From the IMG/VR virus record IMGVR_UViG_3300048008_000449, positions 62,001 through 126,000 of that record: 64,000 nt of DNA; one strand, given 5' to 3'. The notes beneath the pieces were generated by a model. The model saw only the letters and a program-made list of their open reading frames with translations. It was not told the origin of the DNA and searched no databases. How positions within the stretch are numbered: position 1 is the stretch's first letter; each line of letters starts with the position of its first letter. Positions 1-64,000 of this stretch are shown here, piece by piece. Both the position numbers and the translations under genes were made by a program.

Positions 1-154
1 CTGGGTTAATATGTCCACGTTCATAATGGTCTTTTTGAATTTGTGCCATTAATTTTTGTTCTTCGGGTGTACCGAATTCGTTTGCTAATGCAATACCGTT
101 TTCTGTGTGGTAATTGTTATCTTCATTATCTAAGTATTGCTCTTTGCTAAACAT
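1..154 (-). CDS. Hypothetical protein, runs off the window edge (MFSKEQYLDNEDNNYHTENG...)
   Basis: ATG at 154, 1 nt downstream of the stop of 156..1283; frame stays open to position 1. Confidence 0.7.
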   Translation of the reverse strand, partial: MFSKEQYLDNEDNNYHTENGIALANEFGTPEEQKLMAQIQKDHYERGHINP

Positions 155-155
155 A

Positions 156-1283
156 TTATTTCACCTTCTTCTTTGCTTTGCTCAATGCATTTTTGAAAAG
201 ATCTTTTGCTACAACTTGTAACTCATCTGTTCTCTTTTCATCAAATTCCATACCTTCGGTAATATCTGAATCTGCATGAGATTTATATTTGTATCTTGGA
301 TCGCCTGCTTTATATCTTTGCCAAGCTGGAGTATTTAACTCTTTATCAGCCGGAGTAACTACTAACGCATCATGTTCTTCTTTTCTTTTGCTTGATGCTT
401 TAGCAACACTTGAATCTTCTTCAACTCCATTTACGTTATCCCAAAAATCAGCTGCCGCTTCGCCGCCGCCTAATTGGTCTGCGTATTCTCTAACAAAATC
501 TTCTTTATCCATATCTTCTGCATTATCGTGTAACATATTCTTCATTTGTCCTTCATTAACATCTTTGTCTAATGCTCTGAAGTCATCATATGTTAAAAAC
601 ATATCACGGTCTGAATCGTAATAGCTACCTTCTTTTGGATCATAATAAACTACTTTTCCTGATTTTGTAGGAAATGGTCCTTCTAATCCATCACGCTCTT
701 GATATTTGTCTGTATCCATTGGAGGTAAGATTGAATACCCTTCTTCCATATGTGGAGGAACTTCTGCATGTGAATGCATATGTGGTTGTATTCCTTCTGG
801 TTCAACTTCAGCTTTCATGGCATTGTATTCAGTGTAACGACTCACTGCATCAATATCTTTACTTGCTTGTGCTATTTTACTTTGTACCCATGGTTCTAAA
901 TCGTCTCTATCGTCAATTATTCCATGTAACTTAATAGCATCACGTGCTAAGAAATATAGTTGTGAACGAGCCATAAACCCGTCATCGTCATCTGCGTCAA
1001 GCACGCCTTCTGCTACCATACCTACTGGTGTTTTTGGTGTAATTTTTTTCTTCTTACTTAATGATTCTTCTACATCTAAATGTGCAACTGCACCGTAGAT
1101 TCCTTCTTCTAATGATTCGTATACATTACTTAGATTGGCTCTAATATCATCAAGCCAAGCTATGTCTCCACCTATTTCTGCAATAGCTTGTTCTAGTCTG
1201 CTGTCTTTTTTAAAAACTTTTTCTAGTTTATTAATCTGATCCATCGCAAGACTGAAAGTATTTTCAATTTTTTGATTATTCAT
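156..1283 (-). CDS. Acidic modular phage protein, putative processed internal head protein
   Basis: 375-aa ORF; short modules separated by LEEG/VEES/VAEG/MEEG/VNEG/VEED/ITEG sites. Confidence 0.6.
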   Translation of the reverse strand: MNNQKIENTFSLAMDQINKLEKVFKKDSRLEQAIAEIGGDIAWLDDIRANLSNVYESLEEGIYGAVAHLDVEESLSKKKKITPKTPVGMVAEGVLDADDDDGFMARSQLYFLARDAIKLHGIIDDRDDLEPWVQSKIAQASKDIDAVSRYTEYNAMKAEVEPEGIQPHMHSHAEVPPHMEEGYSILPPMDTDKYQERDGLEGPFPTKSGKVVYYDPKEGSYYDSDRDMFLTYDDFRALDKDVNEGQMKNMLHDNAEDMDKEDFVREYADQLGGGEAAADFWDNVNGVEEDSSVAKASSKRKEEHDALVVTPADKELNTPAWQRYKAGDPRYKYKSHADSDITEGMEFDEKRTDELQVVAKDLFKNALSKAKKKVK

Positions 1284-1288
1284 AGTCG

Positions 1289-1591
1289 TTACCTTTTTTC
1301 AATGCCACGACTGTTCTTACCGCCGCGTTTTCTGATTGTTTCTAATTCTTTATATGTATTAGTGATTGCTGTAATAAATCCTTGTACTAAACCTTTATTA
1401 AGATTATATTCTACATTATCCCAATTTCCCATTTTAGCCATCTCTGCCATTTCAGTGAACATACGTTCTACTTTTTGCTCTAAAGACTTTAAATTCATTC
1501 TACCATATCCTTGTACCAATACTTCTGGGTTATTTGGATCTTCTGGATTTTTAGAATAAATCTCTTCTTTTGCTAGCTGAGATTCTCTCAT
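1289..1591 (-). CDS. Hypothetical phage protein
   Basis: 100-aa ORF with ATGA overlap with the upstream gene. Confidence 0.7.
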   Translation of the reverse strand: MRESQLAKEEIYSKNPEDPNNPEVLVQGYGRMNLKSLEQKVERMFTEMAEMAKMGNWDNVEYNLNKGLVQGFITAITNTYKELETIRKRGGKNSRGIEKR

Positions 1592-1794
1592 CTTTTTATT
1601 ACCTTCACTGTTTCAGTGTAACCGACACTTTGCTTTTTATGTTTACCGTCACCTAAGTATCCTTTTGGATCAACTGCTTTTCTAGCATCTTTTTTCTTAG
1701 TTCCGGGTGTCATAGGAAACGATATGCTGGCAAAATTACCAGACATTGTATCGCCGCCATCGGCATCTTCGGTTATTATATCATATATTTTCAT
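1588..1794 (-). CDS. Small protein with putative capsid-targeting N-terminus (MKIYDIITE)
   Basis: 68-aa ORF; start lies 5 nt downstream of TAAATA. Confidence 0.65.
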   Translation of the reverse strand: MKIYDIITEDADGGDTMSGNFASISFPMTPGTKKKDARKAVDPKGYLGDGKHKKQSVGYTETVKVIKR

Positions 1795-1799
1795 ACAAG

Positions 1800-1805
1800 T
1801 ATTTA
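1800..1805 (-). promoter_or_regulatory. Late promoter TAAATA, leaderless arrangement
   Basis: Minus strand GATAAATA-CTTGT-ATG; resembles the T4 late promoter TATAAATA. Confidence 0.7.
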
Positions 1806-1825
1806 TCTAATTAATATCAAAAGTC

Positions 1826-2584
1826 TTAGTAATTGAGTGTCGCACTCATTAACTTAACAACATTCTCCCATGTTTTAGGAATATTCATCACTAAATGCAT
1901 GCTGTTGTCCTTCCAACTATGTGTTCTGTGTGTTTTACGTGTGTCTATGTAGTATACACCACCAGCTTTAATAGGCCATATATGCCCATCTGTATGCCAT
2001 TCATATGCATCGTGTGTTACATTATTTGATATAAATGCACATACTCTAAATGTATCTCTTGTTAACATAGGCTGATCTTTATGTGGTGGAAACCAACCTC
2101 CTGCTCCACTATTAACAATCATTGTACGTCCTAGGGGTTTCCAGTAATCTAGTAATGGATGCAAACTAGATAAGTCTTTATACAATTGTGTTGGAACATT
2201 AAAGTCTAATTCACTTAGTTTACGTCCTGTACGTCTACGTGCTTCTGGCATACTTAAACTATCCCAAGGTTCATCACCTTCAAGTCCTACTACACATAGT
2301 CCTTCTCTGTTGTTTACTACACCTTCACGTCTAAGATAAGGTACCCATTTATCGTCGTATTCTTTAATTTGTTTTTTAAACCAACCTAAATCAATTTCCC
2401 ACTTTAACGGTTCAACTGTACTTAACGCTTGTAGTTGAAGTTCACATTTAATATCTTCTGCTGTTGGTTCCCATCTACTTGGATCTTCTAACCACTTATC
2501 ATAGTAGCCGCCTTGCGTTGCTTGATTTGCTTTAGGAACTGTATTAAGTTCTTTGCCGTTTTTGTCTACTTTTGAATAATCCAT
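1826..2584 (-). CDS. 2OG-Fe(II) oxygenase, Asp/Asn beta-hydroxylase-like
   Basis: FPPHKD (HxD) and distal DTRKTH His in a cupin-like pattern. Confidence 0.7.
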   Translation of the reverse strand: MDYSKVDKNGKELNTVPKANQATQGGYYDKWLEDPSRWEPTAEDIKCELQLQALSTVEPLKWEIDLGWFKKQIKEYDDKWVPYLRREGVVNNREGLCVVGLEGDEPWDSLSMPEARRRTGRKLSELDFNVPTQLYKDLSSLHPLLDYWKPLGRTMIVNSGAGGWFPPHKDQPMLTRDTFRVCAFISNNVTHDAYEWHTDGHIWPIKAGGVYYIDTRKTHRTHSWKDNSMHLVMNIPKTWENVVKLMSATLNY

Positions 2585-2585
2585 T

Positions 2586-2819
2586 TTAATCCTCTATATT
2601 TCTAATTATGTTCTTACTTATATTACGGTCCGCTTTTTTACTACTTCGTACTGCTTTATTCTTTTTTGCAATTACTTCACGTCTTTTATGCGGCTCTAGT
2701 TTACTTAAATGATTTACATCTGGAGCATTTGCCCATACTAGTGCGTCTTTCTTAGATACACTATTCATTGGACCGTGTGTATCTTTGATATCATCTTTGT
2801 TAAATTTTTTATTAGACAT
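2586..2819 (-). CDS. Hypothetical basic protein
   Basis: 77-aa ORF tightly packed in the operon. Confidence 0.6.
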   Translation of the reverse strand: MSNKKFNKDDIKDTHGPMNSVSKKDALVWANAPDVNHLSKLEPHKRREVIAKKNKAVRSSKKADRNISKNIIRNIED

Positions 2820-2827
2820 AATATTCT

Positions 2828-3208
2828 TTAGCTAAAGAAACTTACTCTTAAGTTTGCTTTGTTAGCTACCTTTAAACTTGCTTTGTTATTAGGGTTAATA
2901 ACACAATGTAATTGCTGATCACCAAAACGTTCTTTGCATTGAATCACAGCATTTGTAGCAATACCTAAATTTCTGTACTTCTTGCTAACAAAATATGCTG
3001 TTTCCATATCTTTTTTTATTTCTATGGCGCCAGCAAGTATTCCATTGTTAATCCATATACCCCATGTATTATAATGTGAAATGAAAGAAAATGCAACCTC
3101 TTTTGTAAAGGGCCATTCCAAATAACACTTTATTGCAGTATCTTCGTCAATAATACTTCTTAAATGAAATATATCTTTATTACTTAGTCTACGAAGACTT
3201 ACTTTCAT
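2828..3208 (-). CDS. GNAT acetyltransferase (RimJ/RimL-like)
   Basis: Acetyl-CoA loop KYRNLGIAT and motif INPNNKASLKV. Confidence 0.8.
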   Translation of the reverse strand: MKVSLRRLSNKDIFHLRSIIDEDTAIKCYLEWPFTKEVAFSFISHYNTWGIWINNGILAGAIEIKKDMETAYFVSKKYRNLGIATNAVIQCKERFGDQQLHCVINPNNKASLKVANKANLRVSFFS

Positions 3209-3209
3209 T

Positions 3210-3401
3210 TTACTTATCCATTAGTTTAACTATCCTAGGTTTGAATAGTTTTTGATCGCCTTTGGTTGTTTTAAGAACAGGCTGATTGTTATCATCTGTT
3301 GAAAATCCTGTTACTGTTGCTCTACGATTTTTAAATTTACCAACCATTATTTCATCGCCGATCTCAATGTTTGGAAGTTGTAATACATCTTTTATTTTCA
3401 T
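3210..3401 (-). CDS. Small hypothetical protein (MKIKDVL...)
   Basis: Start re-called at 3401, giving an ATGA overlap with the stop of 3398..4027. Confidence 0.6.
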   Translation of the reverse strand: MKIKDVLQLPNIEIGDEIMVGKFKNRRATVTGFSTDDNNQPVLKTTKGDQKLFKPRIVKLMDK

Positions 3402-4027
3402 AACATTTCCTTTATATTGCCATCGTGTCCTTCTGTTGGAAGCCACTTTGACGATGGCATTAATGGATCATTTTCATCCCATCTAGAACTTAGTCTTAAA
3501 ACAAGATTAATTCCATTATCATCAGCTAACTTTTTAGCATCATCAATTTGATGTTCATTAAAGCTAAAAGGTATCCATTGCCAATAAATATCTTTTCCTT
3601 GTTTTACTCCTAAACACATAGCATCGAATGATTGTTGCCAGTTTATACCAACTCTATAATTATGAGCAGTATCAGCTAGTCCATCAACACCGAACCATAT
3701 CTTATTGTATTTAGTTTCGTAGCAATCATATAATTCTTGCCACCAACTTTGTTTCTTGCCTGATCCATTTGTATGTAGATCCCAACTATAGTTTTCTTCT
3801 TCTAGCCATGTTATAAATTCTATTAATCTAGGGTGATATATTGGATCACCTAAGTTACCACACATATTAACTATACGTGGCTTAGTTTTAATTACTAATT
3901 CCTTTGCATGATCTATATTAAGATCATCAATTGTATATCTGCCTTTGTATATTGTTCTGGGACATTTTGGGCATTCAAGTAAACAACGCTTAGTCATTTC
4001 TAAATGTAATAGCATGCCACTATTCAT
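3398..4027 (-). CDS. Radical SAM protein (core domain only)
   Basis: CLLECPKC (CxxxCxxC), GNLGDP, HTNGS, FGVDG. Confidence 0.9.
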   Translation of the reverse strand: MNSGMLLHLEMTKRCLLECPKCPRTIYKGRYTIDDLNIDHAKELVIKTKPRIVNMCGNLGDPIYHPRLIEFITWLEEENYSWDLHTNGSGKKQSWWQELYDCYETKYNKIWFGVDGLADTAHNYRVGINWQQSFDAMCLGVKQGKDIYWQWIPFSFNEHQIDDAKKLADDNGINLVLRLSSRWDENDPLMPSSKWLPTEGHDGNIKEML

Positions 4028-4328
4028 TTACATATACCCAGTTTTCTGTTGGTTTGTTTGTGGAAGTGAAAGGCTTACTACATTGTTTCCAACATGCATT
4101 CTGTGCCCATGTTTTAGGATCTTTTTTTAAGTTTTCTACGTATTTCTTTAATTCGTTATTAAGAATGTTTTCAATTGAATTATTATTTAGGTTCCAGTTT
4201 GGATTTTTGTTTATTGGACCTGCTTCGCCTAGCCAACAACATGGCCTTACTTGACTGCCTGATGTAACATACAGTCGTTGTGCATTTTCGCATTTTGGAT
4301 ACAGTTTGTCCATGTTTTCATTATTCAA
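4020..4328 (-). CDS. Stand-alone SPASM/twitch-like Fe-S domain protein
   Basis: C-x13-VRPCC...CWKQC; overlaps the radical SAM gene. Confidence 0.7.
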   Translation of the reverse strand: MNNENMDKLYPKCENAQRLYVTSGSQVRPCCWLGEAGPINKNPNWNLNNNSIENILNNELKKYVENLKKDPKTWAQNACWKQCSKPFTSTNKPTENWVYVNE

Positions 4329-4489
4329 AAACGGCTCATATCAAAACCAGCATCAGTATCTAATGATTCTCTGGAAGTTCCAAAATATCTAGCCCAATAC
4401 TTTAAACGTTCATTTGTACTTAAACGTTTAGCTTCGTGTTCTTTAATCTTTTCTATATAATGAGCAAACTGCTCAGGAGTCATTAACAT
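4325..4489 (-). CDS. Small hypothetical protein, 54 aa (MLMTPEQFAHYIEK...), not in the ORF track
   Basis: TAATG overlap with the upstream stop; fills the gap exactly. Confidence 0.6.
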   Translation of the reverse strand: MLMTPEQFAHYIEKIKEHEAKRLSTNERLKYWARYFGTSRESLDTDAGFDMSRF

Positions 4490-5013
4490 TACTTAATCCT
4501 CTGTAGTAGTTCCTTAAATCCATTCACTGTGTGAATATATTCTTCAATGTCTTTTTGTTTATCTTCATCTGAATCTAGATATAGCATTATTACTTTTTTT
4601 GCTTCTAGTGGTGATACGTTTATTACTATATCATTATAAAACTTAACTGGAAAGGAAGCATTATCCTTTCTTGCTGATATATTGTATAATACTTTCATAA
4701 CTGATGATTGTTTAATTGCTGCTTCCATTAATTTGGATTGTGATTCAGTTAAACCTAAATTATACAGATTATGTGGTGTGCTATTCTTACGTGCTTTTTT
4801 GTGAAGTTCTGCTGGTTTACCTTTGCCAAAAAACTTAGCTGCTTCTATCTCAGTTTGACCCGGTTTAACATCTACAGTAGTATTAACACCTGGAACTATT
4901 ACACCGTCTTCCTTAACGCAATTGTTTACACGCTTGCCTTTGTTTTTTCCTGTGCCGGGCTTAGTTCCTTTTTTCTTATAACCATCCCAACAATCAATTT
5001 CATTTATTTTCAT
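4489..5013 (-). CDS. Modular protein with capsid-targeting-like N-terminus and a CWDGY...NCV mini-domain
   Basis: MKINEI start; SD AAGGA; TAAATA at 5032-5037. Confidence 0.65.
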   Translation of the reverse strand: MKINEIDCWDGYKKKGTKPGTGKNKGKRVNNCVKEDGVIVPGVNTTVDVKPGQTEIEAAKFFGKGKPAELHKKARKNSTPHNLYNLGLTESQSKLMEAAIKQSSVMKVLYNISARKDNASFPVKFYNDIVINVSPLEAKKVIMLYLDSDEDKQKDIEEYIHTVNGFKELLQRIK

Positions 5014-5026
5014 AATAATGTTCCTT

Positions 5027-6238
5027 TTAACTATTTATCGATTTAAACAGTTCAGTAAACGTTTTTTGCCAATTGGTTTTTCTTAAAACGTCTAATCTTT
5101 CTAAAAAATCTGCACATTCATATATATTACCTTCATATTCCATGGTCATTTTAAGGTAATTTATTAAGTGTTGTATTTTACTTCTATGCTCTGAATTTTC
5201 ATATATATTTATTAAATCTAGCTTTGATTGCTTAGATAATTGCTTGCAGTCAAGCATATGTGGTGTTGATAATATTCTTATATTAATATGGTACTTTTTA
5301 AAATGATCTAACAATTTTAAAAATGTAAATGCATTAAGTACTTGCCATGTAATGCTTATTTCTATTTGTGTATTAGGTAATAGTGTTTCAATACGTTTTA
5401 TGTTTTCATCTAATTTATACCATTTACTAGGAAACCGTATATAATCATTTTGTTCACCAAAATCATCTATACTTACTCTAAGCATTAATTTTTTAAAATG
5501 TTTCCATTGTTCAATTGCACGTTGATGTACATTTGTAATGTTTGTATCGTATTCTAGTGTAACATGTTTACTTACACCCTTGTCTATTAGCTTTTGTAAG
5601 AACACATAATGATTCTCAATAAGCATAGGTTCGCCGCCAACTAGATATACATGTTGTAATTGATCTATATTATTTTCTAATTGTTCCCAAAAATGTTCGC
5701 TTTTCCACCAATCATAATTAGTATCATTCTTATCATTGATTTCTACTTTTGTATTACTATCATAAAAATGATCAGTATTATATACACTTGCCCAATCTTT
5801 GTACCACATGCTACTACTTTGTGGCCCACACATTACACATTTTAAATTACATAGATTACCAAAACGCAAATCCCAATATATAGGCATTTGTGTTGTACTA
5901 CCATCTGCATCTGTTAGTTTAACTGCTTTATCATAATCAATTATATCCTTGTACATACTGTTTGTAAATGTACGTCTACTTTTACCTCCGTTAGCTTCTT
6001 TTGTCCAACAAGTAGAACATTCAGCAGGCTTTTCACCTGCTAAGAATTGTTTACGAATATTACGAGTAAATTCGCTATTGTGTATTTCTTCTATTGAGTG
6101 AGTTTTAAAATTATGTCCAGTTTGTCCGCCGTTGCCAGAATCATGGTTACTCATTAAACAACATACTCTGCTTGCTCCGTTTGTTTTACTGGCTGAGTGT
6201 ATCCAAGGAATGGAACAAAAACTATTCTTCTGCATCAC
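5027..6238 (-). CDS. Radical SAM protein with N-terminal SPASM/twitch domain
   Basis: CSIPW...VCC...CSTC, then CNLKCVMC, GGEP, SIDD. Confidence 0.9.
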   Translation of the reverse strand: MMQKNSFCSIPWIHSASKTNGASRVCCLMSNHDSGNGGQTGHNFKTHSIEEIHNSEFTRNIRKQFLAGEKPAECSTCWTKEANGGKSRRTFTNSMYKDIIDYDKAVKLTDADGSTTQMPIYWDLRFGNLCNLKCVMCGPQSSSMWYKDWASVYNTDHFYDSNTKVEINDKNDTNYDWWKSEHFWEQLENNIDQLQHVYLVGGEPMLIENHYVFLQKLIDKGVSKHVTLEYDTNITNVHQRAIEQWKHFKKLMLRVSIDDFGEQNDYIRFPSKWYKLDENIKRIETLLPNTQIEISITWQVLNAFTFLKLLDHFKKYHINIRILSTPHMLDCKQLSKQSKLDLINIYENSEHRSKIQHLINYLKMTMEYEGNIYECADFLERLDVLRKTNWQKTFTELFKSINS

Positions 6239-7400
6239 CGTAGATCCAATCAGCTAGTTCCGGATCAAAACTTTCCATTGTTACTTTACCGTAGCTATCG
6301 TAATATTCAACAAATTGTTTTACTGTTGCTTTACGTTTTGGATCATTGTTAAAAGGTCTTCGCATTTCATTTATAACATGATCAACGCCTTCTAGTTTTA
6401 TTTTGTTGTCTTCGAAGAATTTTAATGATTCAGCTTTGAATCTATCTGGAATGTTTTCCATAAGAACTTCAGTCTTATTAATAACTGGTCTTATTTGTAC
6501 TTTAGCATCTGGGTAATGTTCCCATAAGTACTTTATTAGTTTTGGAATATGTCTTACACTTAAACTGTTAGCTGTAATATCCCATATACGCAATTTAAAT
6601 TCTTTGTAATATTGGTCCATGACTGCAATCTTTTCTTCCCAAACATCTTCTTGTCTTGTCCAGTCATTTGCTTTACCCCAACCATCAATACTAAATCTTA
6701 AATTTACATTTTCAACAGTTTTAAATTTTTCTAAATCTTTTTGTCTTAGTAGCCTAGTACCATTTGTGTTAATAACAAAACGTGCATCAGGAGCAAGTGA
6801 TCCTAAACGTTGTACTGTTGTTGGAAAATTTTTAAGATAAAAAGGTTCACCACCAGCTAAGTATACATGTTTTAAATCTTTATCAACACTACTAATAATA
6901 TTATCCCATGCTTGTGGATCGTCACTCCAATCATAATTGCTTTTGTGATATTTTTTTGCTTCTTTTTCTAAACGTCCTTCTTTCCAATTAAAATGTTTAG
7001 CCATTGTTTTATGGTTTTGTAATATCTTGTTACTGTTACCAGCAAAACACATAACACATGCTAAGTTACATACGTTACCTAATCTCAAATCAAGTGCATG
7101 TATTTTTTCATCTTGGAAAGGTACACCTTTATTAATCATACCTAGTGCTTTTTGTCTAAAACTACGTACACCTTCACGTTCTGGATCATAACATTTAAAA
7201 CAACCCATAGGTTCACCACCGTCTGCAATTTCTGCTCTAACGCTATGCATCTCTGGACTATTCCAAATCTCACTTAGTTTATAATCTTTAATGTGATATT
7301 GATCTAGTTTGTTTTTTAAGTTTTTACAACATAATGCTACATAACCGTCATTATCAACGAACGTAAAATTATTTGTATATATACAATATTTGTCTGTCAT
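6222..7400 (-). CDS. Radical SAM protein with N-terminal SPASM/twitch domain
   Basis: C...LCC...CFKC, then CNLACVMC, GGEP, TNG, SIDG. Confidence 0.9.
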   Translation of the reverse strand: MTDKYCIYTNNFTFVDNDGYVALCCKNLKNKLDQYHIKDYKLSEIWNSPEMHSVRAEIADGGEPMGCFKCYDPEREGVRSFRQKALGMINKGVPFQDEKIHALDLRLGNVCNLACVMCFAGNSNKILQNHKTMAKHFNWKEGRLEKEAKKYHKSNYDWSDDPQAWDNIISSVDKDLKHVYLAGGEPFYLKNFPTTVQRLGSLAPDARFVINTNGTRLLRQKDLEKFKTVENVNLRFSIDGWGKANDWTRQEDVWEEKIAVMDQYYKEFKLRIWDITANSLSVRHIPKLIKYLWEHYPDAKVQIRPVINKTEVLMENIPDRFKAESLKFFEDNKIKLEGVDHVINEMRRPFNNDPKRKATVKQFVEYYDSYGKVTMESFDPELADWIYGDAEE

Positions 7401-7421
7401 GAATTCTCTTTATTTGATACT

Positions 7422-7450
7422 ATTATACAAGATTTACTTGCATATGTCAA
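7422..7450 (-). promoter_or_regulatory. Sigma70-type promoter for the radical SAM pair
   Basis: TTGACA-N17-TATAAT on the minus strand. Confidence 0.75.
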
Positions 7451-7456
7451 ATGTAT

Positions 7457-7720
7457 TTAGTCTGTGATTACAGCGTCAAAATGATCTAAGTAAAATTGCT
7501 TTAGTACATGATGATCAATATCTTTGTGAGCATTTCCAATATTCATTGTATACCATCCTAGTGCATGTCTAAACACACCGCCATTTTCTTTTTCTTTACG
7601 CAATAATATTTTATGTAATTTTTCTGCTACACGTCTGTATTTGTCTCTGCTAACAACTGGTTTAATTCTACGAACCATATTAGTCCATGGACTAGCTTCT
7701 GTTACTTCGTTAATTAACAT
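7457..7720 (-). CDS. Hypothetical protein with capsid-targeting-like N-terminus (MLINEVTE)
   Basis: 87-aa ORF overlapping the upstream stop. Confidence 0.65.
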   Translation of the reverse strand: MLINEVTEASPWTNMVRRIKPVVSRDKYRRVAEKLHKILLRKEKENGGVFRHALGWYTMNIGNAHKDIDHHVLKQFYLDHFDAVITD

Positions 7721-10700
7721 CGTCTAATTCCTCCGGTACACCAATATCTTTAACTACATTATTATCTTTAACTGCCTGTTTAACATATTGTGCTGCTTCT
7801 TTAGTCCAGTTCTTATTCATTGCTGTAAGTAGAGATTCAAAACTATTTAAATCTTTTCCACTATCTAGTTTTAATACTTTTGCAATTTCATCAGCTTGTT
7901 TCCAAGGACCGTCAATTGTTTCGTTTTTATTTTTCTTAGTATATCCTGTACCTGCTTTATTTGGAACAGGTGTACGCTTAACACGTAACAATCCTTCAGT
8001 TGGACTCCACATATAACGTAATTCTTCCATAGCACGACCGTCTTCTAGTTTAGCATCACTTTGTTGTCTATCAAGTACTGCTGCCATTGAAGCTATCATT
8101 ATATTACGGAATACACCTTTGTATTTTGATTCTTCTTCACTTGGGCTATGGTAATAAGTTTTCATCCAACCTGGATCGCCTGGCATGAAATCTACTTGTA
8201 CAAATCCTGTACGTGGTCTTCCATCTGTGTGTTCTTTATTAAAGTTTTGTATTTCAACTTTTGTCATTATAACACTTGATTTTGCAATATCTTTAATTAG
8301 TGGATTCTTTTTAAGTTTCTCAACAAATGCTGGTAATTCTTCTGGGGGTAAGTTTAATGCAACATCTATGTCGCCACTAAATTGTCTTTTTCCTACACTA
8401 CCTAATGTAAAGTTATTTAAATCTATACCTAATGATTTTTCTAACATTTCTAACGTAGGCTTTATTTCATCAATGTGTATAGCACCAACACCTGGCATTG
8501 CTCCGCCTTCGTTAAGTGTAAAGTACTTGTTAATTAAGTTTGTGTTTTCAAATGTACCATATTTTTGTGTCCATTTGTATAAGTTTGTTTTATATTTGTC
8601 ACTTACTCCAAAATCCCAAGCACGTCTTGGTCTAGTTGGTGTTTGTCCTGGTCTAGTTCTAATATTTGGTTTTGGTGCAGGAACTGGTCCTGGAGCAGGA
8701 GCAGGAGCTGGTTCTGGTGCCGGGAATGGTTCAGGAATTGGTTCTGGCGAAGGAACTGGATCTGGTGAAGGAACTGGTTCTGGTACTACGCTAGGCACTT
8801 CACTTGGAAGTGGATCTGGATCAGTTGGCTGTTCTGGTTTAGCTGGAGCCTCAGGATCTATATCTGGATCAGTAGTTGGTTCTGGTGCAACTGGGCTATC
8901 AGGCTCAGGTGTTAAATCTGGTTGTGTTGGAGATACAGGATCTATTTCCGGTGCATTGCCTGGAGCAGGATCTGTCTGTGGTTCACTTGGAAGTGGATCT
9001 GGATCAGTTGGCTGTTCTGGTTTAGCTGGAGCCTCAGGATCTATTTCTGGATCTGTAGTTGGCTCAGGTGCTTCTGGACTATCAGGATCACTTGGAGCAT
9101 CTGGTTGCTCAGGAGCATCTGGTTTTACATCAGGAGCTTCACCCGGTGCTGGATCTGTCTGTGGTTCACTTGGAAGTGGATCTGGATCAGTTGGCTGTTC
9201 TGGTTTTGCTGGAGCATCTGGATCTACTTCTGGATCAGTAGTTGGTTCCGGTGCTTCTGGATTTTCTGGTTCTTTACCTGGCTGTGGTTGTTCAGGTGAA
9301 AACGGTGTTACTTTTGGTTTCTTCTCAGGTTCTACTGGCTCTTCTTCTGGCCCTTTAGGTAATGGTTCTTGATCAGGTGCTTCTGGCTTTGCAGGTGCAT
9401 CTGGATCTATATCTGGATCTGTTGTAGGATCAGGAACTTCTGGATTCTCTGGTTCTTTACCTGGCTGTGGTTGTTCTGGAGCATCAGGTTCTATATCTGG
9501 GCCTGGCTCTAATGGTTCACTTGGAAGTGGTTCCTGTTCAGGTGCTCCTGGTCTAGCAGGCGGAAAAGGAATAACTTTAGGTCTAGTAATAGGAATTTCT
9601 ACAGGAGGTTTCTCTGGATCTATTTCTGGAGTCTTTGGTTGTTTTGGTGTATCTGGAACAATTACAGGCTTTGGAGGTAACGGATCATTAGCTGGTAATG
9701 GGTCACCATCTGGCTGTGGTACTCTCTGTGGTAATGCATCATATACTGGTGGAGCATCATTTGCTGGTAATGGAAACATTCCTATATCTTCTGGTGCTTC
9801 AGGAGATAACAATTGTTCTGGTGATGTTGTCATTACTTCTGGTGCTATTTCGTTTGCCGCACGTTGTAATGCTGGATCAACCTTACCAATTAAATCATCT
9901 AATGCTTTTTGAGTTTTTGCTTTACGCATTTTTTCAGCTAAATCATCAGCTGCTTTTTTAAGACCAGGATCAATCACTCCTTCGAGTGATTTAACAATCT
10001 CATCGTTTCTGTATCCTTGAGCAGTTTGATAATCAAAATCGTCCTTGTATCCATCTGGATCAGTTTTATATTTCTTTGTTGTTTTATACCAATCTATAAT
10101 ATCTTGCATAGCTTGGGTTGGATCTGATTTAATATAATCTTGTTGTATCTTCCATTGCAATAATTGCTCATCTTTTAGAGTACCATCACCTAATGTACTA
10201 GGAGTGATTATATTTAAAACTACACCGCCAAATATTCTAGGAAGTGCTTTCAATCCTAACTTAGATAAATTTTTCCAATCTAATTTTGGAGGCTTAACAT
10301 TGTCGTTTGCTGCAATTAACTGTTTCATCATTGCTGGATTTTTTATAAAATAGTTACTAACACTTATTCTAATTCGAGGATTATTTTTAAATTTGTCTGG
10401 AAATAGTTGTGTAACTTTACCAACTGATTGATTGGCTGATGATTTTGATACTCCATATTTTTGTTGAAAGTCTGCAGGATTCATGTTATTAAATAAGTCA
10501 ACTGCTGGCATCCCTTCCATAAGAGCCTCAATTGATTCCATGATCATTTTACTTTGTTTATTATCGCTATAAAAATTAAATGAGTTTACTTGAAATTCTT
10601 TATTTGGAGTTTTAAAGTTATTCTTACGCATAACTGTTTTTGCAATAAGATCTAATTCATTGTTGTTATTATCCCAACGTAAAACAAAAGGAATATTAAC

Positions 10701-10967
10701 ATCTGTTGCTAAATCTTTAAGAACCGCTTCAGAATCTGGACCAAGGCGAGCAATTTGCTTGCCCCAATATTTGTATTCTTGTTTAAATAAACGAGTCAGC
10801 TCACTTGCCGTAATCTGTTTTACATTACGTTCATCGTTTAATCTATCTAAAAAATGTCTTGTAAATTCAACATCAATACCAATTTTCGCAAATAATCTAT
10901 CTGCGAATACCTCAATTTGGTCCAGTTCCTGTTGCGATAATTTTCTGTCTACTTCAAATATTCTCAT
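7710..10967 (-). CDS. 1085-aa multidomain protein: N-terminal FTRHFLDR domain, Pro/Glu/Asp repeat linker, C-terminal Pol-beta-type nucleotidyltransferase
   Basis: MRIFEV start; LGSVGK...SGDIDV (GS, DxD) and a third Asp in QVDF. Confidence 0.75.
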   Translation of the reverse strand: MRIFEVDRKLSQQELDQIEVFADRLFAKIGIDVEFTRHFLDRLNDERNVKQITASELTRLFKQEYKYWGKQIARLGPDSEAVLKDLATDVNIPFVLRWDNNNNELDLIAKTVMRKNNFKTPNKEFQVNSFNFYSDNKQSKMIMESIEALMEGMPAVDLFNNMNPADFQQKYGVSKSSANQSVGKVTQLFPDKFKNNPRIRISVSNYFIKNPAMMKQLIAANDNVKPPKLDWKNLSKLGLKALPRIFGGVVLNIITPSTLGDGTLKDEQLLQWKIQQDYIKSDPTQAMQDIIDWYKTTKKYKTDPDGYKDDFDYQTAQGYRNDEIVKSLEGVIDPGLKKAADDLAEKMRKAKTQKALDDLIGKVDPALQRAANEIAPEVMTTSPEQLLSPEAPEDIGMFPLPANDAPPVYDALPQRVPQPDGDPLPANDPLPPKPVIVPDTPKQPKTPEIDPEKPPVEIPITRPKVIPFPPARPGAPEQEPLPSEPLEPGPDIEPDAPEQPQPGKEPENPEVPDPTTDPDIDPDAPAKPEAPDQEPLPKGPEEEPVEPEKKPKVTPFSPEQPQPGKEPENPEAPEPTTDPEVDPDAPAKPEQPTDPDPLPSEPQTDPAPGEAPDVKPDAPEQPDAPSDPDSPEAPEPTTDPEIDPEAPAKPEQPTDPDPLPSEPQTDPAPGNAPEIDPVSPTQPDLTPEPDSPVAPEPTTDPDIDPEAPAKPEQPTDPDPLPSEVPSVVPEPVPSPDPVPSPEPIPEPFPAPEPAPAPAPGPVPAPKPNIRTRPGQTPTRPRRAWDFGVSDKYKTNLYKWTQKYGTFENTNLINKYFTLNEGGAMPGVGAIHIDEIKPTLEMLEKSLGIDLNNFTLGSVGKRQFSGDIDVALNLPPEELPAFVEKLKKNPLIKDIAKSSVIMTKVEIQNFNKEHTDGRPRTGFVQVDFMPGDPGWMKTYYHSPSEEESKYKGVFRNIMIASMAAVLDRQQSDAKLEDGRAMEELRYMWSPTEGLLRVKRTPVPNKAGTGYTKKNKNETIDGPWKQADEIAKVLKLDSGKDLNSFESLLTAMNKNWTKEAAQYVKQAVKDNNVVKDIGVPEELDDVN
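8800..9540. repeat. Imperfect tandem repeat, 183-nt (61-aa) period, about 4 units, Pro-rich
   Basis: tcagttggctgttctgg recurs at 8821, 9004 and 9187; tctgg(t/c)tttgc at 9199 and 9382. Confidence 0.9.
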
Positions 10968-10972
10968 ACAAC

Positions 10973-10978
10973 TATTTA
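10973..10978 (-). promoter_or_regulatory. Late promoter TAAATA, leaderless arrangement
   Basis: CATAAATA-GTTGT-ATG(10967). Confidence 0.7.
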
Positions 10979-10993
10979 TGCAAAACGCATACC

Positions 10994-11353
10994 TTACATT
11001 AAAAACACTATTAGAGCATATGTAGCATAGTGGAATATCTGATCAAATGTTTGTAATCTCCAAAATCCTGGCCCTTCTCGTGATATATTAAATTTCTTTA
11101 GTATATTTGACTTAGTAAAATCAATATGCCAGTGACATATATAGTCTAAAATAGCAAATAATACTGCTGATAATGGATTAATAAAAAACAATAATGTTAT
11201 AAAAGTTAGTACACTATGATCTAACGAGTGTAAATGTAATCCTTTATTAAAATACAAATGTTTTTTTGACGGCACTCTGAATGATTGTACCGCTAGATCT
11301 GCTACTGCATGTTTACACATCAATGCAAACAATATTATTGTTTCTAATTCCAT
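10994..11353 (-). CDS. DUF3307-like membrane protein
   Basis: HxxAD-xx-Q, H..H, HWHID, DQxxH motifs with TM segments; start re-called at MELETII. Confidence 0.7.
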   Translation of the reverse strand: MELETIILFALMCKHAVADLAVQSFRVPSKKHLYFNKGLHLHSLDHSVLTFITLLFFINPLSAVLFAILDYICHWHIDFTKSNILKKFNISREGPGFWRLQTFDQIFHYATYALIVFLM

Positions 11354-11355
11354 TA

Positions 11356-11574
11356 TTATTTTCCTGTTGGTTTTTCGCCTGTTAAGTGAGGTTTTGAAAA
11401 CCACAACTTAAACCAATCGTCTGTTCCAGGCTTTATATTCTTTTCACGTTGTATACGTCCTTTTTCAGAACCTGTAACACTAATGTTACTTTCGTCTTTT
11501 CCTTTTATAGTATTACCTTCCTTGTCAATAATACCTGCAAGTCTTTTTAATTCATAAATCTCATCTATTTTCAT
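11356..11574 (-). CDS. Small protein with MKIDEI start and LKRLAGI motif, putative internal head protein
   Basis: 72-aa ORF in the late operon. Confidence 0.6.
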   Translation of the reverse strand: MKIDEIYELKRLAGIIDKEGNTIKGKDESNISVTGSEKGRIQREKNIKPGTDDWFKLWFSKPHLTGEKPTGK

Positions 11575-11575
11575 T

Positions 11576-12754
11576 TTATTTATTTCCTAAGTTTGCTGGA
11601 CGTGGTTTTGGTTTTACTGTTGTTGTTTTTTCTAAATCTGCTGGACGTGGTTTTGGTTTTACTGTTGTCGTAGTTTGATCTTTTCCTAAGTTTGCCGGGC
11701 GTGGTTTTGGTATATTAGTTTGTGCTGGTACTGTAGGTTTAACTACAGGTGGCTTTGGATGTGGATGTTGGTGTCCTTGGCTCATATCCGCACTTGGACT
11801 ATGTTGACCTTTTTTCATAATTATTGGAACATTGCCTCGAATAGGTTTATTAATATCTTTTTGCATTGGATCAGATTTGTACGTATCAATTGGGTGCATG
11901 TCATAGTGATCATTTGGAACTGTTTTTAATGGATTCCATGTTGATTGTCCACCAGTTTTTGTTCCTGGTCCATCAGTCTTATGTTTAATTTCATTATCAA
12001 ATTTTGGTCCTGTTTTTCTATCTTGTATAGTCATCATAGGTGTATCAGTATTTGTAGGAGGGTTCATTTTCAATTGCCATTCGTCATAATCTATTCTCTT
12101 TTCAGCTACCCTAGCCATCATTTCTTTATGGTAAGCTGCATATGCTTTATAATGAGTATTTAGACTAGGAACATCTGCTTGAATTTTATCTGTGATACCT
12201 CTGAATTTATTATCTTCAGGTTTTTCTACGTTTTGTATTGCATGCTGTAATTCATGAACGGCAGTAAATCTATTAAGACTATCTGGACTCATGGTTATTG
12301 TTTTTGTACCAGCATCCCATTGTCCTAATGTTTTGCCACCATCTTCTGAATCTTCTAAATCATCTACTATAATATTGTAATCTTTTAAAAATGGATATGC
12401 TTTGTAAAGTTCAGGATGATCAATTAGATCACTAAATTTATACTTTTTGCCTATCTTTGCTCCATGATCTTTTATTTTAAGATCTTTATCAGATACTTCT
12501 TGTCGCCAATCACCATTTGGAGTTCTAAACGTTCCTGTTTCCCACCAAATATCAACTCTACTCCAACCTTCCTTTTCCATTTTCCTTGCAAGTTTTTCTC
12601 TGCTTTTATCATATATTTTAGCTTTTGGTCCAATAAATGTAGCTAACTTATCGTCACCTGGTAACTCGCCTTTCTTACGCTTAGACGAATTCATTTCTTT
12701 ATCAGATGTTGGCAGTCTTTCAAATAACTTATTTGTAATTTCGGTTATCTTCAT
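11576..12754 (-). CDS. LPD23-like domain with zincin HExxH motif and C-terminal Pro/Thr repeats
   Basis: IWWETG...DWRQEVSD...HPELYKAYP...HELQHAIQ; MKITEI start. Confidence 0.65.
   Translation of the reverse strand: MKITEITNKLFERLPTSDKEMNSSKRKKGELPGDDKLATFIGPKAKIYDKSREKLARKMEKEGWSRVDIWWETGTFRTPNGDWRQEVSDKDLKIKDHGAKIGKKYKFSDLIDHPELYKAYPFLKDYNIIVDDLEDSEDGGKTLGQWDAGTKTITMSPDSLNRFTAVHELQHAIQNVEKPEDNKFRGITDKIQADVPSLNTHYKAYAAYHKEMMARVAEKRIDYDEWQLKMNPPTNTDTPMMTIQDRKTGPKFDNEIKHKTDGPGTKTGGQSTWNPLKTVPNDHYDMHPIDTYKSDPMQKDINKPIRGNVPIIMKKGQHSPSADMSQGHQHPHPKPPVVKPTVPAQTNIPKPRPANLGKDQTTTTVKPKPRPADLEKTTTVKPKPRPANLGNK
11583..11712. repeat. Three coding repeats of (TTTVK)PKPRPA(N/D)L
   Basis: gg(a/g)cgtggttttgg occurs three times. 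Confidence 0.85.
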
Positions 12755-14598
12755 TTCTTTTTTCCTGCCTTCATGTTAGCACACCAGTGATACATTTTAG
12801 CTTTCTCACCGCTGGCTTTTTTTGCTTTGGCTCTTAGTTCTGTTACGCTACCGTTACAACTAGCACCACTACGTTTTACACGCCCTGGTCTGCTTTTGCC
12901 TTTTACTTTACCGTCTGCAAAGTTTTCTTCTACTGGTTCTTTATTGTCTACTGTTTGTGCCAATTTAGAAATTGTATCTCCAACTTCTATATTCTTATGT
13001 TGTATTCCAACACCCCCTGCATTTTGCCACTTGTTAATATTTTCTCCAAAATCATCAATTAATACATTTGAAGTTCCATCAGATTGTTTAGCGTATGCGG
13101 CTTTGTTGTGGTCAATAATAATTTTTGCTGGTGGGAACATACCTAAATGCTTTTTAATCCATTCACGCTTCTGTGGCTCTGAATTTGGATCTCCTGGAAG
13201 AGGTGCACTTAATATATTATATTTTCCTTTAAACTGCTTAATTGCGTTTAATAGATTTTTTGCATTACTTGTCATTGGTAAATTAATCCAAAAGTCATCT
13301 GTATCTTTGATTTTTTGTAATGCTTTGTTAACATCTGGAATATTTTTCCAATGTTTAACTCCCATCATTTTATTCCATACTCCAAAGAAGTCTGCTAATA
13401 CTCCATCCATGTCTACGTATATTTCTGATTTAGGTCCTACATCTTCAAGTATACTTTGAATATCTTCACCTAATAAATCTTGTTTAGTTGCTTTGAAATT
13501 GCTTTGCTTCCATTGTTGCTTTAGTGTATTTAATGTTTTACCAATTTCTGGTCCTTGAGGTACACCTTTAGCAATTAAGTCAGCACCGTTTACAGGAAAT
13601 TCTGGTACTGATGTAACCATAGCATGATCAGCCATTTTCTTTTGATCTTGTAATTCTGCTAGTGCTGATATTTTTTCTTTAGCTATACCATCAGCAATCA
13701 TATCTTCCACTTTCTTTTTATCAAGTTTATTATCTTTATTTTGAGATAAAAAGTTTAATAAATCAGCTTCTGTGTTTTTCATCTTCCAACGTTTTGCAAT
13801 GTCTACACTATTATTTAATTGTGCTAATACTATAATTGGATTACTATTATCTTTTACTGTGTTTAAATTATCTACATTAAGTCCTATTACTTGTGCTGCA
13901 CCTGTGTCTTTTATTGTTGCTAATATATTTGCAACGTTTTGTCCTGAAAGTATTTTGCCCATTTCTGACCAAATTCTTTCTGCACTTATTTGTGATAGTC
14001 CTTTTACATTAGAACTAATAGCTTCTAGTGTTTCTTTGTCCCAAGTAGGAGTTGATAATCTTCCTTGGAAACGGAAGTAACGTAATATACGTAAATAATC
14101 TTCTTGAATTCTATCTGCTGGATTTCCTACAAACTTACTTACTTTATCTTGTAAGTCGTCCATACCACCAAAGTAATCATGTATTTCGCCATCTAAATCC
14201 ATACTCATAGCGTTGTATGTTAAGTCTCTGCGTTTAGCATCTTCTTCCCAACTACGTACAAATTCTACCTTAGCATGTCTACCATCAGTTTCTTCATCTG
14301 ATCTTAATGTTGTAATTTCGTAAGGTTCGTTATTAATAACGGCTGTTATAGTTCCATGTTCTATACCGGTTGGTATATGTTTGATCATTGCTCTGTCAAA
14401 CATTTTTTGCATTTCTTGTGGAGTAGCATCAGTAGCTAAGTCAATATCTTTTGGTGATTTACCAAGTGCAACATCTCTAACTGCTCCGCCAACAATTCTT
14501 ATTTCAAAATTATGTCTTGCGAAGATACTGCCTAATTCTTTAACATCAGGTGATATTATACTTGTATCCTTGACTTCAGTTACTTCAAATATTTTCAT
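12751..14598 (-). CDS. cca: Class II CCA-adding tRNA nucleotidyltransferase fused to a HAD 5'(3')-nucleotidase-like domain and a small Cys-containing C-terminal module
   Basis: GGAVRD, DIDLAT, EITTLR, EDAKRRDLTYNA, EDYLRILR; then YVDMDGVLADF...LIDD. Confidence 0.9.
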   Translation of the reverse strand: MKIFEVTEVKDTSIISPDVKELGSIFARHNFEIRIVGGAVRDVALGKSPKDIDLATDATPQEMQKMFDRAMIKHIPTGIEHGTITAVINNEPYEITTLRSDEETDGRHAKVEFVRSWEEDAKRRDLTYNAMSMDLDGEIHDYFGGMDDLQDKVSKFVGNPADRIQEDYLRILRYFRFQGRLSTPTWDKETLEAISSNVKGLSQISAERIWSEMGKILSGQNVANILATIKDTGAAQVIGLNVDNLNTVKDNSNPIIVLAQLNNSVDIAKRWKMKNTEADLLNFLSQNKDNKLDKKKVEDMIADGIAKEKISALAELQDQKKMADHAMVTSVPEFPVNGADLIAKGVPQGPEIGKTLNTLKQQWKQSNFKATKQDLLGEDIQSILEDVGPKSEIYVDMDGVLADFFGVWNKMMGVKHWKNIPDVNKALQKIKDTDDFWINLPMTSNAKNLLNAIKQFKGKYNILSAPLPGDPNSEPQKREWIKKHLGMFPPAKIIIDHNKAAYAKQSDGTSNVLIDDFGENINKWQNAGGVGIQHKNIEVGDTISKLAQTVDNKEPVEENFADGKVKGKSRPGRVKRSGASCNGSVTELRAKAKKASGEKAKMYHWCANMKAGKKK

Positions 14599-14606
14599 TG
14601 GTCATA

Positions 14607-15980
14607 CTACCAAGCTCTGCACGACCAATAACGTGCTTTTGTCTTAGGTCCTGGATTATCACAATTATGTCTTGCTCTAAAGCTCTTACGTCTTGCTGGA
14701 TTAGACTTTTTAATTTTCATAGTCTTCTCGCCTTTTGATTTAGCACTTGAACCGCCGTGTCCGAAGTTTACTTTCTTAACGTTTCCAGTCTTAGGGTCCT
14801 TGACATATACTTTAAACTTTTTAACGTCACCTCTTGTTGGTTTGTTTAGTTTAACTGTTCGTCCTTGATATTCCGCTTCAGTAAGTTCTTCTAATCCGCC
14901 TGGTACATAACTTTGAAATAGTGATTTAAAGTTTGTTTGAAATCTTGCACCATCTGAGCCAGCTCCGCCAAGTCTTGCAAGTCTGCCAGCTGTTTTGCCT
15001 TTACCTTTTTTAGGTTTTGCTGCTGGTGGCTTGTTTGGTGCTTTTGGTTTTGCCACTGGTGGTGCTTTTGGTTTTGCCACTGGTGGTGCTTTAACTGGAG
15101 TTTTGATAACTGGTTGTTTTGCCACTGGTGGTGATTTAACTGGAGTTTTTACAACCGGTTTAGCAATCTTGCCTGCTGGTGGTTGTTTAACAGCTGGTGG
15201 TGATTTTTTAACAGGTGGTTTATCTAAAATTTTAGGAGCCTTTGGTACTTTAGGCATTGCAGGCATTTTAGGTGGACCATCTATTTTACCAATAACCGGA
15301 GCCTTTGTTGCTGACGGATCTTTTGGTTTCACTACTTTACCTTTGTCTACTGCTAATTTAGGTTTAGATTTAAATGGAGTCTTTGGCGCTTTTGGTGCCA
15401 AATCAGCTATCTGTGGATTTTTTATTTTTGGAGTATCTACAACTTTTAATTCTGGTTTAACTTTTACAGGAGCATCTGCTTTAACTTTTGGAGTTAGATC
15501 TACTTTAGGTTCTTCGGCTTTTTTAGCTAATGACTTAGCGGCATCTGTTCCTGCGTCAACTACATCATCTGCGGCTGCGGCGCCTGCGGAAAATATCTTC
15601 TTGCCACCTTTCCATATAAACTTAGCACCTTTAACTGCGGATTTAGCAACTGCTCCACCTACGATAGTTAATGCTACGTCAGTTCCTACTCTAGCGGCTA
15701 ATTGTTCTTTACTAATTTTGCCATCTTTGTATTCTTTACCTGACTTCCATGTATCATAAGCAGTCCATGCCGCACCTGCGGCCCATATTCCTGCTGGTAT
15801 TAATGGTAATAGTTCTGTTAAATATTGTTGGCCTTTTTCGTCCATTTCAACAACAATACCGTCATCTAAATGTTCTACTACTCTTGACTCAACTAAGATA
15901 TCACCAAATTCAAAACCAACGATATCGCCGGCTTCTGGTTGATCTGATTGTGTTTCTGTAAATAAGTTGTGTACTCTCAT
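14607..15980 (-). CDS. Modular Pro/Lys-rich protein with a C-terminal basic Cys/Trp domain (KKVNFG...SFRARHNC...YWSCRAW)
   Basis: 457 aa; SD AGGAG; TAAATA at 16003-16008. Confidence 0.65.
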   Translation of the reverse strand: MRVHNLFTETQSDQPEAGDIVGFEFGDILVESRVVEHLDDGIVVEMDEKGQQYLTELLPLIPAGIWAAGAAWTAYDTWKSGKEYKDGKISKEQLAARVGTDVALTIVGGAVAKSAVKGAKFIWKGGKKIFSAGAAAADDVVDAGTDAAKSLAKKAEEPKVDLTPKVKADAPVKVKPELKVVDTPKIKNPQIADLAPKAPKTPFKSKPKLAVDKGKVVKPKDPSATKAPVIGKIDGPPKMPAMPKVPKAPKILDKPPVKKSPPAVKQPPAGKIAKPVVKTPVKSPPVAKQPVIKTPVKAPPVAKPKAPPVAKPKAPNKPPAAKPKKGKGKTAGRLARLGGAGSDGARFQTNFKSLFQSYVPGGLEELTEAEYQGRTVKLNKPTRGDVKKFKVYVKDPKTGNVKKVNFGHGGSSAKSKGEKTMKIKKSNPARRKSFRARHNCDNPGPKTKARYWSCRAW

Positions 15981-16027
15981 TTTGTAAATCTCCTGTTACT
16001 TATATTTATCAAATAACAGAAGTTAAA

Positions 16028-16300
16028 TTACAATATAAACAATTGTATAAAAGCCCAACCATTCATTAGTGTAAACCAACAACATAGTACTATAGCACTA
16101 CTACCACGTCTATATGTGCTAAAGACTGCTAACATACTACCAATTAAGTATAAAGGTATAAAAATTGTTGTAGCTGGGTCTAAAATAGTAAAACTAAGTA
16201 TAGCACTTGCTATAATAAGAACTGTAGTTTCAACTATTTCTGCATAAAATGCTGTTCTATCTGTTTTATAACTTTTTTTAAAAAACTCAATTATTTTCAT
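16028..16300 (-). CDS. Small membrane protein
   Basis: Three hydrophobic segments. Confidence 0.6.
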   Translation of the reverse strand: MKIIEFFKKSYKTDRTAFYAEIVETTVLIIASAILSFTILDPATTIFIPLYLIGSMLAVFSTYRRGSSAIVLCCWFTLMNGWAFIQLFIL

Positions 16301-17315
16301 GTGTTGCCTCTTCAAATGGAATACTTGCTAGATTCTTACTCTTAGCTTCTACCATAATGTCAAAATCGTTACGGAAAGTGCCTGCCCATTTGTTAACGGC
16401 TGTATTCCACATAGTATCACTATGTGCTCTCAGTTTTGCTTTTTTGTAACCTTGTTCAATAAGTTTTTCATAGTCGGGCTTAACATCTGTTGCATGCCCT
16501 TGTAATAGATCTTTACGACTAACACTATAATGCATAGCAGGACGCACACCACGCCAACTATCAATGACACGTTTAATACGGTCATCGCTTGGAGTAATAT
16601 ATTCTCCGGCGCTATGTACCCAGTGATGGTGTATGTCGACAACTAGTGCTACTTCTTTCTCAAGTTCAAGTGAGGCATCGAGACCCCATGCGTTTTCGTC
16701 GTTTTCAATAGTAATACAGTTTCTTGCCTCTGGAGACAATCGTTGAAGTGCGACTTTAATACCGGCTGGACCTTGTCTACCGGAGATGTGGACGTTACAC
16801 TTGAAGTCTTGCCACTTCTTACCGTAGCCCATCCACCTGATGATATCCGCATGATATTCAAACTCCTCTATACTTCGTTCTACAATTTCTGGTGTATCAC
16901 TTGCTAGTACAACGAACTGACCTGGATGCATACTAAGACGCACACCTAGTTGTCGTGCAAGTTCACCTGCTCTACCATAATATTTAGCCGCATACTGTCT
17001 TATCTCTGGACGTTTCCAAAAGTAACGCCAGTCTGGATGTGTTGCGGCAGGAAGTTGGTTGCTACCTAATCTAACCATACGTTGATGTTCTGGTAAATTA
17101 CCTACATATTCAACAAGGTTGTAAACTGCTTGTGTGTTATGAACCATAATATCATATAGACGCTGTTCAGCCACATCACGTGTTTGATTGTTAAGCCAAC
17201 GAATAGTTGTAGATTTCTCTGTTAATGGACGCTGAATTTCTTCTAGCAATTTCTTTTTTTGTGTCTGATCAGGATGCAAATACTTGCATGCAAAACCTAC
17301 CTTACCTAATGTCAT
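16287..17315 (-). CDS. uvsE: UV DNA damage endonuclease
   Basis: GFACK, RLSMHPGQF, NVHISG, IENDE, DIHHH, HSD, MVEAKSK. Confidence 0.95.
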   Translation of the reverse strand: MTLGKVGFACKYLHPDQTQKKKLLEEIQRPLTEKSTTIRWLNNQTRDVAEQRLYDIMVHNTQAVYNLVEYVGNLPEHQRMVRLGSNQLPAATHPDWRYFWKRPEIRQYAAKYYGRAGELARQLGVRLSMHPGQFVVLASDTPEIVERSIEEFEYHADIIRWMGYGKKWQDFKCNVHISGRQGPAGIKVALQRLSPEARNCITIENDENAWGLDASLELEKEVALVVDIHHHWVHSAGEYITPSDDRIKRVIDSWRGVRPAMHYSVSRKDLLQGHATDVKPDYEKLIEQGYKKAKLRAHSDTMWNTAVNKWAGTFRNDFDIMVEAKSKNLASIPFEEATHENN

Positions 17316-17348
17316 ACGTGCCTCTGGTTGTATTAATAATATGCTTAT

Positions 17349-17377
17349 ATTGTAGCAAGATATCTTATATTTGTCAA
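17349..17377 (-). promoter_or_regulatory. Sigma70 promoter of uvsE with palindrome AAGATATCTT in the spacer
   Basis: TTGACA-N17-TACAAT. Confidence 0.7.
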
Positions 17378-17386
17378 CCGAAATTA

Positions 17387-18301
17387 TTAAGTTTGGAATA
17401 TTCTATTTTTACTATTACCAGTTCTACGTTGTATTAAACGTTTATTTGTAACAAGACTCACATGTGGGAATGTGCTAAGAGTGTGTAAAAAGTGTGCAAA
17501 TCTTTCTTCATCAAATGTATTAAAATACTTAAATATAAGTTCGCCTTTGTTTAGTTCAGCTATTTGAACAAATTTTTCCATGTGCTTTTCGTTTATTAAT
17601 TCATGGTGTAAACTTATATTAACTTTAGCATAATCAAGTATATCATTATATTTACTTACTGATGCTGTACCATTTGACAACATTTCTACAGTTCCTTTAC
17701 TATGACACATTTTTAATATATCCATTATGTTAGGATGTATTGTAGGCTCACCACCATTTAAATTAAAATGTATTAATTTATTATCAGGTACAATTATATC
17801 ATTAAATTCTTGTTGCAATTGTTTCATTGATGGAAATTCACTATCGTAATCATGTATATCAGGTGCACAATATGTACAACTGAAGTTACATCTTCTTAGT
17901 AAGTTCCAATCTACAACAAACTTTTTATTTTTCAATAAAGAATATAATCCTAATGCTTTTATACTTCCATCTTTTTCTGGATCATAACTGCCTGCTTCTA
18001 AATGTGGATCTGAATTTACTATATCTCTAAGTGTTTGTAGTGCTTCTTTTGATTGTGCTTTTGGTAAGTCAATATCTGTAGGACATGTACAGTTTGATAT
18101 TTCGCATGTACGTGATTTATTTTTACATGCAGTAAATCCTGTTGTTTTATTTTGTGAATTTATATTTTTTGTATGATCAAATACTTCACAATACCATGTC
18201 TTAAATCCTATTAGATTTAATTTAATTAATTGATCTGTGTCTGAATGTTTTACAACATTATCGTGAGTTAACACGATAAAACTTTTATTATTAAGTATCA
18301 T
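17387..18301 (-). CDS. Radical SAM protein with a Cys-rich N-terminal extension
   Basis: CNFSCTYC, GGEPT, SNG. Confidence 0.88.
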   Translation of the reverse strand: MILNNKSFIVLTHDNVVKHSDTDQLIKLNLIGFKTWYCEVFDHTKNINSQNKTTGFTACKNKSRTCEISNCTCPTDIDLPKAQSKEALQTLRDIVNSDPHLEAGSYDPEKDGSIKALGLYSLLKNKKFVVDWNLLRRCNFSCTYCAPDIHDYDSEFPSMKQLQQEFNDIIVPDNKLIHFNLNGGEPTIHPNIMDILKMCHSKGTVEMLSNGTASVSKYNDILDYAKVNISLHHELINEKHMEKFVQIAELNKGELIFKYFNTFDEERFAHFLHTLSTFPHVSLVTNKRLIQRRTGNSKNRIFQT

Positions 18302-18852
18302 TATTTGACGCCGTTTTTACGTAGCCATTCCAATATTTCTGTTTTATTAAATATGGGACTTCTTCTATGTGTTTCTGGCAAACTATCCCAATCTCTTAAT
18401 GCTGGATGTGATTTAGTTTTTTCACTAAAGTATAATCCATAATGCCAACCTTCTTTCATCATTTCATCACGCCATCTATTGTGATGCCATTTATTCATAT
18501 CTACTGTAGCAGTTTCTGTTATTTCGTCATCTATTTCTAATTCATAATCTACCATAGTATCATATTGATTAGAAATTTCAATATTAAAATCTGGAATAAA
18601 CTTATAGTCCCAAGCGGCAACAACTATAGATGCCTCATCGGGTGTTAGATCTCTTGTTAGTGGTACTGTGTAAGCATGTGGCATTTCTTGCTCCATGCTC
18701 ACACCATATTCCATTGCTACCTCATGATCACCATGTTGATATGAAAACACAACTCCACTAGGAGCAAAACGTTTGCAAATTCCTAACCAGTCTTTTGCTG
18801 TTTCGCTATCTAATACTTCTTGTGTTTTTAATATAATATGATGTTGATACAT
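18301..18852 (-). CDS. RyR-domain protein
   Basis: HNRW...EGWHYG...HPALRDWDSLPE. Confidence 0.7.
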   Translation of the reverse strand: MYQHHIILKTQEVLDSETAKDWLGICKRFAPSGVVFSYQHGDHEVAMEYGVSMEQEMPHAYTVPLTRDLTPDEASIVVAAWDYKFIPDFNIEISNQYDTMVDYELEIDDEITETATVDMNKWHHNRWRDEMMKEGWHYGLYFSEKTKSHPALRDWDSLPETHRRSPIFNKTEILEWLRKNGVK

Positions 18853-18856
18853 TTAA

Positions 18857-19216
18857 TTAATACCTATTCTTTGGTGGCTCGTTATAATCTGCTTGATTAC
18901 TTGCTGAACCGCTGTAGCTTCCACGTGTTCCAGTAGCTGAAGTATCTGTTTGTACTACAATTTTACCACTGTTTTCGCTAGTACTATTTACATAAAGTCC
19001 AAACCATGCTGCACCTGCTCCAACTACAACACTAACTAAACCTGCTTGTGCCATATTAGGGTCCGGTAATAACATAAACCAGTTTGTTACTTCATATAAA
19101 ATGTATATGTACATTGTAATAAATGCACGAGGGAATAAACGTAATCTATCAAACCAATATGGAAATGCTTCCAATTTTGATATTTTACCGTCATTGTTTA
19201 AATCTGTATTTGGCAT
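18857..19216 (-). CDS. Two-TM membrane protein, holin-like candidate
   Basis: RLFPR followed by two hydrophobic helices; SD AGGAG; TAAATA at 19246-19251. Confidence 0.5.
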   Translation of the reverse strand: MPNTDLNNDGKISKLEAFPYWFDRLRLFPRAFITMYIYILYEVTNWFMLLPDPNMAQAGLVSVVVGAGAAWFGLYVNSTSENSGKIVVQTDTSATGTRGSYSGSASNQADYNEPPKNRY

Positions 19217-19261
19217 TAAATTAGTCTCCTTGTGTAAACTAATAGTATTTATCCAAAACAG

Positions 19262-20314
19262 TTATTGCTGGTTTATAAGTTCTTCTTTATATTCAGCTTC
19301 TAATTTAAGTGAAGAAGAAGTAAATTCAACTAGTGTTTTAAGTGCATCTTCAGTAATAAAAGTCATTAATGTATCTCTATGAGCATCGCCATCTTTACCA
19401 ATTAACCATTCATAGTTTCCAACTTTTGCTTGTATATTAGCAACTGATTCTGGATCATTAGCCATTTTAGTCATAGCAGTTATAATTTTATCTCTGTTTG
19501 GATTATCTTTACGAATCCAAATTGCTTTTTGTAAACCATCTCTAAAACTTTTTGCTAATTTATAAGCATCATAAAAGTTTCCACTAGGTTCTATACCCCA
19601 TATTTCTTTATAAAGTATTTCAAATTGTAAACCTGGATAATTTGGATCATCTGCATGTGTTCCATCTGCTTGTAGTATACCATGTGTAAACCATACTTCT
19701 GCTTGTCCATTATCAACATAAGGCTGAATGTGTTTAATAAAAGCGGCTGGATTTTCACGTGTTACATTTAATTCACCACGTTTAAAAGCAAGTCTGCCTT
19801 CGCCTTGACTAAATCCTGGAATCCATTGAATATTGTTATTAAAGCATTCAACTGGGTTTGCTTCCGGTCCACACACTAACATAGCCATTGCCATAACTTC
19901 TGGTTGACGTCCGCCGTAGCTGTGAAACTTTATTGCATTCATATCTGCATTAATTAATCGACCTGTAATAATATTTAAATTCATAAGGCCAATACTATCA
20001 TATTCTGAATAGTTATAATCAACTGGCTCAGTTAAAAAACTAACTGCGTTAGATCCATTTGATACCATTAGTACGTCATCGTCATTTTGTAGTTCGTTGT
20101 GGAATTTATTAAATCCTGGTAATCCTTTTGCACCTGGAATATGTCTAACTGTAACACGATCGTTTGGCAAGAACTTTTCCAGCTCAATTGCTACAATCTG
20201 TGCCCATACACTAGTACCAGCTCCAACTTTTTGAGGCACTACTAAAGTTACATCAGCATATGTCGCTGATGATACTATTGTTAATATTAATGCCATCATA
20301 TATTTCTTAATCAT
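19262..20314 (-). CDS. Periplasmic substrate-binding protein, TctC/Bug-like
   Basis: Signal peptide; VVPQKVGAGT, HIPGAKG, LAFKRGEL. Confidence 0.7.
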   Translation of the reverse strand: MIKKYMMALILTIVSSATYADVTLVVPQKVGAGTSVWAQIVAIELEKFLPNDRVTVRHIPGAKGLPGFNKFHNELQNDDDVLMVSNGSNAVSFLTEPVDYNYSEYDSIGLMNLNIITGRLINADMNAIKFHSYGGRQPEVMAMAMLVCGPEANPVECFNNNIQWIPGFSQGEGRLAFKRGELNVTRENPAAFIKHIQPYVDNGQAEVWFTHGILQADGTHADDPNYPGLQFEILYKEIWGIEPSGNFYDAYKLAKSFRDGLQKAIWIRKDNPNRDKIITAMTKMANDPESVANIQAKVGNYEWLIGKDGDAHRDTLMTFITEDALKTLVEFTSSSLKLEAEYKEELINQQ

Positions 20315-20447
20315 TTTCTTTTCCCTTATTTTTATTTTTTAAAGATTTTTCTCTAGCATCATCCCATAAAGCTCCGTATTCGCAAGTCTCTTCGCAAAAT
20401 TTAACATACCAATTCCAAAATTGTTTAATTTGTTTTTTAATTTGCAT
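20307..20447 (-). CDS. Small hypothetical protein, 46 aa (MQIKKQIKQFWNWY...), not in the ORF track
   Basis: Overlaps both neighbours and fills the gap. Confidence 0.5.
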   Translation of the reverse strand: MQIKKQIKQFWNWYVKFCEETCEYGALWDDAREKSLKNKNKGKEND

Positions 20448-20994
20448 TTAAAAGTCTTTCTAATTCGTTTGGTAAAATAGCTTTTTGCATACGTTCTGGA
20501 TGCCACACAATACCCCATATTGGTTTTGTTTTGTGTTTAAATGCTTCTACATCTCCGTCTACTGTTGTAGCAATTACATCAAAGTCTTTACCAACTTTTG
20601 TTATTTTGTTAGTATGGAAACTATTTACCTTGCATGTTTTATCGTACATTATAATATCATGTTCAGTATTATGATGTCCTTCACATTCAATATTAGTTCC
20701 TTCTTCTAATTCGTTAATAAAAAAAGCTCCGTGGCAAACTCCTAGTATAGGTTTATTTTGTTTGTAACATTCTGTTAACAAGCGTATTTCAGTAACAAGT
20801 CTTTTTGGACTTGCATCACCTCCTGTAAAAATAACAATGTCTAGATTTTTAACCAATTCTGTTAAATCTTGGTCAGGATTATTTGCTATAGGTAAAAGCG
20901 TATGACCGCCTAGTAGTTGTTGCCAACCGTGTTCTAGACAGTCATACTCAAATTTGTTATGAACGAATATGCGTTGTGTTAACCCAATATTCAT
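20437..20994 (-). CDS. Class I glutamine amidotransferase / gamma-glutamyl hydrolase (peptidase C26; Cj1417-like)
   Basis: IGLTQR start, TGG, LGVCHG nucleophile elbow, NSFH, WHPE. Confidence 0.85.
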   Translation of the reverse strand: MNIGLTQRIFVHNKFEYDCLEHGWQQLLGGHTLLPIANNPDQDLTELVKNLDIVIFTGGDASPKRLVTEIRLLTECYKQNKPILGVCHGAFFINELEEGTNIECEGHHNTEHDIIMYDKTCKVNSFHTNKITKVGKDFDVIATTVDGDVEAFKHKTKPIWGIVWHPERMQKAILPNELERLLNAN

Positions 20995-21006
20995 AACTGA
21001 TTGGAC

Positions 21007-21708
21007 TTACCAACCGTAAGCTGCGTTAACTAGATCACGTGATCCAGCTGCTTCAACTGTGTTTGCACAAGATACGTCAAACAAATCTTTACGCATTCCG
21101 TCAACGATGTTAAGCACGTGTGCTTGAACTTCTGGAGTTGTAGCGATTGCTTCTAGTTTCATTGCACCGATTGTGCTGTGGAAACCTTCGTCTTTTGCAA
21201 TTTTAGCATATGATTTAGAGATGAAAGAATCTTCGATTGTTTCAGCCATTTGTGACCATACTGCTGCCGCACGACCTTCAGCTACGATTTGGTATACTGC
21301 AAGTGCTGCTGCGTCATCTGATGCTTCATAAGCTTCTAGTAAGTCTGCACCTTTTGCTGTTGGCTTAGCTGCTTCAGCTGCCATAGCTTCAGCTACATTT
21401 AGTTCTTCACCAGTGATTTTTTCGATGCATTCTTTTACCATACGGAAGTGGATTGCTTCGTCCATCGCTTGCTTAGATAGGTTTTGTAATTCAACAGGAT
21501 CTGCATCAGCAGGCATGTTAGCTACTTGACGTGAGATTTCAACCATGTTCATTCTCTCGTTAACCATTCTACCTGTGAAGTGCTCTACTAGAGCTTCCAT
21601 TGAATTGTCTTTGCTTTCGAAATACGCTTTCACGTTCATTTTAGAAGCTTCGAAAAGTGCTTCGTTGTCTTTTTGTAGTTGCTCTACAAATTGTGTTGAT
21701 GTAGTCAT
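21007..21708 (-). CDS. Ferritin-like diiron-carboxylate protein
   Basis: E...DEAIH...E...DEGFH; SD GGAG supports a start at MTTST. Confidence 0.75.
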   Translation of the reverse strand: MTTSTQFVEQLQKDNEALFEASKMNVKAYFESKDNSMEALVEHFTGRMVNERMNMVEISRQVANMPADADPVELQNLSKQAMDEAIHFRMVKECIEKITGEELNVAEAMAAEAAKPTAKGADLLEAYEASDDAAALAVYQIVAEGRAAAVWSQMAETIEDSFISKSYAKIAKDEGFHSTIGAMKLEAIATTPEVQAHVLNIVDGMRKDLFDVSCANTVEAAGSRDLVNAAYGW

Positions 21709-21709
21709 T

Positions 21710-21870
21710 GTAATATTCTCCATTAATTACTTGAATAGGATTCACTTTGTGAATCACGAATAAAACATTTTTCTCTTTTGTAAAGGGAATAATGAGTTGC
21801 ACGTGTTAAATATAACTGCTCAGTTATAATGTGCAATCATCTTCGATGAAGTAACAAAACTCTTTGTTAC
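21710..21870 (-). ncRNA. Candidate structured 5' leader of the ferritin-like operon
   Basis: Several perfect hairpins between TAAATA (21876-21881) and the SD. Confidence 0.4.
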
Positions 21871-21939
21871 ACATATATTTATCATCTTAAATAAAATTAT
21901 TAACAATAGCGTTTTAAATATTAACTTTTAGTTGGTCGT

Positions 21940-21978
21940 AAAAAAACCCAGTTCTATTTCTAAAACTGGGTTTCTTTT
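21940..21978. terminator. Intrinsic terminator
   Basis: aaaaaacccagtt...aactgggtttctttt inverted repeat with A/T tails. Confidence 0.75.
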
Positions 21979-21999
21979 AAATTATTGTAACTGGGTAAC

Positions 22000-22302
22000 T
22001 TACGCTACTGTCATTGCGCCGGCTGTGCCTAGTGCTAATGCTTGTAGTGCTGCTTCTAGATCTGCTTGTGTCCAAGAGCTGTTTTCAACTGCTACTGTGA
22101 ATACTGTTCCGCCTGTTGCGTGATCTGAAAGACCGATTACTGTACCTTTTTGAGATACACACTCTAAAATTGCTTCCATGTCTTCACCTGGAGCTGTTTC
22201 GCCTGAAACATCTGCTGCTGCTGTGATAGTCCAAGAAGTAATTGGAGCACCGTAGTTAAACTTACCGAATTCGATAACGTTTGCTGGATTTCTTGTTGCC
22301 AT
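22000..22302 (-). CDS. Small Ala/Thr-rich protein, probable abundant virion protein
   Basis: Strong SD AGGAG, own late promoter (22358-22363) and terminator. Confidence 0.55.
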   Translation of the reverse strand: MATRNPANVIEFGKFNYGAPITSWTITAAADVSGETAPGEDMEAILECVSQKGTVIGLSDHATGGTVFTVAVENSSWTQADLEAALQALALGTAGAMTVA

Positions 22303-22371
22303 TTTAATTTCTCCTAAAAATGTATTTTTAATTGTCTGTAGCTTTTGCTACTATACTTATTTATCAAAAAG

Positions 22372-24612
22372 TTATCTTTTGACTGAGTTTTGTTCAACAA
22401 ATATAGTCCATTGTACAGTTTTTGCAGTATCTCCAGTAACAATTATCTTTAAACTGCTATTTGTAATGTCTGCTTCTACTGATCCTGTCCATATTTGCGT
22501 TGTATCTTCTAACGTTTCTTTGCTTGGACTACCTACTAATGCTAATGTACCACTAGTTTTATTAATAATTCCTTGCAATTTAAATCCGCAATGATCTGTT
22601 CCATCACTGCCTACAATATGTACTTTGTACATCACAGTACTATTATCATCAATAACAATTCTGCTTCCTGTAGTTAAAAGAGCTTCTGTTGGTGTAGCAT
22701 CTGTTGTAATAATTGACATAACATAATTTTCTGCTGTTGCCGCTACTACATTTGATACTTTTGCTACTTGAGTAACATTATGTGTAAAGAACCTATCACC
22801 AGTAATTTCTGGCTCTGCCCATTTATCATTTACATAAGTTTCTGTAGCTAAACCTGCTATACTTGGTATATAAGGTTTGTTAGCTAAGTCAGGATAACTA
22901 CCTGAGAATAAATTTGGTCTATTAACTAGGTCGTTATAATCACCGCTAAACAAGTTAGGTAAATTTTGTAAGTCTGCGTAATCTATGTTTGACGCAATTG
23001 CATCACCTAACGAAGATAAACTTACTGTGCTAATAACCGTATCTGGGTCTGGTTCAACATTTAAAAGCTGTAAGTCTTGTCCTATAAGTTGTAAACTTAA
23101 ATCTGCATTTGATGCAGGTTTATTAATTAAGTCTGTATAATCACCTGAGAATAATATTGGTGTATTTACTAAATCGTTATAATTACCACTGAAGTGATCT
23201 CCACGTTCTACTAGTTTTTGTGTAACCCATGACTCTGAAGCATATCCTGCTAAGTCTACAGTACCGTTTGATACTGCTTGTACTAGTTCATCTGTTACAT
23301 ATTGTTTTGTTGCAAATGTTTCATCTAAGTCAACATTCTCCCATAAACTATTAACTGCGTTATACATTAATACGTGGTTAGTTGTTTCTGTTCCATCTAT
23401 AGCAACATCTGTTAATGCGCCTATTGTAGTTACACCGCCGCCTAATGTAGCATTACTAATTGCTGTAGCAAGTTCTGTATCTGTAACGTAGTTACTTAAA
23501 TCAATTGTTCCACCTGATATTGCACTTGCAATTTTACTATCAATTGCTGTTTCGCTTATAAACGTTGATGTATCAGGTATAGTTGGTTTGTTTGTTAAGT
23601 CAGCATAGTCACCACTAAACGCTGTTGGTATAGTTGGCTTGTTTGTTAAATCGTTATAGTCTCCACTAAACGCTGTTGGAATTAATCCATCTACTTGTGT
23701 TTTAGTATAATAATTTGATAAGTCTATTGATGGTTGATAATTTGCTAATTCAGTTTGTAATTCTGTTTCAGTTACATAACTACTTAGGTCAACACTTCCA
23801 CCACTTGAAACGTTAGCAATTTGTTGATCAACATATGATGTTGATGCTTTATCATTAATCTGTGTTTGTAAAGATGCTTCTGCTGTTAATGCACGAGTTT
23901 CTTCAACAGCAATGGCTGCATTTAATTGTGCAGTACTAATACCACCACCTGATCCACTATTTAATAAATTAGTAGTATCTGTTAAGTCACTTACATCAGT
24001 TGGTATACTTAAATTTGATAATGCTGTGTTTAATGCTGTAGTAGTTACATAATTTGATAAGTCAACATTTCCACTATTATCTATTGCATTAATTTGTTGC
24101 TGTACCCATAACTGAGTTGCATAACCTGTTAACGTTGGAATAGTAGGTGTATTATGTAAGTTATTATAATCACCATCAAAGAACGTAGCGTTAGCAATAG
24201 CTGTATTAATTTCGCCTGTAGTTTGTGTACTAGTGTTATAATTAAGCAATGCACTACTTAATGCACCGGTGGTTACATAGTTGCTTAAATCTACATTACC
24301 GTTGCTTATACCCGCTATTTGAGCGTCTACGTAGGTCTTATCTGCTTTAAGTGCTATGGCTGCATCAAGAGCTGCTTTAGCTGTATTAAAATTTTCAATA
24401 GTGTGATATGCACTTAAATCAACACTTCCACCACCATTAATATTAGCAATTAATTGGTTAACTTCTGCTAATGTTGCAAAGCTACCGTTACTGTTAATAA
24501 ATGATTTAGTGGCTGTATTATAAATTAATATATCGCCATCAACAATATTATTTAGGTTAAAATCTGGTAATGGTTGAGTTGATACCGCTCCACTAAATGC
24601 TTTAATCGCCAA
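22372..24612 (-). CDS. Fibre-like structural protein with FSGDYNDLxNKP and VDLSNYVT repeats
   Basis: 746 aa, TTG start, repeated motifs typical of phage fibres. Confidence 0.7.
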   Translation of the reverse strand: MAIKAFSGAVSTQPLPDFNLNNIVDGDILIYNTATKSFINSNGSFATLAEVNQLIANINGGGSVDLSAYHTIENFNTAKAALDAAIALKADKTYVDAQIAGISNGNVDLSNYVTTGALSSALLNYNTSTQTTGEINTAIANATFFDGDYNNLHNTPTIPTLTGYATQLWVQQQINAIDNSGNVDLSNYVTTTALNTALSNLSIPTDVSDLTDTTNLLNSGSGGGISTAQLNAAIAVEETRALTAEASLQTQINDKASTSYVDQQIANVSSGGSVDLSSYVTETELQTELANYQPSIDLSNYYTKTQVDGLIPTAFSGDYNDLTNKPTIPTAFSGDYADLTNKPTIPDTSTFISETAIDSKIASAISGGTIDLSNYVTDTELATAISNATLGGGVTTIGALTDVAIDGTETTNHVLMYNAVNSLWENVDLDETFATKQYVTDELVQAVSNGTVDLAGYASESWVTQKLVERGDHFSGNYNDLVNTPILFSGDYTDLINKPASNADLSLQLIGQDLQLLNVEPDPDTVISTVSLSSLGDAIASNIDYADLQNLPNLFSGDYNDLVNRPNLFSGSYPDLANKPYIPSIAGLATETYVNDKWAEPEITGDRFFTHNVTQVAKVSNVVAATAENYVMSIITTDATPTEALLTTGSRIVIDDNSTVMYKVHIVGSDGTDHCGFKLQGIINKTSGTLALVGSPSKETLEDTTQIWTGSVEADITNSSLKIIVTGDTAKTVQWTIFVEQNSVKR

Positions 24613-24624
24613 GTTAATTTCCCC

Positions 24625-24996
24625 TTAAATTAGAATTACTATCTTATCAACTACACCATGTAATGCAGGGTCATATGCGTTTGCCCCTAAGTATGATCTA
24701 TCAACTTTTGCACGTAGATAGACAAAGTTACCTTCAAAGCTAGTGCCTCTAGTAGCTGTTTGTGCTGTAAACTGTAAGTATGGAGTAATTGTATCTAGTT
24801 CAATTGGAAACCAATCGTTAGCACCTGGGTTTTCAACAATTGTTGCCTCTAGGTGTATTCTTCCAGTAAAGTTTACCACATGAAAACTCATAGTATGCAA
24901 GCCATCGGCAAAACCGTAGTAGCCGTCACCTTTAACCATTTCACTTGTATAATCAAGTTCGTTTTTGTTTGTTAGAACTATAATAGATCCAGACAT
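24625..24996 (-). CDS. Hypothetical, likely structural, protein
   Basis: SD AGGAG; TAAATA at 25022-25027. Confidence 0.65.
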   Translation of the reverse strand: MSGSIIVLTNKNELDYTSEMVKGDGYYGFADGLHTMSFHVVNFTGRIHLEATIVENPGANDWFPIELDTITPYLQFTAQTATRGTSFEGNFVYLRAKVDRSYLGANAYDPALHGVVDKIVILI

Positions 24997-25027
24997 AGAT
25001 AATCTCCTTTAATCTTACAAGTATTTA

Positions 25028-25633
25028 TCAATTTCGCAATTCTTTATACTGGATAACTGTTTCAATTCTAATATTAAGATCATCGCTATGTGATAGTTTA
25101 AACAACATCATTGTTTCTTCACTGTTGCAAAACACAATTGGAACACTTTCTCTATTTCTATGCATAAAGTATCTAATGTGTACTATACGTCTATCATGGA
25201 AATCAAAGTTATCATATATCCATTTTATAGTAGCATTGTCTTTTTCTAGTGTACCAACACCATACTTTGGCCAACTTATTAGTTTATGTTTGTAGTTGTT
25301 ATACCATAACTTATCACGTATAACAACACTTCTATCTTTTTCGTATAATAGTTTTTTATGTGTATCACTTATTGGTTCGTGTATTTTATCTATTTTTCTA
25401 TATAAGAAATCATCAGATTTTATCTGATCAACCATATCAACGTCAGATGTATAAACTGCTAAATTATATGTTGTTTCTGATTTTTTTGTTTTAACACCAC
25501 GCCATATTGTTTGACCATCTAATCCTATTTTAGGATAATTGAAAACGTAGTTAAACGGCAGGTCTAGAAATTTAATACATGTATCAAAGTATCTGTAATA
25601 TAATGACTGCGATGGAAATACATTATTTTCCAT
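25028..25633 (-). CDS. Hypothetical protein
   Basis: Start re-called at MENNVF, overlapping the clpA stop. Confidence 0.6.
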   Translation of the reverse strand: MENNVFPSQSLYYRYFDTCIKFLDLPFNYVFNYPKIGLDGQTIWRGVKTKKSETTYNLAVYTSDVDMVDQIKSDDFLYRKIDKIHEPISDTHKKLLYEKDRSVVIRDKLWYNNYKHKLISWPKYGVGTLEKDNATIKWIYDNFDFHDRRIVHIRYFMHRNRESVPIVFCNSEETMMLFKLSHSDDLNIRIETVIQYKELRN

Positions 25634-27887
25634 TAATAAGTAACTTGTCTTTTTGCCAATCAAGCTCCAATGTAAACTCGCCTTCATTATTAAGTAGATA
25701 TTTTGCTAATGGTAATTTTACTGATTCGTTGATTACTCGTTGTAGTGGTCTTGCACCCATTGTAGGATCGTACCCTTTATCTTCTAGCATGGCTAATAAT
25801 CCTGGTCCCCACTGTAATACAATATTTCTACCTTCAACATATGATTCTAATTCTCCTAAGAACTTAATAACAATACGTTTCATATCATTTTGCTCTAGTG
25901 CGTTAAATTTAACAATTCCATCTAATCTATTTCTAAACTCTGGAGCAAAGTAATTGTTTACTGCATCATCAACTGCTTTTGCATTAAATGTTTCTTCGTT
26001 GAATCCAATTGTAGCAATTGCCGCATCTTTTGCACCTAGGTTACTAGTCATAATAATAATTGCATTTTTAGCACTTACTACTTTACCTGTACTGCTCGTA
26101 AGTGTACCTTCATCAAGTAAACTTAACAATACACTCATTAAGTCAGGGTGTGCTTTTTCTACTTCATCTAATAACAATAAGCAATTTGGATTATCTTCTA
26201 GATGACTTATTAGTAAGCCATCTCCTGCTTTACCATCACCATGTCCTACATAGCCTGGAGGTGATCCAATTAGTTTTGATACTGTATGACGTTCTTGATA
26301 TTCTGCCATATCATAACGTACAAGTTTCATACTCATTGCTTGTGCTAGACGTTTAGCAAGTTCTGTTTTACCAACACCTGTTGGACCCGTAAACAAATAA
26401 CTAGCAACAGGTTTAGTAGGATCTTTTAATCCAGCCATGCTAACTGTAATACTATCTACTACACGATCAACTGCTGGTTGTTGTCCAAATACTGTACTTT
26501 CTAAAAATGTTTTAACTTCTGTATGTTTTGTTACAGTCTGTTTATCTTCTACGTTACCTAAATGTTCTTTTGGTATTCCTGTAAGTCTTGCTACCTCTGC
26601 TCTAATTTCTTCTTCGCCTATAATAGTTAAGCGATCTGCTTCTGGTAAAATTCTATTAAATGCACATGCTCTATCAAGTATATCAAATGCTTTGTCTGGT
26701 AATTTCTTGTTAAAGATATATTGGTCACTTAGTTCAACTGCTAATTCTGCGGCATCTTCAGTAATACTAACATTGTGATAATGTTCATAAGATATCATTG
26801 TACCTCTAACTACTTCTTTTGCCTCAATTATATTAGGCTCATCACATACAACTTTTGTAAACCTACGTGCCAATGCACTTTCTTTTTCAAATACTTTTCT
26901 ATATTCTTCGTCTGTTGTAGCACCAATAACTTTTAGTTTTCCACTACTCAATGCAGGCTTTAACATATTACCAGCATCCATAGTACCATTTGTACTACCT
27001 GCTCCAATAATTTGATGTATCTCATCAATGAATAAAATAATGTTAGGCTCTTTAATTAATGCTTCGCCTAATTGTTTCATACGTTCTTCAAAGTCACCTC
27101 TATATTTGGTACCAGCAACTAACTTAGTCATATCTAATTCCCATACAACCTTGTCTTTAATAATGTCTGGAACGTTACCTTCTACAATAAGTTTTGCTAA
27201 TCCTTGTACAACTGCTGTTTTACCAACACCACTTCCACCTGTTAAAATAGCATTAGATTTTTTCTTACGTGCTACTGTTTGTACTAGGTCTTTTAATTCT
27301 TTTCTACGGCCAATTAAATCATCATAATCTTGGCTTTCTTCATTTAAATTATTACAAAATTGTTTTAATACTTCACGTGGAGTTACTGCTCTCTGACCGC
27401 CTGGTCCTGGCATACCTGCAGCCATACCATCTACTGGTCCAAAGATTTGTTCATCTTTCATTGCGGCTGTATCTTGCATCCAACTCATTACTTTGTTTTT
27501 GTTTAGGCCCAATTGTTCTGCATATTTAGATGACACACTATGTTCTTCACCTAGTATACTCAATACTAAGTCAAGTTGGTTAATTACTTTTTTGCCTTGA
27601 AACAATGCTTGTGTTAACGCACGATTAAATACACGTTCTAACATTTGTGTCTTAGCAGGATTTGGTTCTTCTTTAGTATTTTTTACTAATTCTTTACATT
27701 CTTTTTCTAAGTATTCAATTAATGCAATTTGCAAACTTTCTGCATCTGCATTAATTTCGTAACACATTGCTATTACATGTGGGTCGTCTAGAATCACTGC
27801 GGCTAAGTGTTCTATTGTAACATATTCGTGTTTGAACTTCTTAGCTAAGTTAATTGCTGTTATTACTATTTTTTCAATGTCTGTCAT
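25623..27887 (-). CDS. clpA: ATP-dependent Clp protease ATP-binding subunit ClpA
   Basis: Clp-N (HEYVTIEHL), two AAA+ modules (GVGKT/FIDEIH; GPTGVGKT/LLDEVEKAHP), IGF loop, no ClpB M-domain. Confidence 0.93.
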   Translation of the reverse strand: MTDIEKIVITAINLAKKFKHEYVTIEHLAAVILDDPHVIAMCYEINADAESLQIALIEYLEKECKELVKNTKEEPNPAKTQMLERVFNRALTQALFQGKKVINQLDLVLSILGEEHSVSSKYAEQLGLNKNKVMSWMQDTAAMKDEQIFGPVDGMAAGMPGPGGQRAVTPREVLKQFCNNLNEESQDYDDLIGRRKELKDLVQTVARKKKSNAILTGGSGVGKTAVVQGLAKLIVEGNVPDIIKDKVVWELDMTKLVAGTKYRGDFEERMKQLGEALIKEPNIILFIDEIHQIIGAGSTNGTMDAGNMLKPALSSGKLKVIGATTDEEYRKVFEKESALARRFTKVVCDEPNIIEAKEVVRGTMISYEHYHNVSITEDAAELAVELSDQYIFNKKLPDKAFDILDRACAFNRILPEADRLTIIGEEEIRAEVARLTGIPKEHLGNVEDKQTVTKHTEVKTFLESTVFGQQPAVDRVVDSITVSMAGLKDPTKPVASYLFTGPTGVGKTELAKRLAQAMSMKLVRYDMAEYQERHTVSKLIGSPPGYVGHGDGKAGDGLLISHLEDNPNCLLLLDEVEKAHPDLMSVLLSLLDEGTLTSSTGKVVSAKNAIIIMTSNLGAKDAAIATIGFNEETFNAKAVDDAVNNYFAPEFRNRLDGIVKFNALEQNDMKRIVIKFLGELESYVEGRNIVLQWGPGLLAMLEDKGYDPTMGARPLQRVINESVKLPLAKYLLNNEGEFTLELDWQKDKLLINGK

Positions 27888-28557
27888 CTTTTAGCCTTTT
27901 TATAAAATCGTTAATATTAGATTCAGTTATGTGAGGTATCTTTACACTAATGTTTACTCTTAAACTTCCTCTCTTCTTTGTCTTTCTGTTATACAATCCC
28001 TGACCCTTAACACTAATAATAGTTCCTGTTTCTGTTTCAGGGGGAATATTTAATTCGCAGTAATCACCTAATGGTGTTAATATAACAAATGAATTCCTTT
28101 TCATTACATCTATTATATCTAATGTTTTATACATTATAATATTATTTCCTTGTCTTGTAAAGACTTTATCTGCCAATTCTTTAACATTTATTATGTATTT
28201 TTTGCCTTTATTAACAACATTAAACTTATCGCCTGCTACTGCTCCTGGGGGAATATTTACTTTTATGAATAATTCTTCTTCGTCTTCTACTTCTATATAA
28301 TTATTTATACCTAAAATTTGTTGTTCAATTGATAATCCAATATTAAACATCTTAGTATCAGACACTTTTACAATAGGTACATGTTTCTGCTCAGAAATAG
28401 TATCATATGCTTGACTAATTTCTAACCATTCAGCGATTGTACCGCCTTTGTCTGGATGATTTTTTAATGCTAATTTCTTATAGGCTTGCTTTACTTCTCT
28501 TAGTGAGGCGTTGGGTTCTACTCCTAAAATAAACCAAGGGTTATTGTAAGTCTTCAT
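27874..28557 (-). CDS. DnaJ-class co-chaperone (CbpA-like, no zinc finger)
   Basis: J-domain with HPD and a DnaJ C-terminal domain (KGQGL). Confidence 0.85.
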   Translation of the reverse strand: MKTYNNPWFILGVEPNASLREVKQAYKKLALKNHPDKGGTIAEWLEISQAYDTISEQKHVPIVKVSDTKMFNIGLSIEQQILGINNYIEVEDEEELFIKVNIPPGAVAGDKFNVVNKGKKYIINVKELADKVFTRQGNNIIMYKTLDIIDVMKRNSFVILTPLGDYCELNIPPETETGTIISVKGQGLYNRKTKKRGSLRVNISVKIPHITESNINDFIKRLKDDRH

Positions 28558-28894
28558 TGTTGTACTTTTTATATGCCGCGATAATAGATTGTTGTTGTTT
28601 TAACAATTTAAGAATATCTGCCATGTTTAATGTTAGGTTCTGATAACCATCATCAACAACTGCATAAAGTACAAGATCAGTTTTATTATCTTTAAGTTTG
28701 TTGAATACTTCATCAACATTCTCTGGAGTAATAACTATCCATTCAATCGGTCTTGCTACATACTTGTCAACTTTAGGTACTATTAATTCTGGCTTCTTTA
28801 CAGGAGCAGTGTCAATTTTAAGTACTTGCGGTATACTACTGCATGCTGTCAGCATCATTGTTGCCATTAATGCAATCAATAAACTCTTTGTCAT
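28541..28894 (-). CDS. o-spanin (Rz1-like lipoprotein)
   Basis: Lipobox LTAC; overlaps the 3' end of the i-spanin. Confidence 0.7.
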   Translation of the reverse strand: MTKSLLIALMATMMLTACSSIPQVLKIDTAPVKKPELIVPKVDKYVARPIEWIVITPENVDEVFNKLKDNKTDLVLYAVVDDGYQNLTLNMADILKLLKQQQSIIAAYKKYNNEDLQ

Positions 28895-29312
28895 CTGCTT
28901 CTCCTTCTTTGGCCTCTTGTCCACTTAATAATTCAACACATCTAAACACTTCATTTGATCCTTTGTTAATTTGACCTTCAATATACTCTGGTGCTTCTAT
29001 TGTAAGTTCTCCAAAGTCACGTTTGTTTCCTTGTTTATCTTGATTGAACATTGTTTCTAATTCTTTTGTTTTTTGTCTACTCTCTGCAAAATCTTCATTT
29101 AATTGTGTAAGTGTTTCGCTCATAACTTTTAAACTGTTTTGTAAACTTTCTGTTGCTGACTTTTGTATAGTTAGGCTGGTTTCAAGTTTGGCTTGATTTT
29201 CAGCATATTGTTTTATAGCTTTTTGTGTATCTTGATAATACCAATAAGCTAGTCCTGCAAACATTGCGAAAGCTGCAAACATTATAATATAGACTTTTAG
29301 TTTTGTAAACAT
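28836..29312 (-). CDS. i-spanin (Rz-like)
   Basis: N-terminal TM, long coiled coil, C-terminal Cys. Confidence 0.7.
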   Translation of the reverse strand: MFTKLKVYIIMFAAFAMFAGLAYWYYQDTQKAIKQYAENQAKLETSLTIQKSATESLQNSLKVMSETLTQLNEDFAESRQKTKELETMFNQDKQGNKRDFGELTIEAPEYIEGQINKGSNEVFRCVELLSGQEAKEGEADDKEFIDCINGNNDADSMQ

Positions 29313-29335
29313 AATATTACTTATACCTTTGACAA

Positions 29336-29803
29336 TTAGTACTTGTTGAGAAACTTCATTCTTTCAGCAATCTTATGTGCTTCAGGATTAGTTGCTACTG
29401 TATAATCATAGCTACTAGAATAAACTGATTTCTCAAAATTTTCTTTATTCCAATCCATTGGTGTGTCTTGCTTGTATGCAAGAAATCTAAAACTACTGGC
29501 AGTATTGTCTACTCTAGAAATATCTTTTAAAATTTTATCAACTGCGTCAAACAGTTTACTATTTCTTTCTAGTTCAACATACACTTTATAGTTACCATCT
29601 TTGTCCGGTCCTACAGAAGCATCAACATCAATTGTATCATGTCCTGTTTCAATGAACTGGCTTAAATCTTTTGCTGGGTCTGCATCTTTAACATCAAATG
29701 CGACAACTACAACGTTTTCATCTTTTCCAACTTTGCTTTTAAATTGGTCTATGCTAAATGTAGTTATTAATAAATCTTCAAGATCGTTGTGTTGTATACT
29801 CAT
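29336..29803 (-). CDS. Hypothetical phage protein
   Basis: 155 aa, coupled to the upstream gene. Confidence 0.7.
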   Translation of the reverse strand: MSIQHNDLEDLLITTFSIDQFKSKVGKDENVVVVAFDVKDADPAKDLSQFIETGHDTIDVDASVGPDKDGNYKVYVELERNSKLFDAVDKILKDISRVDNTASSFRFLAYKQDTPMDWNKENFEKSVYSSSYDYTVATNPEAHKIAERMKFLNKY

Positions 29804-30327
29804 TACATTTCCTCCGGTTGGATGTCATCATTTTCATCAACAGCGGCTTGTTCTACTTTGTCACTATTAATGTTTTGATCATCAACACGTAATTTATTTG
29901 CTTCAATATCTTCCATATGTTTTCTAGGAACAACAATTGTTACTAACCAAATTGGTGTAATAACTTTTTTAGCACGTGTTTGTCCTGGTCTTTTACCATC
30001 TGCGCCATCTGTTTGTTCAATATCATCCGGTGATTTAATCTTTGCCGCTGAAACCAATTCTTCTTCTGCATAATATACTTTGCATCCGTTTTTAATTAGT
30101 CGTTCAGCACCTACTGGATCTGGCATTAGTTTACGTGGATACATAAGTGTCATTGTTGCCCAATATCTATCAATATGTGGACCTTCTACAATCTCACCTT
30201 CAATCCAATTTGCATAAGCATAGATATTTGACGTATCTATAACACGTTCCATATCCATTAGAGTTTCTAATGCAGAATCTCTACTTGTATTTGCTTTTAG
30301 TGTATCTAATATATAATTTTGATCCAT
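29803..30327 (-). CDS. Hypothetical phage protein
   Basis: 174 aa; TAAATA at 30354-30359. Confidence 0.7.
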   Translation of the reverse strand: MDQNYILDTLKANTSRDSALETLMDMERVIDTSNIYAYANWIEGEIVEGPHIDRYWATMTLMYPRKLMPDPVGAERLIKNGCKVYYAEEELVSAAKIKSPDDIEQTDGADGKRPGQTRAKKVITPIWLVTIVVPRKHMEDIEANKLRVDDQNINSDKVEQAAVDENDDIQPEEM

Positions 30328-30472
30328 AATAAATTATTCCTTTGTCTTATACTTATTTATGACAGTTATATCTTAAAGGTCAACCTTGTTATCTACTTAC
30401 ATAATAGCCACACACAATTGTTAAATACATATGAGCAGGCAACATGGGCCTCTTACCCAAATAGGAGTTATA

Positions 30473-31216
30473 ATGGCTAAACGAGCTCGAAAAACAAAAA
30501 AACAACAACATCAACAACATTACAACGATCACAGTAATGTAATTTCAGTAAACGAACATAGACAACGCAAAAAGCACGTAACAATTGTACCACGCAATAT
30601 AGCACAAGAAGATTACTGCGAAATGTTAGATAATAACAAAAAAAATATTGTGTTTGCAATGGGACCAGCAGGTACCGGTAAAACATTACTAGGTGTACTT
30701 GCGGCTATTGATGCTTACAACACAGGCTTATGCGAAAAAATCGTTATTACAAGACCAGCTGTATCAGTTGATGAACAACATGGTTTCCTACCAGGTACAT
30801 TGGTAGAGAAAATGGCACCATGGACAAGACCTATATTCGATGTAATGGAAGAATATTGGTCACCAAAAACCATTGAAAGTATGATTGCAGACAATGTAAT
30901 CGAAATTGCACCACTAGCATACATGCGTGGTAGAACTTTTAAGAATTCTTGGATTATAGCAGACGAAATGCAAAATGCGACACCATCTCAAATGAAGATG
31001 TTATTAACACGTATTGGCGAGAATTCTAAAATTATTGTAACAGGAGACTTAGCACAACACGACCGTGGTTTTGAAGACAACGGTCTTAAAAATTTCGTAA
31101 AACTATTAGAACAAAAAGGTAGTAATATTATCGGCGTAGTTAGTTTTTCTAGACAAGACGTTGAACGACATATTGCTGTTACTGAGGTTCTATCAATTTA
31201 CGGTGACGAAGACTAA
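30473..31216 (+). CDS. phoH: PhoH-family ATPase
   Basis: GPAGTGKT, GFLPG, YMRGRT, DEMQN, TGD; SD AGGAG before MAKR. Confidence 0.95.
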   Translation: MAKRARKTKKQQHQQHYNDHSNVISVNEHRQRKKHVTIVPRNIAQEDYCEMLDNNKKNIVFAMGPAGTGKTLLGVLAAIDAYNTGLCEKIVITRPAVSVDEQHGFLPGTLVEKMAPWTRPIFDVMEEYWSPKTIESMIADNVIEIAPLAYMRGRTFKNSWIIADEMQNATPSQMKMLLTRIGENSKIIVTGDLAQHDRGFEDNGLKNFVKLLEQKGSNIIGVVSFSRQDVERHIAVTEVLSIYGDED

Positions 31217-31798
31217 TTAAACGTTGACAACAATGTCAACTATCTGTGCCCAGTTGCCTACTCGCACAACACCGTCTACCGTATCTTGCTTCTCATTATG
31301 AGTATGATTAATGAGCAAACTTTTTAGACCTAACTTAGCTCCTAAGTTAGCATTTGCTGTTTTGTCCTCAATCCAATACAATCCACTATCTTTGTAAGGT
31401 TCTAGTGCATCATCTTTATCTGCACCTGTATCTAAACAAATAACTTCTTCAAATACATTTTTACCAAAAATAGCTTCTAAATTTGTTTTTCTTAGTTTAC
31501 CAGCTTTTTCATCTAAGCTAAGAGAAGTAATACAATGAAATTTGTATCCTGCTTCTACCAAATGTGCAACACCGCTTCTAGCATCTCTAAAAGCTGGCAA
31601 GTACTTTACCCATGCACAATTATTAAATTCTTTTACAAGTTTTTTACATTTAAACTTACTTAATCCGTATGCTACTTCCATTTCGTATACGTCATTTACT
31701 TTTTTAGTATAACCTTTTTTAGCCATCCACTTATTAAAGTCGACTTCCCAATCAAGCAATACTCCGTCTGCGTCAGTCAAAACTATCTTATTATTCAT
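31217..31798 (-). CDS. HAD-family phosphatase (T4 gp30.2-like)
   Basis: LTDADGVLLDW, WIEDK. Confidence 0.75.
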   Translation of the reverse strand: MNNKIVLTDADGVLLDWEVDFNKWMAKKGYTKKVNDVYEMEVAYGLSKFKCKKLVKEFNNCAWVKYLPAFRDARSGVAHLVEAGYKFHCITSLSLDEKAGKLRKTNLEAIFGKNVFEEVICLDTGADKDDALEPYKDSGLYWIEDKTANANLGAKLGLKSLLINHTHNEKQDTVDGVVRVGNWAQIVDIVVNV

Positions 31799-31830
31799 AA
31801 CTTCTCTACTTTGTTTCTGATTATGTTTAT

Positions 31831-31859
31831 ATTATAAGACATCTTGGCTGAGAAGTCAA
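31831..31859 (-). promoter_or_regulatory. Sigma70 promoter with AAGATGTCTT box
   Basis: TTGACT-N17-TATAAT. Confidence 0.7.
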
Positions 31860-31894
31860 CCACTAATTGTATTTTTATGTGAATTATTTTATAG

Positions 31895-32203
31895 CTACAT
31901 TGCCATTAGATCGTCAAAATTCCATACCATTTTTGCGGCTCCGCCATACTGTCCAGGACCAACGCCTTTTTGATATGGTGGCTGAGGAAGTGGACCTGTC
32001 CATATCCAATTATCATGCTCTTGTGGATAATACTGCATACGTTCTTCTTTGTGTAAAAACTCAGGTTTTAGTCCATGCTTTTCTGTCATATTGAACATTT
32101 CAATATCAGGCATAAACTTCATCTTTACTTGCATTGCTTCAAAGTCAGTTAACACAACACAATCATTTTTACCATTGATTGTTACACTCCATACTTGATC
32201 CAT
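31895..32203 (-). CDS. Hypothetical protein
   Basis: 102 aa, coupled to the upstream gene. Confidence 0.6.
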   Translation of the reverse strand: MDQVWSVTINGKNDCVVLTDFEAMQVKMKFMPDIEMFNMTEKHGLKPEFLHKEERMQYYPQEHDNWIWTGPLPQPPYQKGVGPGQYGGAAKMVWNFDDLMAM

Positions 32204-32658
32204 TAACGTCTCATTCTAGCAATTTCAATTGCTTCTTCTTTGTTATCTTCAAATATGGGAACCATGTTACTTTTGTGCATAGTTGCAATACCAACAAGTT
32301 TACGTTCGCCTGTGTATTTCATAGATTCTTTACGTGCAGTTGAACCACCGATGTTATTACTAAGACTAGGATAGTCTGGTGTTTCTCTATTAAGTTTTGG
32401 AGGAACATACGGTTCTGCTTTTACATTTTTACGTGTTGGTGCTTTGTATGTACCATTACAATATGCAACGTAATCATCAAACTTCTCAAACTGTGCATAT
32501 AGAATATTACGTTTGCGACAATCTTTATTGTGCTTACGCCATTGTACTATCAATTTTTGTTCTTGATTTGCAGACATTTTTTTCTGCTTCTTTTTACGAT
32601 TATAATTTGTTGTGGTCATATAAGGACCAACTAGATGCATACTCATTTTACGCTCCAA
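32203..32658 (-). CDS. Conserved T4-like hypothetical protein
   Basis: KYTG..LVGIATMHKSNMVPI motif; upstream TTGACA-N17-TATACT. Confidence 0.65.
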   Translation of the reverse strand: MERKMSMHLVGPYMTTTNYNRKKKQKKMSANQEQKLIVQWRKHNKDCRKRNILYAQFEKFDDYVAYCNGTYKAPTRKNVKAEPYVPPKLNRETPDYPSLSNNIGGSTARKESMKYTGERKLVGIATMHKSNMVPIFEDNKEEAIEIARMRR

Positions 32659-32703
32659 AGTAAATTTATTGTTCTTACAGTATAGCGTAAATTTGTCTAT
32701 TTG

Positions 32704-33441
32704 TCAATCGGGAATTTTAATGCCATCAAACAGTATATCAGAATAGGTTGTTACTAGTTCTCTCCAGTTTGGCAATGGCGGGGAATTTATAATATCGCAT
32801 AATCTATAATATTCCATAGGTTTGTGCCTAAAGATTTCTCCAATATCAATTTTGTGTATTGCAATACCTTTGGCTTCAAATTCCATTTTATAATGGATAT
32901 ATTCTTCGTAATGATCTTTAAACTTTAATGGCTGTGCAAGATGAAATGTATCTGGAGCAATTGTTCTTTCATATGGTAAATTATGATCAGTTCCTACACA
33001 TATGGCAAACATATCTGCTAGTTCTTCTTGATCACAATCAAGTACAATATGTGTTGTTACATTAGTATCTTTATTATGTATAATATCAAATCTAGACAAT
33101 GCATAATTTAAGTAATGATATGGATTAAGTCTAAACACAAGTTTTGTAAAATCACCTACTCCTTGTCTTAGTGCCGCTTCAATTTGGTCATCAAATGGAT
33201 GTACTTCATTTATCCACTTATCACCAAATTTATTTTCACAATGAAATGTTTCAGGTCTCCAACTTCTACCTTGATGTCCTATCATATCTGTACCAGTAGG
33301 ATTTTCTTTTCTCATATCCATGTCAGGTACTTGTGCAAATCCTTCATGTCTTTGAATTAACCAAGAGATAAATTCACCTGGTAATCCTGAAGGATGTATT
33401 ATTGAAAATGCTTCTGGTTTTGGTCTTTCTAAAATAGGCAT
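32704..33441 (-). CDS. Hypothetical protein
   Basis: 245 aa, overlaps the radical SAM stop. Confidence 0.65.
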   Translation of the reverse strand: MPILERPKPEAFSIIHPSGLPGEFISWLIQRHEGFAQVPDMDMRKENPTGTDMIGHQGRSWRPETFHCENKFGDKWINEVHPFDDQIEAALRQGVGDFTKLVFRLNPYHYLNYALSRFDIIHNKDTNVTTHIVLDCDQEELADMFAICVGTDHNLPYERTIAPDTFHLAQPLKFKDHYEEYIHYKMEFEAKGIAIHKIDIGEIFRHKPMEYYRLCDIINSPPLPNWRELVTTYSDILFDGIKIPD

Positions 33442-34721
33442 GGTTGTTTTGGTCCGTAAATTATTTCTGCTAAATCTGGATTATAATCATACAAGTATAC
33501 ATCTCTAAATTTATCCTGTTCACGTACAAGTTCTTGGAATACAGATAAATGATGTTCTTTTGTATCTAATGCTTTTCTCATATCATTAAGTGTTCTAATA
33601 TTATGTGTGTCTTTATTATGATATCTTAGTTCTGCTTTGTTAATTATATTGTGTGCATGTTTTTTATAAGAATCTGGTAAGTTTCCAGATCTTAAATGTG
33701 CTGGAAATACTACTAGTCTTAAATTACTATCAGCTTTATGATCATATACAAAATCTAAAAAGTCTAGTGTATTATCATAATTAAATATTTGGTAACTAGC
33801 ATTAATTTGAACACCAAACCATTTGTTTTCTTGTGCAAACTTAGATAGCTTACCACATTGTTCTTCCATTTGGCTCCAAGTAAATACACCGTTACTACGC
33901 ATGTATTCAAACATTGGACCAGCGGCATCAATACTAATATCTAATGTAAGTTTTTTTAGTTTATGAAATAGTCCTAATTTTTCTACATTTACTTTTGATC
34001 CATTTGTAGTAATAACCATTTTAATTTTTTCTGGGTATCCGTGTTCTTCAATAAGTTCCATTAACCTATATGGACTATCATCCATAAATGGTTCTCCACC
34101 TGTCATCCAAATACTTCTGATACCTTTTAGTACTGTAGGATTCTTTTCTAAATATGGAATAATACTGTTAAAGTTTTTTGGGTTAGACCATTGAAACTTT
34201 TTATATTCTCTAGGAAACTTACTGTTCATGTGTTTAGCTTCAGGTATTAAACTGTTGCTGTAATTTGGACTACACATTCTACATTTAAAGTTACACACAT
34301 TACTAAAGTTTACAAATAAATGGCTTATGTCATTTCCTACTAACTTTGGAGTACGATATGGTTCAGGGTTGCCTAACTGATCCATCATCTTCTTTCCAAG
34401 CCAATTCATACGTTGACTTTTTTGTCCGTTCTTTTCTCTATTCAAACAGTTGGTACATCCATAAGTATCCCATTTACCGTCAAGCATGTTTTGACGTAAT
34501 GTTTGCATTTCTTTACTGTCGTGGCTCTCGCCCATGTCGTCATCACTCATCATGCAACGACTTACAACGCCTGAAGGATGCCAACTAATAGTATTAAATG
34601 GAACTGGACACCAACTTTTACTGTGTAGGTTTTTCCAGTTATCATCTTCAACTACTTTTGTTACAATATCCTTGGCAGGTATAATAAATTTATCTTTGTT
34701 TATGTCTGTTGGATTATTCAT
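33429..34721 (-). CDS. Radical SAM protein with N-terminal SPASM/twitch domain
   Basis: WCPVPF...RC...CTNC, CNFKCRMC, GGEP, TTNG. Confidence 0.9.
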   Translation of the reverse strand: MNNPTDINKDKFIIPAKDIVTKVVEDDNWKNLHSKSWCPVPFNTISWHPSGVVSRCMMSDDDMGESHDSKEMQTLRQNMLDGKWDTYGCTNCLNREKNGQKSQRMNWLGKKMMDQLGNPEPYRTPKLVGNDISHLFVNFSNVCNFKCRMCSPNYSNSLIPEAKHMNSKFPREYKKFQWSNPKNFNSIIPYLEKNPTVLKGIRSIWMTGGEPFMDDSPYRLMELIEEHGYPEKIKMVITTNGSKVNVEKLGLFHKLKKLTLDISIDAAGPMFEYMRSNGVFTWSQMEEQCGKLSKFAQENKWFGVQINASYQIFNYDNTLDFLDFVYDHKADSNLRLVVFPAHLRSGNLPDSYKKHAHNIINKAELRYHNKDTHNIRTLNDMRKALDTKEHHLSVFQELVREQDKFRDVYLYDYNPDLAEIIYGPKQPCLF

Positions 34722-35949
34722 TGTATATAAAGTTACCTAAAATGCTATGATAATCATGCATTGTTTTATTCCTATATTTATCTTGTGCTTTTGTGAAGGC
34801 TTTAAACTTGTCTATCATATCTTGATTTGCTTGTGGTGCTTGTAAGTTTTTAAGTACGTCATCAAAAGTTCTTTGAAATCTTGGATCATTAACTATCTTA
34901 TAGTCTTTAATTTTTTCATATTCCTTCATACGTATATCTGTTGGTAATACATTTAGTCTAAGGTGTTCAGGAAAAATTAACATCCTAGTATTATTTAGTG
35001 CACCTGCATCTACACACAATTCATTAAATTCTGTTACTGTATCAAAGTTGTATGCTTGTATGCTTGCATTGAAACACATGTTAAACCAACCATCATTTTG
35101 CTTCTTAAAATGTTTAAGGTCATCTATTAATGAACGCATTTGTTGCCATGTATATAATCCATCGCTACGCATATATTCAAACATGTTACTAGCCGCATCA
35201 ATACTTAAATCTAATTCAAACCATTTTAAGTTTTCAAACTTTTGTAACTTATCTAAATCTACTTTAGATCCATTTGTAGTAATAACAACATCCATATCCC
35301 AAGATTTATCATATTCGTTTAATATATCCATTAAATCAAAACAGTTGTCGTCCATAAATGGTTCGCCGCCTGTTATCCATATACTTGATAGACTATCTAA
35401 TTTCTCTGGATGTTCTCTTAGGTATGTATTAATAAAATTTCTATTTTTAATAATCTCTGGTTTTACTTTTCTTGCTAAACCAAGTGTATTTAAATGTTTA
35501 TGTTCAGGTATGAGACTATTACTATAACCTGGGCTACACATTCTACATTTAAAATTACAAATATTACTGTAATTTATAAACATATGATTAACAGGGTTTC
35601 CTGTTACTTTTGGATTCATATATCCATCTGTGTTTCTAAAATCGTCTGGATTACGTTGTAACCATTTTTGTCTTTGACTAATGTTGCCTTGTTCTTCTTT
35701 TTTAAGGCAGTTAATACAACCTTCTTTATCCCATACACCATTAAGCATATCAGTTCGAAGTTTTTGCATTTCTTTACTGTCGTAGTCTTCCCCCATCGGT
35801 ACATCGCTCATCATACAACGAGTTAATACACCGGTGGGGTGAAAACTTATAGCGTTGAAAGGTATTGGACACCACGCATTACCGTGGTCGACTTTAGTAT
35901 ACTCTTTGTATATACCTTGTCTTCTTTGTAAATCATTATCATTACTCAC
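34714..35949 (-). CDS. Radical SAM protein with N-terminal SPASM/twitch domain (tandem paralog)
   Basis: WCPIPF...CINC, CNFKCRMC, GGEP; closely similar to its neighbour. Confidence 0.9.
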   Translation of the reverse strand: MSNDNDLQRRQGIYKEYTKVDHGNAWCPIPFNAISFHPTGVLTRCMMSDVPMGEDYDSKEMQKLRTDMLNGVWDKEGCINCLKKEEQGNISQRQKWLQRNPDDFRNTDGYMNPKVTGNPVNHMFINYSNICNFKCRMCSPGYSNSLIPEHKHLNTLGLARKVKPEIIKNRNFINTYLREHPEKLDSLSSIWITGGEPFMDDNCFDLMDILNEYDKSWDMDVVITTNGSKVDLDKLQKFENLKWFELDLSIDAASNMFEYMRSDGLYTWQQMRSLIDDLKHFKKQNDGWFNMCFNASIQAYNFDTVTEFNELCVDAGALNNTRMLIFPEHLRLNVLPTDIRMKEYEKIKDYKIVNDPRFQRTFDDVLKNLQAPQANQDMIDKFKAFTKAQDKYRNKTMHDYHSILGNFIYNE

Positions 35950-35973
35950 TTTCCAATAAACCTTTAGTTGATA

Positions 35974-36801
35974 TTATGAGCCAAGAAGTTTTGCTAAAGT
36001 ATTTGGACCAGCAATACCATCTGCTACCAGACCGTTTGCTCGTTGCCAATCTTTTAGTTTTACTTCTGTTCCAGACCCAAATATTCCGTCTGCTCCAGTG
36101 CCAAGGGCTTCCTGTAATTTTTTAACAGTATTTCCTCTGCTACCTTTGCGAACGGTTTCATATGTTTCTCTTGGTTCATAATGTCCACCAAGAACTTCTA
36201 ATGCATGTGCATAATGTTTCTTGCGATCTTCTAATCCTATAGTACCACCATTAATACGTTTAGTCATTCCAAGAATATCTTGGTTATCACAATAACGATT
36301 AATGTTGTTTGAATCCCAAAACCAACAAGCACTTGCTAACGCTCCAATTGGAGTACGAACAAATTCTGTTGCTTCATATGGATTCATACCTTCTACTTCA
36401 GCAAATTGTGTATAATTAAATCTACCAGTAAGTTGTAATATGCCGCCACCTCTAAAGGTCCAGCCATCACCGCTTTCTGTATCTCCATTATCCATACGAT
36501 TTGCATAAATTACATTGGCAATCTTTTCAGGTTGCCTATGATAGTCTTGTGCATTTCTTCCTGCACGTTTAAAGTACTTTGGGAAAATCTTATCAAGTGC
36601 ATCTGCACTATAATTTAGATTCTCTGTTAGAACGGAATACCCAGCCGACTCATGTGATGTCTGTGCTATAAACCCAGCCACCCGATCAACTGTATTAATA
36701 TCCCACTTGGGCAAAACTCTACTCATTGCATCAAACCATGTTTGAGCACTTATACGTGGTAGTAGTTCTGCAACTTGCTCTACTTTAAAATCAAATTGCA
36801 T
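35974..36801 (-). CDS. Endolysin: GH19 catalytic domain plus C-terminal peptidoglycan-binding domain
   Basis: AQTSHES, ENLNYS, FRGGGILQLTGRFNY, TKRINGG; LQ..DGIFG..T, DGIAGPNT. Confidence 0.92.
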   Translation of the reverse strand: MQFDFKVEQVAELLPRISAQTWFDAMSRVLPKWDINTVDRVAGFIAQTSHESAGYSVLTENLNYSADALDKIFPKYFKRAGRNAQDYHRQPEKIANVIYANRMDNGDTESGDGWTFRGGGILQLTGRFNYTQFAEVEGMNPYEATEFVRTPIGALASACWFWDSNNINRYCDNQDILGMTKRINGGTIGLEDRKKHYAHALEVLGGHYEPRETYETVRKGSRGNTVKKLQEALGTGADGIFGSGTEVKLKDWQRANGLVADGIAGPNTLAKLLGS

Positions 36802-36808
36802 AGTTTAC

Positions 36809-36964
36809 TTACTCACCTTTTAGTAGTGTGAAAGCACCGTACACGATTGCCGCGTATGCTACTAAATCAACTGGTGCTAGAAGCATTACTACGCCTACTG
36901 CGATTAGAGCGCCACCATCCCATGATGTACGTTCTGCTAGTCTATTTTTAATCCATTCAATCAT
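36809..36964 (-). CDS. Small two-TM protein, holin candidate (MIEWIKNRLAERTSWDG...), not in the ORF track
   Basis: 51 aa, SD AGGAG, directly upstream of the endolysin. Confidence 0.65.
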   Translation of the reverse strand: MIEWIKNRLAERTSWDGGALIAVGVVMLLAPVDLVAYAAIVYGAFTLLKGE

Positions 36965-36988
36965 AATGATCTCCTTTTTTTGTTTTAG

Positions 36989-37174
36989 CTAACTGTTATT
37001 TTCTGAATCGTTAGCTATCTCCCTTGCCAATGCTCTAATATCATCTACTAGGTACGTCATTGTTGCTGTATCGGTTACAGGCAATGATTCAGCATTCTCA
37101 AGAAGTTCTAGTTTGTCAAGAATAACCTTGACTTTATTTTTTATGTCTTTTGCTGAGTGTCTAAATGACATCAT
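36989..37174 (-). CDS. Hypothetical protein
   Basis: 61 aa with SD GGAG. Confidence 0.55.
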   Translation of the reverse strand: MMSFRHSAKDIKNKVKVILDKLELLENAESLPVTDTATMTYLVDDIRALAREIANDSENNS

Positions 37175-37312
37175 ATTTCTCCATAAAATTTTAACTAATA
37201 GTATTTAGTTTAATATAAAAAAGTGCAAAAGTCAACCGATTATAGGTTAAAAGTATAGTTAATTGCTAAAAAAACGCATTAAATACAGAGAGTTAGTTAA
37301 GGAGACAACACA

Positions 37313-37792
37313 ATTATAGATCCGATTACCGCATTTTCTGCCGCTACTATGGCATTTAAGGCTGTTAAGTCGGCAGTCAGCGTCGGTCAAGACTTAGAAA
37401 AAGTAGTTGGAAGTATGTCTAAATGGTATGGAGCAGTAAGCGACATACGTAAATGTCAACAAAATAATAAAAAGCCCCCTATATTTAAAAAATTATTTGC
37501 CGCAGGTAGCATCGAAGAAGAAGCATTACAATTGTTAATGCACGATAAAGCTATTAGAGAGCAAGAGAAAGAACTTGAAACTCTATTAAATTGGAGATAC
37601 GGGTTCGGAACTTGGAAGGAACTCATCGAGCTTAGAAGAAAGATAAAAGCCGAAAGAGAAGCTACGCTTTATAAACAAGAAGAAAGAAGAAGAGTAATAT
37701 TGGATGGGGTTGCAATTTTTACATTACTCACAGTGATATCATTAGTTACCGTAGGAATAGTCTACGGACTACATGCATCTGGTAAAATATAG
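37313..37792 (+). CDS. Membrane-anchored hypothetical protein with probable ATT start (IDPITAFSAA...)
   Basis: AAGGAG lies 8 nt before an in-frame ATT; the first ATG (37349) has no SD; C-terminal TM. Confidence 0.6.
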   Translation: MIDPITAFSAATMAFKAVKSAVSVGQDLEKVVGSMSKWYGAVSDIRKCQQNNKKPPIFKKLFAAGSIEEEALQLLMHDKAIREQEKELETLLNWRYGFGTWKELIELRRKIKAEREATLYKQEERRRVILDGVAIFTLLTVISLVTVGIVYGLHASGKI

Positions 37793-37814
37793 TTGCTGAT
37801 CAGCAACATATCTT

Positions 37815-38027
37815 TTATTTACTAGCAATAGCAATAGAAGTATGTTTAATAGAAGCAAAAGGTATAGGTTGATTGTTTTCGTCCATTACTAGTTCGCCGT
37901 TTACTGACCCACATAGCATTTTACCTTTGGCACTATAGAACATTGATGGTTTAATTTCGTATTCACCTATGTAACGTTTCCAGTTATTAGACTTTGGCGT
38001 TGTAGTTTGAGCTTTATATCCAGCCAT
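37815..38027 (-). CDS. Hypothetical protein
   Basis: 70 aa, coupled to the upstream gene. Confidence 0.6.
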   Translation of the reverse strand: MAGYKAQTTTPKSNNWKRYIGEYEIKPSMFYSAKGKMLCGSVNGELVMDENNQPIPFASIKHTSIAIASK

Positions 38028-38170
38028 TACTTACCTTGTCCTTTATACTTCTTATATGAACGTTTTTTGCTTTTATTCATAGAACTGAATTTTGTTCTTG
38101 AGTGATTATTTCCTATGCTTGTCTTTTTTGGTTGTGTTTCGTGGCCTATAAAATTCTTGTATAATTTCAT
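38027..38170 (-). CDS. Small basic protein (KKTSIG...KKYKGQGK), not in the ORF track
   Basis: 47 aa, SD GGAGG, TAATG coupling. Confidence 0.65.
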   Translation of the reverse strand: MKLYKNFIGHETQPKKTSIGNNHSRTKFSSMNKSKKRSYKKYKGQGK

Positions 38171-38215
38171 AACCCTCCATAGTTATAGATGCTTCATGCA
38201 ACTTTTAGCATTTAT

Positions 38216-38398
38216 TTATGACTGATTCATGTTTATACAGACGGCTTGCTGTCCTGCTTTGAAATAACCATCACCTTTGCCTACTTCATCAGCTAGTGCT
38301 TCTCTAGCAAAGAAACAGTCTGTCATACTATTATGAGTTGTTACTGCTTCAACATAAGGCACTGCATCATAAAAATATATAAAAACTAGTACCCACAT
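38216..38398 (-). CDS. Small hypothetical protein (MWVLVFI...C...C)
   Basis: 60-aa ORF. Confidence 0.6.
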   Translation of the reverse strand: MWVLVFIYFYDAVPYVEAVTTHNSMTDCFFAREALADEVGKGDGYFKAGQQAVCINMNQS

Positions 38399-38399
38399 A

Positions 38400-38540
38400 T
38401 TACAATCCTAGAATACCAAATAGATTAAACCAACCCATTGTGGTTCCAATAATGATTGGTGTGCCAATCATCATAAATGCAATAATAAAAAATGCTAAGA
38501 TAGCACCTTTATTATTGCCTGCTTCGTTTGGGTTACTCAT
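38400..38540 (-). CDS. Small membrane protein (MSNPNEAGNKG...), not in the ORF track
   Basis: 46 aa, hydrophobic, fills the gap. Confidence 0.55.
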   Translation of the reverse strand: MSNPNEAGNNKGAILAFFIIAFMMIGTPIIIGTTMGWFNLFGILGL

Positions 38541-38961
38541 GCTCTCCACCTTTTCCACGGCCAAAGCCTCCAAAGTATTGTGGCTTATGTTTTGCTGTTT
38601 CGAATGTTGCTACTGTTATTGCAACTGCGGCTAATAGTAGTGCGTGTAGAATCATACTAAACACTCCTGCCCACATGCTACCTACGATAATGGCAAACAC
38701 AATACACCACATCCATGCTAATACCTGCATAATCATATGTCGTGTACTGAAATCTGGAATGTTGCTAAGTGGATTCTTCTTATGATCCATTACTACATTC
38801 CAACTGTTGTAAATAAATTCTCTCATTGATATTACCTTTCTAAATATTACTTTTGTTGGATAATGTGCGTCCACATCATCTCTATATTCAATAGCATCAA
38901 GTACGTTATGAAACTCTTTAGATATTTTTTTATCTTTAAACCATGCTGTTACTTTATACAT
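38533..38961 (-). CDS. Membrane protein
   Basis: Two TM helices; NPL...QVLAWMW motif. Confidence 0.6.
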   Translation of the reverse strand: MYKVTAWFKDKKISKEFHNVLDAIEYRDDVDAHYPTKVIFRKVISMREFIYNSWNVVMDHKKNPLSNIPDFSTRHMIMQVLAWMWCIVFAIIVGSMWAGVFSMILHALLLAAVAITVATFETAKHKPQYFGGFGRGKGGEHE

Positions 38962-38977
38962 TGACTATCCTTTGTTT

Positions 38978-39054
38978 TGGTACTCCCGGTAGGATTCGAA
39001 CCTACGATCGACCCGTTATGAGCGGGTGGCATTAGACCGCTATGCTACAAGAGT
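38978..39054 (-). tRNA. tRNA with CAT anticodon, probably tRNA-Ile2 (lysidine type); Met not excluded
   Basis: Cloverleaf; anticodon arm ACCCG-CTCATAA-CGGGT; GGTTCGAATCC; encoded CCA. Confidence 0.85.
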
Positions 39055-39058
39055 ATTC

Positions 39059-39144
39059 TGGTGCCTCCTCCCGGACTCGAACCGGGACGCCATTATGGCC
39101 ACAGATTTTAAGTCTGTTATGTCTACCTATTCCATCAAGGAGGC
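39059..39144 (-). tRNA. tRNA-Leu(TAA)
   Basis: Long variable arm; ACAGA-CTTAAAA-TCTGT; encoded CCA. Confidence 0.95.
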
Positions 39145-39149
39145 TAAAT

Positions 39150-39226
39150 TGGCCTGCTCTACAGGATTCGAACCTGTGACCTACTGCTTAGAAGGCAGTT
39201 GCTCTATCCAGCTGAGCTAAGAGCAG
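39150..39226 (-). tRNA. tRNA-Arg(TCT)
   Basis: ACTGC-CTTCTAA-GCAGT; encoded CCA. Confidence 0.95.
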
Positions 39227-39234
39227 ATAAGTGT

Positions 39235-39522
39235 TTATAGTTGTGTGGGTTCTCTCTTTGTAAGGTCTGTCATGGACTTGATAATGCTATCCACGTTTTC
39301 TTCGGTGAGGTATCCTTTGACAGTATCGCCTTGTTCGGTAATACTTGGTAGTGCTATCATTTTGTTATCTAAAAAGACACCAATTTCATATAGTCCACTT
39401 TTACCGCCATAGGATATGTCGCTTCGAACAATGCTTAGTTCGTAATGAGGGCCAAACTTTACAAGTGCTTGCACACCATTCGGAAATTTGGTTTCCTCCA
39501 TTTTGAGGTCTTTAAGTTTCAT
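39235..39522 (-). CDS. Hypothetical phage protein
   Basis: SYGGKSGLYEIGV...VKGYLT motif. Confidence 0.65.
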   Translation of the reverse strand: MKLKDLKMEETKFPNGVQALVKFGPHYELSIVRSDISYGGKSGLYEIGVFLDNKMIALPSITEQGDTVKGYLTEENVDSIIKSMTDLTKREPTQL

Positions 39523-39525
39523 GTT

Positions 39526-39705
39526 CTACTCTGTTGTTTCGAGGATTTTTAATTGCGAGTTTAGTTCTTCTATGTATTCTTCTAATGTACTTATTGTTGT
39601 GTATAAGTGTCCGGTGTCGTGTTCTTGTATACGACTCCGGATCACTTTCACTGTTTCCGTAAGTACTTCAATTTTGTTTAGAACCTCGCTATAGTCTACT
39701 ATCAT
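39526..39705 (-). CDS. Small coiled-coil protein (..DTGHLYTTIS..), not in the ORF track
   Basis: 59 aa, ATGA coupling. Confidence 0.6.
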   Translation of the reverse strand: MIVDYSEVLNKIEVLTETVKVIRSRIQEHDTGHLYTTISTLEEYIEELNSQLKILETTE

Positions 39706-39923
39706 TTAAAAAACTTTTCAAATTCTTCTGCAGCCTTTTGCTTTGTTTTACTTTTTGATTCAGTTTCATCGTATACGGGCTGTTTGTACATGTTAACGTA
39801 TTCAATTTCTTCTAGAATCTCAATTCTGTCCTTAACCTTCTGTAGTGCTGTACGGATAGACTCGTTGTCTACTTTGTTGATTTCATCATTTAAAATCTCT
39901 ACTATTTGTCTACTATTAATCAT
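39702..39923 (-). CDS. Hypothetical protein
   Basis: SD AGGAG; upstream TTGACA promoter. Confidence 0.6.
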   Translation of the reverse strand: MINSRQIVEILNDEINKVDNESIRTALQKVKDRIEILEEIEYVNMYKQPVYDETESKSKTKQKAAEEFEKFFK

Positions 39924-40093
39924 ATCCGCTCTCCTTAATTATGTTACTAATATAACATCTAATGTTCATAATGTCAACTTCTTTTTTATCTTATTTACTA
40001 GTTTATTACAGATGGTAAATAGTAATATACTTTGTTAATGATATTTATTATAAAACAAAATACCCACAAAGTCAACACCATAAAAGGAAAACA

Positions 40094-41452
40094 ATGAAAA
40101 ATTTTATATTACCACACGGGCCCGATAAACTTCCACAGGACTGTGGAATAGGGTGGTTACTCAACGACAAAATAAGTGATAAAATTGTAGAAGCAACTAC
40201 TGCTAATTTATTAGATTTTTATTCTATCAAATATAGAAAAATAAAACAAGTATCATCATATGACTTTGTAGACTTATGTCAGCAAGGGTTGGATAATGGA
40301 TTCACAAATATTATGATTATGAAACAAGGAATTATTTTACAAGACTTTATAGAAGCAACAAAACCTTATTGGGGTAAAGAATTTAAAGACTGTGTTATTG
40401 TAGGACATATATTAGATAGAGAAGAAGCATGGTGGCAACTACATCCACAATGTATGTGGATAGATCTTGAATGGTGGGCTGAATCAGGGAAACCTTTCTT
40501 TGGTGAGAGATTAGATGATATTGAATGGACAGCTACTAAGGTAGAACGTTCTAAAGAAACGTTAAGTGATCATCAAACATATAATCCAGTATCAATTAGT
40601 GCTACAGATGAAACAGTTGATGTAGTAGGACAACGTACAGGTTGGAACTTATTAAACACTGCATTATCGCAAGGCAAAAAAGTAGCTATGTGGGATAAAC
40701 ATCTACGCAATCAGAAAGAATACGTATATGGTGAAATGGATGATCATTATGAAAAGTTTCATATGGTTGGTGCAGAGTGTTGGGTAACAAGATGGTATTC
40801 TGCAAATACAGAAGACTTAGATACTGTTAGAAAAGATCAAGTGTGTTCAGCTGTGTTTAGTACATGTGGCGGACTAAGTCCTATTATAAATGCATACATA
40901 CAAGGTTTAAAACCAAATGGTAAATTAGTTTGTTACGATCAAGATGTTTTAGCATTACATATGCAAAGTCATATATTTAAAAATTGGGATGGAACTAATT
41001 GGGAACAATTTGTTACACAATATACATTAGATCATTTCATACAATCAATGTTTTTTACAAGACCTGAGAATTTAAAAATAGTAGATGAATATTTAAAAGA
41101 CCTTGGACAAGACTTTGTTGATTGGTGGAGAAAAGAAGCACAATCATTTAACGTTGATTTTAAAAGGTTAGATGTTATGAACATTAATAGATTACAAATG
41201 TTCTTAGATCAAGAAGTTAACAAATTAAAAGAAAACGAAAAAGTTTTTATTGACAGTAGTAATGCATACAATTACGAAGTTAATTCAGTATTGTATTCTC
41301 AGAACATAAGACTTAAATGTGAAAGAGATATGATAAAATACCTTAAAGGGTGTAATGGAAGAGTTATATGGAAAGGGTTTGATACTTTATTAATTAAAGA
41401 TCAACTGGCATATGAATATTTAAGAAAACTATTTCCTTGGCAAGAATTCTAA
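40094..41452 (+). CDS. Hypothetical protein, paralog of 60997..62097
   Basis: 452 aa; shared IGWL, GGLxPI, SN..Y and FPWQ motifs. Confidence 0.7.
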   Translation: MKNFILPHGPDKLPQDCGIGWLLNDKISDKIVEATTANLLDFYSIKYRKIKQVSSYDFVDLCQQGLDNGFTNIMIMKQGIILQDFIEATKPYWGKEFKDCVIVGHILDREEAWWQLHPQCMWIDLEWWAESGKPFFGERLDDIEWTATKVERSKETLSDHQTYNPVSISATDETVDVVGQRTGWNLLNTALSQGKKVAMWDKHLRNQKEYVYGEMDDHYEKFHMVGAECWVTRWYSANTEDLDTVRKDQVCSAVFSTCGGLSPIINAYIQGLKPNGKLVCYDQDVLALHMQSHIFKNWDGTNWEQFVTQYTLDHFIQSMFFTRPENLKIVDEYLKDLGQDFVDWWRKEAQSFNVDFKRLDVMNINRLQMFLDQEVNKLKENEKVFIDSSNAYNYEVNSVLYSQNIRLKCERDMIKYLKGCNGRVIWKGFDTLLIKDQLAYEYLRKLFPWQEF

Positions 41453-41806
41453 ACCAAATTCCCTATCAATATATTTGTGATCTATTTTTATTGGGTTGTA
41501 TTGTTCAAGCCATTTAAATACTATTTCAGGATCAAATGGTCCACAAGTATAAACGTCTAATTGCATTAATGCAGGATCACATTCGTCCCATGTGTGCAAT
41601 ACTATATGTGAAGTTTCTATAATTGTTGCAACTGTAAGTCCTCTGTTGCCAACCATATCTACATATTTTGCAAATGGCCCCATAAGTATTTTCATACCTA
41701 TATCTTCGATCAGAGTTTTTACTTGGTTGCTAGTATGAGTTTCATCACTTGGCGGATTAAGCACTTCCGCTCTAATTATAATGTGCTTATGAACGATATG
41801 GGTCAC
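41429..41806 (-). CDS. speD: S-adenosylmethionine decarboxylase proenzyme
   Basis: IETSHIVLHTW (pyruvoyl-forming Ser) and DVYTC; GTG start 5 nt after TAAATA. Confidence 0.85.
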   Translation of the reverse strand: MTHIVHKHIIIRAEVLNPPSDETHTSNQVKTLIEDIGMKILMGPFAKYVDMVGNRGLTVATIIETSHIVLHTWDECDPALMQLDVYTCGPFDPEIVFKWLEQYNPIKIDHKYIDREFGLEFLPRK

Positions 41807-41823
41807 AAGTATATTTATGAATT

Positions 41824-41900
41824 TGGCGGACCCGAGAGGATTCGAACCTCTGACCTCCTGTTTCGTAGACAGGCATTCTATCCAGCTGAACTACGGGTCC
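41824..41900 (-). tRNA. tRNA-Arg(ACG)
   Basis: CCTGT-CTACGAA-ACAGG; encoded CCA; upstream sigma70-like promoter. Confidence 0.95.
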
Positions 41901-41957
41901 ATTAATTATAATAACATAATGAGACTAGAAGTCAACCTTAAAAATGTATTGGAAATA

Positions 41958-41986
41958 TGCGGGCTTTTGTTCGAAGGTGCCCGCAA
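41958..41986. terminator. Intrinsic terminator candidate
   Basis: tgcgggc...gcccgca hairpin downstream of the OMP gene. Confidence 0.55.
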
Positions 41987-41997
41987 ACCTTATAAAT

Positions 41998-42594
41998 TTA
42001 GAACGATACAGTTAGTTTAACACCAACTTCACGATCAGTTTTGTCCCAATCGTTATTCATTGATTGCTTGATACCTGCTTTTAATGAAGTAGCATCAGTT
42101 AATCTCAAAGATGTACCAATTTCTGCAAATGGTGTATCTCTGTTGATGTCTGTATAATCACCTTCGATTGATTTTAGACCGTAGCCTAATTCACCGTATG
42201 GTGTAAAGTTAGCGATACTTGTTTTAACTCCAACTTTTGGTGTTAAATGTAATTCGCTTTTAGTAAAACTATCGCCCCAATTGTACTCAGCTTCACCTGT
42301 TACATATGCTGTTGCAAGTGTAGATTCTGCTGAACCCAACGGCATGGAAATAGTTTTACCAACAGATACATTATAGTCTCTGTTTGTACCGTTATCTGAT
42401 AACTGTACGCCTAGATCTAAAGAACCGTTAGTGTTATACACACTTACTGATCTTGTAGTATCGTTTGTTGATAATTCAACACCATAAACAGAGCCTTCAG
42501 CAGCCATTGTTAATGATGTATTATCATAATCGTCTGCGATAGCCGTAGACGAGATAAAGGCAGCCATGGCTGCTGTAATGATTAAATTTCTCAT
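41998..42594 (-). CDS. Outer-membrane beta-barrel protein
   Basis: Signal peptide (AIA-D), amphipathic strands, C-terminal Phe (VKLTVSF). Confidence 0.75.
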   Translation of the reverse strand: MRNLIITAAMAAFISSTAIADDYDNTSLTMAAEGSVYGVELSTNDTTRSVSVYNTNGSLDLGVQLSDNGTNRDYNVSVGKTISMPLGSAESTLATAYVTGEAEYNWGDSFTKSELHLTPKVGVKTSIANFTPYGELGYGLKSIEGDYTDINRDTPFAEIGTSLRLTDATSLKAGIKQSMNNDWDKTDREVGVKLTVSF

Positions 42595-42614
42595 AAATGT
42601 TCCTTAATTTATAA

Positions 42615-42928
42615 AATGGTCCCATCTTCGTTAATGGAGGCACTTCTGTTGCCAGGTAGTACCCACCCCTACGTGCTTAGTTAAACTAAGCCGCTAATGC
42701 CATTTCTGGCGAATAATTGTCATTTGCAATTATAGTTTTTGTTCGCGGTAACGGCGCTTACATCCCGGTAACTCCACTCATCTATCCTAACAGTCGATCC
42801 TAGTTCAGCCCCATCAAAAACACACTTACAAGCAGTGATTCAATATCTCATCTATAAATGTGTTTATGGTGGAGCTGCTCGGTACTGCCCCGAGGTCCTG
42901 TCTAGTCGTCAAATCGCTTCAACGTTAC
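42615..42928 (-). ncRNA. ssrA: Two-piece (circularly permuted) tmRNA, alphaproteobacterial type; tag (A)ANDNYSPEMALAA
   Basis: Acceptor piece ...GGGGCAGTACCGAGCAGCTCCACCA (CCA at 42867), hairpin spacer, GGGGCTGAACTAGGATCGAC starting 42812 (G3:U70), tag ORF 42727-42686; TATAAATA at 42935-42942; outer ends approximate. Confidence 0.93.
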
Positions 42929-42951
42929 AAGTTATATTTATACACTCTTGT

Positions 42952-43458
42952 TTATGTTTTGTCAACCTTTTTAAAGACATATTCAAAATTTTGTGTATTT
43001 GGATTATGTTGTACTAATTTTGCACCATTGCTAATATGAAAATGTGTAGCCATTGGTGTAAGTGGAGAAAGTGTAACCAAACGTTCAATATCATTTTTAT
43101 CTTTATAATAATCTTTTAGTTTAGCTACAATTTCTCTGCCAGCTCCTTTTTTACGTGACCATACTGTGTATGCAACTGCTATACTAGCATCATCAAGTAA
43201 ATTAGCATTCTGGCTTATAATGTTTAGTTCTCTTTCACTTTGTGGAATATCGTTACAATATGCAATGCATATAATACCTTGTATCTCATCATTGGCTTTT
43301 AGACCAAATATTTTTCTACCAAATGATGTTCTAAATTCCATATCTAAATTAGGCCTTACTGGATCTTCAGAACAATCTATGTCAGTTAGTTCAACTAGCT
43401 CACTAGATGATACCCACTTAAAGAAGTTATCAATTGAATCTTTAATTACTTTCAACAA
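42952..43458 (-). CDS. Hypothetical protein, GNAT-like
   Basis: YTVWS.KKGAGR, VTLSP...FHISNGA. Confidence 0.55.
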   Translation of the reverse strand: MLKVIKDSIDNFFKWVSSSELVELTDIDCSEDPVRPNLDMEFRTSFGRKIFGLKANDEIQGIICIAYCNDIPQSERELNIISQNANLLDDASIAVAYTVWSRKKGAGREIVAKLKDYYKDKNDIERLVTLSPLTPMATHFHISNGAKLVQHNPNTQNFEYVFKKVDKT

Positions 43459-43464
43459 TTACTC

Positions 43465-43998
43465 CTATAGAGACGCAAACACATTATCAGGGGATGTTTC
43501 TCCATATGGATCTGGATCTGAATCGTTTACGTATCCTGGTTCAATAAACATTTTTGTAATTGTTCCGTTATCAACAATCATTGCATAACGCCAACTACGC
43601 ATACCAAAGCCACGATTGTTAAATGTAACATCCATTCCCATACCTTTAGTAAAGTCGCCGTTTCCATCTGGAATAACTTTGACATTTTTTAAGTTTTGTG
43701 AATCACGCCATGCATTCATAACAAAAGCGTCATTAACACTAATGCAATAAATATCATCTACACCTTTGTCATAAAACTTCTGTGCATCCAATTCAAAGCC
43801 TGGAAGTTGAAATGTAGAGCAAGTAGGTGTAAATGCTCCAGGTAAACTAAACACAATAACTTTCTTGTTATTAAAAATTTCATCAGTAGATAAATCTGCC
43901 CACGTTGATGGCACAATTTCACAATTGTTAGATTCAGCATTTGGATCTGCTACTCTAACTCTAAATGACACTGATGGTACGGTCGTATTTTCTGTCAT
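43465..43998 (-). CDS. Peroxiredoxin (Prx5 type)
   Basis: PGAFTPTCS, SVNDAFVM, RSWRY. Confidence 0.92.
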   Translation of the reverse strand: MTENTTVPSVSFRVRVADPNAESNNCEIVPSTWADLSTDEIFNNKKVIVFSLPGAFTPTCSTFQLPGFELDAQKFYDKGVDDIYCISVNDAFVMNAWRDSQNLKNVKVIPDGNGDFTKGMGMDVTFNNRGFGMRSWRYAMIVDNGTITKMFIEPGYVNDSDPDPYGETSPDNVFASL

Positions 43999-44093
43999 TG
44001 ATGTTCTCCTATAGTTAATCAATTGTCATAATTATAAGGTGTTTTTTACATAAAGTCAAGCATTTTTATAGTTTTTTAATAAATAGTTATAAT

Positions 44094-44405
44094 ATGTTAG
44101 AATCAGAAGTATTACATTTTCAACAATTTATATCACCAATTCTAGGATTAGTGTTTACTGGAATAGTAGCACTATGGATTAAAGATCTGGTAGGCGATTT
44201 AGTAGCAAGCATACGTTGGAAAATGAAGCCAGGATTTGAACCAGGTGATGTTGTATATTTAGATGGTGAAAGAGCTACTATTATTAGTATAGGATATAGA
44301 GAAACTATATTTGAAGTTGATAATGGAAGAGGCAAAGTATGGAGATATATTTACAATACTCGTATTCCTACACACAGATTGGAGAAGTTGATTCATGAAA
44401 AATAA
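44094..44405 (+). CDS. Small membrane protein with MscS-like beta domain
   Basis: TM helix, then FEPGDVVYLDG...IISIG..T. Confidence 0.55.
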   Translation: MLESEVLHFQQFISPILGLVFTGIVALWIKDLVGDLVASIRWKMKPGFEPGDVVYLDGERATIISIGYRETIFEVDNGRGKVWRYIYNTRIPTHRLEKLIHEK

Positions 44406-45150
44406 AACTATAAATTGGAGCCTTGCAGAATTATGTGCATGGATATGTGAATATGCATATGAAGATAAGCAAGCAATGAAAACATACCTATCTGCTAACA
44501 AAATAAAACATACAAATTTAAAATTCTTTGAACAAGATAACGCACAAGCATATGGAATTACAATGCATGATTATATTGTTATTGCATTTAGAGGAACAGA
44601 GCCACATCAATTTAAAGATATCTTAGCTGATATCAAAGCATGGCCTGCTGATGCAGAAACAAAAGGACATGTACATTCAGGATTCAAAGGCGAATTAGAT
44701 AAACTATATCCTAATATTATAAAGTGGTTAGGTAAAAAAGTAACTACTAAAAAAATTGTAATTACTGGACATAGTTTAGGAGCTGCAATGGCAACTATAT
44801 GTGCAAGTAGATTTCATCAGTTAGGTGCTGATCAAGTATTATATACTTACGGATGTCCTAGAACAGGAAATAAAGAATGGGGTAAACAATTTGATGACAT
44901 AGAAGCATATCGTTTTGTTAATAACAATGATATTGTATGCCAAGTTCCACCATTTGGATATTATTCACACATAGGTGAATTATACTATATGTCTTATACT
45001 AATCGTATTAGTAACAAAATGAATTGGTGGCAACGTTTTGGAGATAAAGTAAGAGGAAGATGCAAAGCATGGAGTAAGTTTGAATTCTTCGATAGTTTAT
45101 ATGATCACCTAGGTGCTCATTACATTAAAAAAATTACTTCTCGTAAATAA
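44395..45150 (+). CDS. Class 3 lipase
   Basis: AFRGT, VHSGF, GHSLG, DIV..VP, C-terminal His. Confidence 0.9.
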   Translation: MKNKTINWSLAELCAWICEYAYEDKQAMKTYLSANKIKHTNLKFFEQDNAQAYGITMHDYIVIAFRGTEPHQFKDILADIKAWPADAETKGHVHSGFKGELDKLYPNIIKWLGKKVTTKKIVITGHSLGAAMATICASRFHQLGADQVLYTYGCPRTGNKEWGKQFDDIEAYRFVNNNDIVCQVPPFGYYSHIGELYYMSYTNRISNKMNWWQRFGDKVRGRCKAWSKFEFFDSLYDHLGAHYIKKITSRK

Positions 45151-46108
45151 GTTGTGTTTCATCAATACCGTGTTTCCACGTACCTTCTAAACTTTTAACA
45201 ACACAAGATCCCATTTTATTAATTGTAAGTTCTAATTGTTCTTGACTACCTACGAGTTCTGCTTTTAATACAGAATAACATGGTTGTGGATTCTTTTCTA
45301 TGGCAAGTATACACATATGTTCTAATCCATTATAACGCCAATTGTAACCAATACGTGTATCTTTGCCTTCAATAAATCCATCGTAACGTATTACATCCCA
45401 TAATATAAACTTAACTTTATCTGGCTCTGCTTCTAATACTTTTTCATTGCTAGTTTCTGCAATTTTAGGACCATCTGCAACAACTGCATGTCCGTCATAA
45501 ACAGTACTTTGTCCTTGTGCTAGATTTTTAAATTGTTCGTCATACATATCCCAACCAAGTATTGCATTACCATCTTTATCATTATAGGTAACTGTATCAT
45601 TGTGTATAATAATATTAATACGCAAACCTCTAGAACATTGCTGTACTGAAGCTGGAAATAATTCAAATGATTTGTAATCTTGTGTGGAAGGTGTGCTTAT
45701 AGGATAGCCCATTATTAATCCGGGCCATACTTTGTTAATTGTATCTATTTCTAAACCTAAGTCTAAATCTTGTCTGATTACAGATACAAATATTGGAGCA
45801 TCATATTGATTCATATGTTGCATAGCCATATTACATGAAAAGTACTTTTCTTTTTCAGTGTACTTCTCTTGAATAATATCATCTATTATGTGAGTGAATT
45901 TTGCAATACCCATACCAAACTTTTTACCCATTCGCTTTGGAGTAAAATCTGGCATGTTGAGATTGATCCACGGATTATAAGAAATACTTATAATCCGCTT
46001 CAATATAACTTCTTTGCTGTATTGCTCTAAGATATCTAGTTTATCTTCTTGCGAAGGAGCTACAGTTAAATTTTGTATAATTTCTGATAATAGATGTATT
46101 TTGCTCAT
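45134..46108 (-). CDS. T4 gp30-like DNA ligase paralog lacking KxDG and the OB domain, likely inactive
   Basis: YNP, DLDLG..TINKVWPGLI, YDG, LWDVI, VVKS..G.W; motif I reads QQCSRG. Confidence 0.6.
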   Translation of the reverse strand: MSKIHLLSEIIQNLTVAPSQEDKLDILEQYSKEVILKRIISISYNPWINLNMPDFTPKRMGKKFGMGIAKFTHIIDDIIQEKYTEKEKYFSCNMAMQHMNQYDAPIFVSVIRQDLDLGLEIDTINKVWPGLIMGYPISTPSTQDYKSFELFPASVQQCSRGLRINIIIHNDTVTYNDKDGNAILGWDMYDEQFKNLAQGQSTVYDGHAVVADGPKIAETSNEKVLEAEPDKVKFILWDVIRYDGFIEGKDTRIGYNWRYNGLEHMCILAIEKNPQPCYSVLKAELVGSQEQLELTINKMGSCVVKSLEGTWKHGIDETQLIYEK

Positions 46109-46187
46109 ACAACTATTTATGCGATTAAAACTATACTTTATTTTGGTTTATTAATAAACTCAAGTTCGTCATCAGTGTAAGGCCACA

Positions 46188-46442
46188 TTATGATGATTCC
46201 TTGTTTTTATCTGTTGTATAACCAAATCTTCCTCTGTAAACTTTACCACCATTTGCGATATACGTGATATCACCTCTACAAATACCAATGTCATTTAATT
46301 CGTATTCAGTTAATTGTGAAAGAGCTTTATAAGTTGCATTACGACTTGAACGTCTTGCTCTTGCTTCTAGAAATGCATCAAATGCATTTCTAACTTTGTC
46401 GCAAATTGCACAATAAGTTTTTGTTAGTGTTAGTGTTGTCAT
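46188..46442 (-). CDS. DUF1127 (YjiS-like) protein
   Basis: RR..T.KALSQLTEYELNDIGICRGDI. Confidence 0.85.
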   Translation of the reverse strand: MTTLTLTKTYCAICDKVRNAFDAFLEARARRSSRNATYKALSQLTEYELNDIGICRGDITYIANGGKVYRGRFGYTTDKNKESS

Positions 46443-46660
46443 TTTGCTTTTCTCGCTTCAATTTCTTCACGTACTTCTGCAAGTTCTAACATTAACGCTT
46501 TTGCTTCTGCATAGTACCCTTGTCTTGCAAGTTCACTAGCGGCTTTTGATCTGCCTGCTTGTTCACCCATCTCAATTAATCGTGCAAATACTGCACTAAT
46601 TTTTTCGCCAATTACTTCACATAATCTGCATGTTGTTCTGTATACTGTTGCTGTAGTCAT
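46439..46660 (-). CDS. Small protein with N-terminal CxxC similar to its DUF1127 neighbour
   Basis: MTTATVYRTTCRLC vs MTTLTLTKTYCAIC. Confidence 0.6.
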   Translation of the reverse strand: MTTATVYRTTCRLCEVIGEKISAVFARLIEMGEQAGRSKAASELARQGYYAEAKALMLELAEVREEIEARKAK

Positions 46661-46662
46661 TG

Positions 46663-46866
46663 TTAGATCCATCCTGTAAGGTTTTTATTAATTAAGTCAG
46701 CTCTATATTTAGGTCCCTGACCTCCGTTTGCTCGCATGTATTCATATGCATACGACCAGTCTTTACCGTATTCTGTTTTTGCGTAAGTCATTAGATTCTG
46801 GTCGATAGCCACACGAGTCTTACCGCCAAATATCAATGACCAAGCACTAAAAAAGTGTTTTATCAT
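46663..46866 (-). CDS. Small hypothetical protein
   Basis: YAKTEYGKDWSYAY motif; SD GGAG. Confidence 0.65.
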   Translation of the reverse strand: MIKHFFSAWSLIFGGKTRVAIDQNLMTYAKTEYGKDWSYAYEYMRANGGQGPKYRADLINKNLTGWI

Positions 46867-46884
46867 TTGTATTCTCCGTTATGT

Positions 46885-47090
46885 ATGTGGATGTTTTTGG
46901 GAAAGCATCCAATTGTTTTGCCAGTCTCTCCTGGCCGCTACCACTGCGCCTATGTTGCCACTGCGCCACTTGTAAGGCATGGGTTATGCCCTGGTCTTTC
47001 CCGAGTGCCACTCATTTTTTCTAAGCTGAGGTCGCTTTGTGCTACTTTGCACATGTAAATTACTGTACAACGTTGTACGGTTTTATTACA
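46885..47090 (-). ncRNA. Candidate structured RNA leader with hairpins and repeated AGTGG
   Basis: GC-rich non-coding island with at least 5 hairpins, downstream of TAAATA (47095-47100). Confidence 0.6.
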
Positions 47091-47179
47091 CATCTATTTA
47101 TCATTTAGACCGATAAAAAGTAAGTAAGTATTGTTGCACTATACGCATTTACGAATTGCGTGTAGAGCATGACTCAATA

Positions 47180-48304
47180 TCATTTAGTTGTTGTACTCTC
47201 ATAGGTACGATTAAACTGATTATGTACTGTTACAAATGTTGTACATTTACTGAGTTGTTTTAATTTTAATGCACCTGCATATGTGCAAGTACTGCGTAAT
47301 CCGCCTAGTAGATCTTGAATAGTACTTTCAACATGTCCACGATATGGAACAAGTACTTCTCTACCTTCACTACTACGATAATCTTTTAGGCCACCAAAGT
47401 GTTTTGTGTTTGCGGCATCACTGCTCATACCGTAAAACTGTACGAACTTCTTTTCTTGTACTTTATGTTTACGATTATTTAGATGCTCGCCAATTTCATA
47501 TTCTAATTCATTTGTTTCATAGAACTTTGTAATTACTTCGCCGCCGCCTTGATCATGCCCAGCAAGCATACCACCAAGCATAACAAAATCTGCTCCACCT
47601 GCAAAGGCCTTAGCGACATCGCCAGGGCAAGTACACCCACCGTCAGCAATAATGTGACCCCCAAGTCCATGGGCGGCATCTGCACACTCGATAACCGCAG
47701 ATAACTGCGGGTATCCAACACCAGTTTGTATCCTAGTAGTGCAAACAGAGCCGGGACCAATACCCACTTTAACAATATCAGCTCCACTTAAAATTAACTC
47801 CTCTGTCATTTCTCCGGTAACTACGTTACCTGCTATAATTACTAAGTCTGGAAATTGATCACGTACTTTACGAACACGTGCCGCAAAATGATCACTATAA
47901 CCATTAGCAATATCCATACATATATATTTTAATTGATTAGTATCTGCTTGTACACTAACTAACTTTAAAAAGTCAGCATCACTTGTACCAATACTCATAG
48001 CGACATTTTGTGCTCGTCTACTATCTGGGTAATCGTTATTAAAAAATTCTACAAGTTGTTCTGCTGAATAAGTCTTAACTAGGCAAGTAAAGATACCTTG
48101 TTGTGCAAGAGTGTCTGCCATTTCAAACGTACCAACACCATCCATGTTAGCGGCCATAATAGGAACACCTTCATATTCTGCTTTACTGTTTCTAAATTTA
48201 AACTTGCGTTCTAGCCTTACTTGTTTACGTGATACAAGTGTTGAACGTTTGGGACGAATCAATACATCACTATAATCTAGTTTTACTTCGTTTTCAATTC
48301 TCAT
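47180..48304 (-). CDS. guaC: GMP reductase
   Basis: [37 protein letters not shown]. Confidence 0.95.
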
Positions 48305-48710
48305 TATTACATACCCTTTTTCTTAAATCTGTTGTGCTAAATCTGTGATCTCTTTTATTAAAGTGTAACTCAATGCCACGCTTACGACATACATCTTTTC
48401 CAGTAAATTCTTTTTCTTTATATTCGTCGCCTAAGAATCTAACATCTAACTGAAACAGCTCTAATATATCAATTAAATCTTGTTCAGTTTGATATGGTAC
48501 AATCTCATCTACAAACTTTAATGCATTTAGTTGTGCATAACGTTCTACCATTGTTTGTATAGGCTTATTTTTTGTATCTGGACGATCAATAGTTGGATCA
48601 CTTTGCAATCCTACAATTAAAATATCACAGTTTGCTTTTGCTTCTCTGAGCATGCCTATATGACCTGCGTGTAACAAATCAAATGTACTACATGTAAATC
48701 CTATTCTCAT
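48294..48710 (-). CDS. Cytidylyltransferase (TagD-like, HIGH fold)
   Basis: [13 protein letters not shown]. Confidence 0.88.
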
Positions 48711-49276
48711 AATCCTAATACTCCATATGCTTCGTATGGCAACCAATGTGTATTCATTCTTTCAGGGTGCCAAAGTACTGTTATAATGTTATCTAGTTTC
48801 CAGCTCTCACAATTTCCATCTTCGTCTGTTGCTAATGTTGTTGCTCCATACGGTATACTACTTAATATTTCTTCGTGACGACTGTGAACTTTAATCTCAC
48901 TACCATTGTAGTATACATTATGATCTTGCTTGTGTCTACCATTTAGTGCGATTTTACCACCAAAACTCACGTTGAGGAATTGGCATCCTCTGCTGATTCC
49001 TAGTATAGGTTTATTATAGAGCTTTGCTAAATCTAACGTGTGCTTTTCTACTCTTAAACGGTTTTCATCATATTGCCAATTACCGGGTACCATACTGTTA
49101 CCACCTGTAAACACTACTAGATCGCTTTTAACCACAATGTCTGTTTGGTAGTGTTCTAAGTTATTTGGAATTGGTCTTAATGTGTGTCCAGAGAACATGT
49201 CATAGAATCCGTGATCTAAGCTGTCGTATGGACCGTTTCGAAAGTCAATCACACGTTGCGTGATTGCTATTTTCAT
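48707..49276 (-). CDS. Class I glutamine amidotransferase-like protein (Cj1417-like) with Ser at the nucleophile position
   Basis: IAITQR, TGGN, LGISRG, WHPE. Confidence 0.8.
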   Translation of the reverse strand: MKIAITQRVIDFRNGPYDSLDHGFYDMFSGHTLRPIPNNLEHYQTDIVVKSDLVVFTGGNSMVPGNWQYDENRLRVEKHTLDLAKLYNKPILGISRGCQFLNVSFGGKIALNGRHKQDHNVYYNGSEIKVHSRHEEILSSIPYGATTLATDEDGNCESWKLDNIITVLWHPERMNTHWLPYEAYGVLGL

Positions 49277-49281
49277 TTATT

Positions 49282-49584
49282 TTATTCTGTTTTTTCTAAT
49301 GTGACTTCTAATGGAAAACCATTTCGTCTAGATTCTGTAATAGCTTCAACACATTTCTGTTCAGCTACTTCATAACTATATGTGCCTGCAATACCTCGGC
49401 CTTTTTCGTGGACCTCAAGCATCACTGACTTTGCTTCGTCTAATGTTTTATTAAAAGTTTGTTGTAAAACAATAACTACAAAGTCTTGCGGAGTGCTTTC
49501 GTCATTAAGTATGATCACATTAAACTTAGGTGGACTACTTAATTTAGTGATTTCTGCTACTTCGTCTTGTGATGCTTGTGCCAT
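49282..49584 (-). CDS. clpS: Clp protease adaptor ClpS
   Basis: VIILNDESTPQDFV, MLEVHEKG, EVAEQK, FPL. Confidence 0.92.
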   Translation of the reverse strand: MAQASQDEVAEITKLSSPPKFNVIILNDESTPQDFVVIVLQQTFNKTLDEAKSVMLEVHEKGRGIAGTYSYEVAEQKCVEAITESRRNGFPLEVTLEKTE

Positions 49585-49594
49585 GTTTTACCTT

Positions 49595-50020
49595 TTAATC
49601 TATGTTAATTGTTCTTGGTTTCTTTTCGTCTGGAATATTCTGTTCCAATGTAACTACTAAGATTCCGTTATCTAGTTTAGAAGATGTTACTTCTACATAA
49701 TCAGCTAAACTAAATTCTCTATTAAAGTTTCTAGTTCCAATGCCTTTGTGTAAGTATTCAACTTCATTATCGCTTTCTTTTTTTTCTGCTGAAATTGACA
49801 ATGTGTTTCCATCTTGTTTAATTGTTAGTTCGTCTTTATCAAACCCTGCAACTGCTAAACTAATCGTATAGCTATTATCGCTTTCCTTTACAATATTGTA
49901 TGGGGGATAACCACCTGTTACGTTAGCTGAAAATGCATGTTGCATATCATCAAACATCTTATCAAAGCCTATAGTAGCTTTATAAAAGTCTGGTAGGTTT
50001 AATGTTGTTAATCTAGTCAT
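49595..50020 (-). CDS. Small heat-shock protein Hsp20 (IbpA-like)
   Basis: IGFD, YPPYNI, LAVAGF, YLHKGI, PRTINI. Confidence 0.95.
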   Translation of the reverse strand: MTRLTTLNLPDFYKATIGFDKMFDDMQHAFSANVTGGYPPYNIVKESDNSYTISLAVAGFDKDELTIKQDGNTLSISAEKKESDNEVEYLHKGIGTRNFNREFSLADYVEVTSSKLDNGILVVTLEQNIPDEKKPRTINID

Positions 50021-50100
50021 AATTGTTCTCCTTTGTTAAGCAAGATTATTTAGAACCCTTTCGGCGTTCTATGTATATAGAAATCAGTTCTATTATACAT
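50021..50100 (-). promoter_or_regulatory. ROSE-like RNA thermometer
   Basis: TCTTGCTT-AACA-AAGGAGA hairpin with a bulged G over the SD, plus two upstream hairpins. Confidence 0.7.
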
Positions 50101-50131
50101 TGTTATTTATGCACATCTGTGCAAAAATTCT

Positions 50132-50380
50132 TTAATTATTTGTATACTTGTCTTTAGCAATACGTCTACGATGTCTAGCACGTCCTGCCGCTTCTGCTTT
50201 AAGTCTTTTTTCCGTATTACTTATAAAGTGTTTACGGTCACGAACTTCTTGCATAATACCATCTTTAGCAATCATCTTTTTTAATCTTCTCATTGCTTGT
50301 TCAACGTTATTATTTCTAACTTCAACTGTTAATCCGTTTCCGCCTTTTCTGTCTCTGTCTCTGTGATTATTATTTGCCAT
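50132..50380 (-). CDS. rpsU: 30S ribosomal protein bS21
   Basis: VEVRNNNVEQAMRRLKK...G...EVRDRKHF. Confidence 0.9.
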   Translation of the reverse strand: MANNNHRDRDRKGGNGLTVEVRNNNVEQAMRRLKKMIAKDGIMQEVRDRKHFISNTEKRLKAEAAGRARHRRRIAKDKYTNN

Positions 50381-50383
50381 AAT

Positions 50384-50905
50384 TTATATTTTCCCGGTTA
50401 CCCTGTTATTTTGTGATGATATCTGCTCGTACTCTACTTCTAATAAGTATGCAAACGTATTTAGCAACTCTTTTGCCATGTCTTGTTTACCACGTTCTCT
50501 ACCTCTTAATAAAACAGTAACCATTAGTTTATTATTTTTTTCCAAAAACTTACGAGCCATTCTGGCCTTTGTTTCTAAATCATGTGTATCAATATTTAGA
50601 CCCATGCGTATTTCTTTGGTCTCAACAACGCTCTCTCGTTGCTTTTTCTTTGCCAGTTTTTCTTTTTGTTTTAACGAGTACAAGTGCTTATTAAGATCAG
50701 TTATTTTGCATACAGGTGGTGTTGCTTTATCTGCAACTAGTATCAAATCTAACCCTAATGACCTGGCCTCTTTTAAAGCATCTGTTGTTGACATGATCTG
50801 GCTTTCCATATCATCACCTGATACCCTAATTTGTTTATGTCTTATCTTCTCGTTGGAAATAACAAAAGGTTTTTCCTCACGTCTTTTATAATTTCTATTC
50901 TGCAT
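50384..50905 (-). CDS. infC: Translation initiation factor IF-3
   Basis: NEKIR, LDLILV...PPVCKI, KEIRM...IDTHDL..K, RGRE; ATG start at MQNR with SD. Confidence 0.9.
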   Translation of the reverse strand: MQNRNYKRREEKPFVISNEKIRHKQIRVSGDDMESQIMSTTDALKEARSLGLDLILVADKATPPVCKITDLNKHLYSLKQKEKLAKKKQRESVVETKEIRMGLNIDTHDLETKARMARKFLEKNNKLMVTVLLRGRERGKQDMAKELLNTFAYLLEVEYEQISSQNNRVTGKI

Positions 50906-52109
50906 TGTCACCTTTAATATATTGTGGCTGTGCGTTTCTAGAAATAACTTGTTCATTTATAATAATTTTTCGTATTCCTTGCTCGTATAATTCAGGTAAG
51001 TTATATTGTGTTTCTAATAATGAAGCATCTAATATCTTACGTAAACCTCTAGCTCCTATTTCTTCTTTAATTGCAATGTCTGCAACTTCTTCTAATGCTT
51101 TTATTGTAAACTCTATTTGTATTTTGTCAAGTAGAAAAAGCTCTTTTATTTGATCTACAATACTATCTGTGGGTTCAGTTAGTATTTTTACAAGATCGTT
51201 CTTATTTAAGGGGCTAAGGACGTTTACAGACGGTAATCTACCCACAAATTCGGGTATAAGTCCATATTTCACTAAATCACGTGTTTGTAAGTGCTTTTCC
51301 CACTGTTCTATATCGGTGTCTAAATCGTCGTTAAATCCTATCTTCGACTTACCTAGGCGATTAACCACAACATCTTGTAGACCTACAAAGGCTCCACCTA
51401 CTACAAATAGTATCTCACTGGTGTCAATATCTACTTTCTCCGGGTTATGTTGCGGTTTGTTCGGAACCGTTACTACTATACCTTCCATGAGCTTTAAAAG
51501 GCTCTGTTGGACACCTTCTCCAGATACGTCTCTACTCAAACTAACATAGTCATTACGTTTAGCTTTCTTATCAATTTCGTCAACATATATAATTCCATGT
51601 TGTGCTGATTCTATATCATAGTTAGCGGCTTGAAACAATTTGTGTATTAGTACTTCTGAGTCATCACCTGCATAACCGCTTTCAGTTATTGTTGTTGCAT
51701 CAGTTACTACCATTGGAACATTAAGCAATTTAGCAAGTGTTTGTGCCATTAGTGTTTTACCAGTTCCTGTAGGACCAGCAATTAATACATTACTTTTTTG
51801 TAGCTTGGTTTTTGTTTTAGAAGTTATTCTTTTATAGTGATTATATACTGCTACACTTAAAGTCTTTTTTGCATGATCTTGACTGATAACATTCTCATCT
51901 AAAAATTTATGAATTGCTCTTGGCGTTGGAAGAACTGTTTTCTTTTGCAATGCGTCAGATACTTTAACTTTGTCATTCTTAACTATACTATAACAAAATT
52001 CAACACACCCACTACAAATATGGATATTGTTTTCTCCTGCTAATAGTTTAGTTATTTGTGTAGTGTCTTTACCACAAAAATTACAATGAGGTAAATTACT
52101 TTTCATCAA
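50895..52109 (-). CDS. clpX: ATP-dependent Clp protease ATP-binding subunit ClpX
   Basis: C4 zinc domain, GPTGTGKT, YVDEIDK, RDVSGEGVQQ, IGF, GARGLR. Confidence 0.95.
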   Translation of the reverse strand: MMKSNLPHCNFCGKDTTQITKLLAGENNIHICSGCVEFCYSIVKNDKVKVSDALQKKTVLPTPRAIHKFLDENVISQDHAKKTLSVAVYNHYKRITSKTKTKLQKSNVLIAGPTGTGKTLMAQTLAKLLNVPMVVTDATTITESGYAGDDSEVLIHKLFQAANYDIESAQHGIIYVDEIDKKAKRNDYVSLSRDVSGEGVQQSLLKLMEGIVVTVPNKPQHNPEKVDIDTSEILFVVGGAFVGLQDVVVNRLGKSKIGFNDDLDTDIEQWEKHLQTRDLVKYGLIPEFVGRLPSVNVLSPLNKNDLVKILTEPTDSIVDQIKELFLLDKIQIEFTIKALEEVADIAIKEEIGARGLRKILDASLLETQYNLPELYEQGIRKIIINEQVISRNAQPQYIKGDNAE

Positions 52110-52545
52110 AATACTCTGGATTCATTTGCAACCTTACAAAATTATTAATATCATCTATAGAACGTACAACTAGGTTAGTTCCTGTAGCATTTATTAATTT
52201 TACAGTTTCCCTTCTCTTGTACTTATCACTATAAAATAGCACCGTATTCTCAGTTTTTTGTGATTTTAAAAGTGCCGCCATAATGTCTTCCCATGCACAA
52301 GTATCTACATCAACTATCATAAAGTCACATGTATTAGATACATTCCATACCCACGGTAATGTAGCTGACGTTGTTTTTTTATTTTGTACAAAAAATACTA
52401 CACTTGTAGCAATGTATTTTTCAAACAATTCTTTTATATCTGTTATTAATATTTCATTAGTGCTAGAAATACATATTCCTATTCCATGTTCCGTTAACAT
52501 CAAATCTGGAGCTGTTACAGTGTAACTATCATTATCAATTGTCAT
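52096..52545 (-). CDS. Hypothetical protein
   Basis: 149 aa, overlaps both neighbours. Confidence 0.65.
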   Translation of the reverse strand: MTIDNDSYTVTAPDLMLTEHGIGICISSTNEILITDIKELFEKYIATSVVFFVQNKKTTSATLPWVWNVSNTCDFMIVDVDTCAWEDIMAALLKSQKTENTVLFYSDKYKRRETVKLINATGTNLVVRSIDDINNFVRLQMNPEYFDEK

Positions 52546-54232
52546 TATTAGTATCTTTGATCATTTCTTTGTATACTTGTGTAAGAACTGTCTGGTCAGC
52601 TCTTGATATTAATTCTTTTAATTCTAGTGATGCATCGTCAGCAAAAATATCTTCAATTTTCTTTTTAATAACACCTTCAGTTTGTAAATGTCCACTTCCT
52701 GGCCAACTTCCTGTGCTACGCATTTCTGCTACTATCTTAGTCACTAGTTCTTGTTTGTCTTTTTTTAATGTCTTTTTTGACTTATTATTTAGATCGTATT
52801 GTTGTGCATCTAGTAGATATTCTCTGCGACCTTTTTCGTTAATAGTATATTCCTTACCTTCTTTGTCTATGAAAACTTCTACTTCTTTTGCAGGAACTTC
52901 ATCTTGTACAACAGGCTCGGGGCTAATCGTTTCGTCTTCTTTATCACTAGTATCATCTTCTTCAATGCTGGGTCGATCTTCGTTGTCTCCCATTTCATCT
53001 TCTTGTGTTTCTTCATATATTGTATTTATTTCGGTCTTGCTAGGCCTGGGAAACCTTTCTACTAACGTTATACCTGATATAACAAGTACAATAGCTAGTG
53101 GGTCAAAAACCAAAACAAGTAATAATATGACAAATCTAACTGCATCTTCTAACATGCTTCTAGTAGGATCTGATCCATATATTAGTTCAGCAATATATTT
53201 AACAGGACCAACTTCTGCTTCTAATGCTCTGCTTTGTCCTTCTAGTTCAAATTTTTGTTCATATAAACCATCTAGTGTTGCAGTGGCATCAGTAATAATA
53301 CTACGTTGTGTTAGTATCTGGTCTGTGCTATCGTCTTGCTGTCCTTGTCCAAGTTGGGCTCTAAGTCTAGTAATTAATTCATTCGAATCAGCAATTTGTT
53401 GTTCTGCTAATGCTCGTAATCTTTTAATTTCTGTTCTAGCATCTTTGATAACTTGATCATCATTGTTGTCTCTAATTTTATTTAACTGAAAAATAGCTAC
53501 CTGTCTATCTTTAGTTTTAGTTTCTCTAAAATCTTTAACTGCTTTTGCAGTTTTAGAACCATATCTTCCGTCTTGAGATGCTCCTATTAATCCTTGTAGC
53601 TTTTTAATTTCTTCATTAGCAATATACTGCTCAATAAGTTTTAATTGATTATCAATACTTTCAATTTGATTTTTAAAAGGTAATTCTGCTACTTTTGATT
53701 CTTCTTTTAATTCTTTAATAATTTCATTTTGTTCATCAATAGATGGTTGCACACCTTTATATGCATTTTCAATTCTAGTTGTTTCTTCACGTATTTTTTG
53801 CTGTAGTTCATCATCAATAGATGTATCTAACGTTTCAAGTTTAATAATTTTATCATCAGCTTTTTGTATTACTGTTTTCTCTCTAGCAATACTTGTATCA
53901 ATACGTTCTATAAGAGCGACATTCTCAGTGGCAAGGCTTGTTTGTTCTATGTGTGCTTTTGAAAGAAACCCAAATATACCCATGCTTGTAATAAACATAA
54001 GTAACACCACTGCCACTGAGAGATATGTCTTAATAAGTATGGGTGCCTGTCGCCAATGTAAATGTAACCACACTGCAGACGTTAGTTTACCAATTTCTAG
54101 TACGGTACCCATAATAATAATTGGTACTATGGCACTGGCAAAAATTGCAACAAGACCAACAATGCTGTAGTAGGCCGCCACTGCACTGATTGATAATGCT
54201 ACTAGAATTGTCCAATAACCAAAATACCTCAT
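52535..54232 (-). CDS. Membrane protein: 3 N-terminal TMs, long coiled coil with an embedded PG-binding-like motif, C-terminal TM and acidic tail
   Basis: TSMGIFGFLSKAH, EVGPVKY, VFDPLA; LQGLIG..DGRYGSKT..AV. Confidence 0.7.
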   Translation of the reverse strand: MRYFGYWTILVALSISAVAAYYSIVGLVAIFASAIVPIIIMGTVLEIGKLTSAVWLHLHWRQAPILIKTYLSVAVVLLMFITSMGIFGFLSKAHIEQTSLATENVALIERIDTSIAREKTVIQKADDKIIKLETLDTSIDDELQQKIREETTRIENAYKGVQPSIDEQNEIIKELKEESKVAELPFKNQIESIDNQLKLIEQYIANEEIKKLQGLIGASQDGRYGSKTAKAVKDFRETKTKDRQVAIFQLNKIRDNNDDQVIKDARTEIKRLRALAEQQIADSNELITRLRAQLGQGQQDDSTDQILTQRSIITDATATLDGLYEQKFELEGQSRALEAEVGPVKYIAELIYGSDPTRSMLEDAVRFVILLLVLVFDPLAIVLVISGITLVERFPRPSKTEINTIYEETQEDEMGDNEDRPSIEEDDTSDKEDETISPEPVVQDEVPAKEVEVFIDKEGKEYTINEKGRREYLLDAQQYDLNNKSKKTLKKDKQELVTKIVAEMRSTGSWPGSGHLQTEGVIKKKIEDIFADDASLELKELISRADQTVLTQVYKEMIKDTNNDN

Positions 54233-54234
54233 TA

Positions 54235-54588
54235 TTATTTTCCTATGTTGTAACGAATAGCATGGCCTTCTGTGACCAATAATTCGTTAATGTTAATTTC
54301 ATTATTTTTTTCATCTCGGATTTTGATTGTTCCAAGGATACGACCATACTTTCCTCTTTTGTTAAGGATAGTGGTAACTTCAAACTGTTTAGGTAAAAGA
54401 TCCATAAGTCGTTGTTTAGCATCTAAGCCTTTTTGTTTTACAACAATGTCACTTGATCTGCTATCTGGAGTATCCACTCCGTAAAGTTTTAAACGTTGTT
54501 TAATACATAAATCAAAACCTAGATCAATTTCTAAGTCTAATGTATCACCGTTAATAACTCTAATTAATTTTGCGTTGTATGTATACAT
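54235..54588 (-). CDS. Thermonuclease (SNase)-family protein
   Basis: VINGDT, RL.GVDTP, KYGRILG, LVTEGHA. Confidence 0.8.
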   Translation of the reverse strand: MYTYNAKLIRVINGDTLDLEIDLGFDLCIKQRLKLYGVDTPDSRSSDIVVKQKGLDAKQRLMDLLPKQFEVTTILNKRGKYGRILGTIKIRDEKNNEININELLVTEGHAIRYNIGK

Positions 54589-54663
54589 AAAAATCTTTCA
54601 CATTCTTTAAACAGCTATACTTAAACTGTATAGTATTTATTGTTATATTGTTTAGTTAATATA

Positions 54664-55353
54664 CTATGTTTTGCTATAATTAGCAAGCCATAATTTTGCC
54701 GCTCTACCGGTTGGTGGTTTTGATAGAAATTTACGGATTTCTCTGTATACTTGATCAAAATTTTCTTTTCGATCTGGATCTTCCAAACCTCCACTATTGT
54801 CTACTACGTGGAAATTAGCCGCTCCAAAAACCTGTTGAAACTTCATGATATTTTCTTGTACTTTTTGCCACATCATTGAAACAATGTCATTGCTTAATCT
54901 ACGTTGTCTTGATTGATTACGTTCTTGTGCAACGGATTCACTTGTGTTAACAAATAGCATCATAGTTGTATATCCTAATTTTTGTAACTGTTTAGTAGTC
55001 TCAGAAACCTTTTGTACATTCTTTCCTGTACCGTCAATAATTAATCCAAGACGTCCATCTAAATACAATCCTTCTTTTGTCTTTGTAATCTCTTTAGCAC
55101 GATTGCGAAGTTCTTGTCCTTGATCACTACTAATTGCATCAGGATCAGACAAATCAAAGTTATGTTTGTTTGCCAAGTATTCGTATGCATCATCACTGTT
55201 AATAGATTTTAATCCTGTTCCTGACAATAACTTGCCTGCCACATAGCTTTTGCCCGAGCCAGGACCACCTGCTAGGAACACCGCTTTAAATATGTGAGGA
55301 TCATTTGGACCTTCTAGTACTTGCTCACGTTCTAATATATCATGTATTTTCAT
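54664..55353 (-). CDS. P-loop kinase (zeta-toxin/PNK-like) with capsid-targeting-like N-terminus
   Basis: GGPGSGKS, INSD, IIDGTG, RNQSR.R; MKIHDILE; start 5 nt after TAAATA (55359-55364). Confidence 0.8.
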   Translation of the reverse strand: MKIHDILEREQVLEGPNDPHIFKAVFLAGGPGSGKSYVAGKLLSGTGLKSINSDDAYEYLANKHNFDLSDPDAISSDQGQELRNRAKEITKTKEGLYLDGRLGLIIDGTGKNVQKVSETTKQLQKLGYTTMMLFVNTSESVAQERNQSRQRRLSNDIVSMMWQKVQENIMKFQQVFGAANFHVVDNSGGLEDPDRKENFDQVYREIRKFLSKPPTGRAAKLWLANYSKT

Positions 55354-55401
55354 ACTTGTATTTATTAAAATAATACAATATATATTATATAGTGATAAAG
55401 A

Positions 55402-55989
55402 TTATACTTTTCTTGTAACAACTTTGTCAGCCAAACCAAAATCTACTGCTTCTTGAGCAGACATAAAATTATCACGTTCCATTGCATCTTCTAGTTGAGC
55501 AAATGTTTTGCCAGCTGAATTATGATGCACATAAGCCTGTGTTAGTTGTTGCTTCATCTTAAGAATTTCTTTAACTTGAATTTCCATATCAGTTGCCTGT
55601 CCACCTGCACCACCGCTTGGTTGGTGAATCATTGTACGACTGTTAGGCAACACAAAACGTTTACCCGGTTCTCCTGCCATTGCAAGGAAACTGCCCATGC
55701 TACATGCTTGACCCATAACAATTGTACTTACTGGAGATTTAATAAATTGCATTGTATCATAGATTCCTAAGCCTGCTGTAACTACTCCGCCTGGGCTGTT
55801 AATATAAAAATTAATAGTTTCGCTACTATTTTGTGATTCTAAAAATAGCATTTGTGCAACAATTAAGTTTGCACTGTGATCATTAACATCACTTGTAAGC
55901 ATTACGATACGATCTTTTAGCAAACGACTATAAATGTCATATGCACGTTCGCCTCTGCCTGTACTTTCGATTACTGTTGGTATTATCAT
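55402..55989 (-). CDS. clpP: ATP-dependent Clp protease proteolytic subunit
   Basis: DIYSRLL, YINSPGG, ACSMG, MIHQP, RDNFM. Confidence 0.97.
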
Positions 55990-55997
55990 GATATCTC

Positions 55998-56813
55998 CTA
56001 TTTGTTGTATCTTGCTTGTAAATCAAAAATTATACTATATCTTTCTTCTAAATCTTGTTGTGGGTTATGTATCATTCCATGTGTAGTAGGAATCCATCCA
56101 CTTAGTTGTGAGTGTTCTCCGAACATCCACATCTGTTTATTTTTAGTAAGTTCTTTTATAATTTCCCATTTGTTTGTCTTTGTATTTAACGCTCTAAATT
56201 CTGAGTAGTTTTCACCCAAGTGTAATCCACCTAAAGTTTCATCAAAATGTTCATCACCAAATCGTTCTGTGTTCCATTTACGATGTTCAACTATATTTTC
56301 CTTTGTAGCATTATTAGTATTATACTGTATAATCATTAATTTGTAAAGATTTTCTTTCCACAAATCTTGTTGATCTGAATAGCACTCATTTAAGTAATGA
56401 TCTAATACAGGTTTAAAATCATTGTGCATATCTACGAAATAATCAAAATCTTCATCGTCTAATTTTGTTGACCAATCGTATACATACAGTTTTTGTCTTT
56501 GTACGAATTCTGTAGGATTTTCTAGTTCCCAATGTTCTGGGCTTGCCATGAAATCACTATCATAACTAAAAACATTTCCAGAATGTATTTTAGAAAAACT
56601 CTTGTTTGGTATATTTGGATCTTCCCAACTACTTATATCTTGTTGGGTATTATGTCTAGTAAAATAACTTTTATCAAGTTTATCAAATAAACGTTTTGCT
56701 ACTTCAAATCTATTATTATACTTACCAGACAATAGTGAATTATCAGCAATAGGCCAAATACCTTGTTGCTGATAATCATCTAATATTTCATATGAATGAT
56801 CACTAAAGTTCAT
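55998..56813 (-). CDS. Putative 2OG-Fe(II) oxygenase
   Basis: [10 protein letters not shown] (HxD)...PTTHG...RYS. Confidence 0.55.
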
Positions 56814-57015
56814 TTTTGATTTCTGGCACTTTTCTAATTTCTGTTTCGCCAGTTGCATCTTCAACCACTTTAATATAACCGGTTGCTTCAAGCATTTTTA
56901 ATGTTTCTTCCATACCCTTGAATACACCTTCTTTGTACCCACTTTTATAATTAAAATAAGCACATGCGATTACAAAGGCGCACATTATTAATGTTAATTC
57001 GATGTCCATAAACAT
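56803..57015 (-). CDS. Small membrane protein
   Basis: N-terminal TM followed by GYKEG. Confidence 0.6.
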   Translation of the reverse strand: MFMDIELTLIMCAFVIACAYFNYKSGYKEGVFKGMEETLKMLEATGYIKVVEDATGETEIRKVPEIKNEL

Positions 57016-57017
57016 AT

Positions 57018-57530
57018 TTATCCTTCCATTGTTATTGCACCTAATGCAATTGCATAAAGTGAATGTGAGTGAATCTTAGTCATTATATCCAAAAGATTTG
57101 CTTTTTCTTGTAAGAAAACTTTAGCGAACTTTGGATCGTTTGCTACGATATCTGCACTGTTGTCAATTAAGTCAGCTAGCTTGATAATTTGTGCTTGCTC
57201 ACTTGCTAATCCAAGACGTTTAGCATCTATGCCTTTACGTACTGCCCTGTTACCATCTTCGGGTTTACTAGTATCAGTTAATTCAAGAACCAACTTAAAT
57301 ACAACCCAACCAAATTCTTCAGCAATCATTGCAGGCGATACATGTGTGTCTTCGATGACATCATGTAGCAATGCCGCGGCGATCATCTCATCAGTTCCGC
57401 CATGCTCTTTTACAAGTCTAGCAACCCTGATTGGATGTACGATATAATCGTCTCCGCTATATTTTCGTTTCTGACCAACTGCGGCATGAGCCACAGTTGC
57501 GAAAAGTTTTGCTTTTTGAATGATGTCCAT
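57018..57530 (-). CDS. HD-domain protein, small alarmone hydrolase-like (SpoT/Mesh1 family)
   Basis: AH..QKRK, YIVHP, AALLHDVIEDT, LTD, IKLAD..DN. Confidence 0.85.
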   Translation of the reverse strand: MDIIQKAKLFATVAHAAVGQKRKYSGDDYIVHPIRVARLVKEHGGTDEMIAAALLHDVIEDTHVSPAMIAEEFGWVVFKLVLELTDTSKPEDGNRAVRKGIDAKRLGLASEQAQIIKLADLIDNSADIVANDPKFAKVFLQEKANLLDIMTKIHSHSLYAIALGAITMEG

Positions 57531-57539
57531 TTTTATTTC

Positions 57540-57875
57540 CTATTTTAAGTAATGAGGACCAGTCCATGCTACACTGTATTCTTCAAATACGTTACCACGT
57601 GCGGCATTCCTAGCTGGTGCATTCCAACCTGCGGCTTTAAGGATATCACCTTTTTTGAATAGTTTATCATCATCTGTATTAACAATAAAACCCCAAACGC
57701 CATTATCACGTATAATCTTAATATACTTTTTACCAGTCTTAACAGTAATACTATCATCAAAATTATCAACAGTTTCTTTAAAGTAACCTGACAATTCTTT
57801 TGTACCACCAGCAGTAGTCCAATTGATGTAGTCTGCTTTGATCTTACCTTTTAGTGTTTCAATTTGTGTTTGCAT
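57540..57875 (-). CDS. Conserved early phage protein
   Basis: GKKYIKI...GDILKAAGWNAPARN.ARGN. Confidence 0.7.
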   Translation of the reverse strand: MQTQIETLKGKIKADYINWTTAGGTKELSGYFKETVDNFDDSITVKTGKKYIKIIRDNGVWGFIVNTDDDKLFKKGDILKAAGWNAPARNAARGNVFEEYSVAWTGPHYLK

Positions 57876-57892
57876 TTTGTAACTCCTTTTGT

Positions 57893-57937
57893 TTAACTAT
57901 ACTTACAGTATATGATAAGATGTCTTGGTTGTCAACC
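57893..57937 (-). promoter_or_regulatory. Early promoter repeat, copy 1
   Basis: GGTTGACA-N17-TATACTGTAAGTATAGTTAA. Confidence 0.85.
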
Positions 57938-57949
57938 ATAATCGTAAAG

Positions 57950-57977
57950 AAAAAACCCTTATAAAACAAGGGTTTCT
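57950..57977. terminator. Terminator hairpin, repeated at about 60948-60977
   Basis: aaaaaacccttataaaacaagggttt. Confidence 0.7.
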
Positions 57978-58057
57978 AAATTAATTTAAAAAAAGATTAA
58001 TAAAACCTACTGTATAATTGGCTATAATCACGCCTATAAACACGTCAAATACCGTCA

Positions 58058-59170
58058 CTAGTCGCTTCTTTCGCCATATCCGTAGTCTACTATAACCGGA
58101 AAACGTGGAACACCATCTGGCGTTAATTCGAAGTATCTACACGTAGCCCAATTTGGTGCATTTTTGGATTCCCACAATTTTGATAACTGTGCTTGTTGTC
58201 CTCTAATTCCACTACCAAATTCTTTACCATCTTTATCCCTAAGAATAAAACGTTTAGCATGTCCAGCCCAATTACCTTGACCTTCAAGCATTTGAATAAC
58301 AGTAAATTCTTCTGTGATAAACTCTTTACGTTTTAGCAAGTTTTTACTTCGCTTGCTTTCGTATGGAGTATCATTACGTACCATTTGACCTTCATATCCG
58401 GCTTGCATATACCCACTATACATTTCATCCAATTGTGCTTGATTCTCACAATATTCTGTAGGTACAATTTTAACATATTCATTGTTAGCCCAATATGCTT
58501 GTTTAATACGATTTGTAAATTTCATATTAGGTACTATACTATCATACATATCATACACATGATATTGTACAAGGCTCTTTGCTTCTTCAATATCTTCAGA
58601 TGTACTTTTTAGTTTTCTAACTAGACTTGTAATTTTATTGAAGTCTGCTTTTAGTTCATGATTATAAAGTTCACCATCTAAAATAAAATGAGGATTCTGT
58701 TCCATGTAACCTTTAAGTGATTCCCAAATGTGTGGGCAACTTGTAATAGGTTTACCAGCACGTGTCCACATGCCATTTTTATCAACTACACAACGAATAC
58801 CATCTAGCTTAGGTTGACTCCAACCTGATTCTTGTGGACGCTTTGTATAATCGTGTGCAAGCATTGGCTTAAATTTTTCGTAAGAGTCAATGCTGTCTAC
58901 ATTTTCAAAGTACTCTTTATCCGAACGTTTTACCCATAATGCTTGGGCTTCTGCCATTGCTTGACTTAAACTTGTTGTTTCATTTACTTTACCAACGTTC
59001 TTTGGAGAACTCATATTCCATTCGCTAGTAACTTTTTGTCCGTCAACTAATCCACTAATAGTACGTGTACCAGCTAAGTTATCTGATTCACCGTATTCAA
59101 CTTGCCACATACGGACTTTGCCTGTTGTATCTCTTTTATAAAGAGTTTTTAATGTTACAATATTTTTCAT
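58058..59170 (-). CDS. lig: ATP-dependent DNA ligase
   Basis: QPKLDGIR, LDGELY, YEGQMVR, LLKRK, PRFP. Confidence 0.93.
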   Translation of the reverse strand: MKNIVTLKTLYKRDTTGKVRMWQVEYGESDNLAGTRTISGLVDGQKVTSEWNMSSPKNVGKVNETTSLSQAMAEAQALWVKRSDKEYFENVDSIDSYEKFKPMLAHDYTKRPQESGWSQPKLDGIRCVVDKNGMWTRAGKPITSCPHIWESLKGYMEQNPHFILDGELYNHELKADFNKITSLVRKLKSTSEDIEEAKSLVQYHVYDMYDSIVPNMKFTNRIKQAYWANNEYVKIVPTEYCENQAQLDEMYSGYMQAGYEGQMVRNDTPYESKRSKNLLKRKEFITEEFTVIQMLEGQGNWAGHAKRFILRDKDGKEFGSGIRGQQAQLSKLWESKNAPNWATCRYFELTPDGVPRFPVIVDYGYGERSD

Positions 59171-59325
59171 AAAGAATTCCTGCGTAGTTTTTTAAGAATT
59201 GTGTTTGCAGTTTGCATCCAAAATTTTTCTGCCCAACTGCCTTTTTCAGCTTGTTTAGCAGTACGAACGCAAGCATCTATTCTGCGTTCGTACAACTTAA
59301 TTGTAGCTTCGTCCATTTTTTCCAT
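59167..59325 (-). CDS. Small hypothetical protein, 52 aa, not in the ORF track
   Basis: Coupled to neighbours at both ends. Confidence 0.6.
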   Translation of the reverse strand: MEKMDEATIKLYERRIDACVRTAKQAEKGSWAEKFWMQTANTILKKLRRNSL

Positions 59326-59669
59326 TAGTCTAACCTTGAATTAGCATAGGCTTTAAATCCAAAAGATTCAAATACATCTGCCGCCGCTTCTGCACCTGCT
59401 TCTTTGATATCAACGTTTTGAACAAACATTTCACCTGGATTCCAAATTTTATAAGCACCACTATAGTCTTTTTCAATACCAGCGGCTTTCATAGCCCTAC
59501 CTAATTTAGTATTACCTTTAATACCATAAATGTTAACCCAAGCAAATCCACATGGATAATTATCTTCACTATTCATCTTTTCAGTAAAGTATTCTTGAGA
59601 AGCATTTGCCGCCGCAGTTTTAGCTTTAGCAAGTATTGATTTAATTTCATTTACATCATATTCTAGCAT
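59325..59669 (-). CDS. Conserved early phage protein (CGFAWV motif)
   Basis: SD AGGAG and own promoter. Confidence 0.7.
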   Translation of the reverse strand: MLEYDVNEIKSILAKAKTAAANASQEYFTEKMNSEDNYPCGFAWVNIYGIKGNTKLGRAMKAAGIEKDYSGAYKIWNPGEMFVQNVDIKEAGAEAAADVFESFGFKAYANSRLD

Positions 59670-59689
59670 TTATTTCTCCTTGTTTTTTA

Positions 59690-59734
59690 TTAACTATACT
59701 TACAGTATACAGTAAGACATCTTACTTGTCAACC
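59690..59734 (-). promoter_or_regulatory. Early promoter repeat, copy 2
   Basis: TTGACA-AGTAAGATGTCTTACTG-TATACT. Confidence 0.85.
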
Positions 59735-59737
59735 TTT

Positions 59738-59917
59738 TTAATCGAAAAAATTACCCAACACCCAAACAAATTTTGTGTCACTTACTTGTTTCCACATTCC
59801 GTCTTTCCAATTAGACCACAATATAGCTTTGTTGGCATCTTCCATAACATCAAGTCCATTTTCTGCTTTTGCAGTAAATGTTTCACCCAAATGATTTTCA
59901 AATGTAAATGTTTTCAT
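59738..59917 (-). CDS. Small early protein, 59 aa (MKTFTFENHLG...), not in the ORF track
   Basis: Lies between two promoter repeats; SD AAGGA. Confidence 0.65.
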   Translation of the reverse strand: MKTFTFENHLGETFTAKAENGLDVMEDANKAILWSNWKDGMWKQVSDTKFVWVLGNFFD

Positions 59918-59936
59918 AAATTATGTCCTTTTTTTA

Positions 59937-59981
59937 TTAACTATACTTACAGTATACAGTAAGACGTCTTACTTGTCAACC
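59937..59981 (-). promoter_or_regulatory. Early promoter repeat, copy 3, with a perfect 16-bp palindrome
   Basis: AGTAAGACGTCTTACT at 59958-59973, between -35 and -10. Confidence 0.88.
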
Positions 59982-60096
59982 TTTTAATCTGGTAAAATTT
60001 GTGATCTTTTATATTCATATGCATCATAAGAATTTTTACGATCTATAACAAAAAGACCTACTGTTAACATCAATAATATAATCATAAACTTATTCA

Positions 60097-60444
60097 TTAT
60101 TTTTTCCATCTATATTCATCTGAAGTCCAATCTGGATCTTCGTAATTTAACATTTCTTCACCAGTGTCAATATCTGTATCTTCATATGGTACACATTCTT
60201 CTACTTTTACTATATCACCATGTTCTACAAAATTGTGGTCACATGCATAAACTTCTGCATCACCTAAGCAACCATCATGCCAATCTATTTTCTCAATTCC
60301 ACCATGTTCAATTATTTTATCCATGGCTTCGTCTTTAGAATCAGCAATAACATCATATTCAACCCACGCCGTATAACAGGTTTTAACTCTAAACTTTTGT
60401 TTACCTATTTCCTTGTGTGGGTTGTCTTTTTTATATTCTATCAT
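60097..60444 (-). CDS. Acidic hypothetical protein
   Basis: 115 aa with SD. Confidence 0.65.
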   Translation of the reverse strand: MIEYKKDNPHKEIGKQKFRVKTCYTAWVEYDVIADSKDEAMDKIIEHGGIEKIDWHDGCLGDAEVYACDHNFVEHGDIVKVEECVPYEDTDIDTGEEMLNYEDPDWTSDEYRWKK

Positions 60445-60455
60445 TGTTTCCTTTC

Positions 60456-60869
60456 CTAAGAAGTTTTTACGTAAGGTTTATTCCACTCACCAACATTAAT
60501 ATGTACATAGTAAGCCCTGTCAAAATAATCACTTGAAGTGTCATCATTACAGTAATATTTTTTACCGCCATCCATACCTGGTGCAGTATGTGCAATTTCT
60601 GAGATCCTATCAAAGAATCCTTGGAACTCACCATAAAAATGTGTATGATAATGATTTACTTGGAAGTGACCATTACAAGCGATTTTATCGCCTCTGGCAT
60701 TTTCTGTTTCCCAAGTATCAAGAGGTGCAATACCACTTTTAACTGTAATATCAACACTTGAACCGTGCTGTCTACGAACGCCGAATTTAAAGTTTTTACC
60801 AAACTCTGCTTTAAGAGCTTGTCTAATTGATTTAACTTCTTGTGCTGTAATATAAGCCATGTTTTTCAA
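60456..60869 (-). CDS. LPD29-like early protein
   Basis: YIT..EVK.IRQALK..F...FGVR...S; D.SSDYFD..YY. Confidence 0.55.
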   Translation of the reverse strand: MKNMAYITAQEVKSIRQALKAEFGKNFKFGVRRQHGSSVDITVKSGIAPLDTWETENARGDKIACNGHFQVNHYHTHFYGEFQGFFDRISEIAHTAPGMDGGKKYYCNDDTSSDYFDRAYYVHINVGEWNKPYVKTS

Positions 60870-60881
60870 CTCCTGTTTTAA

Positions 60882-60926
60882 TTAACTATACTTACAGTAT
60901 ATAGTAAGACATCTTACTTGTCAACC
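60882..60926 (-). promoter_or_regulatory. Early promoter repeat, copy 4
   Basis: Same 45-nt element as copies 1-3. Confidence 0.85.
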
Positions 60927-60996
60927 AGATAAGTTAAAAAAAGCCATAAAAAAACCCTTATAAAACAAGGGTTTTTAAATTAATTTAATTTTTTTG

Positions 60997-62097
60997 TTAT
61001 TTTTGCCAAGGAAATACACGATATTTTTGTTGTAGTTCTGCTGTAGGTATGTTTTTTACCCATCTTGGTTGTGGCACTAATAGCATCTGTGGGTCCATAA
61101 AAGTCATCATTACTCTATCACCTAGTCCTGAATTATTGATACGTGTAATTAAGTCATTCAAGCATGCTATTCTATCTTCTAAATTATAGTAAAATGCAGT
61201 AGCTTGATAATGAAATATATTACTTAAATGTATGTAAATATTTCCTTCTGTATTTTCTAAGTCACCTACTAAATCTCTGGTTTCTAATCCATTAAAGAAA
61301 TCGTGATGTATGTATTTGTAATTTATTGTTGGAAATACATTTTTAAACCATTCACTAAAACCTTCTTGTTGGTCTAATAAATCTTGCATAGTTTGTTTAT
61401 GTTTTCCTCCACGTACTATCCATGTTGTACCATCTACACTAGTACTGTCTATAAGTTTTTTAACAAATGAAGAACAGTCTGTTCCATCCCATTCAGTAAT
61501 CCAACGTTTTGCATTTAACAATCCAATATTGCTAATATCTCTTAATTCAACTGTAGCGCCTTCGCTCATATTGAGTGCATATGGATATAGTATTGGATTT
61601 AATCCGCCCGATGAAGTTATTATTTTACTAAATGTTTTATGAATTTTTGGCATATACTGTTTTGCTATTTCAGCATTATCAGTATTTGCTACAAATGAAA
61701 CTTCAGTGTTAAGAATTTTAATTAATTCTGACATGTTTGCAGTATTTGTTTTATTAAAGTCTAAAACATACTCTCTATAATTTTCTGCAAGAACTATATC
61801 ATAATCTTCAAAATCTTGTTCATTAATAAATTCCATAAAGTTATCAATGTTTGGAAATACTATTCCTTGTCTAATAATTAATACAGTTTCAAATCCTTCA
61901 CCATCACTTTGTATTTGTAAGTCTTCTTCAGAGACTCCAACAAATTGTTGAAACTTTGAATTTTGTAATAGAACATAATAATACTCAAATAAGTTTCTGG
62001 AAAACCCATTTACGAAAGGATTATTATTATCGTGTACTAACCATCCTATTGAAATTTTTTTGTTTTCTTTTAATAATTGATCTAACTGTTTACGCAT
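60997..62097 (-). CDS. Hypothetical protein, paralog of 40094..41452
   Basis: 366 aa; shared motifs. Confidence 0.7.
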   Translation of the reverse strand: MRKQLDQLLKENKKISIGWLVHDNNNPFVNGFSRNLFEYYYVLLQNSKFQQFVGVSEEDLQIQSDGEGFETVLIIRQGIVFPNIDNFMEFINEQDFEDYDIVLAENYREYVLDFNKTNTANMSELIKILNTEVSFVANTDNAEIAKQYMPKIHKTFSKIITSSGGLNPILYPYALNMSEGATVELRDISNIGLLNAKRWITEWDGTDCSSFVKKLIDSTSVDGTTWIVRGGKHKQTMQDLLDQQEGFSEWFKNVFPTINYKYIHHDFFNGLETRDLVGDLENTEGNIYIHLSNIFHYQATAFYYNLEDRIACLNDLITRINNSGLGDRVMMTFMDPQMLLVPQPRWVKNIPTAELQQKYRVFPWQK

Positions 62098-62100
62098 AAA

Positions 62101-62481
62101 TTAATCCCAATGCATCACGTTATGCTTTTGATGCTCGTATGTTTCTTTTAATTGTGTCATTACAGGAATAGAAAATCTAAAACTAAATCTATTAAAATTT
62201 ACGGCTGCAAAGCTAGCAGGCTCACATTCAGGTCTTGGTCCTGATTTACTGTGATACCACCAAATCTTTCCATCGCCCTTCATTTCTAAACCTTGTATTC
62301 CTTCACCTTTATCCCAATTTTCTAAAATATATTCAAAATCTTTTTGAAGTATTTCTCTCGCAATAACAACATAGTCTGTTACTTTAAAAGAGATCTTAAC
62401 TCTACCTAAATCTTTAAATAAGTAAATTTTAATTGGATCTGAAAATAAAACTACTTCGTCTCTATCCTTTATTGTAGGCAT
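62101..62481 (-). CDS. Hypothetical protein
   Basis: 126-aa ORF. Confidence 0.65.
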   Translation of the reverse strand: MPTIKDRDEVVLFSDPIKIYLFKDLGRVKISFKVTDYVVIAREILQKDFEYILENWDKGEGIQGLEMKGDGKIWWYHSKSGPRPECEPASFAAVNFNRFSFRFSIPVMTQLKETYEHQKHNVMHWD

Positions 62482-63211
62482 CAGTTATCTCCTTTGCTAG
62501 TTCTTTATTTATTTCTTGATGATTTTGAAAATCTTCATAGTATTGATGTATCCAATTTTGATCTGGACTATCAATTCCCACTGTATCCCATAATGTATTA
62601 AGTCCATCTAATGTAGACCATTGACTTTGATTTAATGTAATATCACCTTCATCATCGTTAATTTCATTATTAAATTGTTTTTTAGCATTAAAATTAGAAA
62701 CAATAGTTTCTGTTGATTGCCAAGCATGATCGTCTTTGCTGTAGTTTGCATTACGTTCATCTTCCATTAAGTAATTATACTCACGTGCTGCCCAACTAAC
62801 AATGTTACCATCCCATTCGTCAATTCTTGTTCTAATCATTATTACTGGTATTCCTCTACTCCATTTCCAAATATCTTTATAATTTTGTGCATGTAGTAAT
62901 ACGGCAATACTTTTTGTTTCAATTAAGTTTAATAATCCGTCTAATTGATCATTTGAAATATTCATAGTATTTCTAACGTTATAATTATACCATTGATTAT
63001 CAACATCTGATATATTCCAATAGTCATCATGTACACGTATTTTACCTAGCTCGCCTGGTTCATGGTCAATTTCTTTTCCATCTAGTTCGTAACTTGCCCA
63101 GTGTTCTCCTGCTTGGCTTTCTCCGTGTAACATAGGACTATTATTAAGCAAATATGGAACTTCCATTTGACTTATGCAACTATGACTGCATACTAAGTAT
63201 AGTGTATTCAT
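62462..63211 (-). CDS. Hypothetical protein
   Basis: 249-aa ORF. Confidence 0.65.
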   Translation of the reverse strand: MNTLYLVCSHSCISQMEVPYLLNNSPMLHGESQAGEHWASYELDGKEIDHEPGELGKIRVHDDYWNISDVDNQWYNYNVRNTMNISNDQLDGLLNLIETKSIAVLLHAQNYKDIWKWSRGIPVIMIRTRIDEWDGNIVSWAAREYNYLMEDERNANYSKDDHAWQSTETIVSNFNAKKQFNNEINDDEGDITLNQSQWSTLDGLNTLWDTVGIDSPDQNWIHQYYEDFQNHQEINKELAKEITDAYNKG

Positions 63212-63466
63212 TTAATCCTCTAAGTTTTTTCTTTTTTCTCGAATTGCTTCTTGCAAATCAAGTATTTGTTCATTTTCTATTAATCTAATAATTGTTTCAT
63301 TAACGCCTATTTCATGTTGTATCATTCCTAATTTAACCATTAACTTATCAATTTCCTTTGTGTAATAATCAAGTTCTTTTTGTTTACGAGCTCTTCTGTC
63401 GTAAATGTCTGATATATCAATTATTAACTTTGGTTTCTTATTACTGTTATGTCCTATTAAGCTCAT
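63212..63466 (-). CDS. Small coiled-coil protein (IGHN motif)
   Basis: SD GAGGTG. Confidence 0.65.
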   Translation of the reverse strand: MSLIGHNSNKKPKLIIDISDIYDRRARKQKELDYYTKEIDKLMVKLGMIQHEIGVNETIIRLIENEQILDLQEAIREKRKNLED

Positions 63467-63489
63467 CTGTCACCTCTTCTAATAAAACA

Positions 63490-63570
63490 CAGGGTTAGCT
63501 GTCCGCTGGCACTGTCCTACGGTGTTGACATGCAAGCAATGAATCTCTGCCGGGCCATGTTTGCTACCTG
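63490..63570 (-). ncRNA. Candidate structured RNA leader
   Basis: GC-rich non-coding island with paired ends, downstream of TAAATA (63578-63583). Confidence 0.45.
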
Positions 63571-63576
63571 CTAGTA

Positions 63577-64000
63577 CTATTTACCAGTAAAAATACTGTA
63601 CCCAATTTTGTATTCAATACCTTGAGCATTAAAGTTTACTGCACTATGTAATTTACCCATATCAAATGTAATTGCATCGCCAGGTTGCCAACGTACAATT
63701 GATTCTACTGTAAGTCCGTGTAGAGCTTCGTATGGTACATGTGTTAGATATTCATCGTATATTTGTTTATTAAATGGAATATCTGTGAATCCTTCTATCT
63801 TAGAATAATCAGTTAAACTTTTATTATAAAAACTTTCAGGTACTTTTGGATATCCTCTAAAACACTTAATAGGGCCATCTAAATAATATTGATCAAATAC
63901 AACAAAATTAGTTGGCTTTGATATTTCTAAAGGAATAACTACTGTCTTAAAGATATCATATATCTTTTCGTGATAATCATCGTTATGAACTATGTGAGGT
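63577..64000 (-). CDS. Putative 2OG-Fe(II) oxygenase, 5'-truncated by the window
   Basis: PHIVHND...WQPGDAITFD...LHS...K. Confidence 0.6.
   Translation of the reverse strand, partial: PHIVHNDDYHEKIYDIFKTVVIPLEISKPTNFVVFDQYYLDGPIKCFRGYPKVPESFYNKSLTDYSKIEGFTDIPFNKQIYDEYLTHVPYEALHGLTVESIVRWQPGDAITFDMGKLHSAVNFNAQGIEYKIGYSIFTGK

What the first reader, a model, noticed from the sequence alone, without database searches (positions are those of the whole stretch)
1794..55364. Late promoter placed exactly 5 nt before start codons: predicted leaderless late mRNAs
Seen on the minus strand: TAAATA-CTTGT-ATG (1794), TAAATA-GTTGT-ATG (10967), TAAGTA-ATATT-ATG (29312), TAAATA-TACTT-GTG (41806), TAAATA-GTTGT-ATG (46108) and TAAATA-CAAGT-ATG (55353). 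The spacing is identical and leaves no room for an SD. Other TAAATA promoters (5032, 16003, 19246, 22358, 25022) have normal SD leaders. Established: T4-type late transcripts start a few nt after TATAAATA. Inference: there are two classes of late mRNA, leaderless and SD-led, whose ratio could be set translationally.
Basis: partly seen in the sequence, partly recalled or inferred. Interest (0 to 1): 0.74.

Follow-up and report, generated by a model that had tools for sequence, protein, structure and literature searches.

The report
Late-type promoters abutting start codons
In this uncultured marine giant phage, a T4-style promoter box sits exactly five bases before the start codon of about ten genes, a conserved layout that predicts messenger RNAs beginning at their own AUG, without a ribosome-binding leader; this is not yet shown by direct 5'-end mapping.

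Summary
All six quoted sites read as described. Across the 204.8-kb contig, the distance from ATAAATA to called gene starts has a sharp peak at 5 nt: 8 starts against 0.6 expected (P=3e-7). Distances 9-17 are empty, and 18-31 nt holds a broad group that mostly carries Shine-Dalgarno (SD) sequences.

The same peak appears in an independent relative (about 75% nucleotide identity). Orthologues at 63-80% protein identity keep the box and the 5-nt gap while flanks and spacer change.

The T4 late box spans -13 to -6, so a 5-nt spacer puts +1 on the A of ATG. The d=5 starts have no SD, with two or three exceptions, and no SD-bearing alternative start downstream. SD-led orthologues of the terminase gene begin at the same codon.

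In metatranscriptomes, RNA at one SD-led promoter ends within 2 nt of the predicted start. RNA from the gene upstream of the terminase gene falls to zero at a terminator. Close relatives encode a gp55-family late sigma factor.

No 5' end was mapped at a d=5 site. The leaderless reading is therefore a well-supported inference (about 0.7). Translational control of the class ratio is untested. It is a new variant of known kinds.

The parts
1800..1806 (-). ATAAATA box, 5-nt spacer (1795-1799), ATG at 1794. It precedes a 68-aa gene (1588-1794).
   Evidence: The orthologue in G001 (65% aa identity) keeps ATAAATActtgtATG.
10973..10979 (-). ATAAATA box, spacer gttgt, ATG at 10967. It precedes a 1085-aa gene (7710-10967) of unknown function.
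   Evidence: There is no SD and no in-frame alternative start within 40 codons. L031 (80% aa) and the G001 orthologue keep the layout. L033 has an SD-coupled start instead.
29318..29324 (-). ATAAGTA variant box, spacer atatt, ATG at 29312. It precedes a spanin-like 158-aa gene (28836-29312). Ambiguous member.
   Evidence: AAGG lies 13 nt upstream and the upstream gene ends 23 nt away. ATAAGTA-N5-ATG is a genuine variant in front of the terminase genes of a whole related clade.
41812..41818 (-). ATAAATA box, spacer tactt, GTG at 41806. It lies directly after tRNA-Arg (41824-41900) and precedes an AdoMet-decarboxylase gene (41429-41806).
   Evidence: The GTG is the only plausible start, because the conserved HKHxIxR motif follows at once. 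Three close relatives keep the layout. More distant relatives have the box 9, 11 or about 20 nt upstream, with or without an SD.
44079..44085 (+). ATAAATA box with 8 nt to the ATG at 44094, giving a predicted 3-nt leader. It precedes a 103-aa gene (44094-44405).
   Evidence: G001 keeps ATAAATAgttatattATG.
46114..46120 (-). ATAAATA box, spacer gttgt, ATG at 46108. It precedes an ATP-dependent DNA ligase gene (45134-46108).
   Evidence: All 5 IMG/VR relatives (78-100% aa) and G001 (63% aa) keep the layout.
55359..55365 (-). ATAAATA box, spacer caagt, ATG at 55353. It precedes a P-loop kinase gene of the Zeta_toxin/AAA_33 family (54664-55353).
   Evidence: Twenty of 21 relatives (65-100% aa) keep [A/C]TAAATA-N5-ATG with seven different spacers and diverged upstream sequence. 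One relative (L028) has CATAAATA plus an SD leader.
57015..57021 (-). ATAAATA 5 nt before the ATG at 57009 (68-aa ORF). Probably not leaderless.
   Evidence: the TAA of the box is the stop of the upstream gene, and AAGGA lies 11 nt upstream. G001 has GGAGGTAAATAgttatATG.
16003..16009 (-). SD-led member of the same promoter class: ATAAATAtaagtAacAGGAGatttacaaaATG (start 15980).
   Evidence: Others in the window, box first base > start: 5038>5013, 19252>19216, 22364>22302, 25028>24996, 30360>30327, 54640>54588, 62512>62481.
42633..42979 (-). Alphaproteobacterial-type two-piece tmRNA gene. TTGACA-N17-TATAAATA lies within its 5' part (42935-42966).
   Evidence: It shows the same box combined with a -35 element. 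It is context, not part of the leaderless class.

Best explanation
The contig is a fragment (CheckV estimate 56% complete) of an uncultured marine jumbo myophage. It is distantly T4-like, and its nearest isolates by terminase are PA5oct-type phages.

Its genes are served by a promoter that lacks a -35 element, with consensus [G/C][A/C]TAAATA. This is the local form of the T4/cyanomyovirus late box TATAAATA/NATAAATA. It is most likely read by a gp55-family sigma factor, which close relatives encode.

At most promoters the box lies 18-31 nt before the start codon, and the leader carries an SD. At about ten genes on the contig the box lies exactly 5 nt before the start codon. Five or six of these are in the window, and the terminase large subunit gene lies outside it.

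The T4 box occupies -13 to -6. Transcription should therefore begin on the A of the AUG and give a leaderless mRNA, which must be translated by SD-independent initiation on a 5'-terminal AUG.

Shown:
- the spacing peak and its conservation;
- the absence of an SD;
- the correctness of the start codons;
- promoter activity, and a transcription start within 2 nt of prediction, at one SD-led member;
- termination of upstream transcripts before the terminase gene.

Inferred:
- the exact +1 at the 5-nt sites;
- translation of those RNAs from their first codon;
- the identity of the sigma factor.
For: Spacing:
- Genome-wide peak at 5 nt, no sites at 9-17 nt, and an SD-led hump at 18-31 nt.
- The same peak (9 sites) in the independent relative G001.
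- TAAATA-N5-ATG occurs 47 times against 12 for the reversed control in five related contigs.

Geometry: the T4 review gives the first box base as -13 ('A(-13) in place of T'), so the box spans -13..-6 and +1 is the 6th nt after it (PMC2988020).

Both classes share the same flanks: A or C at -1, G/C at -2, T then A at the 5th and 6th nt after the box, and no -35.

No SD, and no downstream in-frame start with a good SD, at 9 of the 12 d=5 sites.

Start-codon assignment: SD-led terminase orthologues start at the same codon, (M)AVDTKL. L044 and L045 encode identical terminase proteins, one behind ATAAATA-N5-ATG and the other behind ATAAATA-N18 with AGGAGG.

Conservation through sequence change: kinase 20/21 loci, ligase 5/5 plus G001, the 68-aa gene and the 1085-aa gene.

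Terminator hairpin plus T-run directly upstream of the box at the terminase gene here, in many relatives, and at g155060.

RNA:
- At the SD-led promoter g161626, contigs of runs X17 and X18 (one sample) end at the 8th nt after the box, with about zero depth upstream.
- Depth of the gene upstream of the terminase gene is 47-370 and falls to 0 in all four runs before the terminase gene.

Boxes precede virion protein, neck, sheath and tail-fibre genes.

A gp55-family sigma (phrog_12791 E 1e-85 to 1e-94; phrog_234 E about 1e-22) is present in 3 of 5 related contigs, including G004, whose terminase is 93% identical.
Against: - No RNA 5' end was observed at any 5-nt site. The terminase gene had almost no RNA in the four runs.
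- The one mapped boundary is at the 8th nt after the box, not the 6th. If that were the true +1 everywhere, RNAs from the 5-nt sites would start at the G of ATG and lack the start codon.
- No gp55 or gp33 homologue was found on this contig.
- The box also precedes non-structural genes, so 'late' is not established.
- Several 5-nt sites lie 4-80 nt behind an upstream same-strand gene with no terminator, so polycistronic transcripts probably also cover them.
- A conserved cataatataat lies about 30 nt upstream of the kinase gene and could be another promoter.
- One site uses GTG, which is a poor leaderless start in E. coli (own knowledge).
- Cultured relatives (PA5oct, Vibrio 2.275.O, Phosso, Melnitz) show no enrichment of the pattern.
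- The host, and its capacity for leaderless translation, are unknown.
Confidence: 0.68

Rival explanations
1. These genes are mainly translated as internal cistrons of longer transcripts from upstream promoters or read-through. Initiation would be SD-independent and helped by the A/U-rich box, for example through ribosomal protein S1. The box-to-ATG spacing would then reflect a translational rather than a transcriptional constraint, or the promoter would add only a minor leaderless fraction.
For: Several sites follow an upstream same-strand gene by 4-80 nt without a recognisable terminator. A conserved TATAAT-like element lies about 30 nt upstream of the kinase gene. The region is A/U-rich.
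Against: The identical heptamer acts as a promoter-like element 18-31 nt upstream of SD-led genes and shows an RNA boundary just after it. A/U-rich enhancers do not need a fixed 5-nt register. The terminase gene and g155060 have a terminator hairpin directly before the box. RNA depth falls from more than 100 to 0 before the terminase gene. In relatives the spacer and flanks change but the register does not.
Confidence: 0.15
2. Transcription from these boxes starts 1-2 nt further downstream, at the 7th or 8th nt. RNAs from the 5-nt sites would then lack the AUG and serve only downstream cistrons or internal starts. The overlap of promoter and start codon would be a packing economy or a way to switch the first gene off late.
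For: The only mapped RNA boundary lies at the 8th nt after the box, in two runs of one sample.
Against: Assembled RNA-seq contigs usually lack the last few 5' nucleotides, so the boundary is a lower bound. T4 numbering puts +1 at the 6th nt. The 6th nt is A in 7 of the 8 d=5 sites (all ATG starts) and in 21 of 38 SD-led sites, preceded by T. No downstream in-frame start with an SD exists. The hypothesis predicts no selection for an exact 5-nt register or for ATG, yet both are conserved.
Confidence: 0.1
3. Chance or compositional artefact: TAAATA is common in a 34% GC genome and contains a TAA stop codon, so some copies fall next to start codons.
For: One site (57009) is explained this way, since the TAA is the upstream stop. 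At g178233 the upstream stop overlaps the 3' end of the box. Control hexamers reach 8-9 hits at some distances.
Against: Poisson P = 3e-7 for the heptamer, and controls reach at most 3. An independent genome shows the same peak. The register is conserved in orthologues at 63-80% protein identity. Most sites are intergenic with the upstream stop elsewhere.
Confidence: 0.03

Closest known systems
T4 late promoters (TATAAATA at -13..-6, gp55/gp33/gp45) and the cyanomyovirus late box NATAAATA
   Same: An 8-bp A/T box without a -35 element. Box core TAAATA with a variable first base, as in S-PM2/Syn9 (PMC2984593). It precedes virion genes. A gp55-family sigma is present in close relatives. The RNA boundary lies about one helical turn after the start of the box.
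   Different: In the papers I read, the box is described in front of late genes without any note of its register to the start codon, and no search found a report of leaderless mRNAs from T4-type late promoters. Here a fifth of the boxes abut the start codon. The first base is A or C, rarely T. The box also precedes non-structural genes. The sigma factor is about 305 aa, against 185-188 aa for gp55.
Thermus phage phiYS40 middle/late transcripts
   Same: A lytic phage that makes most middle and late mRNAs without a leader from promoters next to the start codon. The host's IF2/IF3 balance is reported to shift in favour of leaderless translation (PMC3594737, citing Sevostyanova 2007).
   Different: The host phylum differs, and in Deinococcus-Thermus leaderless expression is the norm. 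The promoter type also differs. Here only a minority of genes are leaderless and most keep strong SD sequences.
'-10 region adjacent to ORF' expression mode of Deinococcus-Thermus (PMC12340547), and single cases such as lambda cI from PRM
   Same: A -10-like element a few bp upstream of the ORF, sufficient as a promoter, giving a 5'-terminal AUG.
   Different: Those are host sigma-A promoters of cellular genomes, or a single regulatory gene. Here it is a phage-specific box in a clade of marine jumbo phages, and it alternates with SD-led versions of the same gene among near-identical phages.
Other jumbo phages with mapped transcription starts (phiKZ, AR9)
   Same: Large phage genomes with AT-rich phage-specific promoters.
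   Different: phiKZ has no leaderless transcript (PMC8244752). AR9 has 5' UTRs of 26-491 nt (PMC5312081). The nearest isolate, PA5oct, shows no enrichment of the motif.

Membership tests
T4-type late promoter | Conserved 8-bp TATAAATA-like box with no conserved -35 element | tested here: met
   Consensus [G/C][A/C]TAAATA from 38 SD-led and 8 d=5 sites, with no conservation further upstream. The first base is A or C rather than T, as in the cyanomyovirus NATAAATA.
T4-type late promoter | Box at -13..-6, so transcription starts at the 6th nt after it | tested here: inconclusive
   One SD-led promoter has RNA contigs ending at the 8th nt after the box, with about zero depth upstream. This comes from two runs of one sample and from contigs only. 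It is consistent within 2 nt but is not nucleotide-exact.
T4-type late promoter | The phage encodes a gp55-family late sigma factor | tested here: inconclusive
   Not found on this contig, which is only 56% complete. Found in 3 of 5 related contigs: phrog_12791 E 1e-85 to 1e-94 and phrog_234 E about 1e-22. One of them is G004, whose terminase is 93% identical.
T4-type late promoter | gp33 co-activator and gp45 clamp coupling | tested here: inconclusive
   gp33 was not found on the contig. A gp45 query gave no tblastn hit, while the clamp loader gp44 is present. Relatives were not searched.
T4-type late promoter | Precedes late (virion and packaging) genes | tested here: met
   Boxes precede virion structural proteins, a neck protein, the sheath, tail-fibre genes and the terminase. 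They also precede a ligase, a kinase, a CCA-adding enzyme and a halogenase. No timing data exist.
Leaderless mRNA | The primary 5' end coincides with the first base of the start codon, or lies within a few nt of it | tested here: inconclusive
   Predicted from the geometry. The single read-laying run, on the terminase region, found almost no terminase RNA. No other site could be laid.
Leaderless mRNA | No SD or other leader between promoter and start codon | tested here: met
   The 5-nt spacer leaves no room. The SD score is 0 at 9 of 12 sites. The exceptions are 29312, 57009 and g178233.
Leaderless mRNA | The codon abutting the promoter is the true start | tested here: met
   It is the first in-frame start after a stop, and no downstream start has a good SD. 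SD-led terminase orthologues start at the same codon. N-termini are conserved in orthologues.
Leaderless mRNA | Ribosomes initiate on the 5'-terminal AUG | not testable with these tools
   This needs toeprinting, ribosome profiling or reporter assays. The host is unknown, although the alphaproteobacterial-type tmRNA hints at an alphaproteobacterium.

The most novel reading that the evidence does not exclude
A widespread clade of marine jumbo phages switches individual genes between SD-led and leaderless translation simply by sliding a gp55-type promoter against the start codon. The terminase tree needs at least 8 such changes, and one pair of phages has identical proteins in the two modes. The phage would then shift ribosome selectivity between the two mRNA classes during infection with its own translation genes (ribosomal protein bS21, tmRNA), so that the leaderless set forms a separately controlled translational regulon.
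Probability: 0.12. Interest if true: 0.8.

Novelty: new variant of a known kind. Interest (0 to 1): 0.58.

Why it matters
Leaderless mRNAs are well known in Actinobacteria, Deinococcus-Thermus, archaea and a few phage genes. T4-type late promoters are a textbook system. I found no report of the two combined. Here they form a conserved, register-exact architecture in an abundant group of uncultured marine phages: at least 595 terminase relatives are in IMG/VR.

If confirmed, three things follow:
- T4-type late transcription can deliver mRNAs straight to SD-independent initiation.
- There is a simple sequence rule (box, N5, ATG) for annotating starts and transcription units in such metagenomic phages.
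- Natural matched pairs exist, with the same protein expressed in leaderless or SD-led mode, for studying the cost and benefit of each mode.

It also bears on what phage-encoded bS21 and tmRNA do. The practical limit is that neither the phage nor its host is cultured.

Tried and rejected
- **Nucleotide search** of a window stretch against the phage collection found nothing.
- **gp55 and gp33 searches** on the contig, by protein and by PHROG model, all came back empty. PHROG scans of genes next to uvsW, where Melnitz has gp55, found no sigma factor.
- **Read laying.** The first attempt found the machine busy. The terminase gene turned out to be almost unexpressed in all four metatranscriptomes, so no 5' end was obtained for a leaderless site.
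- **The look-up of encoding contigs** for the kinase returned only DNA metagenome contigs and no transcript-like contigs.
- **Cultured relatives.** A pattern census in PA5oct, Vibrio 2.275.O, Phosso and Melnitz showed no enrichment, so there is no cultured model for the feature.
- **5'-end structure and composition.** The first 40 nt of the d=5 genes are only slightly less structured than those of other genes (mean -1.8 against -2.8 kcal/mol, SD 2.4). The A content of codons 2-6 is the same, so neither is informative.
- **Literature.** Searches on leaderless with T4-like, cyanophage, gp55 or jumbo phage gave no report of this arrangement. The phiYS40 primary paper is not held.
- **Rejected: wrong start codons.** Orthologue N-termini agree with the assigned starts.
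- **Rejected: the box as a host sigma-70 -10 element.** There is no -35 element and the fit to TATAAT is poor. The exception is the tmRNA promoter.

Full report
**What the window is**

The window is bases 62,001-126,000 of a 204,772-bp linear IMG/VR viral contig. GC content is 34% and CheckV estimates 56% completeness. Most genes lie on the minus strand.

The phage is distantly T4-like. tblastn with proteins of Methylophilales phage Melnitz finds the terminase large subunit, sheath, gp43, UvsX, gp41, UvsW, gp44, gp4 and gp15. By terminase the nearest isolates are Pseudomonas phage PA5oct (55.6% aa), then Sinorhizobium phage Phosso, Agrobacterium phage Atu_ph07, Vibrio phage 2.275.O and GAP32-like phages. 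So the contig is a fragment of a marine jumbo myophage.

IMG/VR holds at least 595 terminase relatives. The phage occurs in many seawater metagenomes and in several marine metatranscriptomes. It carries four tRNAs, an alphaproteobacterial-type two-piece tmRNA and a ribosomal protein bS21 gene.

**Checking the observation**

Each has a 5-nt spacer between TAAATA (TAAGTA at 29312) and the start codon. All are preceded by an A, so the box is ATAAATA. The five comparison promoters carry AAGGA, AGGAG or AAGGAG in their leaders.

On the whole contig, the distance from TAAATA to an ATG opening an ORF of 60 aa or more has 12 cases at 5 nt. Most neighbouring distances hold 0-1 (6 at 8 nt), and there is a broad hump at about 18-30 nt.

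With my own gene calls (275 genes), 8 called starts lie exactly 5 nt after ATAAATA. One each lies at 6 and 8 nt, none at 9-17 nt, and about 22 lie at 18-31 nt, mostly with an SD. The expectation per distance is 0.62. Poisson P is 3e-7, or 2e-5 after correction. The 20 permuted heptamers of the same composition never exceed 3 at any distance.

Further d=5 sites outside the called set are g128761 and +1059. Outside the window the class includes the terminase large subunit gene (g163193), g155060 and g178233.

**Quality of the individual sites**

- At 9 of the 12 d=5 sites there is no SD-like run before the start. The start is the first in its frame, and no downstream in-frame start within 40 codons has a good SD.
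- 29312 has AAGG 13 nt upstream and uses ATAAGTA.
- 57009 has AAGGA 11 nt upstream, and the TAA of its box is the upstream gene's stop.
- g178233 has the upstream stop overlapping the 3' end of the box.
- 41806 begins with GTG. This is the only plausible start, because the conserved HKHxIxR motif follows immediately and more distant orthologues start two codons later.

**What the box is**

An alignment of 38 SD-led and 8 d=5 sites gives the same extended consensus for both classes. There is G/C at -2 and A (sometimes C) at -1 relative to TAAATA, followed by an A/T-rich spacer. The 5th nt after the box is mostly T and the 6th mostly A. Nothing is conserved in the -35 region.

This matches the T4 late promoter as described in the review. 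That promoter is an 8-bp box about one helical turn upstream of the start, with no -35 conservation, and with variants having 'A(-13) in place of T' (PMC2988020). It also matches the NATAAATA late box of cyanomyoviruses (PMC2984593).

The boxes precede virion structural proteins, a neck protein, the sheath, tail-fibre genes and the terminase. They also precede a DNA ligase, a P-loop kinase, AdoMet decarboxylase, a CCA-adding enzyme and a halogenase. 'Late' is therefore plausible but not established for every member.

No gp55 or gp33 homologue lies on this contig. However, three of five large related contigs encode a 303-313-aa gp55-family sigma (phrog_12791 E 1e-85 to 1e-94; phrog_234 E about 1e-22). 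One of them is G004, whose terminase is 93% identical to ours. The missing half of our genome is the likely location.

**Geometry**

The first base of the T4 box is -13, so the box spans -13 to -6 and +1 is the 6th nt after it. With a 5-nt spacer, +1 is the A of the start codon. This exact coincidence, and the absence of any site at 9-17 nt, is what a leaderless class and an SD-led class would produce. An SD-led mRNA needs roughly 13 nt or more of leader.

**RNA evidence**

I used it on g159800-165799 (L128), which holds the terminase start behind a terminator and two SD-led promoters. Four marine metatranscriptomes from three samples were laid, as contigs only.

- At the SD-led promoter GATAAATAcattaAaGgaat..., which precedes a virion protein gene, contigs of X17 and X18 (depth 19 and 25, one sample) both end at the G that is the 8th nt after the box. 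Depth immediately upstream is about 0-1.6. The box is thus associated with a sharp RNA 5' boundary within 2 nt of the predicted +1. Assembled contigs usually lack a few terminal bases, so this is a lower bound.
- The 563-aa gene upstream of the terminase gene has depth 47-370. Depth falls to 0 in all four runs in the bin that follows the terminator CAGCGTAG...CTACGCTGTTTTT. The terminase gene is therefore not made by read-through. Its own promoter must lie in the roughly 30 nt between the terminator and the ATG, where the only recognisable element is the box.
- The terminase gene itself had almost no RNA, so its 5' end could not be seen. This is the main gap in the case.

**Comparative evidence**

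*Kinase gene (55353).* Twenty of 21 IMG/VR loci at 65-100% protein identity keep [A/C]TAAATA-N5-ATG. The spacer takes seven different forms and the upstream sequence diverges. One locus has CATAAATA followed by an SD leader.

*Ligase gene (46108).* All 5 loci keep the layout, and so does G001 at 63% aa.

*1085-aa gene (10967).* Two relatives keep the layout and one has an SD-coupled start.

*68-aa gene (1794).* The layout is kept in G001.

*G001.* This 183.8-kb contig aligns to ours over only about 80 kb at about 75% identity. It shows its own peak of 9 sites at 5 nt. Five related contigs together hold 47 TAAATA-N5-ATG against 12 for the reversed control.

*Terminase gene.* Of 73 usable loci:
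- 31 have TAA[A/G]TA-N5-ATG.
- 2 have a spacer of 7.
- 12 have the box 13-40 nt upstream, 8 of them with an SD.
- 28 have no box, and most of these are SD-coupled to the upstream gene.

All begin with the same N-terminus. This confirms that the codon abutting the box is the true start. Many box-N5 versions sit directly behind a terminator hairpin. On a maximum-likelihood tree, the leaderless-type state needs 10 changes, with at least 8 forced by well-supported branches. L044 and L045 encode identical proteins in the two modes.

Cultured relatives (PA5oct, Vibrio 2.275.O, Phosso, Melnitz) show no enrichment, so the feature is specific to this uncultured marine clade.

**Mechanism and confidence**

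The best-supported reading is that these genes are transcribed from a gp55-type promoter whose +1 is the A of the AUG. That gives leaderless mRNAs, which the host ribosome must initiate on without an SD. I put this at about 0.68.

The rivals are:
- mainly polycistronic, SD-independent translation, with the box as an A/U-rich element (0.15);
- a start 2 nt further downstream, so that the RNA lacks the AUG (0.10);
- chance (0.03).

The phage's bS21 and tmRNA genes make it worth testing. From my own knowledge, ribosomes lacking S21 and other proteins were reported to favour leaderless mRNAs (Kaberdina et al. 2009). That is a lead, not evidence.

**Comparison with the known**

Leaderless middle and late mRNAs are known for Thermus phage phiYS40, with a reported IF2/IF3 shift (PMC3594737). 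A -10 element adjacent to the ORF is a common expression mode in Deinococcus-Thermus (PMC12340547). Among jumbo phages with mapped starts, phiKZ has no leaderless transcript and AR9 has UTRs of 26-491 nt. The PA5oct study reports only sigma-70-like promoters.

Five literature searches found no report of leaderless mRNAs from T4-type late promoters. I therefore rate this a new variant of known kinds.

Noticed in passing
window 42633-42979 (-), promoter 42935-42966: Alphaproteobacterial-type two-piece (permuted) tmRNA (RF01849, 123 bits; RF04321, 111 bits). A textbook TTGACA-N17-TATAAATA lies within its 5' part. The +1 predicted from the box (42929) is 1 nt from the start of the permuted-tmRNA model match (42928). 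This hints at an alphaproteobacterial host, as argued for Melnitz and the pelagimyophages (PMC9004378).
   Followed up: partly
window 50132-50380 (-): Phage-encoded ribosomal protein bS21 (phrog_21469, E 3e-11). An Hsp20 gene lies next to it at about 49601-49975 (45% identical to the Melnitz Hsp20). Relevant to any translational control of leaderless against SD-led mRNAs.
   Followed up: partly
L044 vs L045 (IMG/VR relatives of the terminase gene, G000 161637-163193): Two phages encode identical terminase large subunits. One has ATAAATA-N5-ATG behind a terminator. The other has ATAAATA, an AGGAGG leader and a GTG start. This is a natural matched pair for comparing the two initiation modes.
   Followed up: partly
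L125 (PA5oct NC_071039.1 128846-130441): The annotated terminase start of PA5oct lies inside a terminator hairpin (aaagggtgttATGcaccctttt). Homology begins at the ATG 27 nt downstream, directly after the T-run and without an SD or a TAAATA box. The start is probably mis-annotated, and the gene may also lack a leader.
   Followed up: no
G000 163270-164961 (L128:3471-5162, -): A 563-aa gene just upstream of the terminase gene is by far the most abundant RNA in the laid region (word depth up to about 370), yet it has no PHROG or Pfam match.
   Followed up: partly
window 25623-27887 (-), 12751-14598 (-), 55402-55989 (-): Unusual accessory genes: a 754-aa ClpA/ClpB-like ATPase (phrog_4871, E 5e-226), a CCA-adding enzyme fused to an HD/5'-deoxyribonucleotidase domain, and a ClpP-family protease upstream of the leaderless-type kinase gene.
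   Followed up: no
about 30 nt upstream of window 55353, and L011-L027: A cataatataat-like element is conserved upstream of the kinase gene in relatives, although the surrounding sequence diverges. It may be a second, host-type promoter or another signal.
   Followed up: no
G002:84989-85792, G003:35551-36360, G004:75915-76739: The clade's gp55-family late sigma factor is 303-313 aa, much longer than T4 or Melnitz gp55 (185-188 aa). It matches phrog_12791 end to end.
   Followed up: no
G000 180184-181389 (-) and 1059-1739 (+): A tryptophan-halogenase-like gene (phrog_2928, E 5e-83) lies behind an SD-led box. A radical-SAM-like 226-aa ORF (below the Pfam cut-off) lies behind a d=5 box on the plus strand.
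   Followed up: no

Follow-up and report, generated by a model that had tools for sequence, protein, structure and literature searches.

An array of radical SAM genes of the N-terminal twitch type in a marine jumbo phage

Introduction

Radical SAM enzymes with a single auxiliary cluster in a twitch domain include the BtrN-type sugar dehydrogenases, BlsE and the dehydrogenase SpeY. Characterised twitch enzymes such as BtrN and BlsE act on carbohydrates, and BtrN acts in aminocyclitol biosynthesis. In these enzymes the single auxiliary cluster is fully Cys-ligated with a C...C...CxxC spacing and the twitch domain is C-terminal. SPASM peptide maturases (anSME, SkfB, CteB, SuiB, PqqE, AlbA) mostly carry a two-cluster SPASM domain. 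The reversed arrangement, with the twitch domain ahead of the core, is already catalogued as NCBIfam NF033640 (N_Twi_rSAM, twitch domain-containing radical SAM protein), but only as a name of the ‘subfamily’ level without an assigned function. No member of this family has a solved structure, and we found no paper on it. Viruses may also encode glycosylation machineries, such as those of chlorovirus PBCV-1 (A64R) and mimivirus (R699 and sugar pathways), which are not known to use radical SAM enzymes.

Here, we analysed a 64,000-nt stretch (the window; positions 62,001 to 126,000 of IMG/VR record IMGVR_UViG_3300048008_000449). An initial annotation of its sequence had described six radical SAM genes, mostly with an N-terminal auxiliary-cluster domain and in tandem pairs, without cofactor-pathway partners nearby. 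It had proposed an uncharacterised phage modification chemistry acting on virion proteins, glycans or DNA, possibly by heterodimers.

Results

Six radical SAM genes in the window

The described array is real, and its extent was understated. All six ORFs are radical SAM genes with a CX3CX2C motif (Table 1). Pfam Radical_SAM scores five of them at 27.9–49.2 bits, where g101 is just under the gathering score of 29.5. Four genes pass the curated NF033640 cut-off of 170 bits, all near full length. In g101 and g102 the Pfam SPASM match lies ahead of the CX3CX2C motif. The N-terminal Cys pattern is C-x17-C(C)-x~45-C-x2-C, that is four conserved Cys, so it is a twitch domain rather than a 7-Cys SPASM domain. 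Its spacing is the same C...C...CxxC as in the BtrN-type enzymes. These four window genes share with NF033640 this domain, CX3CX2C and GGEP. The AF2 model of g101 has a pLDDT of 93.

Table 1. Features of the array and its surroundings. Positions are given in the window or, where marked, in the genome; bits refer to NF033640 (cut-off 170) and to Pfam Radical_SAM (gathering score 29.5).
Gene	Position	Strand	Length (aa)	NF033640 bits	Radical_SAM bits	Assignment
g093	1826–2584	-	252			Probable divergent AspH-like 2OG/Fe(II) oxygenase, downstream of pair 1; likely pathway partner
g097	3398–4027	-	209		no Pfam hit	Radical SAM core only, CX3CX2C at 15; no auxiliary domain of its own
g098	4020–4328	-	102			Free-standing twitch domain upstream of g097, 8-nt overlap
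g101	5027–6238	-	403	362.8	27.9	N-terminal-twitch radical SAM, pair 1; twitch Cys 8, 26/27, 74, 77; Pfam SPASM 8–78; CX3CX2C 130–137; GGEP 201–204
g102	6222–7400	-	392	212.3	44.5	N-terminal-twitch radical SAM, upstream member of pair 1; Pfam SPASM 6–70; CX3CX2C at 111; overlaps g101 by 17 nt
g104	7710–10967	-	1085			Just upstream of pair 1; ~380-aa Pro/Asp/Glu/Thr-rich repeat linker; neighbour and speculative substrate
g112	17387–18301	-	304	25.3	41	Short radical SAM core, CX3CX2C at 138; different N-terminal SPASM-like domain, Cys 38, 59, 66, 71, 73
g133	33429–34721	-	430	232.0		N-terminal-twitch radical SAM, downstream member of pair 2
g134	34714–35949	-	411	210.9		N-terminal-twitch radical SAM, upstream member of pair 2; overlaps g133 by 8 nt
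g147	40094–41452	+	452			Predicted GT-A glycosyltransferase plus class I methyltransferase domains; likely pathway partner
g182	60997–62097	-	366			Shorter member of the g147 family
g003	1726–2079 (genome)					Free-standing Pfam SPASM domain
g006	3469–4530 (genome)					Pfam SPASM domain C-terminal
g019	16578–17780 (genome)					Fusion-partner type of g134
g022	19792–20157 (genome)					Free-standing SPASM-like protein
	54405–55709 (genome)					N_Twi gene overlapping the end of the PolB gene
g268	188724–189848 (genome)					Two weak GT2 leads

The remaining two genes are not members of NF033640. The N-domain motif of g112 matches the free-standing g022, and the same domain is C-terminal in distant homologues at the viral loci L109 and L158 (L-numbers denote viral loci). 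The g097 core gives PHROG 21308 at 5e-15 and is 33% identical to residues ~12–210 of bacterial radical SAM proteins of 338–346 aa. Its twitch domain is encoded by g098, which the initial annotation did not list. g098 carries a C-x17-CC...C-x3-C motif and aligns to the C-terminal residues 241–329 of the same bacterial proteins. Together g097 and g098 form a split, order-swapped enzyme, and the same split order is kept in phage L099 and in a Bdellovibrionia MAG. One Pfam SPASM domain is N-terminal in g101 and g102, C-terminal in g006 and free-standing in g003. C-terminal, core-then-twitch split, twitch-then-core split and N-terminal fused versions coexist in this gene set, which makes fission followed by gene-order swap and re-fusion a plausible route to the permuted architecture.

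Relation to characterised families

We tested whether the genes cluster with a family of known substrate, the outcome that had been set beforehand as a refutation, and this did not occur. Scores against viperin, MoaA, QueE, PqqE, AlbA, SkfB and similar NCBIfam models, including those of the peptide maturases, are far below their cut-offs; the BlsE model scores 15.8 bits against a cut-off of 400. There is no significant sequence match to any solved chain. In structural comparison the core fold is of the SPASM/twitch type. The best matches include the peptide maturases SkfB, anSME, CteB and SuiB (Foldseek E about 1e-5, Z of 10.5–11.8), and BlsE is also among them (Z 11.1).

These matches leave room for an alternative, in which the enzymes modify a peptide or protein by cross-links, epimerisation or another radical modification of a virion or secreted protein, possibly followed by hydroxylation and O-glycosylation. 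The PF05118 Asp/Asn hydroxylase-like genes are consistent partners of the array, AspH-like oxygenases classically act on proteins, and a repeat protein (g104) lies just upstream of pair 1. The sequence composition of g104 explains the GC 0.42 anomaly; it has no Pfam family, PHROG 23027 matches its N-terminus, and its membership in the system is only speculative. However, no RRE/PqqD-like domain or recognisable precursor peptide was found in any Pfam scan of the clusters, there is one auxiliary cluster motif rather than two, and nucleotide-sugar genes lie near the N_Twi genes. We consider this reading unlikely, although virion proteins remain possible as glycoprotein targets.

The array belongs to a larger system shared with Bdellovibrionia

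The window is part of a 204.8-kb fragment of a marine jumbo myovirus, estimated at 56% of the genome, so roughly 350 kb in all. The PolB and tmRNA evidence suggests an alphaproteobacterial host. The fragment holds 13 NF033640 genes and 5 other radical SAM genes, and the window thus shows only a third of the system. The paralogues are old, with 18–33% identity to each other; g102 is only 23% identical to g101. In contrast, g133 and g134 are 45% identical and are a recent tandem duplicate.

Ten of the 13 NF033640 genes have a well-supported one-to-one orthologue in a single ~30-kb cluster of a Bdellovibrionia genome (G003:C1:745–775 kb), with clade support of 0.955–1.0. g101 forms a clade with a Bdellovibrionia MAG gene and viral L105 (support 1.0), and g133 with g134 and a single Bdellovibrionia MAG gene (support 0.955). 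Local order is also shared, namely g004-g007-g008 and g019-g020-g022-g023-g101. The family is common in uncultured viruses (at least 597 hits) and patchy in Bdellovibrionota (26 of 121 genomes); cultured carrier phages are Ralstonia phage RsoM2USA (gp202) and Vibrio K566. Copy number varies from 1 to 8 per viral locus and from 0 to 11 per Bdellovibrionota genome, which resembles surface-glycan islands.

Probable pathway partners and carbohydrate context

The earlier statement that no partners are nearby is incomplete, as probable partners lie in the window (g093, g147 and g182) and a 23-kb operon lies outside it. g093 has no Pfam hit of its own, but Atlas feature hits at 0.98 connect it to viral clusters carrying PF05118, its HxD...H motif aligns with the PF05118 protein g249, and its family co-occurs in 27 of 80 viral loci. 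g147 and g182 belong to one BLAST family of six paralogues with g012, g013, g250 and g251. The model of g251 gives GT-A matches at Z 9.5–9.7 over residues 8–228 and methyltransferase matches at Z 9.4–11.3 over residues 232–475. We note that this assignment rests on an AF2 model with Z only moderately above background. The GT-A domain is structurally closest to viral and protein-glycosylating glycosyltransferases (PBCV-1 A64R, LH3 and COLGALT1), which would also suit a protein target. Family members lie next to the hydroxylase and N_Twi genes in L020, L105 and L106, and homologues of g182 lie inside the Bdellovibrionia MAG cluster. g268 is present in 44 of 80 viral loci. The phage also encodes PF05118 oxygenases and an A-type Fe-S carrier.

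In the isolate Bdellovibrio sp. HCB2-146, the N_Twi genes are interleaved with two UDP-glucose/GDP-mannose dehydrogenases, two NAD epimerase/dehydratases, a DegT/EryC1 aminotransferase fragment, four clear GT2 glycosyltransferases plus a weak GT7C-like match, a GNAT and a polysaccharide lyase. A UDPGP-family pyrophosphorylase lies at the edge of the Bdellovibrionia MAG cluster. UDP-sugar dehydrogenase genes pass the cut-off on 15 of 50 N_Twi-bearing viral contigs, several within 10 kb of the N_Twi genes. However, the phage fragment has no canonical nucleotide-sugar enzyme or glycosyltransferase at Pfam thresholds (PF00535 reaches 13.9 bits only; PF01370, PF01041 and PF03721 are absent), canonical GT2 passed the cut-off on 0 of 50 viral contigs, and by BLAST sugar genes were seen in only 18 of 79 bacterial and 13 of 80 viral loci.

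The amidinotransferase g004 matches HsvA, SxtG and StrB1 at 5e-25 to 2e-16, and PLP-like, SDR-like, nitroreductase-like and GDSL-motif genes lie in the operon. Amidinotransferases also act on simple amines. As g004 is closest to HsvA, SxtG and StrB1, as the twitch enzyme BtrN acts in aminocyclitol biosynthesis, and as both phages and Bdellovibrionota attack bacterial cells, the cluster might instead make a free small molecule, for example a guanidino- or amino-cyclitol-like or polyamine-derived metabolite used against the host or prey. We find this doubtful, since no exporter or resistance gene was seen, glycosyltransferases dominate the cluster of the isolate, and the GT-A family implies transfer onto an acceptor.

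Hypermodification of phage DNA or nucleotides as an anti-restriction measure is the least likely of the readings considered. One N_Twi gene overlaps the end of the PolB gene and lies next to a gene with a weak DNA methylase match, and radical SAM, PLP and amidino chemistry occur in known base hypermodifications. Nevertheless, orthologous clusters sit in bacterial chromosomes among polysaccharide genes, and no ThyA/dCMP-hydroxymethylase homologue was found on the 204 kb of this incomplete genome. DNA as a target has no positive evidence.

Discussion

The interpretation given in the initial annotation is partly supported. The chemistry is indeed uncharacterised, and of the three proposed targets glycans gain support from gene context; the architecture, however, is not new. 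What the NF033640 annotation does not include are the arrays, the phage/Bdellovibrionota orthology, the split forms and the glycan context.

We suggest that the six genes are the in-window part of a dispersed radical SAM system of at least 18 genes, which probably tailors unusual sugars. The analysis establishes the identity of the genes, the domain order of the four NF033640 enzymes, the split and permuted forms and the orthology with the Bdellovibrionia cluster, whereas function, substrate and mechanism are inferred, and everything about the substrate is contextual. From the orthology we infer that the paralogues are distinct steps or specificities of one horizontally mobile pathway, not redundant copies. 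We hold the sugar-tailoring model about as likely as not.

In this model, each enzyme reductively cleaves SAM and uses the 5'-deoxyadenosyl radical to abstract a hydrogen from a sugar, which may be a nucleotide sugar, uronic acid or glycan-bound residue. The twitch domain should bind a second [4Fe-4S] cluster, which would take or pass the electron, as in BtrN-type sugar dehydrogenases.

The keto or radical intermediates would then be aminated (PLP-like g008), amidinated (g004), reduced (SDR-like g018), hydroxylated (AspH-like oxygenases), and transferred and methylated (the GT-A plus methyltransferase family). The proposed aminotransferase step following the radical SAM enzyme is in line with the BtrN-type systems. 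The product would be an unusual, strain-variable sugar decoration, which might be placed on the virion, the envelope of the infected cell or elsewhere. As in the chlorovirus and mimivirus glycosylation machineries, the virus would carry its own sugar-tailoring genes, but here radical SAM genes dominate.

Units probably often act in coupled pairs. Both tandem pairs have overlapping stop and start codons, which suggests translational coupling. Obligate heterodimers of the adjacent genes, which would be compatible with any of the above readings, seem nonetheless unlikely, and a complex prediction gave no answer. g101-type genes occur in 75 of 80 viral loci, but the g102 type in only 5, and it is confined to close relatives of this phage; L099 and the 322-kb contig L009 keep the pair. 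g133 and g134 are duplicates of one type, and long runs of more than two N_Twi genes are common. Natural fusions support pairwise functional coupling in general, but not specifically these neighbouring genes: double-length proteins with two intact CX3CX2C motifs make up 18 of the top 150 cluster representatives, and three further fusions occur in the retrieved loci. Their partners vary (g101+g016 types, g134+g019 types and others). The type of g133 and g134 forms the N-half of fusions of 840–876 aa in L021, L105 and L106, whose C-half is of the g019 type and not of its own neighbour.

Radical SAM genes and their auxiliary domains

The window is bases 62,001-126,000 of an IMG/VR viral contig that comprises 204,772 bp and is estimated at 56% complete. 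In the window GC is about 33% and almost all genes lie on the - strand. The six radical SAM ORFs named in the initial annotation exist and each of them carries the CX3CX2C motif for the SAM-binding [4Fe-4S] cluster, while GGEP or an equivalent is present in the alignments. The Pfam Radical SAM model (PF04055) gives 41-49 bits for four of the ORFs and 27.9 bits, just under the cut-off of 29.5, for g101. It gives no match for g097, which is supported by PHROG 21308 (5e-15) and BLAST instead.

Features of the phage contig discussed in the text
Feature	Frame	Position	Strand	Description
g093	window	1826-2584		divergent AspH-like 2OG oxygenase
g097	window	3398-4027		209-aa radical SAM core with nothing attached
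g098	window	4020-4328		102-aa free-standing twitch domain, overlapping g097 by 8 nt
g101	window	5027-6238		N_Twi gene, first pair
g102	window	6222-7400		N_Twi gene, first pair
g104	window	7710-10967	-	1085-aa protein with a repeat linker
	window	12751-14598	-	CCA-adding / poly(A) polymerase-family enzyme fused to an NT5C-type 5'-nucleotidase domain
g112	window	17387-18301		short radical SAM core with a different N-terminal SPASM-like domain
	window	16287-17315, 18301-18852, 20437-20994, 30431-31216 (+), 35974-36801		UvdE UV endonuclease, RyR-domain protein, class I glutamine amidotransferase / peptidase C26, PhoH, GH19 plus peptidoglycan-binding endolysin
	window	25623-27887 and 27874-28557	-	ClpB/Hsp104-like double AAA+ chaperone and DnaJ-like co-chaperone, side by side
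g133	window	33429-34721		N_Twi gene, second pair
g134	window	34714-35949		N_Twi gene, second pair
tRNAs	window	38978-39226 and 41824-41900	-	four tRNAs
g147	window	40094-41452		member of the family modelled as GT-A plus methyltransferase
tmRNA	window	42633-42979	-	alphaproteobacterial-type permuted tmRNA
g182	window	60997-62097		member of the family modelled as GT-A plus methyltransferase
Operon	genome	1.7-24.6 kb	+	eleven of the 18 radical SAM genes; outside the window
g019	genome	16578-17780		type fused to the g133/g134 type elsewhere
g022	genome	19792-20157		free-standing SPASM-like domain
Fe-S carrier	genome	34658-34969	-	A-type Fe-S cluster carrier, PF01521, 42.6 bits; outside the window
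PolB	genome	51715-54408		family B DNA polymerase
N_Twi paralogue	genome	54405-55709	-	overlaps the end of the PolB gene by 4 nt; outside the window

Four of the ORFs match NCBIfam NF033640, ‘twitch domain-containing radical SAM protein’ (N_Twi_rSAM), near full length and above the curated cut-off of 170 bits, with 362.8 bits for g101, 212.3 for g102, 232.0 for g133 and 210.9 for g134. The two remaining ORFs, g112 (25.3 bits) and g097 (19.7 bits), are not members. Pfam places a SPASM domain at residues 8-78 and 6-70 of g101 and g102, ahead of the radical SAM core. The alignments of all 13 paralogues on the contig and of 53 homologues show the conserved pattern C-x17-C(C)-x~45-C-x2-C, followed by CN(L/F)xCxMC, GGEP and other core motifs. 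C74 and C77 are invariant and C8, C26 and C27 are at least 90% conserved across the 53 aligned sequences. A SPASM domain proper, with two auxiliary clusters, has seven or eight conserved Cys, and only 4-5 Cys lie in the N-domain. Hence, the four conserved Cys make this a domain of the one-cluster ‘twitch’ type, the second cluster being predicted from sequence.

The two other ORFs are organized differently. g112 has five Cys in its first 75 residues and its N-domain has the motif of a different SPASM-like domain. That domain exists free-standing in the same phage as g022, directly associated with the short core g020, and is C-terminal in distant homologues on the viral loci L109 and L158. The pairing of g020 and g022 was considered as QueE/QueD and rejected, as g022 is a SPASM-like Cys domain and QueE scores are low. 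In the case of g097, the ORF just upstream (g098) aligns to the C-terminal residues 241-329 of the same 338-346-aa bacterial proteins whose N-terminal ~200 residues match g097, so the twitch domain has been split off and moved in front of the core. The same split order is kept in a close relative (L099) and in a Bdellovibrionia MAG, so it is not a sequencing error. Elsewhere the split keeps the usual order (g020 then g022; locus L120), and the phage gene g006 keeps a C-terminal SPASM domain.

All six radical SAM genes in the window therefore have their auxiliary Cys domain encoded upstream, five fused and one on a separate ORF. The initial observation, that the auxiliary domain mostly precedes the core, is thus confirmed and extended. 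The coexisting C-terminal, split, order-swapped and N-terminal fused forms make fission followed by order swap and re-fusion a plausible route to the permuted architecture, and offer a natural example of how a metalloenzyme may be circularly permuted.

Scale and distribution of the N_Twi family

The contig carries 13 NF033640 genes over the cut-off and 5 further radical SAM genes. The paralogues are only 18-33% identical to each other, except for g133 and g134, which are 45% identical and represent a recent tandem duplicate. The A-type Fe-S carrier encoded by the phage fits a heavy demand for Fe-S clusters.

Homologues of g101 are plentiful in metagenomes and almost never named, and a 322-kb relative (L009) keeps the pair. 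Against 1.84 billion cluster representatives (clusters at 50% identity) there are 1,494 hits at E up to 1e-30, and the family is concentrated in uncultured viruses. In IMG/VR at least 597 stretches match. The 80 best loci carry 1-8 N_Twi genes and 0-6 other radical SAM genes per ~20 kb, and the 50 of their contigs that were searched whole are all fragments, rated 3-65% complete. However, a blastn search of the first pair against 50,697 phage records found nothing, tblastn found only four weak hits at 23-26% identity, and an exact-protein look-up found no record. Among cultured phages, Ralstonia phage RsoM2USA (gp202) and Vibrio phages K566/K567 carry distant homologues (23% identity, annotated as hypothetical or radical SAM). 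Together with Bdellovibrio sp. HCB2-146 and Halobacteriovorax marinus, these cultured carriers make the function accessible to experiment.

In cellular genomes the nearest relatives are almost all Bdellovibrionota, although that scan used motif patterns biased to close kin. An HMM survey found the family in 26 of 121 sampled Bdellovibrionota genomes, with up to 11 copies, and in none of 14 control genomes. The binning of two records deserves a check. NZDU01000042.1, labelled as a Pacearchaeota MAG, shares many genes with this phage (ClpB-like at 43%, and others at 36-59%), so it looks like a phage contig mis-binned into a MAG. A genome labelled Gammaproteobacteria MED685 MAG has 21 N_Twi-family matches in 1.2 Mb, about a dozen of them over the cut-off.

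The Bdellovibrionia MAG has about 20 copies, most of them in one 30-kb cluster. In a tree, ten of the 13 phage paralogues each pair with one gene of that cluster, in nine clades with support 0.955-1.0 (g133 and g134 share one), and local gene order is shared. Hence, we suggest that these genes are distinct, conserved components of one mobile system, of which the two pairs of the window would be dispersed pieces.

Searches of the literature on NF033640, N-terminal twitch/SPASM domains, phage radical SAM, Bdellovibrio radical SAM and jumbo phages found no description of this family, and the only hits on an N-terminal auxiliary cluster concern the unrelated tetraether synthase. Thus, the genes belong to a family that is already catalogued but functionally blank. 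We found no description of the system-level picture, namely a radical-SAM array of 18 or more genes, the one-to-one orthology between a jumbo phage and Bdellovibrionota, the full series of permuted and split auxiliary domains, and the carbohydrate context.

Genomic context and proposed function

No member of the family is characterised and no solved chain matches by sequence. Searches against solved structures with g101, g112, g093, the PLP-like g008, the GT-A/methyltransferase-like g250, the putative GT2-like g268 and g026 gave nothing useful except generic radical SAM hits. The AF2 model (pLDDT 93) matches only the generic SPASM/twitch-type core of anSME, SkfB, viperin, BlsE and MoaA, at Z of 10.6-11.8. 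The models of nucleotide-acting radical SAM enzymes score at best 46 bits for viperin_w_prok (cut-off 180), 38 for MoaA (284) and 34 for QueE_Clost (260). Those of the RiPP maturases (AlbA, SkfB, PqqE, SCIFF and others) score 15-30 bits against cut-offs of 300-850. No RRE domain appeared in any Pfam scan, and no precursor peptide was identified, though the search was not exhaustive. Modification of a peptide or protein nevertheless remains a possible, if unlikely, alternative. Characterised twitch enzymes such as BtrN and BlsE act on carbohydrates, and their twitch domain is C-terminal. Here the domain order is reversed and the BlsE model scores 15.8 bits against 400, so the resemblance is one of working principle, not membership.

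The function is therefore inferred from context. In the isolate Bdellovibrio sp. HCB2-146 the N_Twi genes are interleaved with two UDP-glucose/GDP-mannose dehydrogenases, two NAD epimerase/dehydratases, a DegT/EryC1 aminotransferase fragment, four clear GT2 glycosyltransferases plus a weak GT7C-like match, a GNAT and a polysaccharide lyase. The cluster of the Bdellovibrionia MAG has a UDPGP-family pyrophosphorylase at its edge. UDP-sugar dehydrogenase genes pass the cut-off on 15 of 50 N_Twi-bearing viral contigs, several of them within 10 kb of the N_Twi genes. However, the BLAST-based count of sugar neighbours is modest.

Pfam and NCBIfam gave no hit for most partner proteins of the phage, but some have assignable folds or motifs. 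An amidinotransferase matches HsvA, SxtG and StrB1 at 5e-25 to 2e-16. A PLP-like enzyme is repeatedly adjacent to the g007-type N_Twi gene, and SDR-like, nitroreductase-like and GDSL-motif proteins are present. There are two Pfam-detected (PF05118) and three divergent AspH-like 2OG oxygenases, of which g093 lies in the window. A six-member family, with g147 and g182 in the window, models as a GT-A glycosyltransferase domain plus a class I methyltransferase domain, the GT-A part being closest to STIV A197, PBCV-1 A64R and LH3 at Z about 9.5. The commonest non-radical-SAM partner in viruses, g268, has two independent weak GT2 leads. We note that these fold assignments have only middling Z-scores. 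Moreover, the phage fragment has no canonical nucleotide-sugar gene or Pfam-recognisable glycosyltransferase: PF00535, PF01370, PF01041 and PF03721, as well as ThyA, flavodoxin and Fer2, were not found at threshold on the 204-kb fragment, and GT2 (PF00535) was over the cut-off on none of 50 viral contigs. Synthesis of a free metabolite also remains open, but we consider it less likely than protein modification. Hypermodification of DNA appears the least likely of these alternatives. The only hint of a link to DNA is the N_Twi paralogue overlapping the end of the PolB gene and preceded by a gene with a weak N6/N4 DNA methylase match, and no ThyA-family gene was found on the incomplete 204-kb fragment.

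Taken together, the best reading is a multi-step sugar or glycan tailoring pathway, in which the radical SAM steps would oxidise, epimerise, decarboxylate or branch sugars, and the partners would aminate, amidinate, hydroxylate, methylate and transfer them. The identity of the genes, their domain architecture and their orthology are established by the analysis, whereas the binding of a second [4Fe-4S] cluster by the N-terminal domain, the activity on sugars and the pathway as a whole are inferred. The interpretation in the initial annotation, an uncharacterised modification chemistry of virion proteins, glycans or DNA by possible heterodimers, is thus supported only in part. A more far-reaching but doubtful possibility is that jumbo phages and predatory Bdellovibrionota share a mobile pathway, in which ten or more distinct radical-SAM steps build a hypermodified sugar or glycan of a kind not yet described. 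In this view, the steps would be carried out by circularly permuted (N-terminal twitch) enzymes, often working as two-active-site pairs, and the split twitch/core genes would be living intermediates of that permutation.

Radical SAM enzymology advances largely by finding families with new chemistry, and this family, with no assigned reaction, occurs at 13 copies on one phage fragment. If it tailors sugars, phages and bacterial predators carry an unexplored glycan chemistry, which would bear on virion or cell-surface recognition, host range and defence evasion.

Probable coupling of N_Twi units

Tandem pairs are the smallest case of longer arrays. Double-length proteins with two complete units are frequent, making up 18 of the top 150 cluster representatives in varied combinations, and the g133/g134 type is fused to the g019 type in the loci L021, L105 and L106. 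This Rosetta-stone evidence supports pairwise coupling of units. However, it does not single out the two neighbouring pairs as obligate heterodimers, since g102-type partners occur only in close relatives, and g133 and g134 are duplicates of one type. A complex prediction for g134 with the g019-type partner, run without controls, returned a score of 0.00 and is no evidence either way.

g104, which lies directly upstream of the first pair, has a ~380-residue Pro/Asp/Glu/Thr-rich repeat linker, which explains the local GC of 0.42 and the reversed GC skew, and a Pol-beta-type nucleotidyltransferase-like motif near the C-terminus. It could be a substrate or be unrelated.

Host and other genes of the phage

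The PolB of the phage is 44-48% identical to those of Atu_ph07, Phosso and GAP32-like jumbo myoviruses and is closest to those of Agrobacterium and Sinorhizobium jumbo phages. The permuted tmRNA (RF01849, 123 bits) encodes the tag peptide ANDNYSPEMALAA. The host is therefore probably a low-GC marine alphaproteobacterium. A Bdellovibrionota host was also considered and judged less likely. The enzyme in which a CCA-adding / poly(A) polymerase-family protein is fused to a 5'-nucleotidase domain is represented by two separate genes in the 322-kb relative L009.

What the first reader, a model, noticed from the sequence alone, without database searches (positions are those of the whole stretch)
7710..10967. 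1085-aa protein joining a RegB-like N-domain, a 61-aa Pro repeat and a nucleotidyltransferase
Seen: N-terminal VEFTRHFLDRLNDERN...IAKTVMRK domain; an amphipathic LPRIFGGVVLNIITPSTLGDGTL segment; about 380 aa of Pro/Glu/Asp-rich sequence including a 183-nt-period repeat; and a C-terminal GS..DID NTase after LNE|G. Inference: the N-domain recalls the YSQHLLDR motif of T4 RegB (RelE/BECR-fold RNases), a resemblance by eye only. The NTase could be an RNA-tailing, protein-NMPylating or signal-nucleotide enzyme. The repeat could be an extended spacer.
Basis: partly seen in the sequence, partly recalled or inferred. Interest (0 to 1): 0.62.

Follow-up and report, generated by a model that had tools for sequence, protein, structure and literature searches.

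The report
Phage polyprotein with PolX-like polymerase
A late gene of an uncultured marine giant phage encodes a 1085-residue precursor whose C-terminal part looks like a stripped-down family-X DNA polymerase; the phage head protease probably cuts it free, and it belongs to a widespread, unstudied enzyme family that usually sits beside a ligase-like gene.

Summary
The 1085-aa ORF (window 7710-10967, minus strand) is real, and so are its four parts. The C-terminal 265 aa fold confidently (pLDDT 93) into a Pol-beta-type nucleotidyltransferase. Its invariant residues are G856-S857, K860, D866, D868 and D926. Its closest structural relatives are family-X DNA polymerases, which match over palm plus thumb (ASFV PolX: 157 of 176 residues aligned). 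RNA-tailing enzymes match the palm only. The domain defines a family with no Pfam model (543 clusters at 50% identity). In 56 of 80 viral loci the stand-alone gene is followed directly by a DUF6267 gene, and the two are fused in several large proteins. DUF6267 carries ligase-like KxDG and EG-x-V motifs. Whatever precedes the domain (3 to 1371 residues), the junction reads [LIVMF]-x-E then G-G in 143 of 195 distinct cases. This is the cleavage motif of T4-type prohead proteases. The gene has a T4-like late-promoter motif 5 nt upstream of its ATG. Related genomes encode a gp21-type protease, and the PA5oct homologue is recorded in virions. My reading is a head-targeted, protease-processed polyprotein that delivers a minimal PolX-like polymerase. 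The RegB-like reading of the N-domain rests on one short motif and got no statistical or structural support. The proline repeat is a hypervariable spacer.

The parts
7710..10967 (-). Whole ORF, 1085 aa plus stop (P0001)
   Evidence: identical protein on IMG/VR contig L009/L101
10973..10979 (-). ATAAATA, a T4-type late-promoter-like motif 5 nt before the ATG, with no Shine-Dalgarno between them
   Evidence: The same motif and spacing precede the large terminase; other ATAAATA-preceded genes are virion structural proteins and a head-tail adaptor.
10953..10967 (-). N-terminal tag M-R-I-F-E, an [LI]xE leader shared with neighbouring genes
   Evidence: 8 of about 273 genes, 0.18 expected. T4 Alt is processed at ITE-6 (PMC5694885).
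10584..10952 (-). N-domain, residues 6-128. Invariant residues include H38, R42, D45, R47, N48, K110, R114, K115 and T120. Function unknown.
   Evidence: phrog_23027 at 6e-23 and phrog_14518; more than 1300 relatives, many stand-alone at 128 aa; alignments A2 and A3
10515..10523 (-). L149-M-E151, second candidate protease site, just before G152-M-P-A-V
   Evidence: An [LI]xE site is conserved at this boundary in long relatives.
9768..10514 (-). Middle region, residues 152-400, found only inside long forms. It contains the moderately hydrophobic Gly-rich segment 237-263 (window 10179-10259).
   Evidence: the atlas lead to Pyocin_S at 0.82 is below the trust level
8643..9767 (-). Acidic Pro-rich spacer, residues 401-775 (34% Pro, net charge -63)
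   Evidence: composition and length are hypervariable among relatives
8763..9494 (-). Four tandem 61-aa (183-nt) units, residues 492-735
   Evidence: relative L011 has three copies
8667..8784 (-). 18-nt period repeat (6.6 copies) encoding Pro-x-Pro hexapeptides at the end of the spacer
8508..8642 (-). Basic stretch plus conserved pre-domain segment (residues 776-820, W-D-x-G...L-Y-K-W-x-Q-K-Y-G-T-F-E-N), ending in the L818-N-E820 junction (8508-8516)
   Evidence: conserved in all long forms; junction statistics; low pLDDT just before G821
7713..8507 (-). PolX-like nucleotidyltransferase domain, residues 821-1085. G856-S857...K860...D866-I-D868 lie at window 8364-8402 and V-Q-V-D926-F at 8187-8201.
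   Evidence: A1 invariants; AF2 pLDDT 93.1; Foldseek and VIA matches to Pol beta, Pol lambda, TdT, Thermus PolX and ASFV PolX; giant-virus PolX in BFVD

Best explanation
P0001 is a late-expressed precursor (polyprotein) of a T4-lineage marine giant phage.

Shown: its C-terminal 265 residues form a compact Pol-beta-fold polymerase with a complete two-metal catalytic site. Its nearest structural kin are family-X DNA polymerases reduced to palm plus thumb, as in ASFV PolX.

Inferred:
- The precursor is addressed to the assembling head by its N-terminal leader or N-terminal part.
- The gp21-type prohead protease cuts it after Glu in [LI]-x-E motifs at the domain borders: E5, E151 and E820.
- This frees a mature enzyme that starts at G821-G822. 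The enzyme stays in the capsid and enters the host with the DNA.
- The variable acidic Pro-rich repeat is a disposable spacer or propeptide.
- In the cell the enzyme extends a 3' end (gap filling or end tailing, DNA more likely than RNA). It works together with the DUF6267 protein, a ligase-like enzyme with KxDG and EG-x-V motifs that carries the same kind of leader.
- The pair would thus form a fill-and-seal repair unit for phage nucleic acid on entry.

The role of the N-domain is open. It could be a packaging or anchoring module, or a second effector.
For: Fold and active site:
- G, K, D, D, Q and D are invariant in 61 diverse relatives.
- The model has pLDDT 93.
- Family-X polymerases are the top hits and cover model residues about 10/28-245: Thermus PolX Z 9.5, Pol beta 9.5, TdT 9.0, Pol lambda 9.0, and ASFV PolX Z 8.6 with 157 of 176 residues at rmsd 3.1.
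- TUTases, PAP, CD-NTases and MenT cover only 32-138.
- Foldseek gives E 1e-5 over about 230 columns.
- The best PDB profile hit is Pol lambda at E 0.16.

Link to DUF6267:
- In 56 of 80 viral loci the stand-alone gene is followed directly by DUF6267 (example L002).
- The two are fused in 5 of 9 long relatives.
- Conserved DUF6267 residues are K51-W-D-G54, G138-D139, E349-G-x-V352 and K361.

Processing:
- 143 of 195 distinct junctions read [LIVMF]xE directly before GG. Another 23 proteins start M-G-G with no leader.
- The junction lies in a low-confidence, unstructured stretch.
- A second conserved [LI]xE lies at the N-domain/middle border.
- Nearly all of the 40 distinct DUF6267 proteins carry a 10-aa leader M-[KR]-h-x-[ED]-h-x-L-x-E. 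It resembles the T4 IPII/IPIII leader MKTYQEFIAE.
- T4 Alt is cut at ITE-6 and LTE-619 (PMC5694885).
- Peptidase_S77 is present in 4 of 5 related large genomes, including the one with the 1075-aa orthologue.

Timing and virion:
- ATAAATA lies 5 nt before the ATG, as for the large terminase.
- The PA5oct homologue EST35_0231 is annotated as a structural protein by ESI-MS/MS.
Against: - No protease, capsid or portal gene is in the 205-kb record held, which is 56% complete. The protease is therefore not shown for this phage.
- No cleavage or virion data exist for this clade.
- In L002 and S-PM2 the gene pair lies among replication genes rather than head genes.
- Z scores of 9-9.5 are only moderately above the background typical of the search.
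- No Pfam PolX family reaches significance; 2 of 61 members hit DNA_pol_B_palm at 0.05.
- The HhH/8-kDa DNA-binding parts of cellular PolX are absent.
- The ligase reading of DUF6267 rests on motifs only; there is no PDB or Pfam ligase hit.
- Neighbours such as the CCA-adding enzyme would fit an RNA substrate equally well.
Confidence: 0.5

Rival explanations
1. The enzyme is an RNA 3'-end nucleotidyltransferase. It adds nucleotides to damaged tRNA or other RNA ends, and DUF6267 acts as an RNA ligase. The set would be a phage RNA-repair kit against host anticodon or CCA nucleases.
For: - The next gene but one is a CCA-adding enzyme fused to a 5'-nucleotidase.
- L002 has an AAA_33/Zeta-type kinase nearby.
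- One relative has a weak RNA_ligase match.
- TUTase and PAP palms match at Z 6-8.
- Jumbo phages commonly carry RNA-repair sets (PMC7824862).
Against: - RNA-tailing enzymes align over the palm only (85-90 residues), whereas PolX enzymes align over palm plus thumb.
- No PAP- or CCA-type RNA-binding domain is detected.
Confidence: 0.25
2. The protein is not packaged or cleaved. It works intact in the infected cell, with the N-domain and the polymerase tethered by a long flexible spacer and perhaps held at the membrane by the hydrophobic segment. Under this reading the [LI]xE-GG junction is a structural or regulatory motif.
For: - The hydrophobic Gly-rich segment is conserved in position.
- TonB-like Glu-Pro/Lys-Pro spacers occur in relatives.
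- No protease gene is present in the record held.
Against: - 23 family members lack any leader and start M-G-G, so the motif is not needed for the fold.
- The junction lies in an unstructured stretch.
- The gene has a late-promoter motif.
- Other enzymes of the same phages carry CTS-like leaders.
- The PA5oct homologue is recorded in virions.
Confidence: 0.2
3. The two ends form an RNase plus nucleotidyltransferase effector pair. The N-domain would be a RegB/BECR-type endoRNase acting on host or early mRNA, and the NTase would modify RNA, proteins or signalling nucleotides as counter-defence.
For: - The H38-x-x-x-R42 helix resembles RegB H48...R52.
- The invariant His, and the conserved Thr111 near the last strand, fit the His-in-helix plus Thr/Ser-in-strand pattern described for phage BECR domains of injected polyvalent proteins (PMC5512222).
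- A neighbouring gene carries LPD23.
Against: - hhalign against RegB gives probability 0.35%.
- No BECR, RelE or PBECR hit was found in Pfam for any of 26 members.
- No PDB hit was found.
- The model is of low confidence and has no BECR match.
- The N-domain is the constant part joined to many different C-terminal parts, which suits a carrier module better.
- CD-NTase and MenT matches are palm-only at Z 5-7.
Confidence: 0.12

Closest known systems
African swine fever virus PolX (minimal family-X DNA polymerase) with its partner ligase
   Same: - Palm plus thumb only, with no 8-kDa or fingers/HhH domains.
- 157 of 176 residues superpose on the model (Z 8.6, rmsd 3.1).
- GS...DxD...D active site.
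- Paired with a ligase-type enzyme.
   Different: - No detectable sequence homology.
- An extra helical C-terminal part (about residues 1046-1085).
- A conserved N-terminal G-G-x-x-x-G-x-G-x-I-H segment.
- Made as part of a precursor with a protease-type junction.
- The partner is DUF6267, not a recognised DNA ligase.
Cellular family-X polymerases (Pol beta, Pol lambda, TdT, bacterial PolX)
   Same: - Best structural matches (Z 9.0-9.5; Foldseek E 1e-5).
- The motif S-G-D-h-D-h resembles the Pol beta active-site strand (by eye).
   Different: - Lacks the lyase and HhH domains, and the PHP domain of bacterial PolX.
- Pfam PolX models do not match at significance.
T4 internal proteins and Alt (capsid-targeted, gp21-processed, ejected proteins)
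   Same: - Short N-terminal leader ending in [LI]xE.
- Cleavage after Glu.
- Enzymes delivered with the DNA (PMC3012670; PMC5694885).
- The leaders of the DUF6267 partner closely resemble MKTYQEFIAE.
   Different: - The cargo here is a polymerase-like enzyme.
- The precursor can be more than 800 residues with internal junctions, more like the long propeptides of phiKZ/SPN3US ejection proteins.
- Nothing has been shown experimentally.
Polyvalent proteins of phages (Iyer et al. 2017)
   Same: - Multi-domain proteins that combine Pol-beta NTases, BECR RNases and other enzymes, thought to be injected.
- Relatives of 1000-2300 aa combine this domain with DUF6267, CTP_transf_like, NUDIX and APH.
- A neighbouring gene has LPD23.
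   Different: - No MuF, portal or Zn-peptidase domain.
- Release would be by the prohead protease rather than autoproteolysis.
- The N-domain matches none of the Pfam LPD/PBECR models.
T4 RegB endoribonuclease
   Same: An eight-residue motif around the catalytic His and Arg ([YF]-[ST]-x-H-h-L-D-R).
   Different: No profile similarity, and no fold evidence.

Membership tests
Pol-beta-fold nucleotidyltransferase superfamily | hG[GS] motif, DxD on the next strand, and a third carboxylate on a neighbouring strand | tested here: met
   G856-S857, D866, D868 and D926 are invariant in 61 relatives. The palm superposes on many NTases at rmsd 2.2-3.
Family-X DNA polymerases | Palm followed by a PolX-type thumb subdomain | tested here: met
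   PolX chains align over 156-178 residues spanning model residues 10/28-245. Non-PolX NTases align over only 85-90 residues. Foldseek aligns about 230 columns. The Z scores of 9-9.5 are moderate.
Family-X DNA polymerases | Significant sequence match to PolX palm/thumb profiles | tested here: not met
   No Pfam hit for the query. DNA_pol_B_palm hits 2 of 61 members at E 0.05. Pol lambda is the best PDB profile hit at E 0.16.
Family-X DNA polymerases | HhH DNA-binding fingers and 8-kDa lyase domain | tested here: not met
   The domain has no such parts. ASFV PolX also lacks them.
Family-X DNA polymerases | Template-directed or terminal dNTP addition | not testable with these tools
   Needs an enzyme assay.
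T4-type capsid-targeted, prohead-protease-processed proteins | Leader or junction with [LI]xE followed by the mature N-terminus | tested here: met
   I-F-E5, L-M-E151 and L-N-E820 in P0001. 143 of 195 family junctions fit the pattern.
T4-type capsid-targeted, prohead-protease-processed proteins | gp21-type protease (Peptidase_S77) in the same genome | tested here: inconclusive
   Absent from the 56%-complete record. Present in 4 of 5 related large genomes.
T4-type capsid-targeted, prohead-protease-processed proteins | Late expression | tested here: inconclusive
   A late-promoter-like ATAAATA lies 5 nt before the ATG, as for the terminase. RNA-library contigs cover parts of the ORF but cannot prove transcription or timing.
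T4-type capsid-targeted, prohead-protease-processed proteins | Presence of the mature protein in virions | not testable with these tools
   The only indirect evidence is that the PA5oct homologue is annotated as structural by ESI-MS/MS.
RegB / BECR-fold endoRNases | Profile-level similarity to RegB or another BECR family | tested here: not met
   hhalign probability 0.35%. No Pfam, NCBIfam or PDB match.
RegB / BECR-fold endoRNases | BECR fold (N-terminal helix plus a 4-5-stranded sheet) | tested here: inconclusive
   The model has pLDDT 62 and pTM 0.38. Its best matches are generic helical bundles at Z 6.3 or less.
ATP-dependent ligase / capping-enzyme superfamily (for partner DUF6267) | Motif I KxDG, with motifs III, IV and V | tested here: inconclusive
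   K-W-D-G, G-D-L, E-G-x-V and K-L-V are at least 92-100% conserved in 40 sequences. No profile or PDB match to a ligase was found.

The most novel reading that the evidence does not exclude
Marine T4-lineage giant phages pack a ready-made nucleic-acid repair kit into the head. The kit would comprise a minimal PolX-like polymerase, the ligase-like DUF6267 protein, a CCA-adding enzyme/5'-nucleotidase fusion and others. Each member is addressed by a short T4-CTS-like leader (M-K-I-x-E-[IV]...) and trimmed by the prohead protease at [LI]xE. The kit would be injected with the genome, so that UV- or nuclease-damaged DNA or RNA is repaired before any phage gene is expressed. The protease-exposed N-terminal Gly-Gly of the polymerase may itself be functional.
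Probability: 0.3. Interest if true: 0.8.

Novelty: new variant of a known kind. Interest (0 to 1): 0.62.

Why it matters
Family-X polymerases are known from cells and from large eukaryotic viruses such as ASFV. I found no described phage counterpart in the papers searched. This domain family is abundant: 543 clusters at 50% identity, hundreds of IMG/VR contigs, and presence in many seawater metagenomes. It has no Pfam model and no annotation.

Its tight pairing with DUF6267, a gene also found in many T4-like cyanophages (hits in 83 cyanophage records), suggests a two-enzyme fill-and-seal module that nobody has assayed.

The conserved [LI]xE|GG junction and the CTS-like leaders give a sequence-level way to predict which enzymes T4-lineage phages pack and inject. 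This bears on early infection, counter-defence and repair of sunlight-damaged phage genomes in the sea. A 265-residue polymerase could also be of use as a tool enzyme.

Tried and rejected
- Pfam, NCBIfam and PDB sequence searches of all four parts found no significant hit.
- PHROGs matched only unknown-function families for the N-domain.
- megablast of the region against GenBank phages found no match.
I did not send those rows elsewhere and used A2 instead. That gave a poor N-domain model (pLDDT 62), so its fold search carries no weight.
- hhalign of the N-domain against T4 RegB was negative.
- ESM-Atlas feature searches returned the N-domain's own unnamed viral clusters. For the middle region they returned Pyocin_S/colicin translocation clusters at 0.82, which is below the level to trust.
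- A word search for stand-alone relatives of the middle region found one fragment only.
- The complex-prediction run on residues 821-1085 with the genome's own DUF6267 protein returned 'no answer'. This counts neither for nor against binding.
I used the narrower alignment A4 instead.
- Searches for Peptidase_S77 and Gp23 in the genome's own 205-kb record found nothing, but the record is only 56% complete.
- Paper searches for DUF6267 and for virion-borne family-X polymerases of phages found nothing.
- I considered and set aside a membrane anchor (hydropathy 1.38 is below the usual threshold), a CD-NTase or MenT-type enzyme (palm-only matches), and a shared upstream DNA cassette as the cause of the common N-terminal tags (upstream DNA is not conserved).


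Full report
**Where the window lies.** The window is bases 62001-126000 of a 204,772-base IMG/VR viral contig that CheckV rates 56% complete. The phage therefore probably has a genome of 300 kb or more. G+C is about 33%. The same DNA is present at 99% identity or more in at least 14 seawater or marine metagenome runs from many studies. No cultured phage shares DNA with the region.

**The observation.** The ORF at 10967-7710 (minus strand) is open for 1085 codons.
- An identical protein occurs on a second IMG/VR contig.
- Orthologues of 987-1233 aa occur on others.
- The Pro-rich part (residues 401-775, 34% Pro, net charge -63) holds four 61-aa units.

**The C-terminal domain.**
- *Size and range of the family.* A word search found 1232 relatives. 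The exhaustive search found 543 clusters at 50% identity. They include stand-alone proteins of 280-295 aa, compact 400-aa fusions of N-domain plus C-domain, and long forms.
- *Conserved residues.* In an alignment of 61 diverse members the invariant residues are G57, K61, D67, D69, Q125 and D127 of the piece. These are G856, K860, D866, D868, Q924 and D926 of the protein. This is the classic Pol-beta-fold site.
- *Model.* AlphaFold gave pLDDT 93.1.
- *Foldseek.* The top PDB hits are Pol beta and Pol lambda (E 1e-5, about 230 columns).
- *Independent all-against-all aligner.* Family-X polymerases came first: Thermus PolX Z 9.5, Pol beta 9.5, TdT 9.0, Pol lambda 9.0, and ASFV PolX Z 8.6 with 157 of its 176 residues aligned at rmsd 3.1. 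All cover model residues about 10/28 to 245. Terminal uridylyl transferases, poly(A) polymerases, CD-NTases, MenT and aminoglycoside NTases align over only 85-90 palm residues.
- *Viral models.* After uncharacterised phage proteins, the next hits are giant-virus 'DNA polymerase family X' entries.
- *Sequence level.* Only faint signals appear: Pol lambda at E 0.16, and the Polbeta, DNA_pol_B_palm and NTP_transf_2 families in a few members.
- *Conclusion.* The domain is certainly a Pol-beta-fold NTase. It is probably a minimal PolX-like polymerase of palm plus thumb. It is a family of its own with no Pfam, NCBIfam or PHROG annotation.

**The partner gene.**
- In 56 of 80 IMG/VR loci that carry the domain, the stand-alone gene is followed at once, on the same strand and with overlapping ends, by a DUF6267 gene (example).
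- In 5 of 9 long relatives the two are fused. Some of these also carry CTP_transf_like, NUDIX or APH domains.
- Structure-based atlas neighbours show the same companions.
- Across 40 distinct DUF6267 proteins, K-W-D-G, G-D-L, P-N-x-V-x-Y, H, E-G-x-V and K-L-V-x-R are 90-100% conserved.
- From what is established about covalent nucleotidyltransferases, I read these as motifs I, III, IV and V of the ligase/capping-enzyme superfamily. No profile search confirms this.
- DUF6267 is also found in many T4-like cyanophages (hits in 83 cyanophage records). In S-PM2 it lies near uvsX, gp41, mazG and a 'possible cytidylyltransferase'.
- This genome has its own DUF6267 gene 75 kb away.

**The junction.**
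- Among 195 distinct N-terminal junctions of the family, 143 read [LIVMF]-x-E directly before G-G (or S-G). This holds whether 3 or 1371 residues precede the domain. Another 23 proteins have no leader and start M-G-G, 4 have another residue at the first position of the x-E motif, and 25 do not fit.
- The motif is therefore not needed for the fold. In the model it lies in the unstructured stretch before the domain.
- [LI]-x-E followed by cleavage after Glu is how the T4 prohead protease trims head proteins. T4 Alt, an ejected enzyme, loses six residues at I-T-E and a C-terminal piece at L-T-E (PMC5694885). T4 internal proteins carry a 10-residue capsid-targeting leader (PMC3012670), read here from the T4 record as MKTYQEFIAE.
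- P0001 has only seven [LI]xE sites. Three sit at domain borders: I-F-E5, L-M-E151 and L-N-E820. The second is conserved in long relatives.
- Nearly all of the 40 DUF6267 proteins carry a 10-residue leader of the form M-[KR]-h-x-[ED]-h-x-L-x-E, much like the T4 leader.
- In this genome 8 of about 273 genes begin M-[KR]-[IL]-x-[ED]-[IVLF], against 0.18 expected. Most lie beside P0001 and include the CCA-adding enzyme fusion, the LPD23 protein and DUF6267. Their upstream DNA is not conserved, so the tag is a protein-level feature.

**Timing and lineage.**
- ATAAATA occurs only 82 times in the genome, yet it lies within 30 nt upstream of 19 genes (1.3 expected).
- P0001 has it 5 nt before the ATG. 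The large terminase has the same arrangement. Other genes with the motif are three virion structural proteins and a head-tail adaptor.
- TATAAATA is the T4 late promoter (established knowledge).
- A gp21-type protease (Peptidase_S77) is present in 4 of 5 related large genomes that carry N-domain proteins. One of them also holds the 1075-aa orthologue.
- The protease was not found in the incomplete record of this phage.
- The PA5oct homologue, a leaderless form starting M-S-G-N-A, is annotated as a structural protein found by ESI-MS/MS.
- Contigs from marine RNA libraries cover several parts of the ORF, which fits expression but does not prove it.

**The N-domain.**
- It is a very well conserved module (mean identity 61%) with more than 1300 relatives, many of them stand-alone proteins of 128 aa.
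- It occurs in T4-lineage phages such as Melnitz, phiM12/phiN3 and immuto.
- In IMG/VR it is joined to at least seven different C-terminal parts that have no Pfam match. In phiM12 it is C-terminal in a 602-aa protein.
- Invariant residues across the divergent members include H38, R42, D45, R47, N48, K110, R114, K115 and T120.
All statistical tests were negative and the model was poor.
- The pattern of a His in a helix and a Thr near the last strand matches what Iyer et al. describe for phage BECR domains in injected polyvalent proteins (PMC5512222). I therefore keep that reading as a minority rival.
- That it is the constant part on varied cargo fits a carrier or anchoring role at least as well.

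**The middle region and spacer.**
- The middle region (152-400) is found only in long forms.
- Its hydrophobic segment is below the usual threshold for a membrane helix. Relatives carry more hydrophobic Gly/Ala-rich segments at the same place.
- The spacer differs completely among relatives. It is acidic Pro-rich here, Glu-Pro-Lys repeats in P0245, and Ala/Gln repeats in P0244. The repeat count differs between close relatives, 4 against 3.
- A conserved segment of about 45 residues (basic stretch, then W-D-x-G...L-Y-K-W-x-Q-K-Y-G-T-F-E-N) precedes the junction in all long forms.

**Mechanism proposed.**
- *Shown:* the fold, the catalytic residues, the family, the gene pairing, the junction statistics, the promoter motif and the variation of the spacer.
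- *Inferred:* targeting to the prohead, cleavage at E5, E151 and E820, retention in the capsid and ejection, polymerase activity on DNA gaps or ends, cooperation with DUF6267 as a ligase, and disposal of the spacer as a propeptide.
- *Speculative:* the protease-exposed or Met-trimmed N-terminal Gly-Gly has a catalytic role.

**Limits.** There is no experiment behind any of this. The genome record is incomplete. Structural Z scores are moderate. The substrate (DNA or RNA) is unresolved. The complex prediction gave no answer.

Noticed in passing
window 1588-1794, 4489-5013, 7457-7720, 7710-10967, 11356-11574, 11576-12754, 12751-14598, 16028-16300, 54664-55353; G000:C1:144911-146104: A shared N-terminal tag M-[KR]-I-x-[ED]-[IV] sits on a cluster of otherwise unrelated genes. 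It occurs in 8 of about 273 genes against 0.18 expected. Upstream DNA is not conserved. The tag looks like a short T4-type capsid-targeting/cleavage leader.
   Followed up: partly
window 10973-10979 (-) and 18 other gene starts in G000 (e.g. window 1800-1806, 41812-41818, 46114-46120, 55359-55365): ATAAATA, a late-promoter-like motif, lies upstream of 19 genes in two set-ups. In one it is 5-8 nt before the ATG with no Shine-Dalgarno, which would give near-leaderless mRNAs; the large terminase is in this class. In the other it is 18-23 nt before the ATG with AGGAG in between.
   Followed up: partly
window 12751-14598 (-): A 615-aa fusion of a CCA-adding/poly(A) polymerase head domain with its RNA-binding part, an NT5C-type 5'-nucleotidase and a basic tail. 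It carries the same N-terminal tag.
   Followed up: no
window 11576-12754 (-): A 392-aa protein with an LPD23 domain (a polyvalent-protein-associated domain). Its C-terminal repeats are of the form T-T-V-K-P-K-P-R-P-A-x-L.
   Followed up: no
window 7457-7720 (-), overlapping the end of P0001 by 11 nt: This 87-aa ORF is homologous to the part that directly follows the N-domain in the 614-626-aa proteins of L021/L022. A seawater contig in run X7 joins window position 10624 to 7600, which is that relative's architecture and not a deletion of this gene.
   Followed up: partly
window 5027-6238 and 6222-7400 (-); also 33429-34721 (-): Two adjacent radical-SAM/SPASM genes lie just downstream of the finding, and a third radical-SAM gene lies further on.
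   Followed up: no
window 45134-46108 (-) and 58058-59170 (-): Two separate ATP-dependent DNA-ligase-like genes (phrog_114) lie in the same window, in addition to the DUF6267 gene elsewhere in the genome.
   Followed up: no
window 25623-27887 (-) and 50895-52106 (-): A 754-aa Lon-like ATP-dependent protease (phrog_4871, E 5e-226) and a second AAA+ protein. These are unusual cargo for a phage.
   Followed up: no
L002:6840-7973; L181:2983-4758 (S-PM2d138); 56 of loci L117-L179: DUF6267 has conserved ligase-like motifs (K-W-D-G, E-G-x-V, K-L-V) and a T4-CTS-like 10-aa leader. It is present in many T4-like cyanophages, where it is annotated as hypothetical.
   Followed up: partly
window 10994-11404 (-): A DUF3307 membrane-type protein is encoded directly upstream of P0001.
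   Followed up: no
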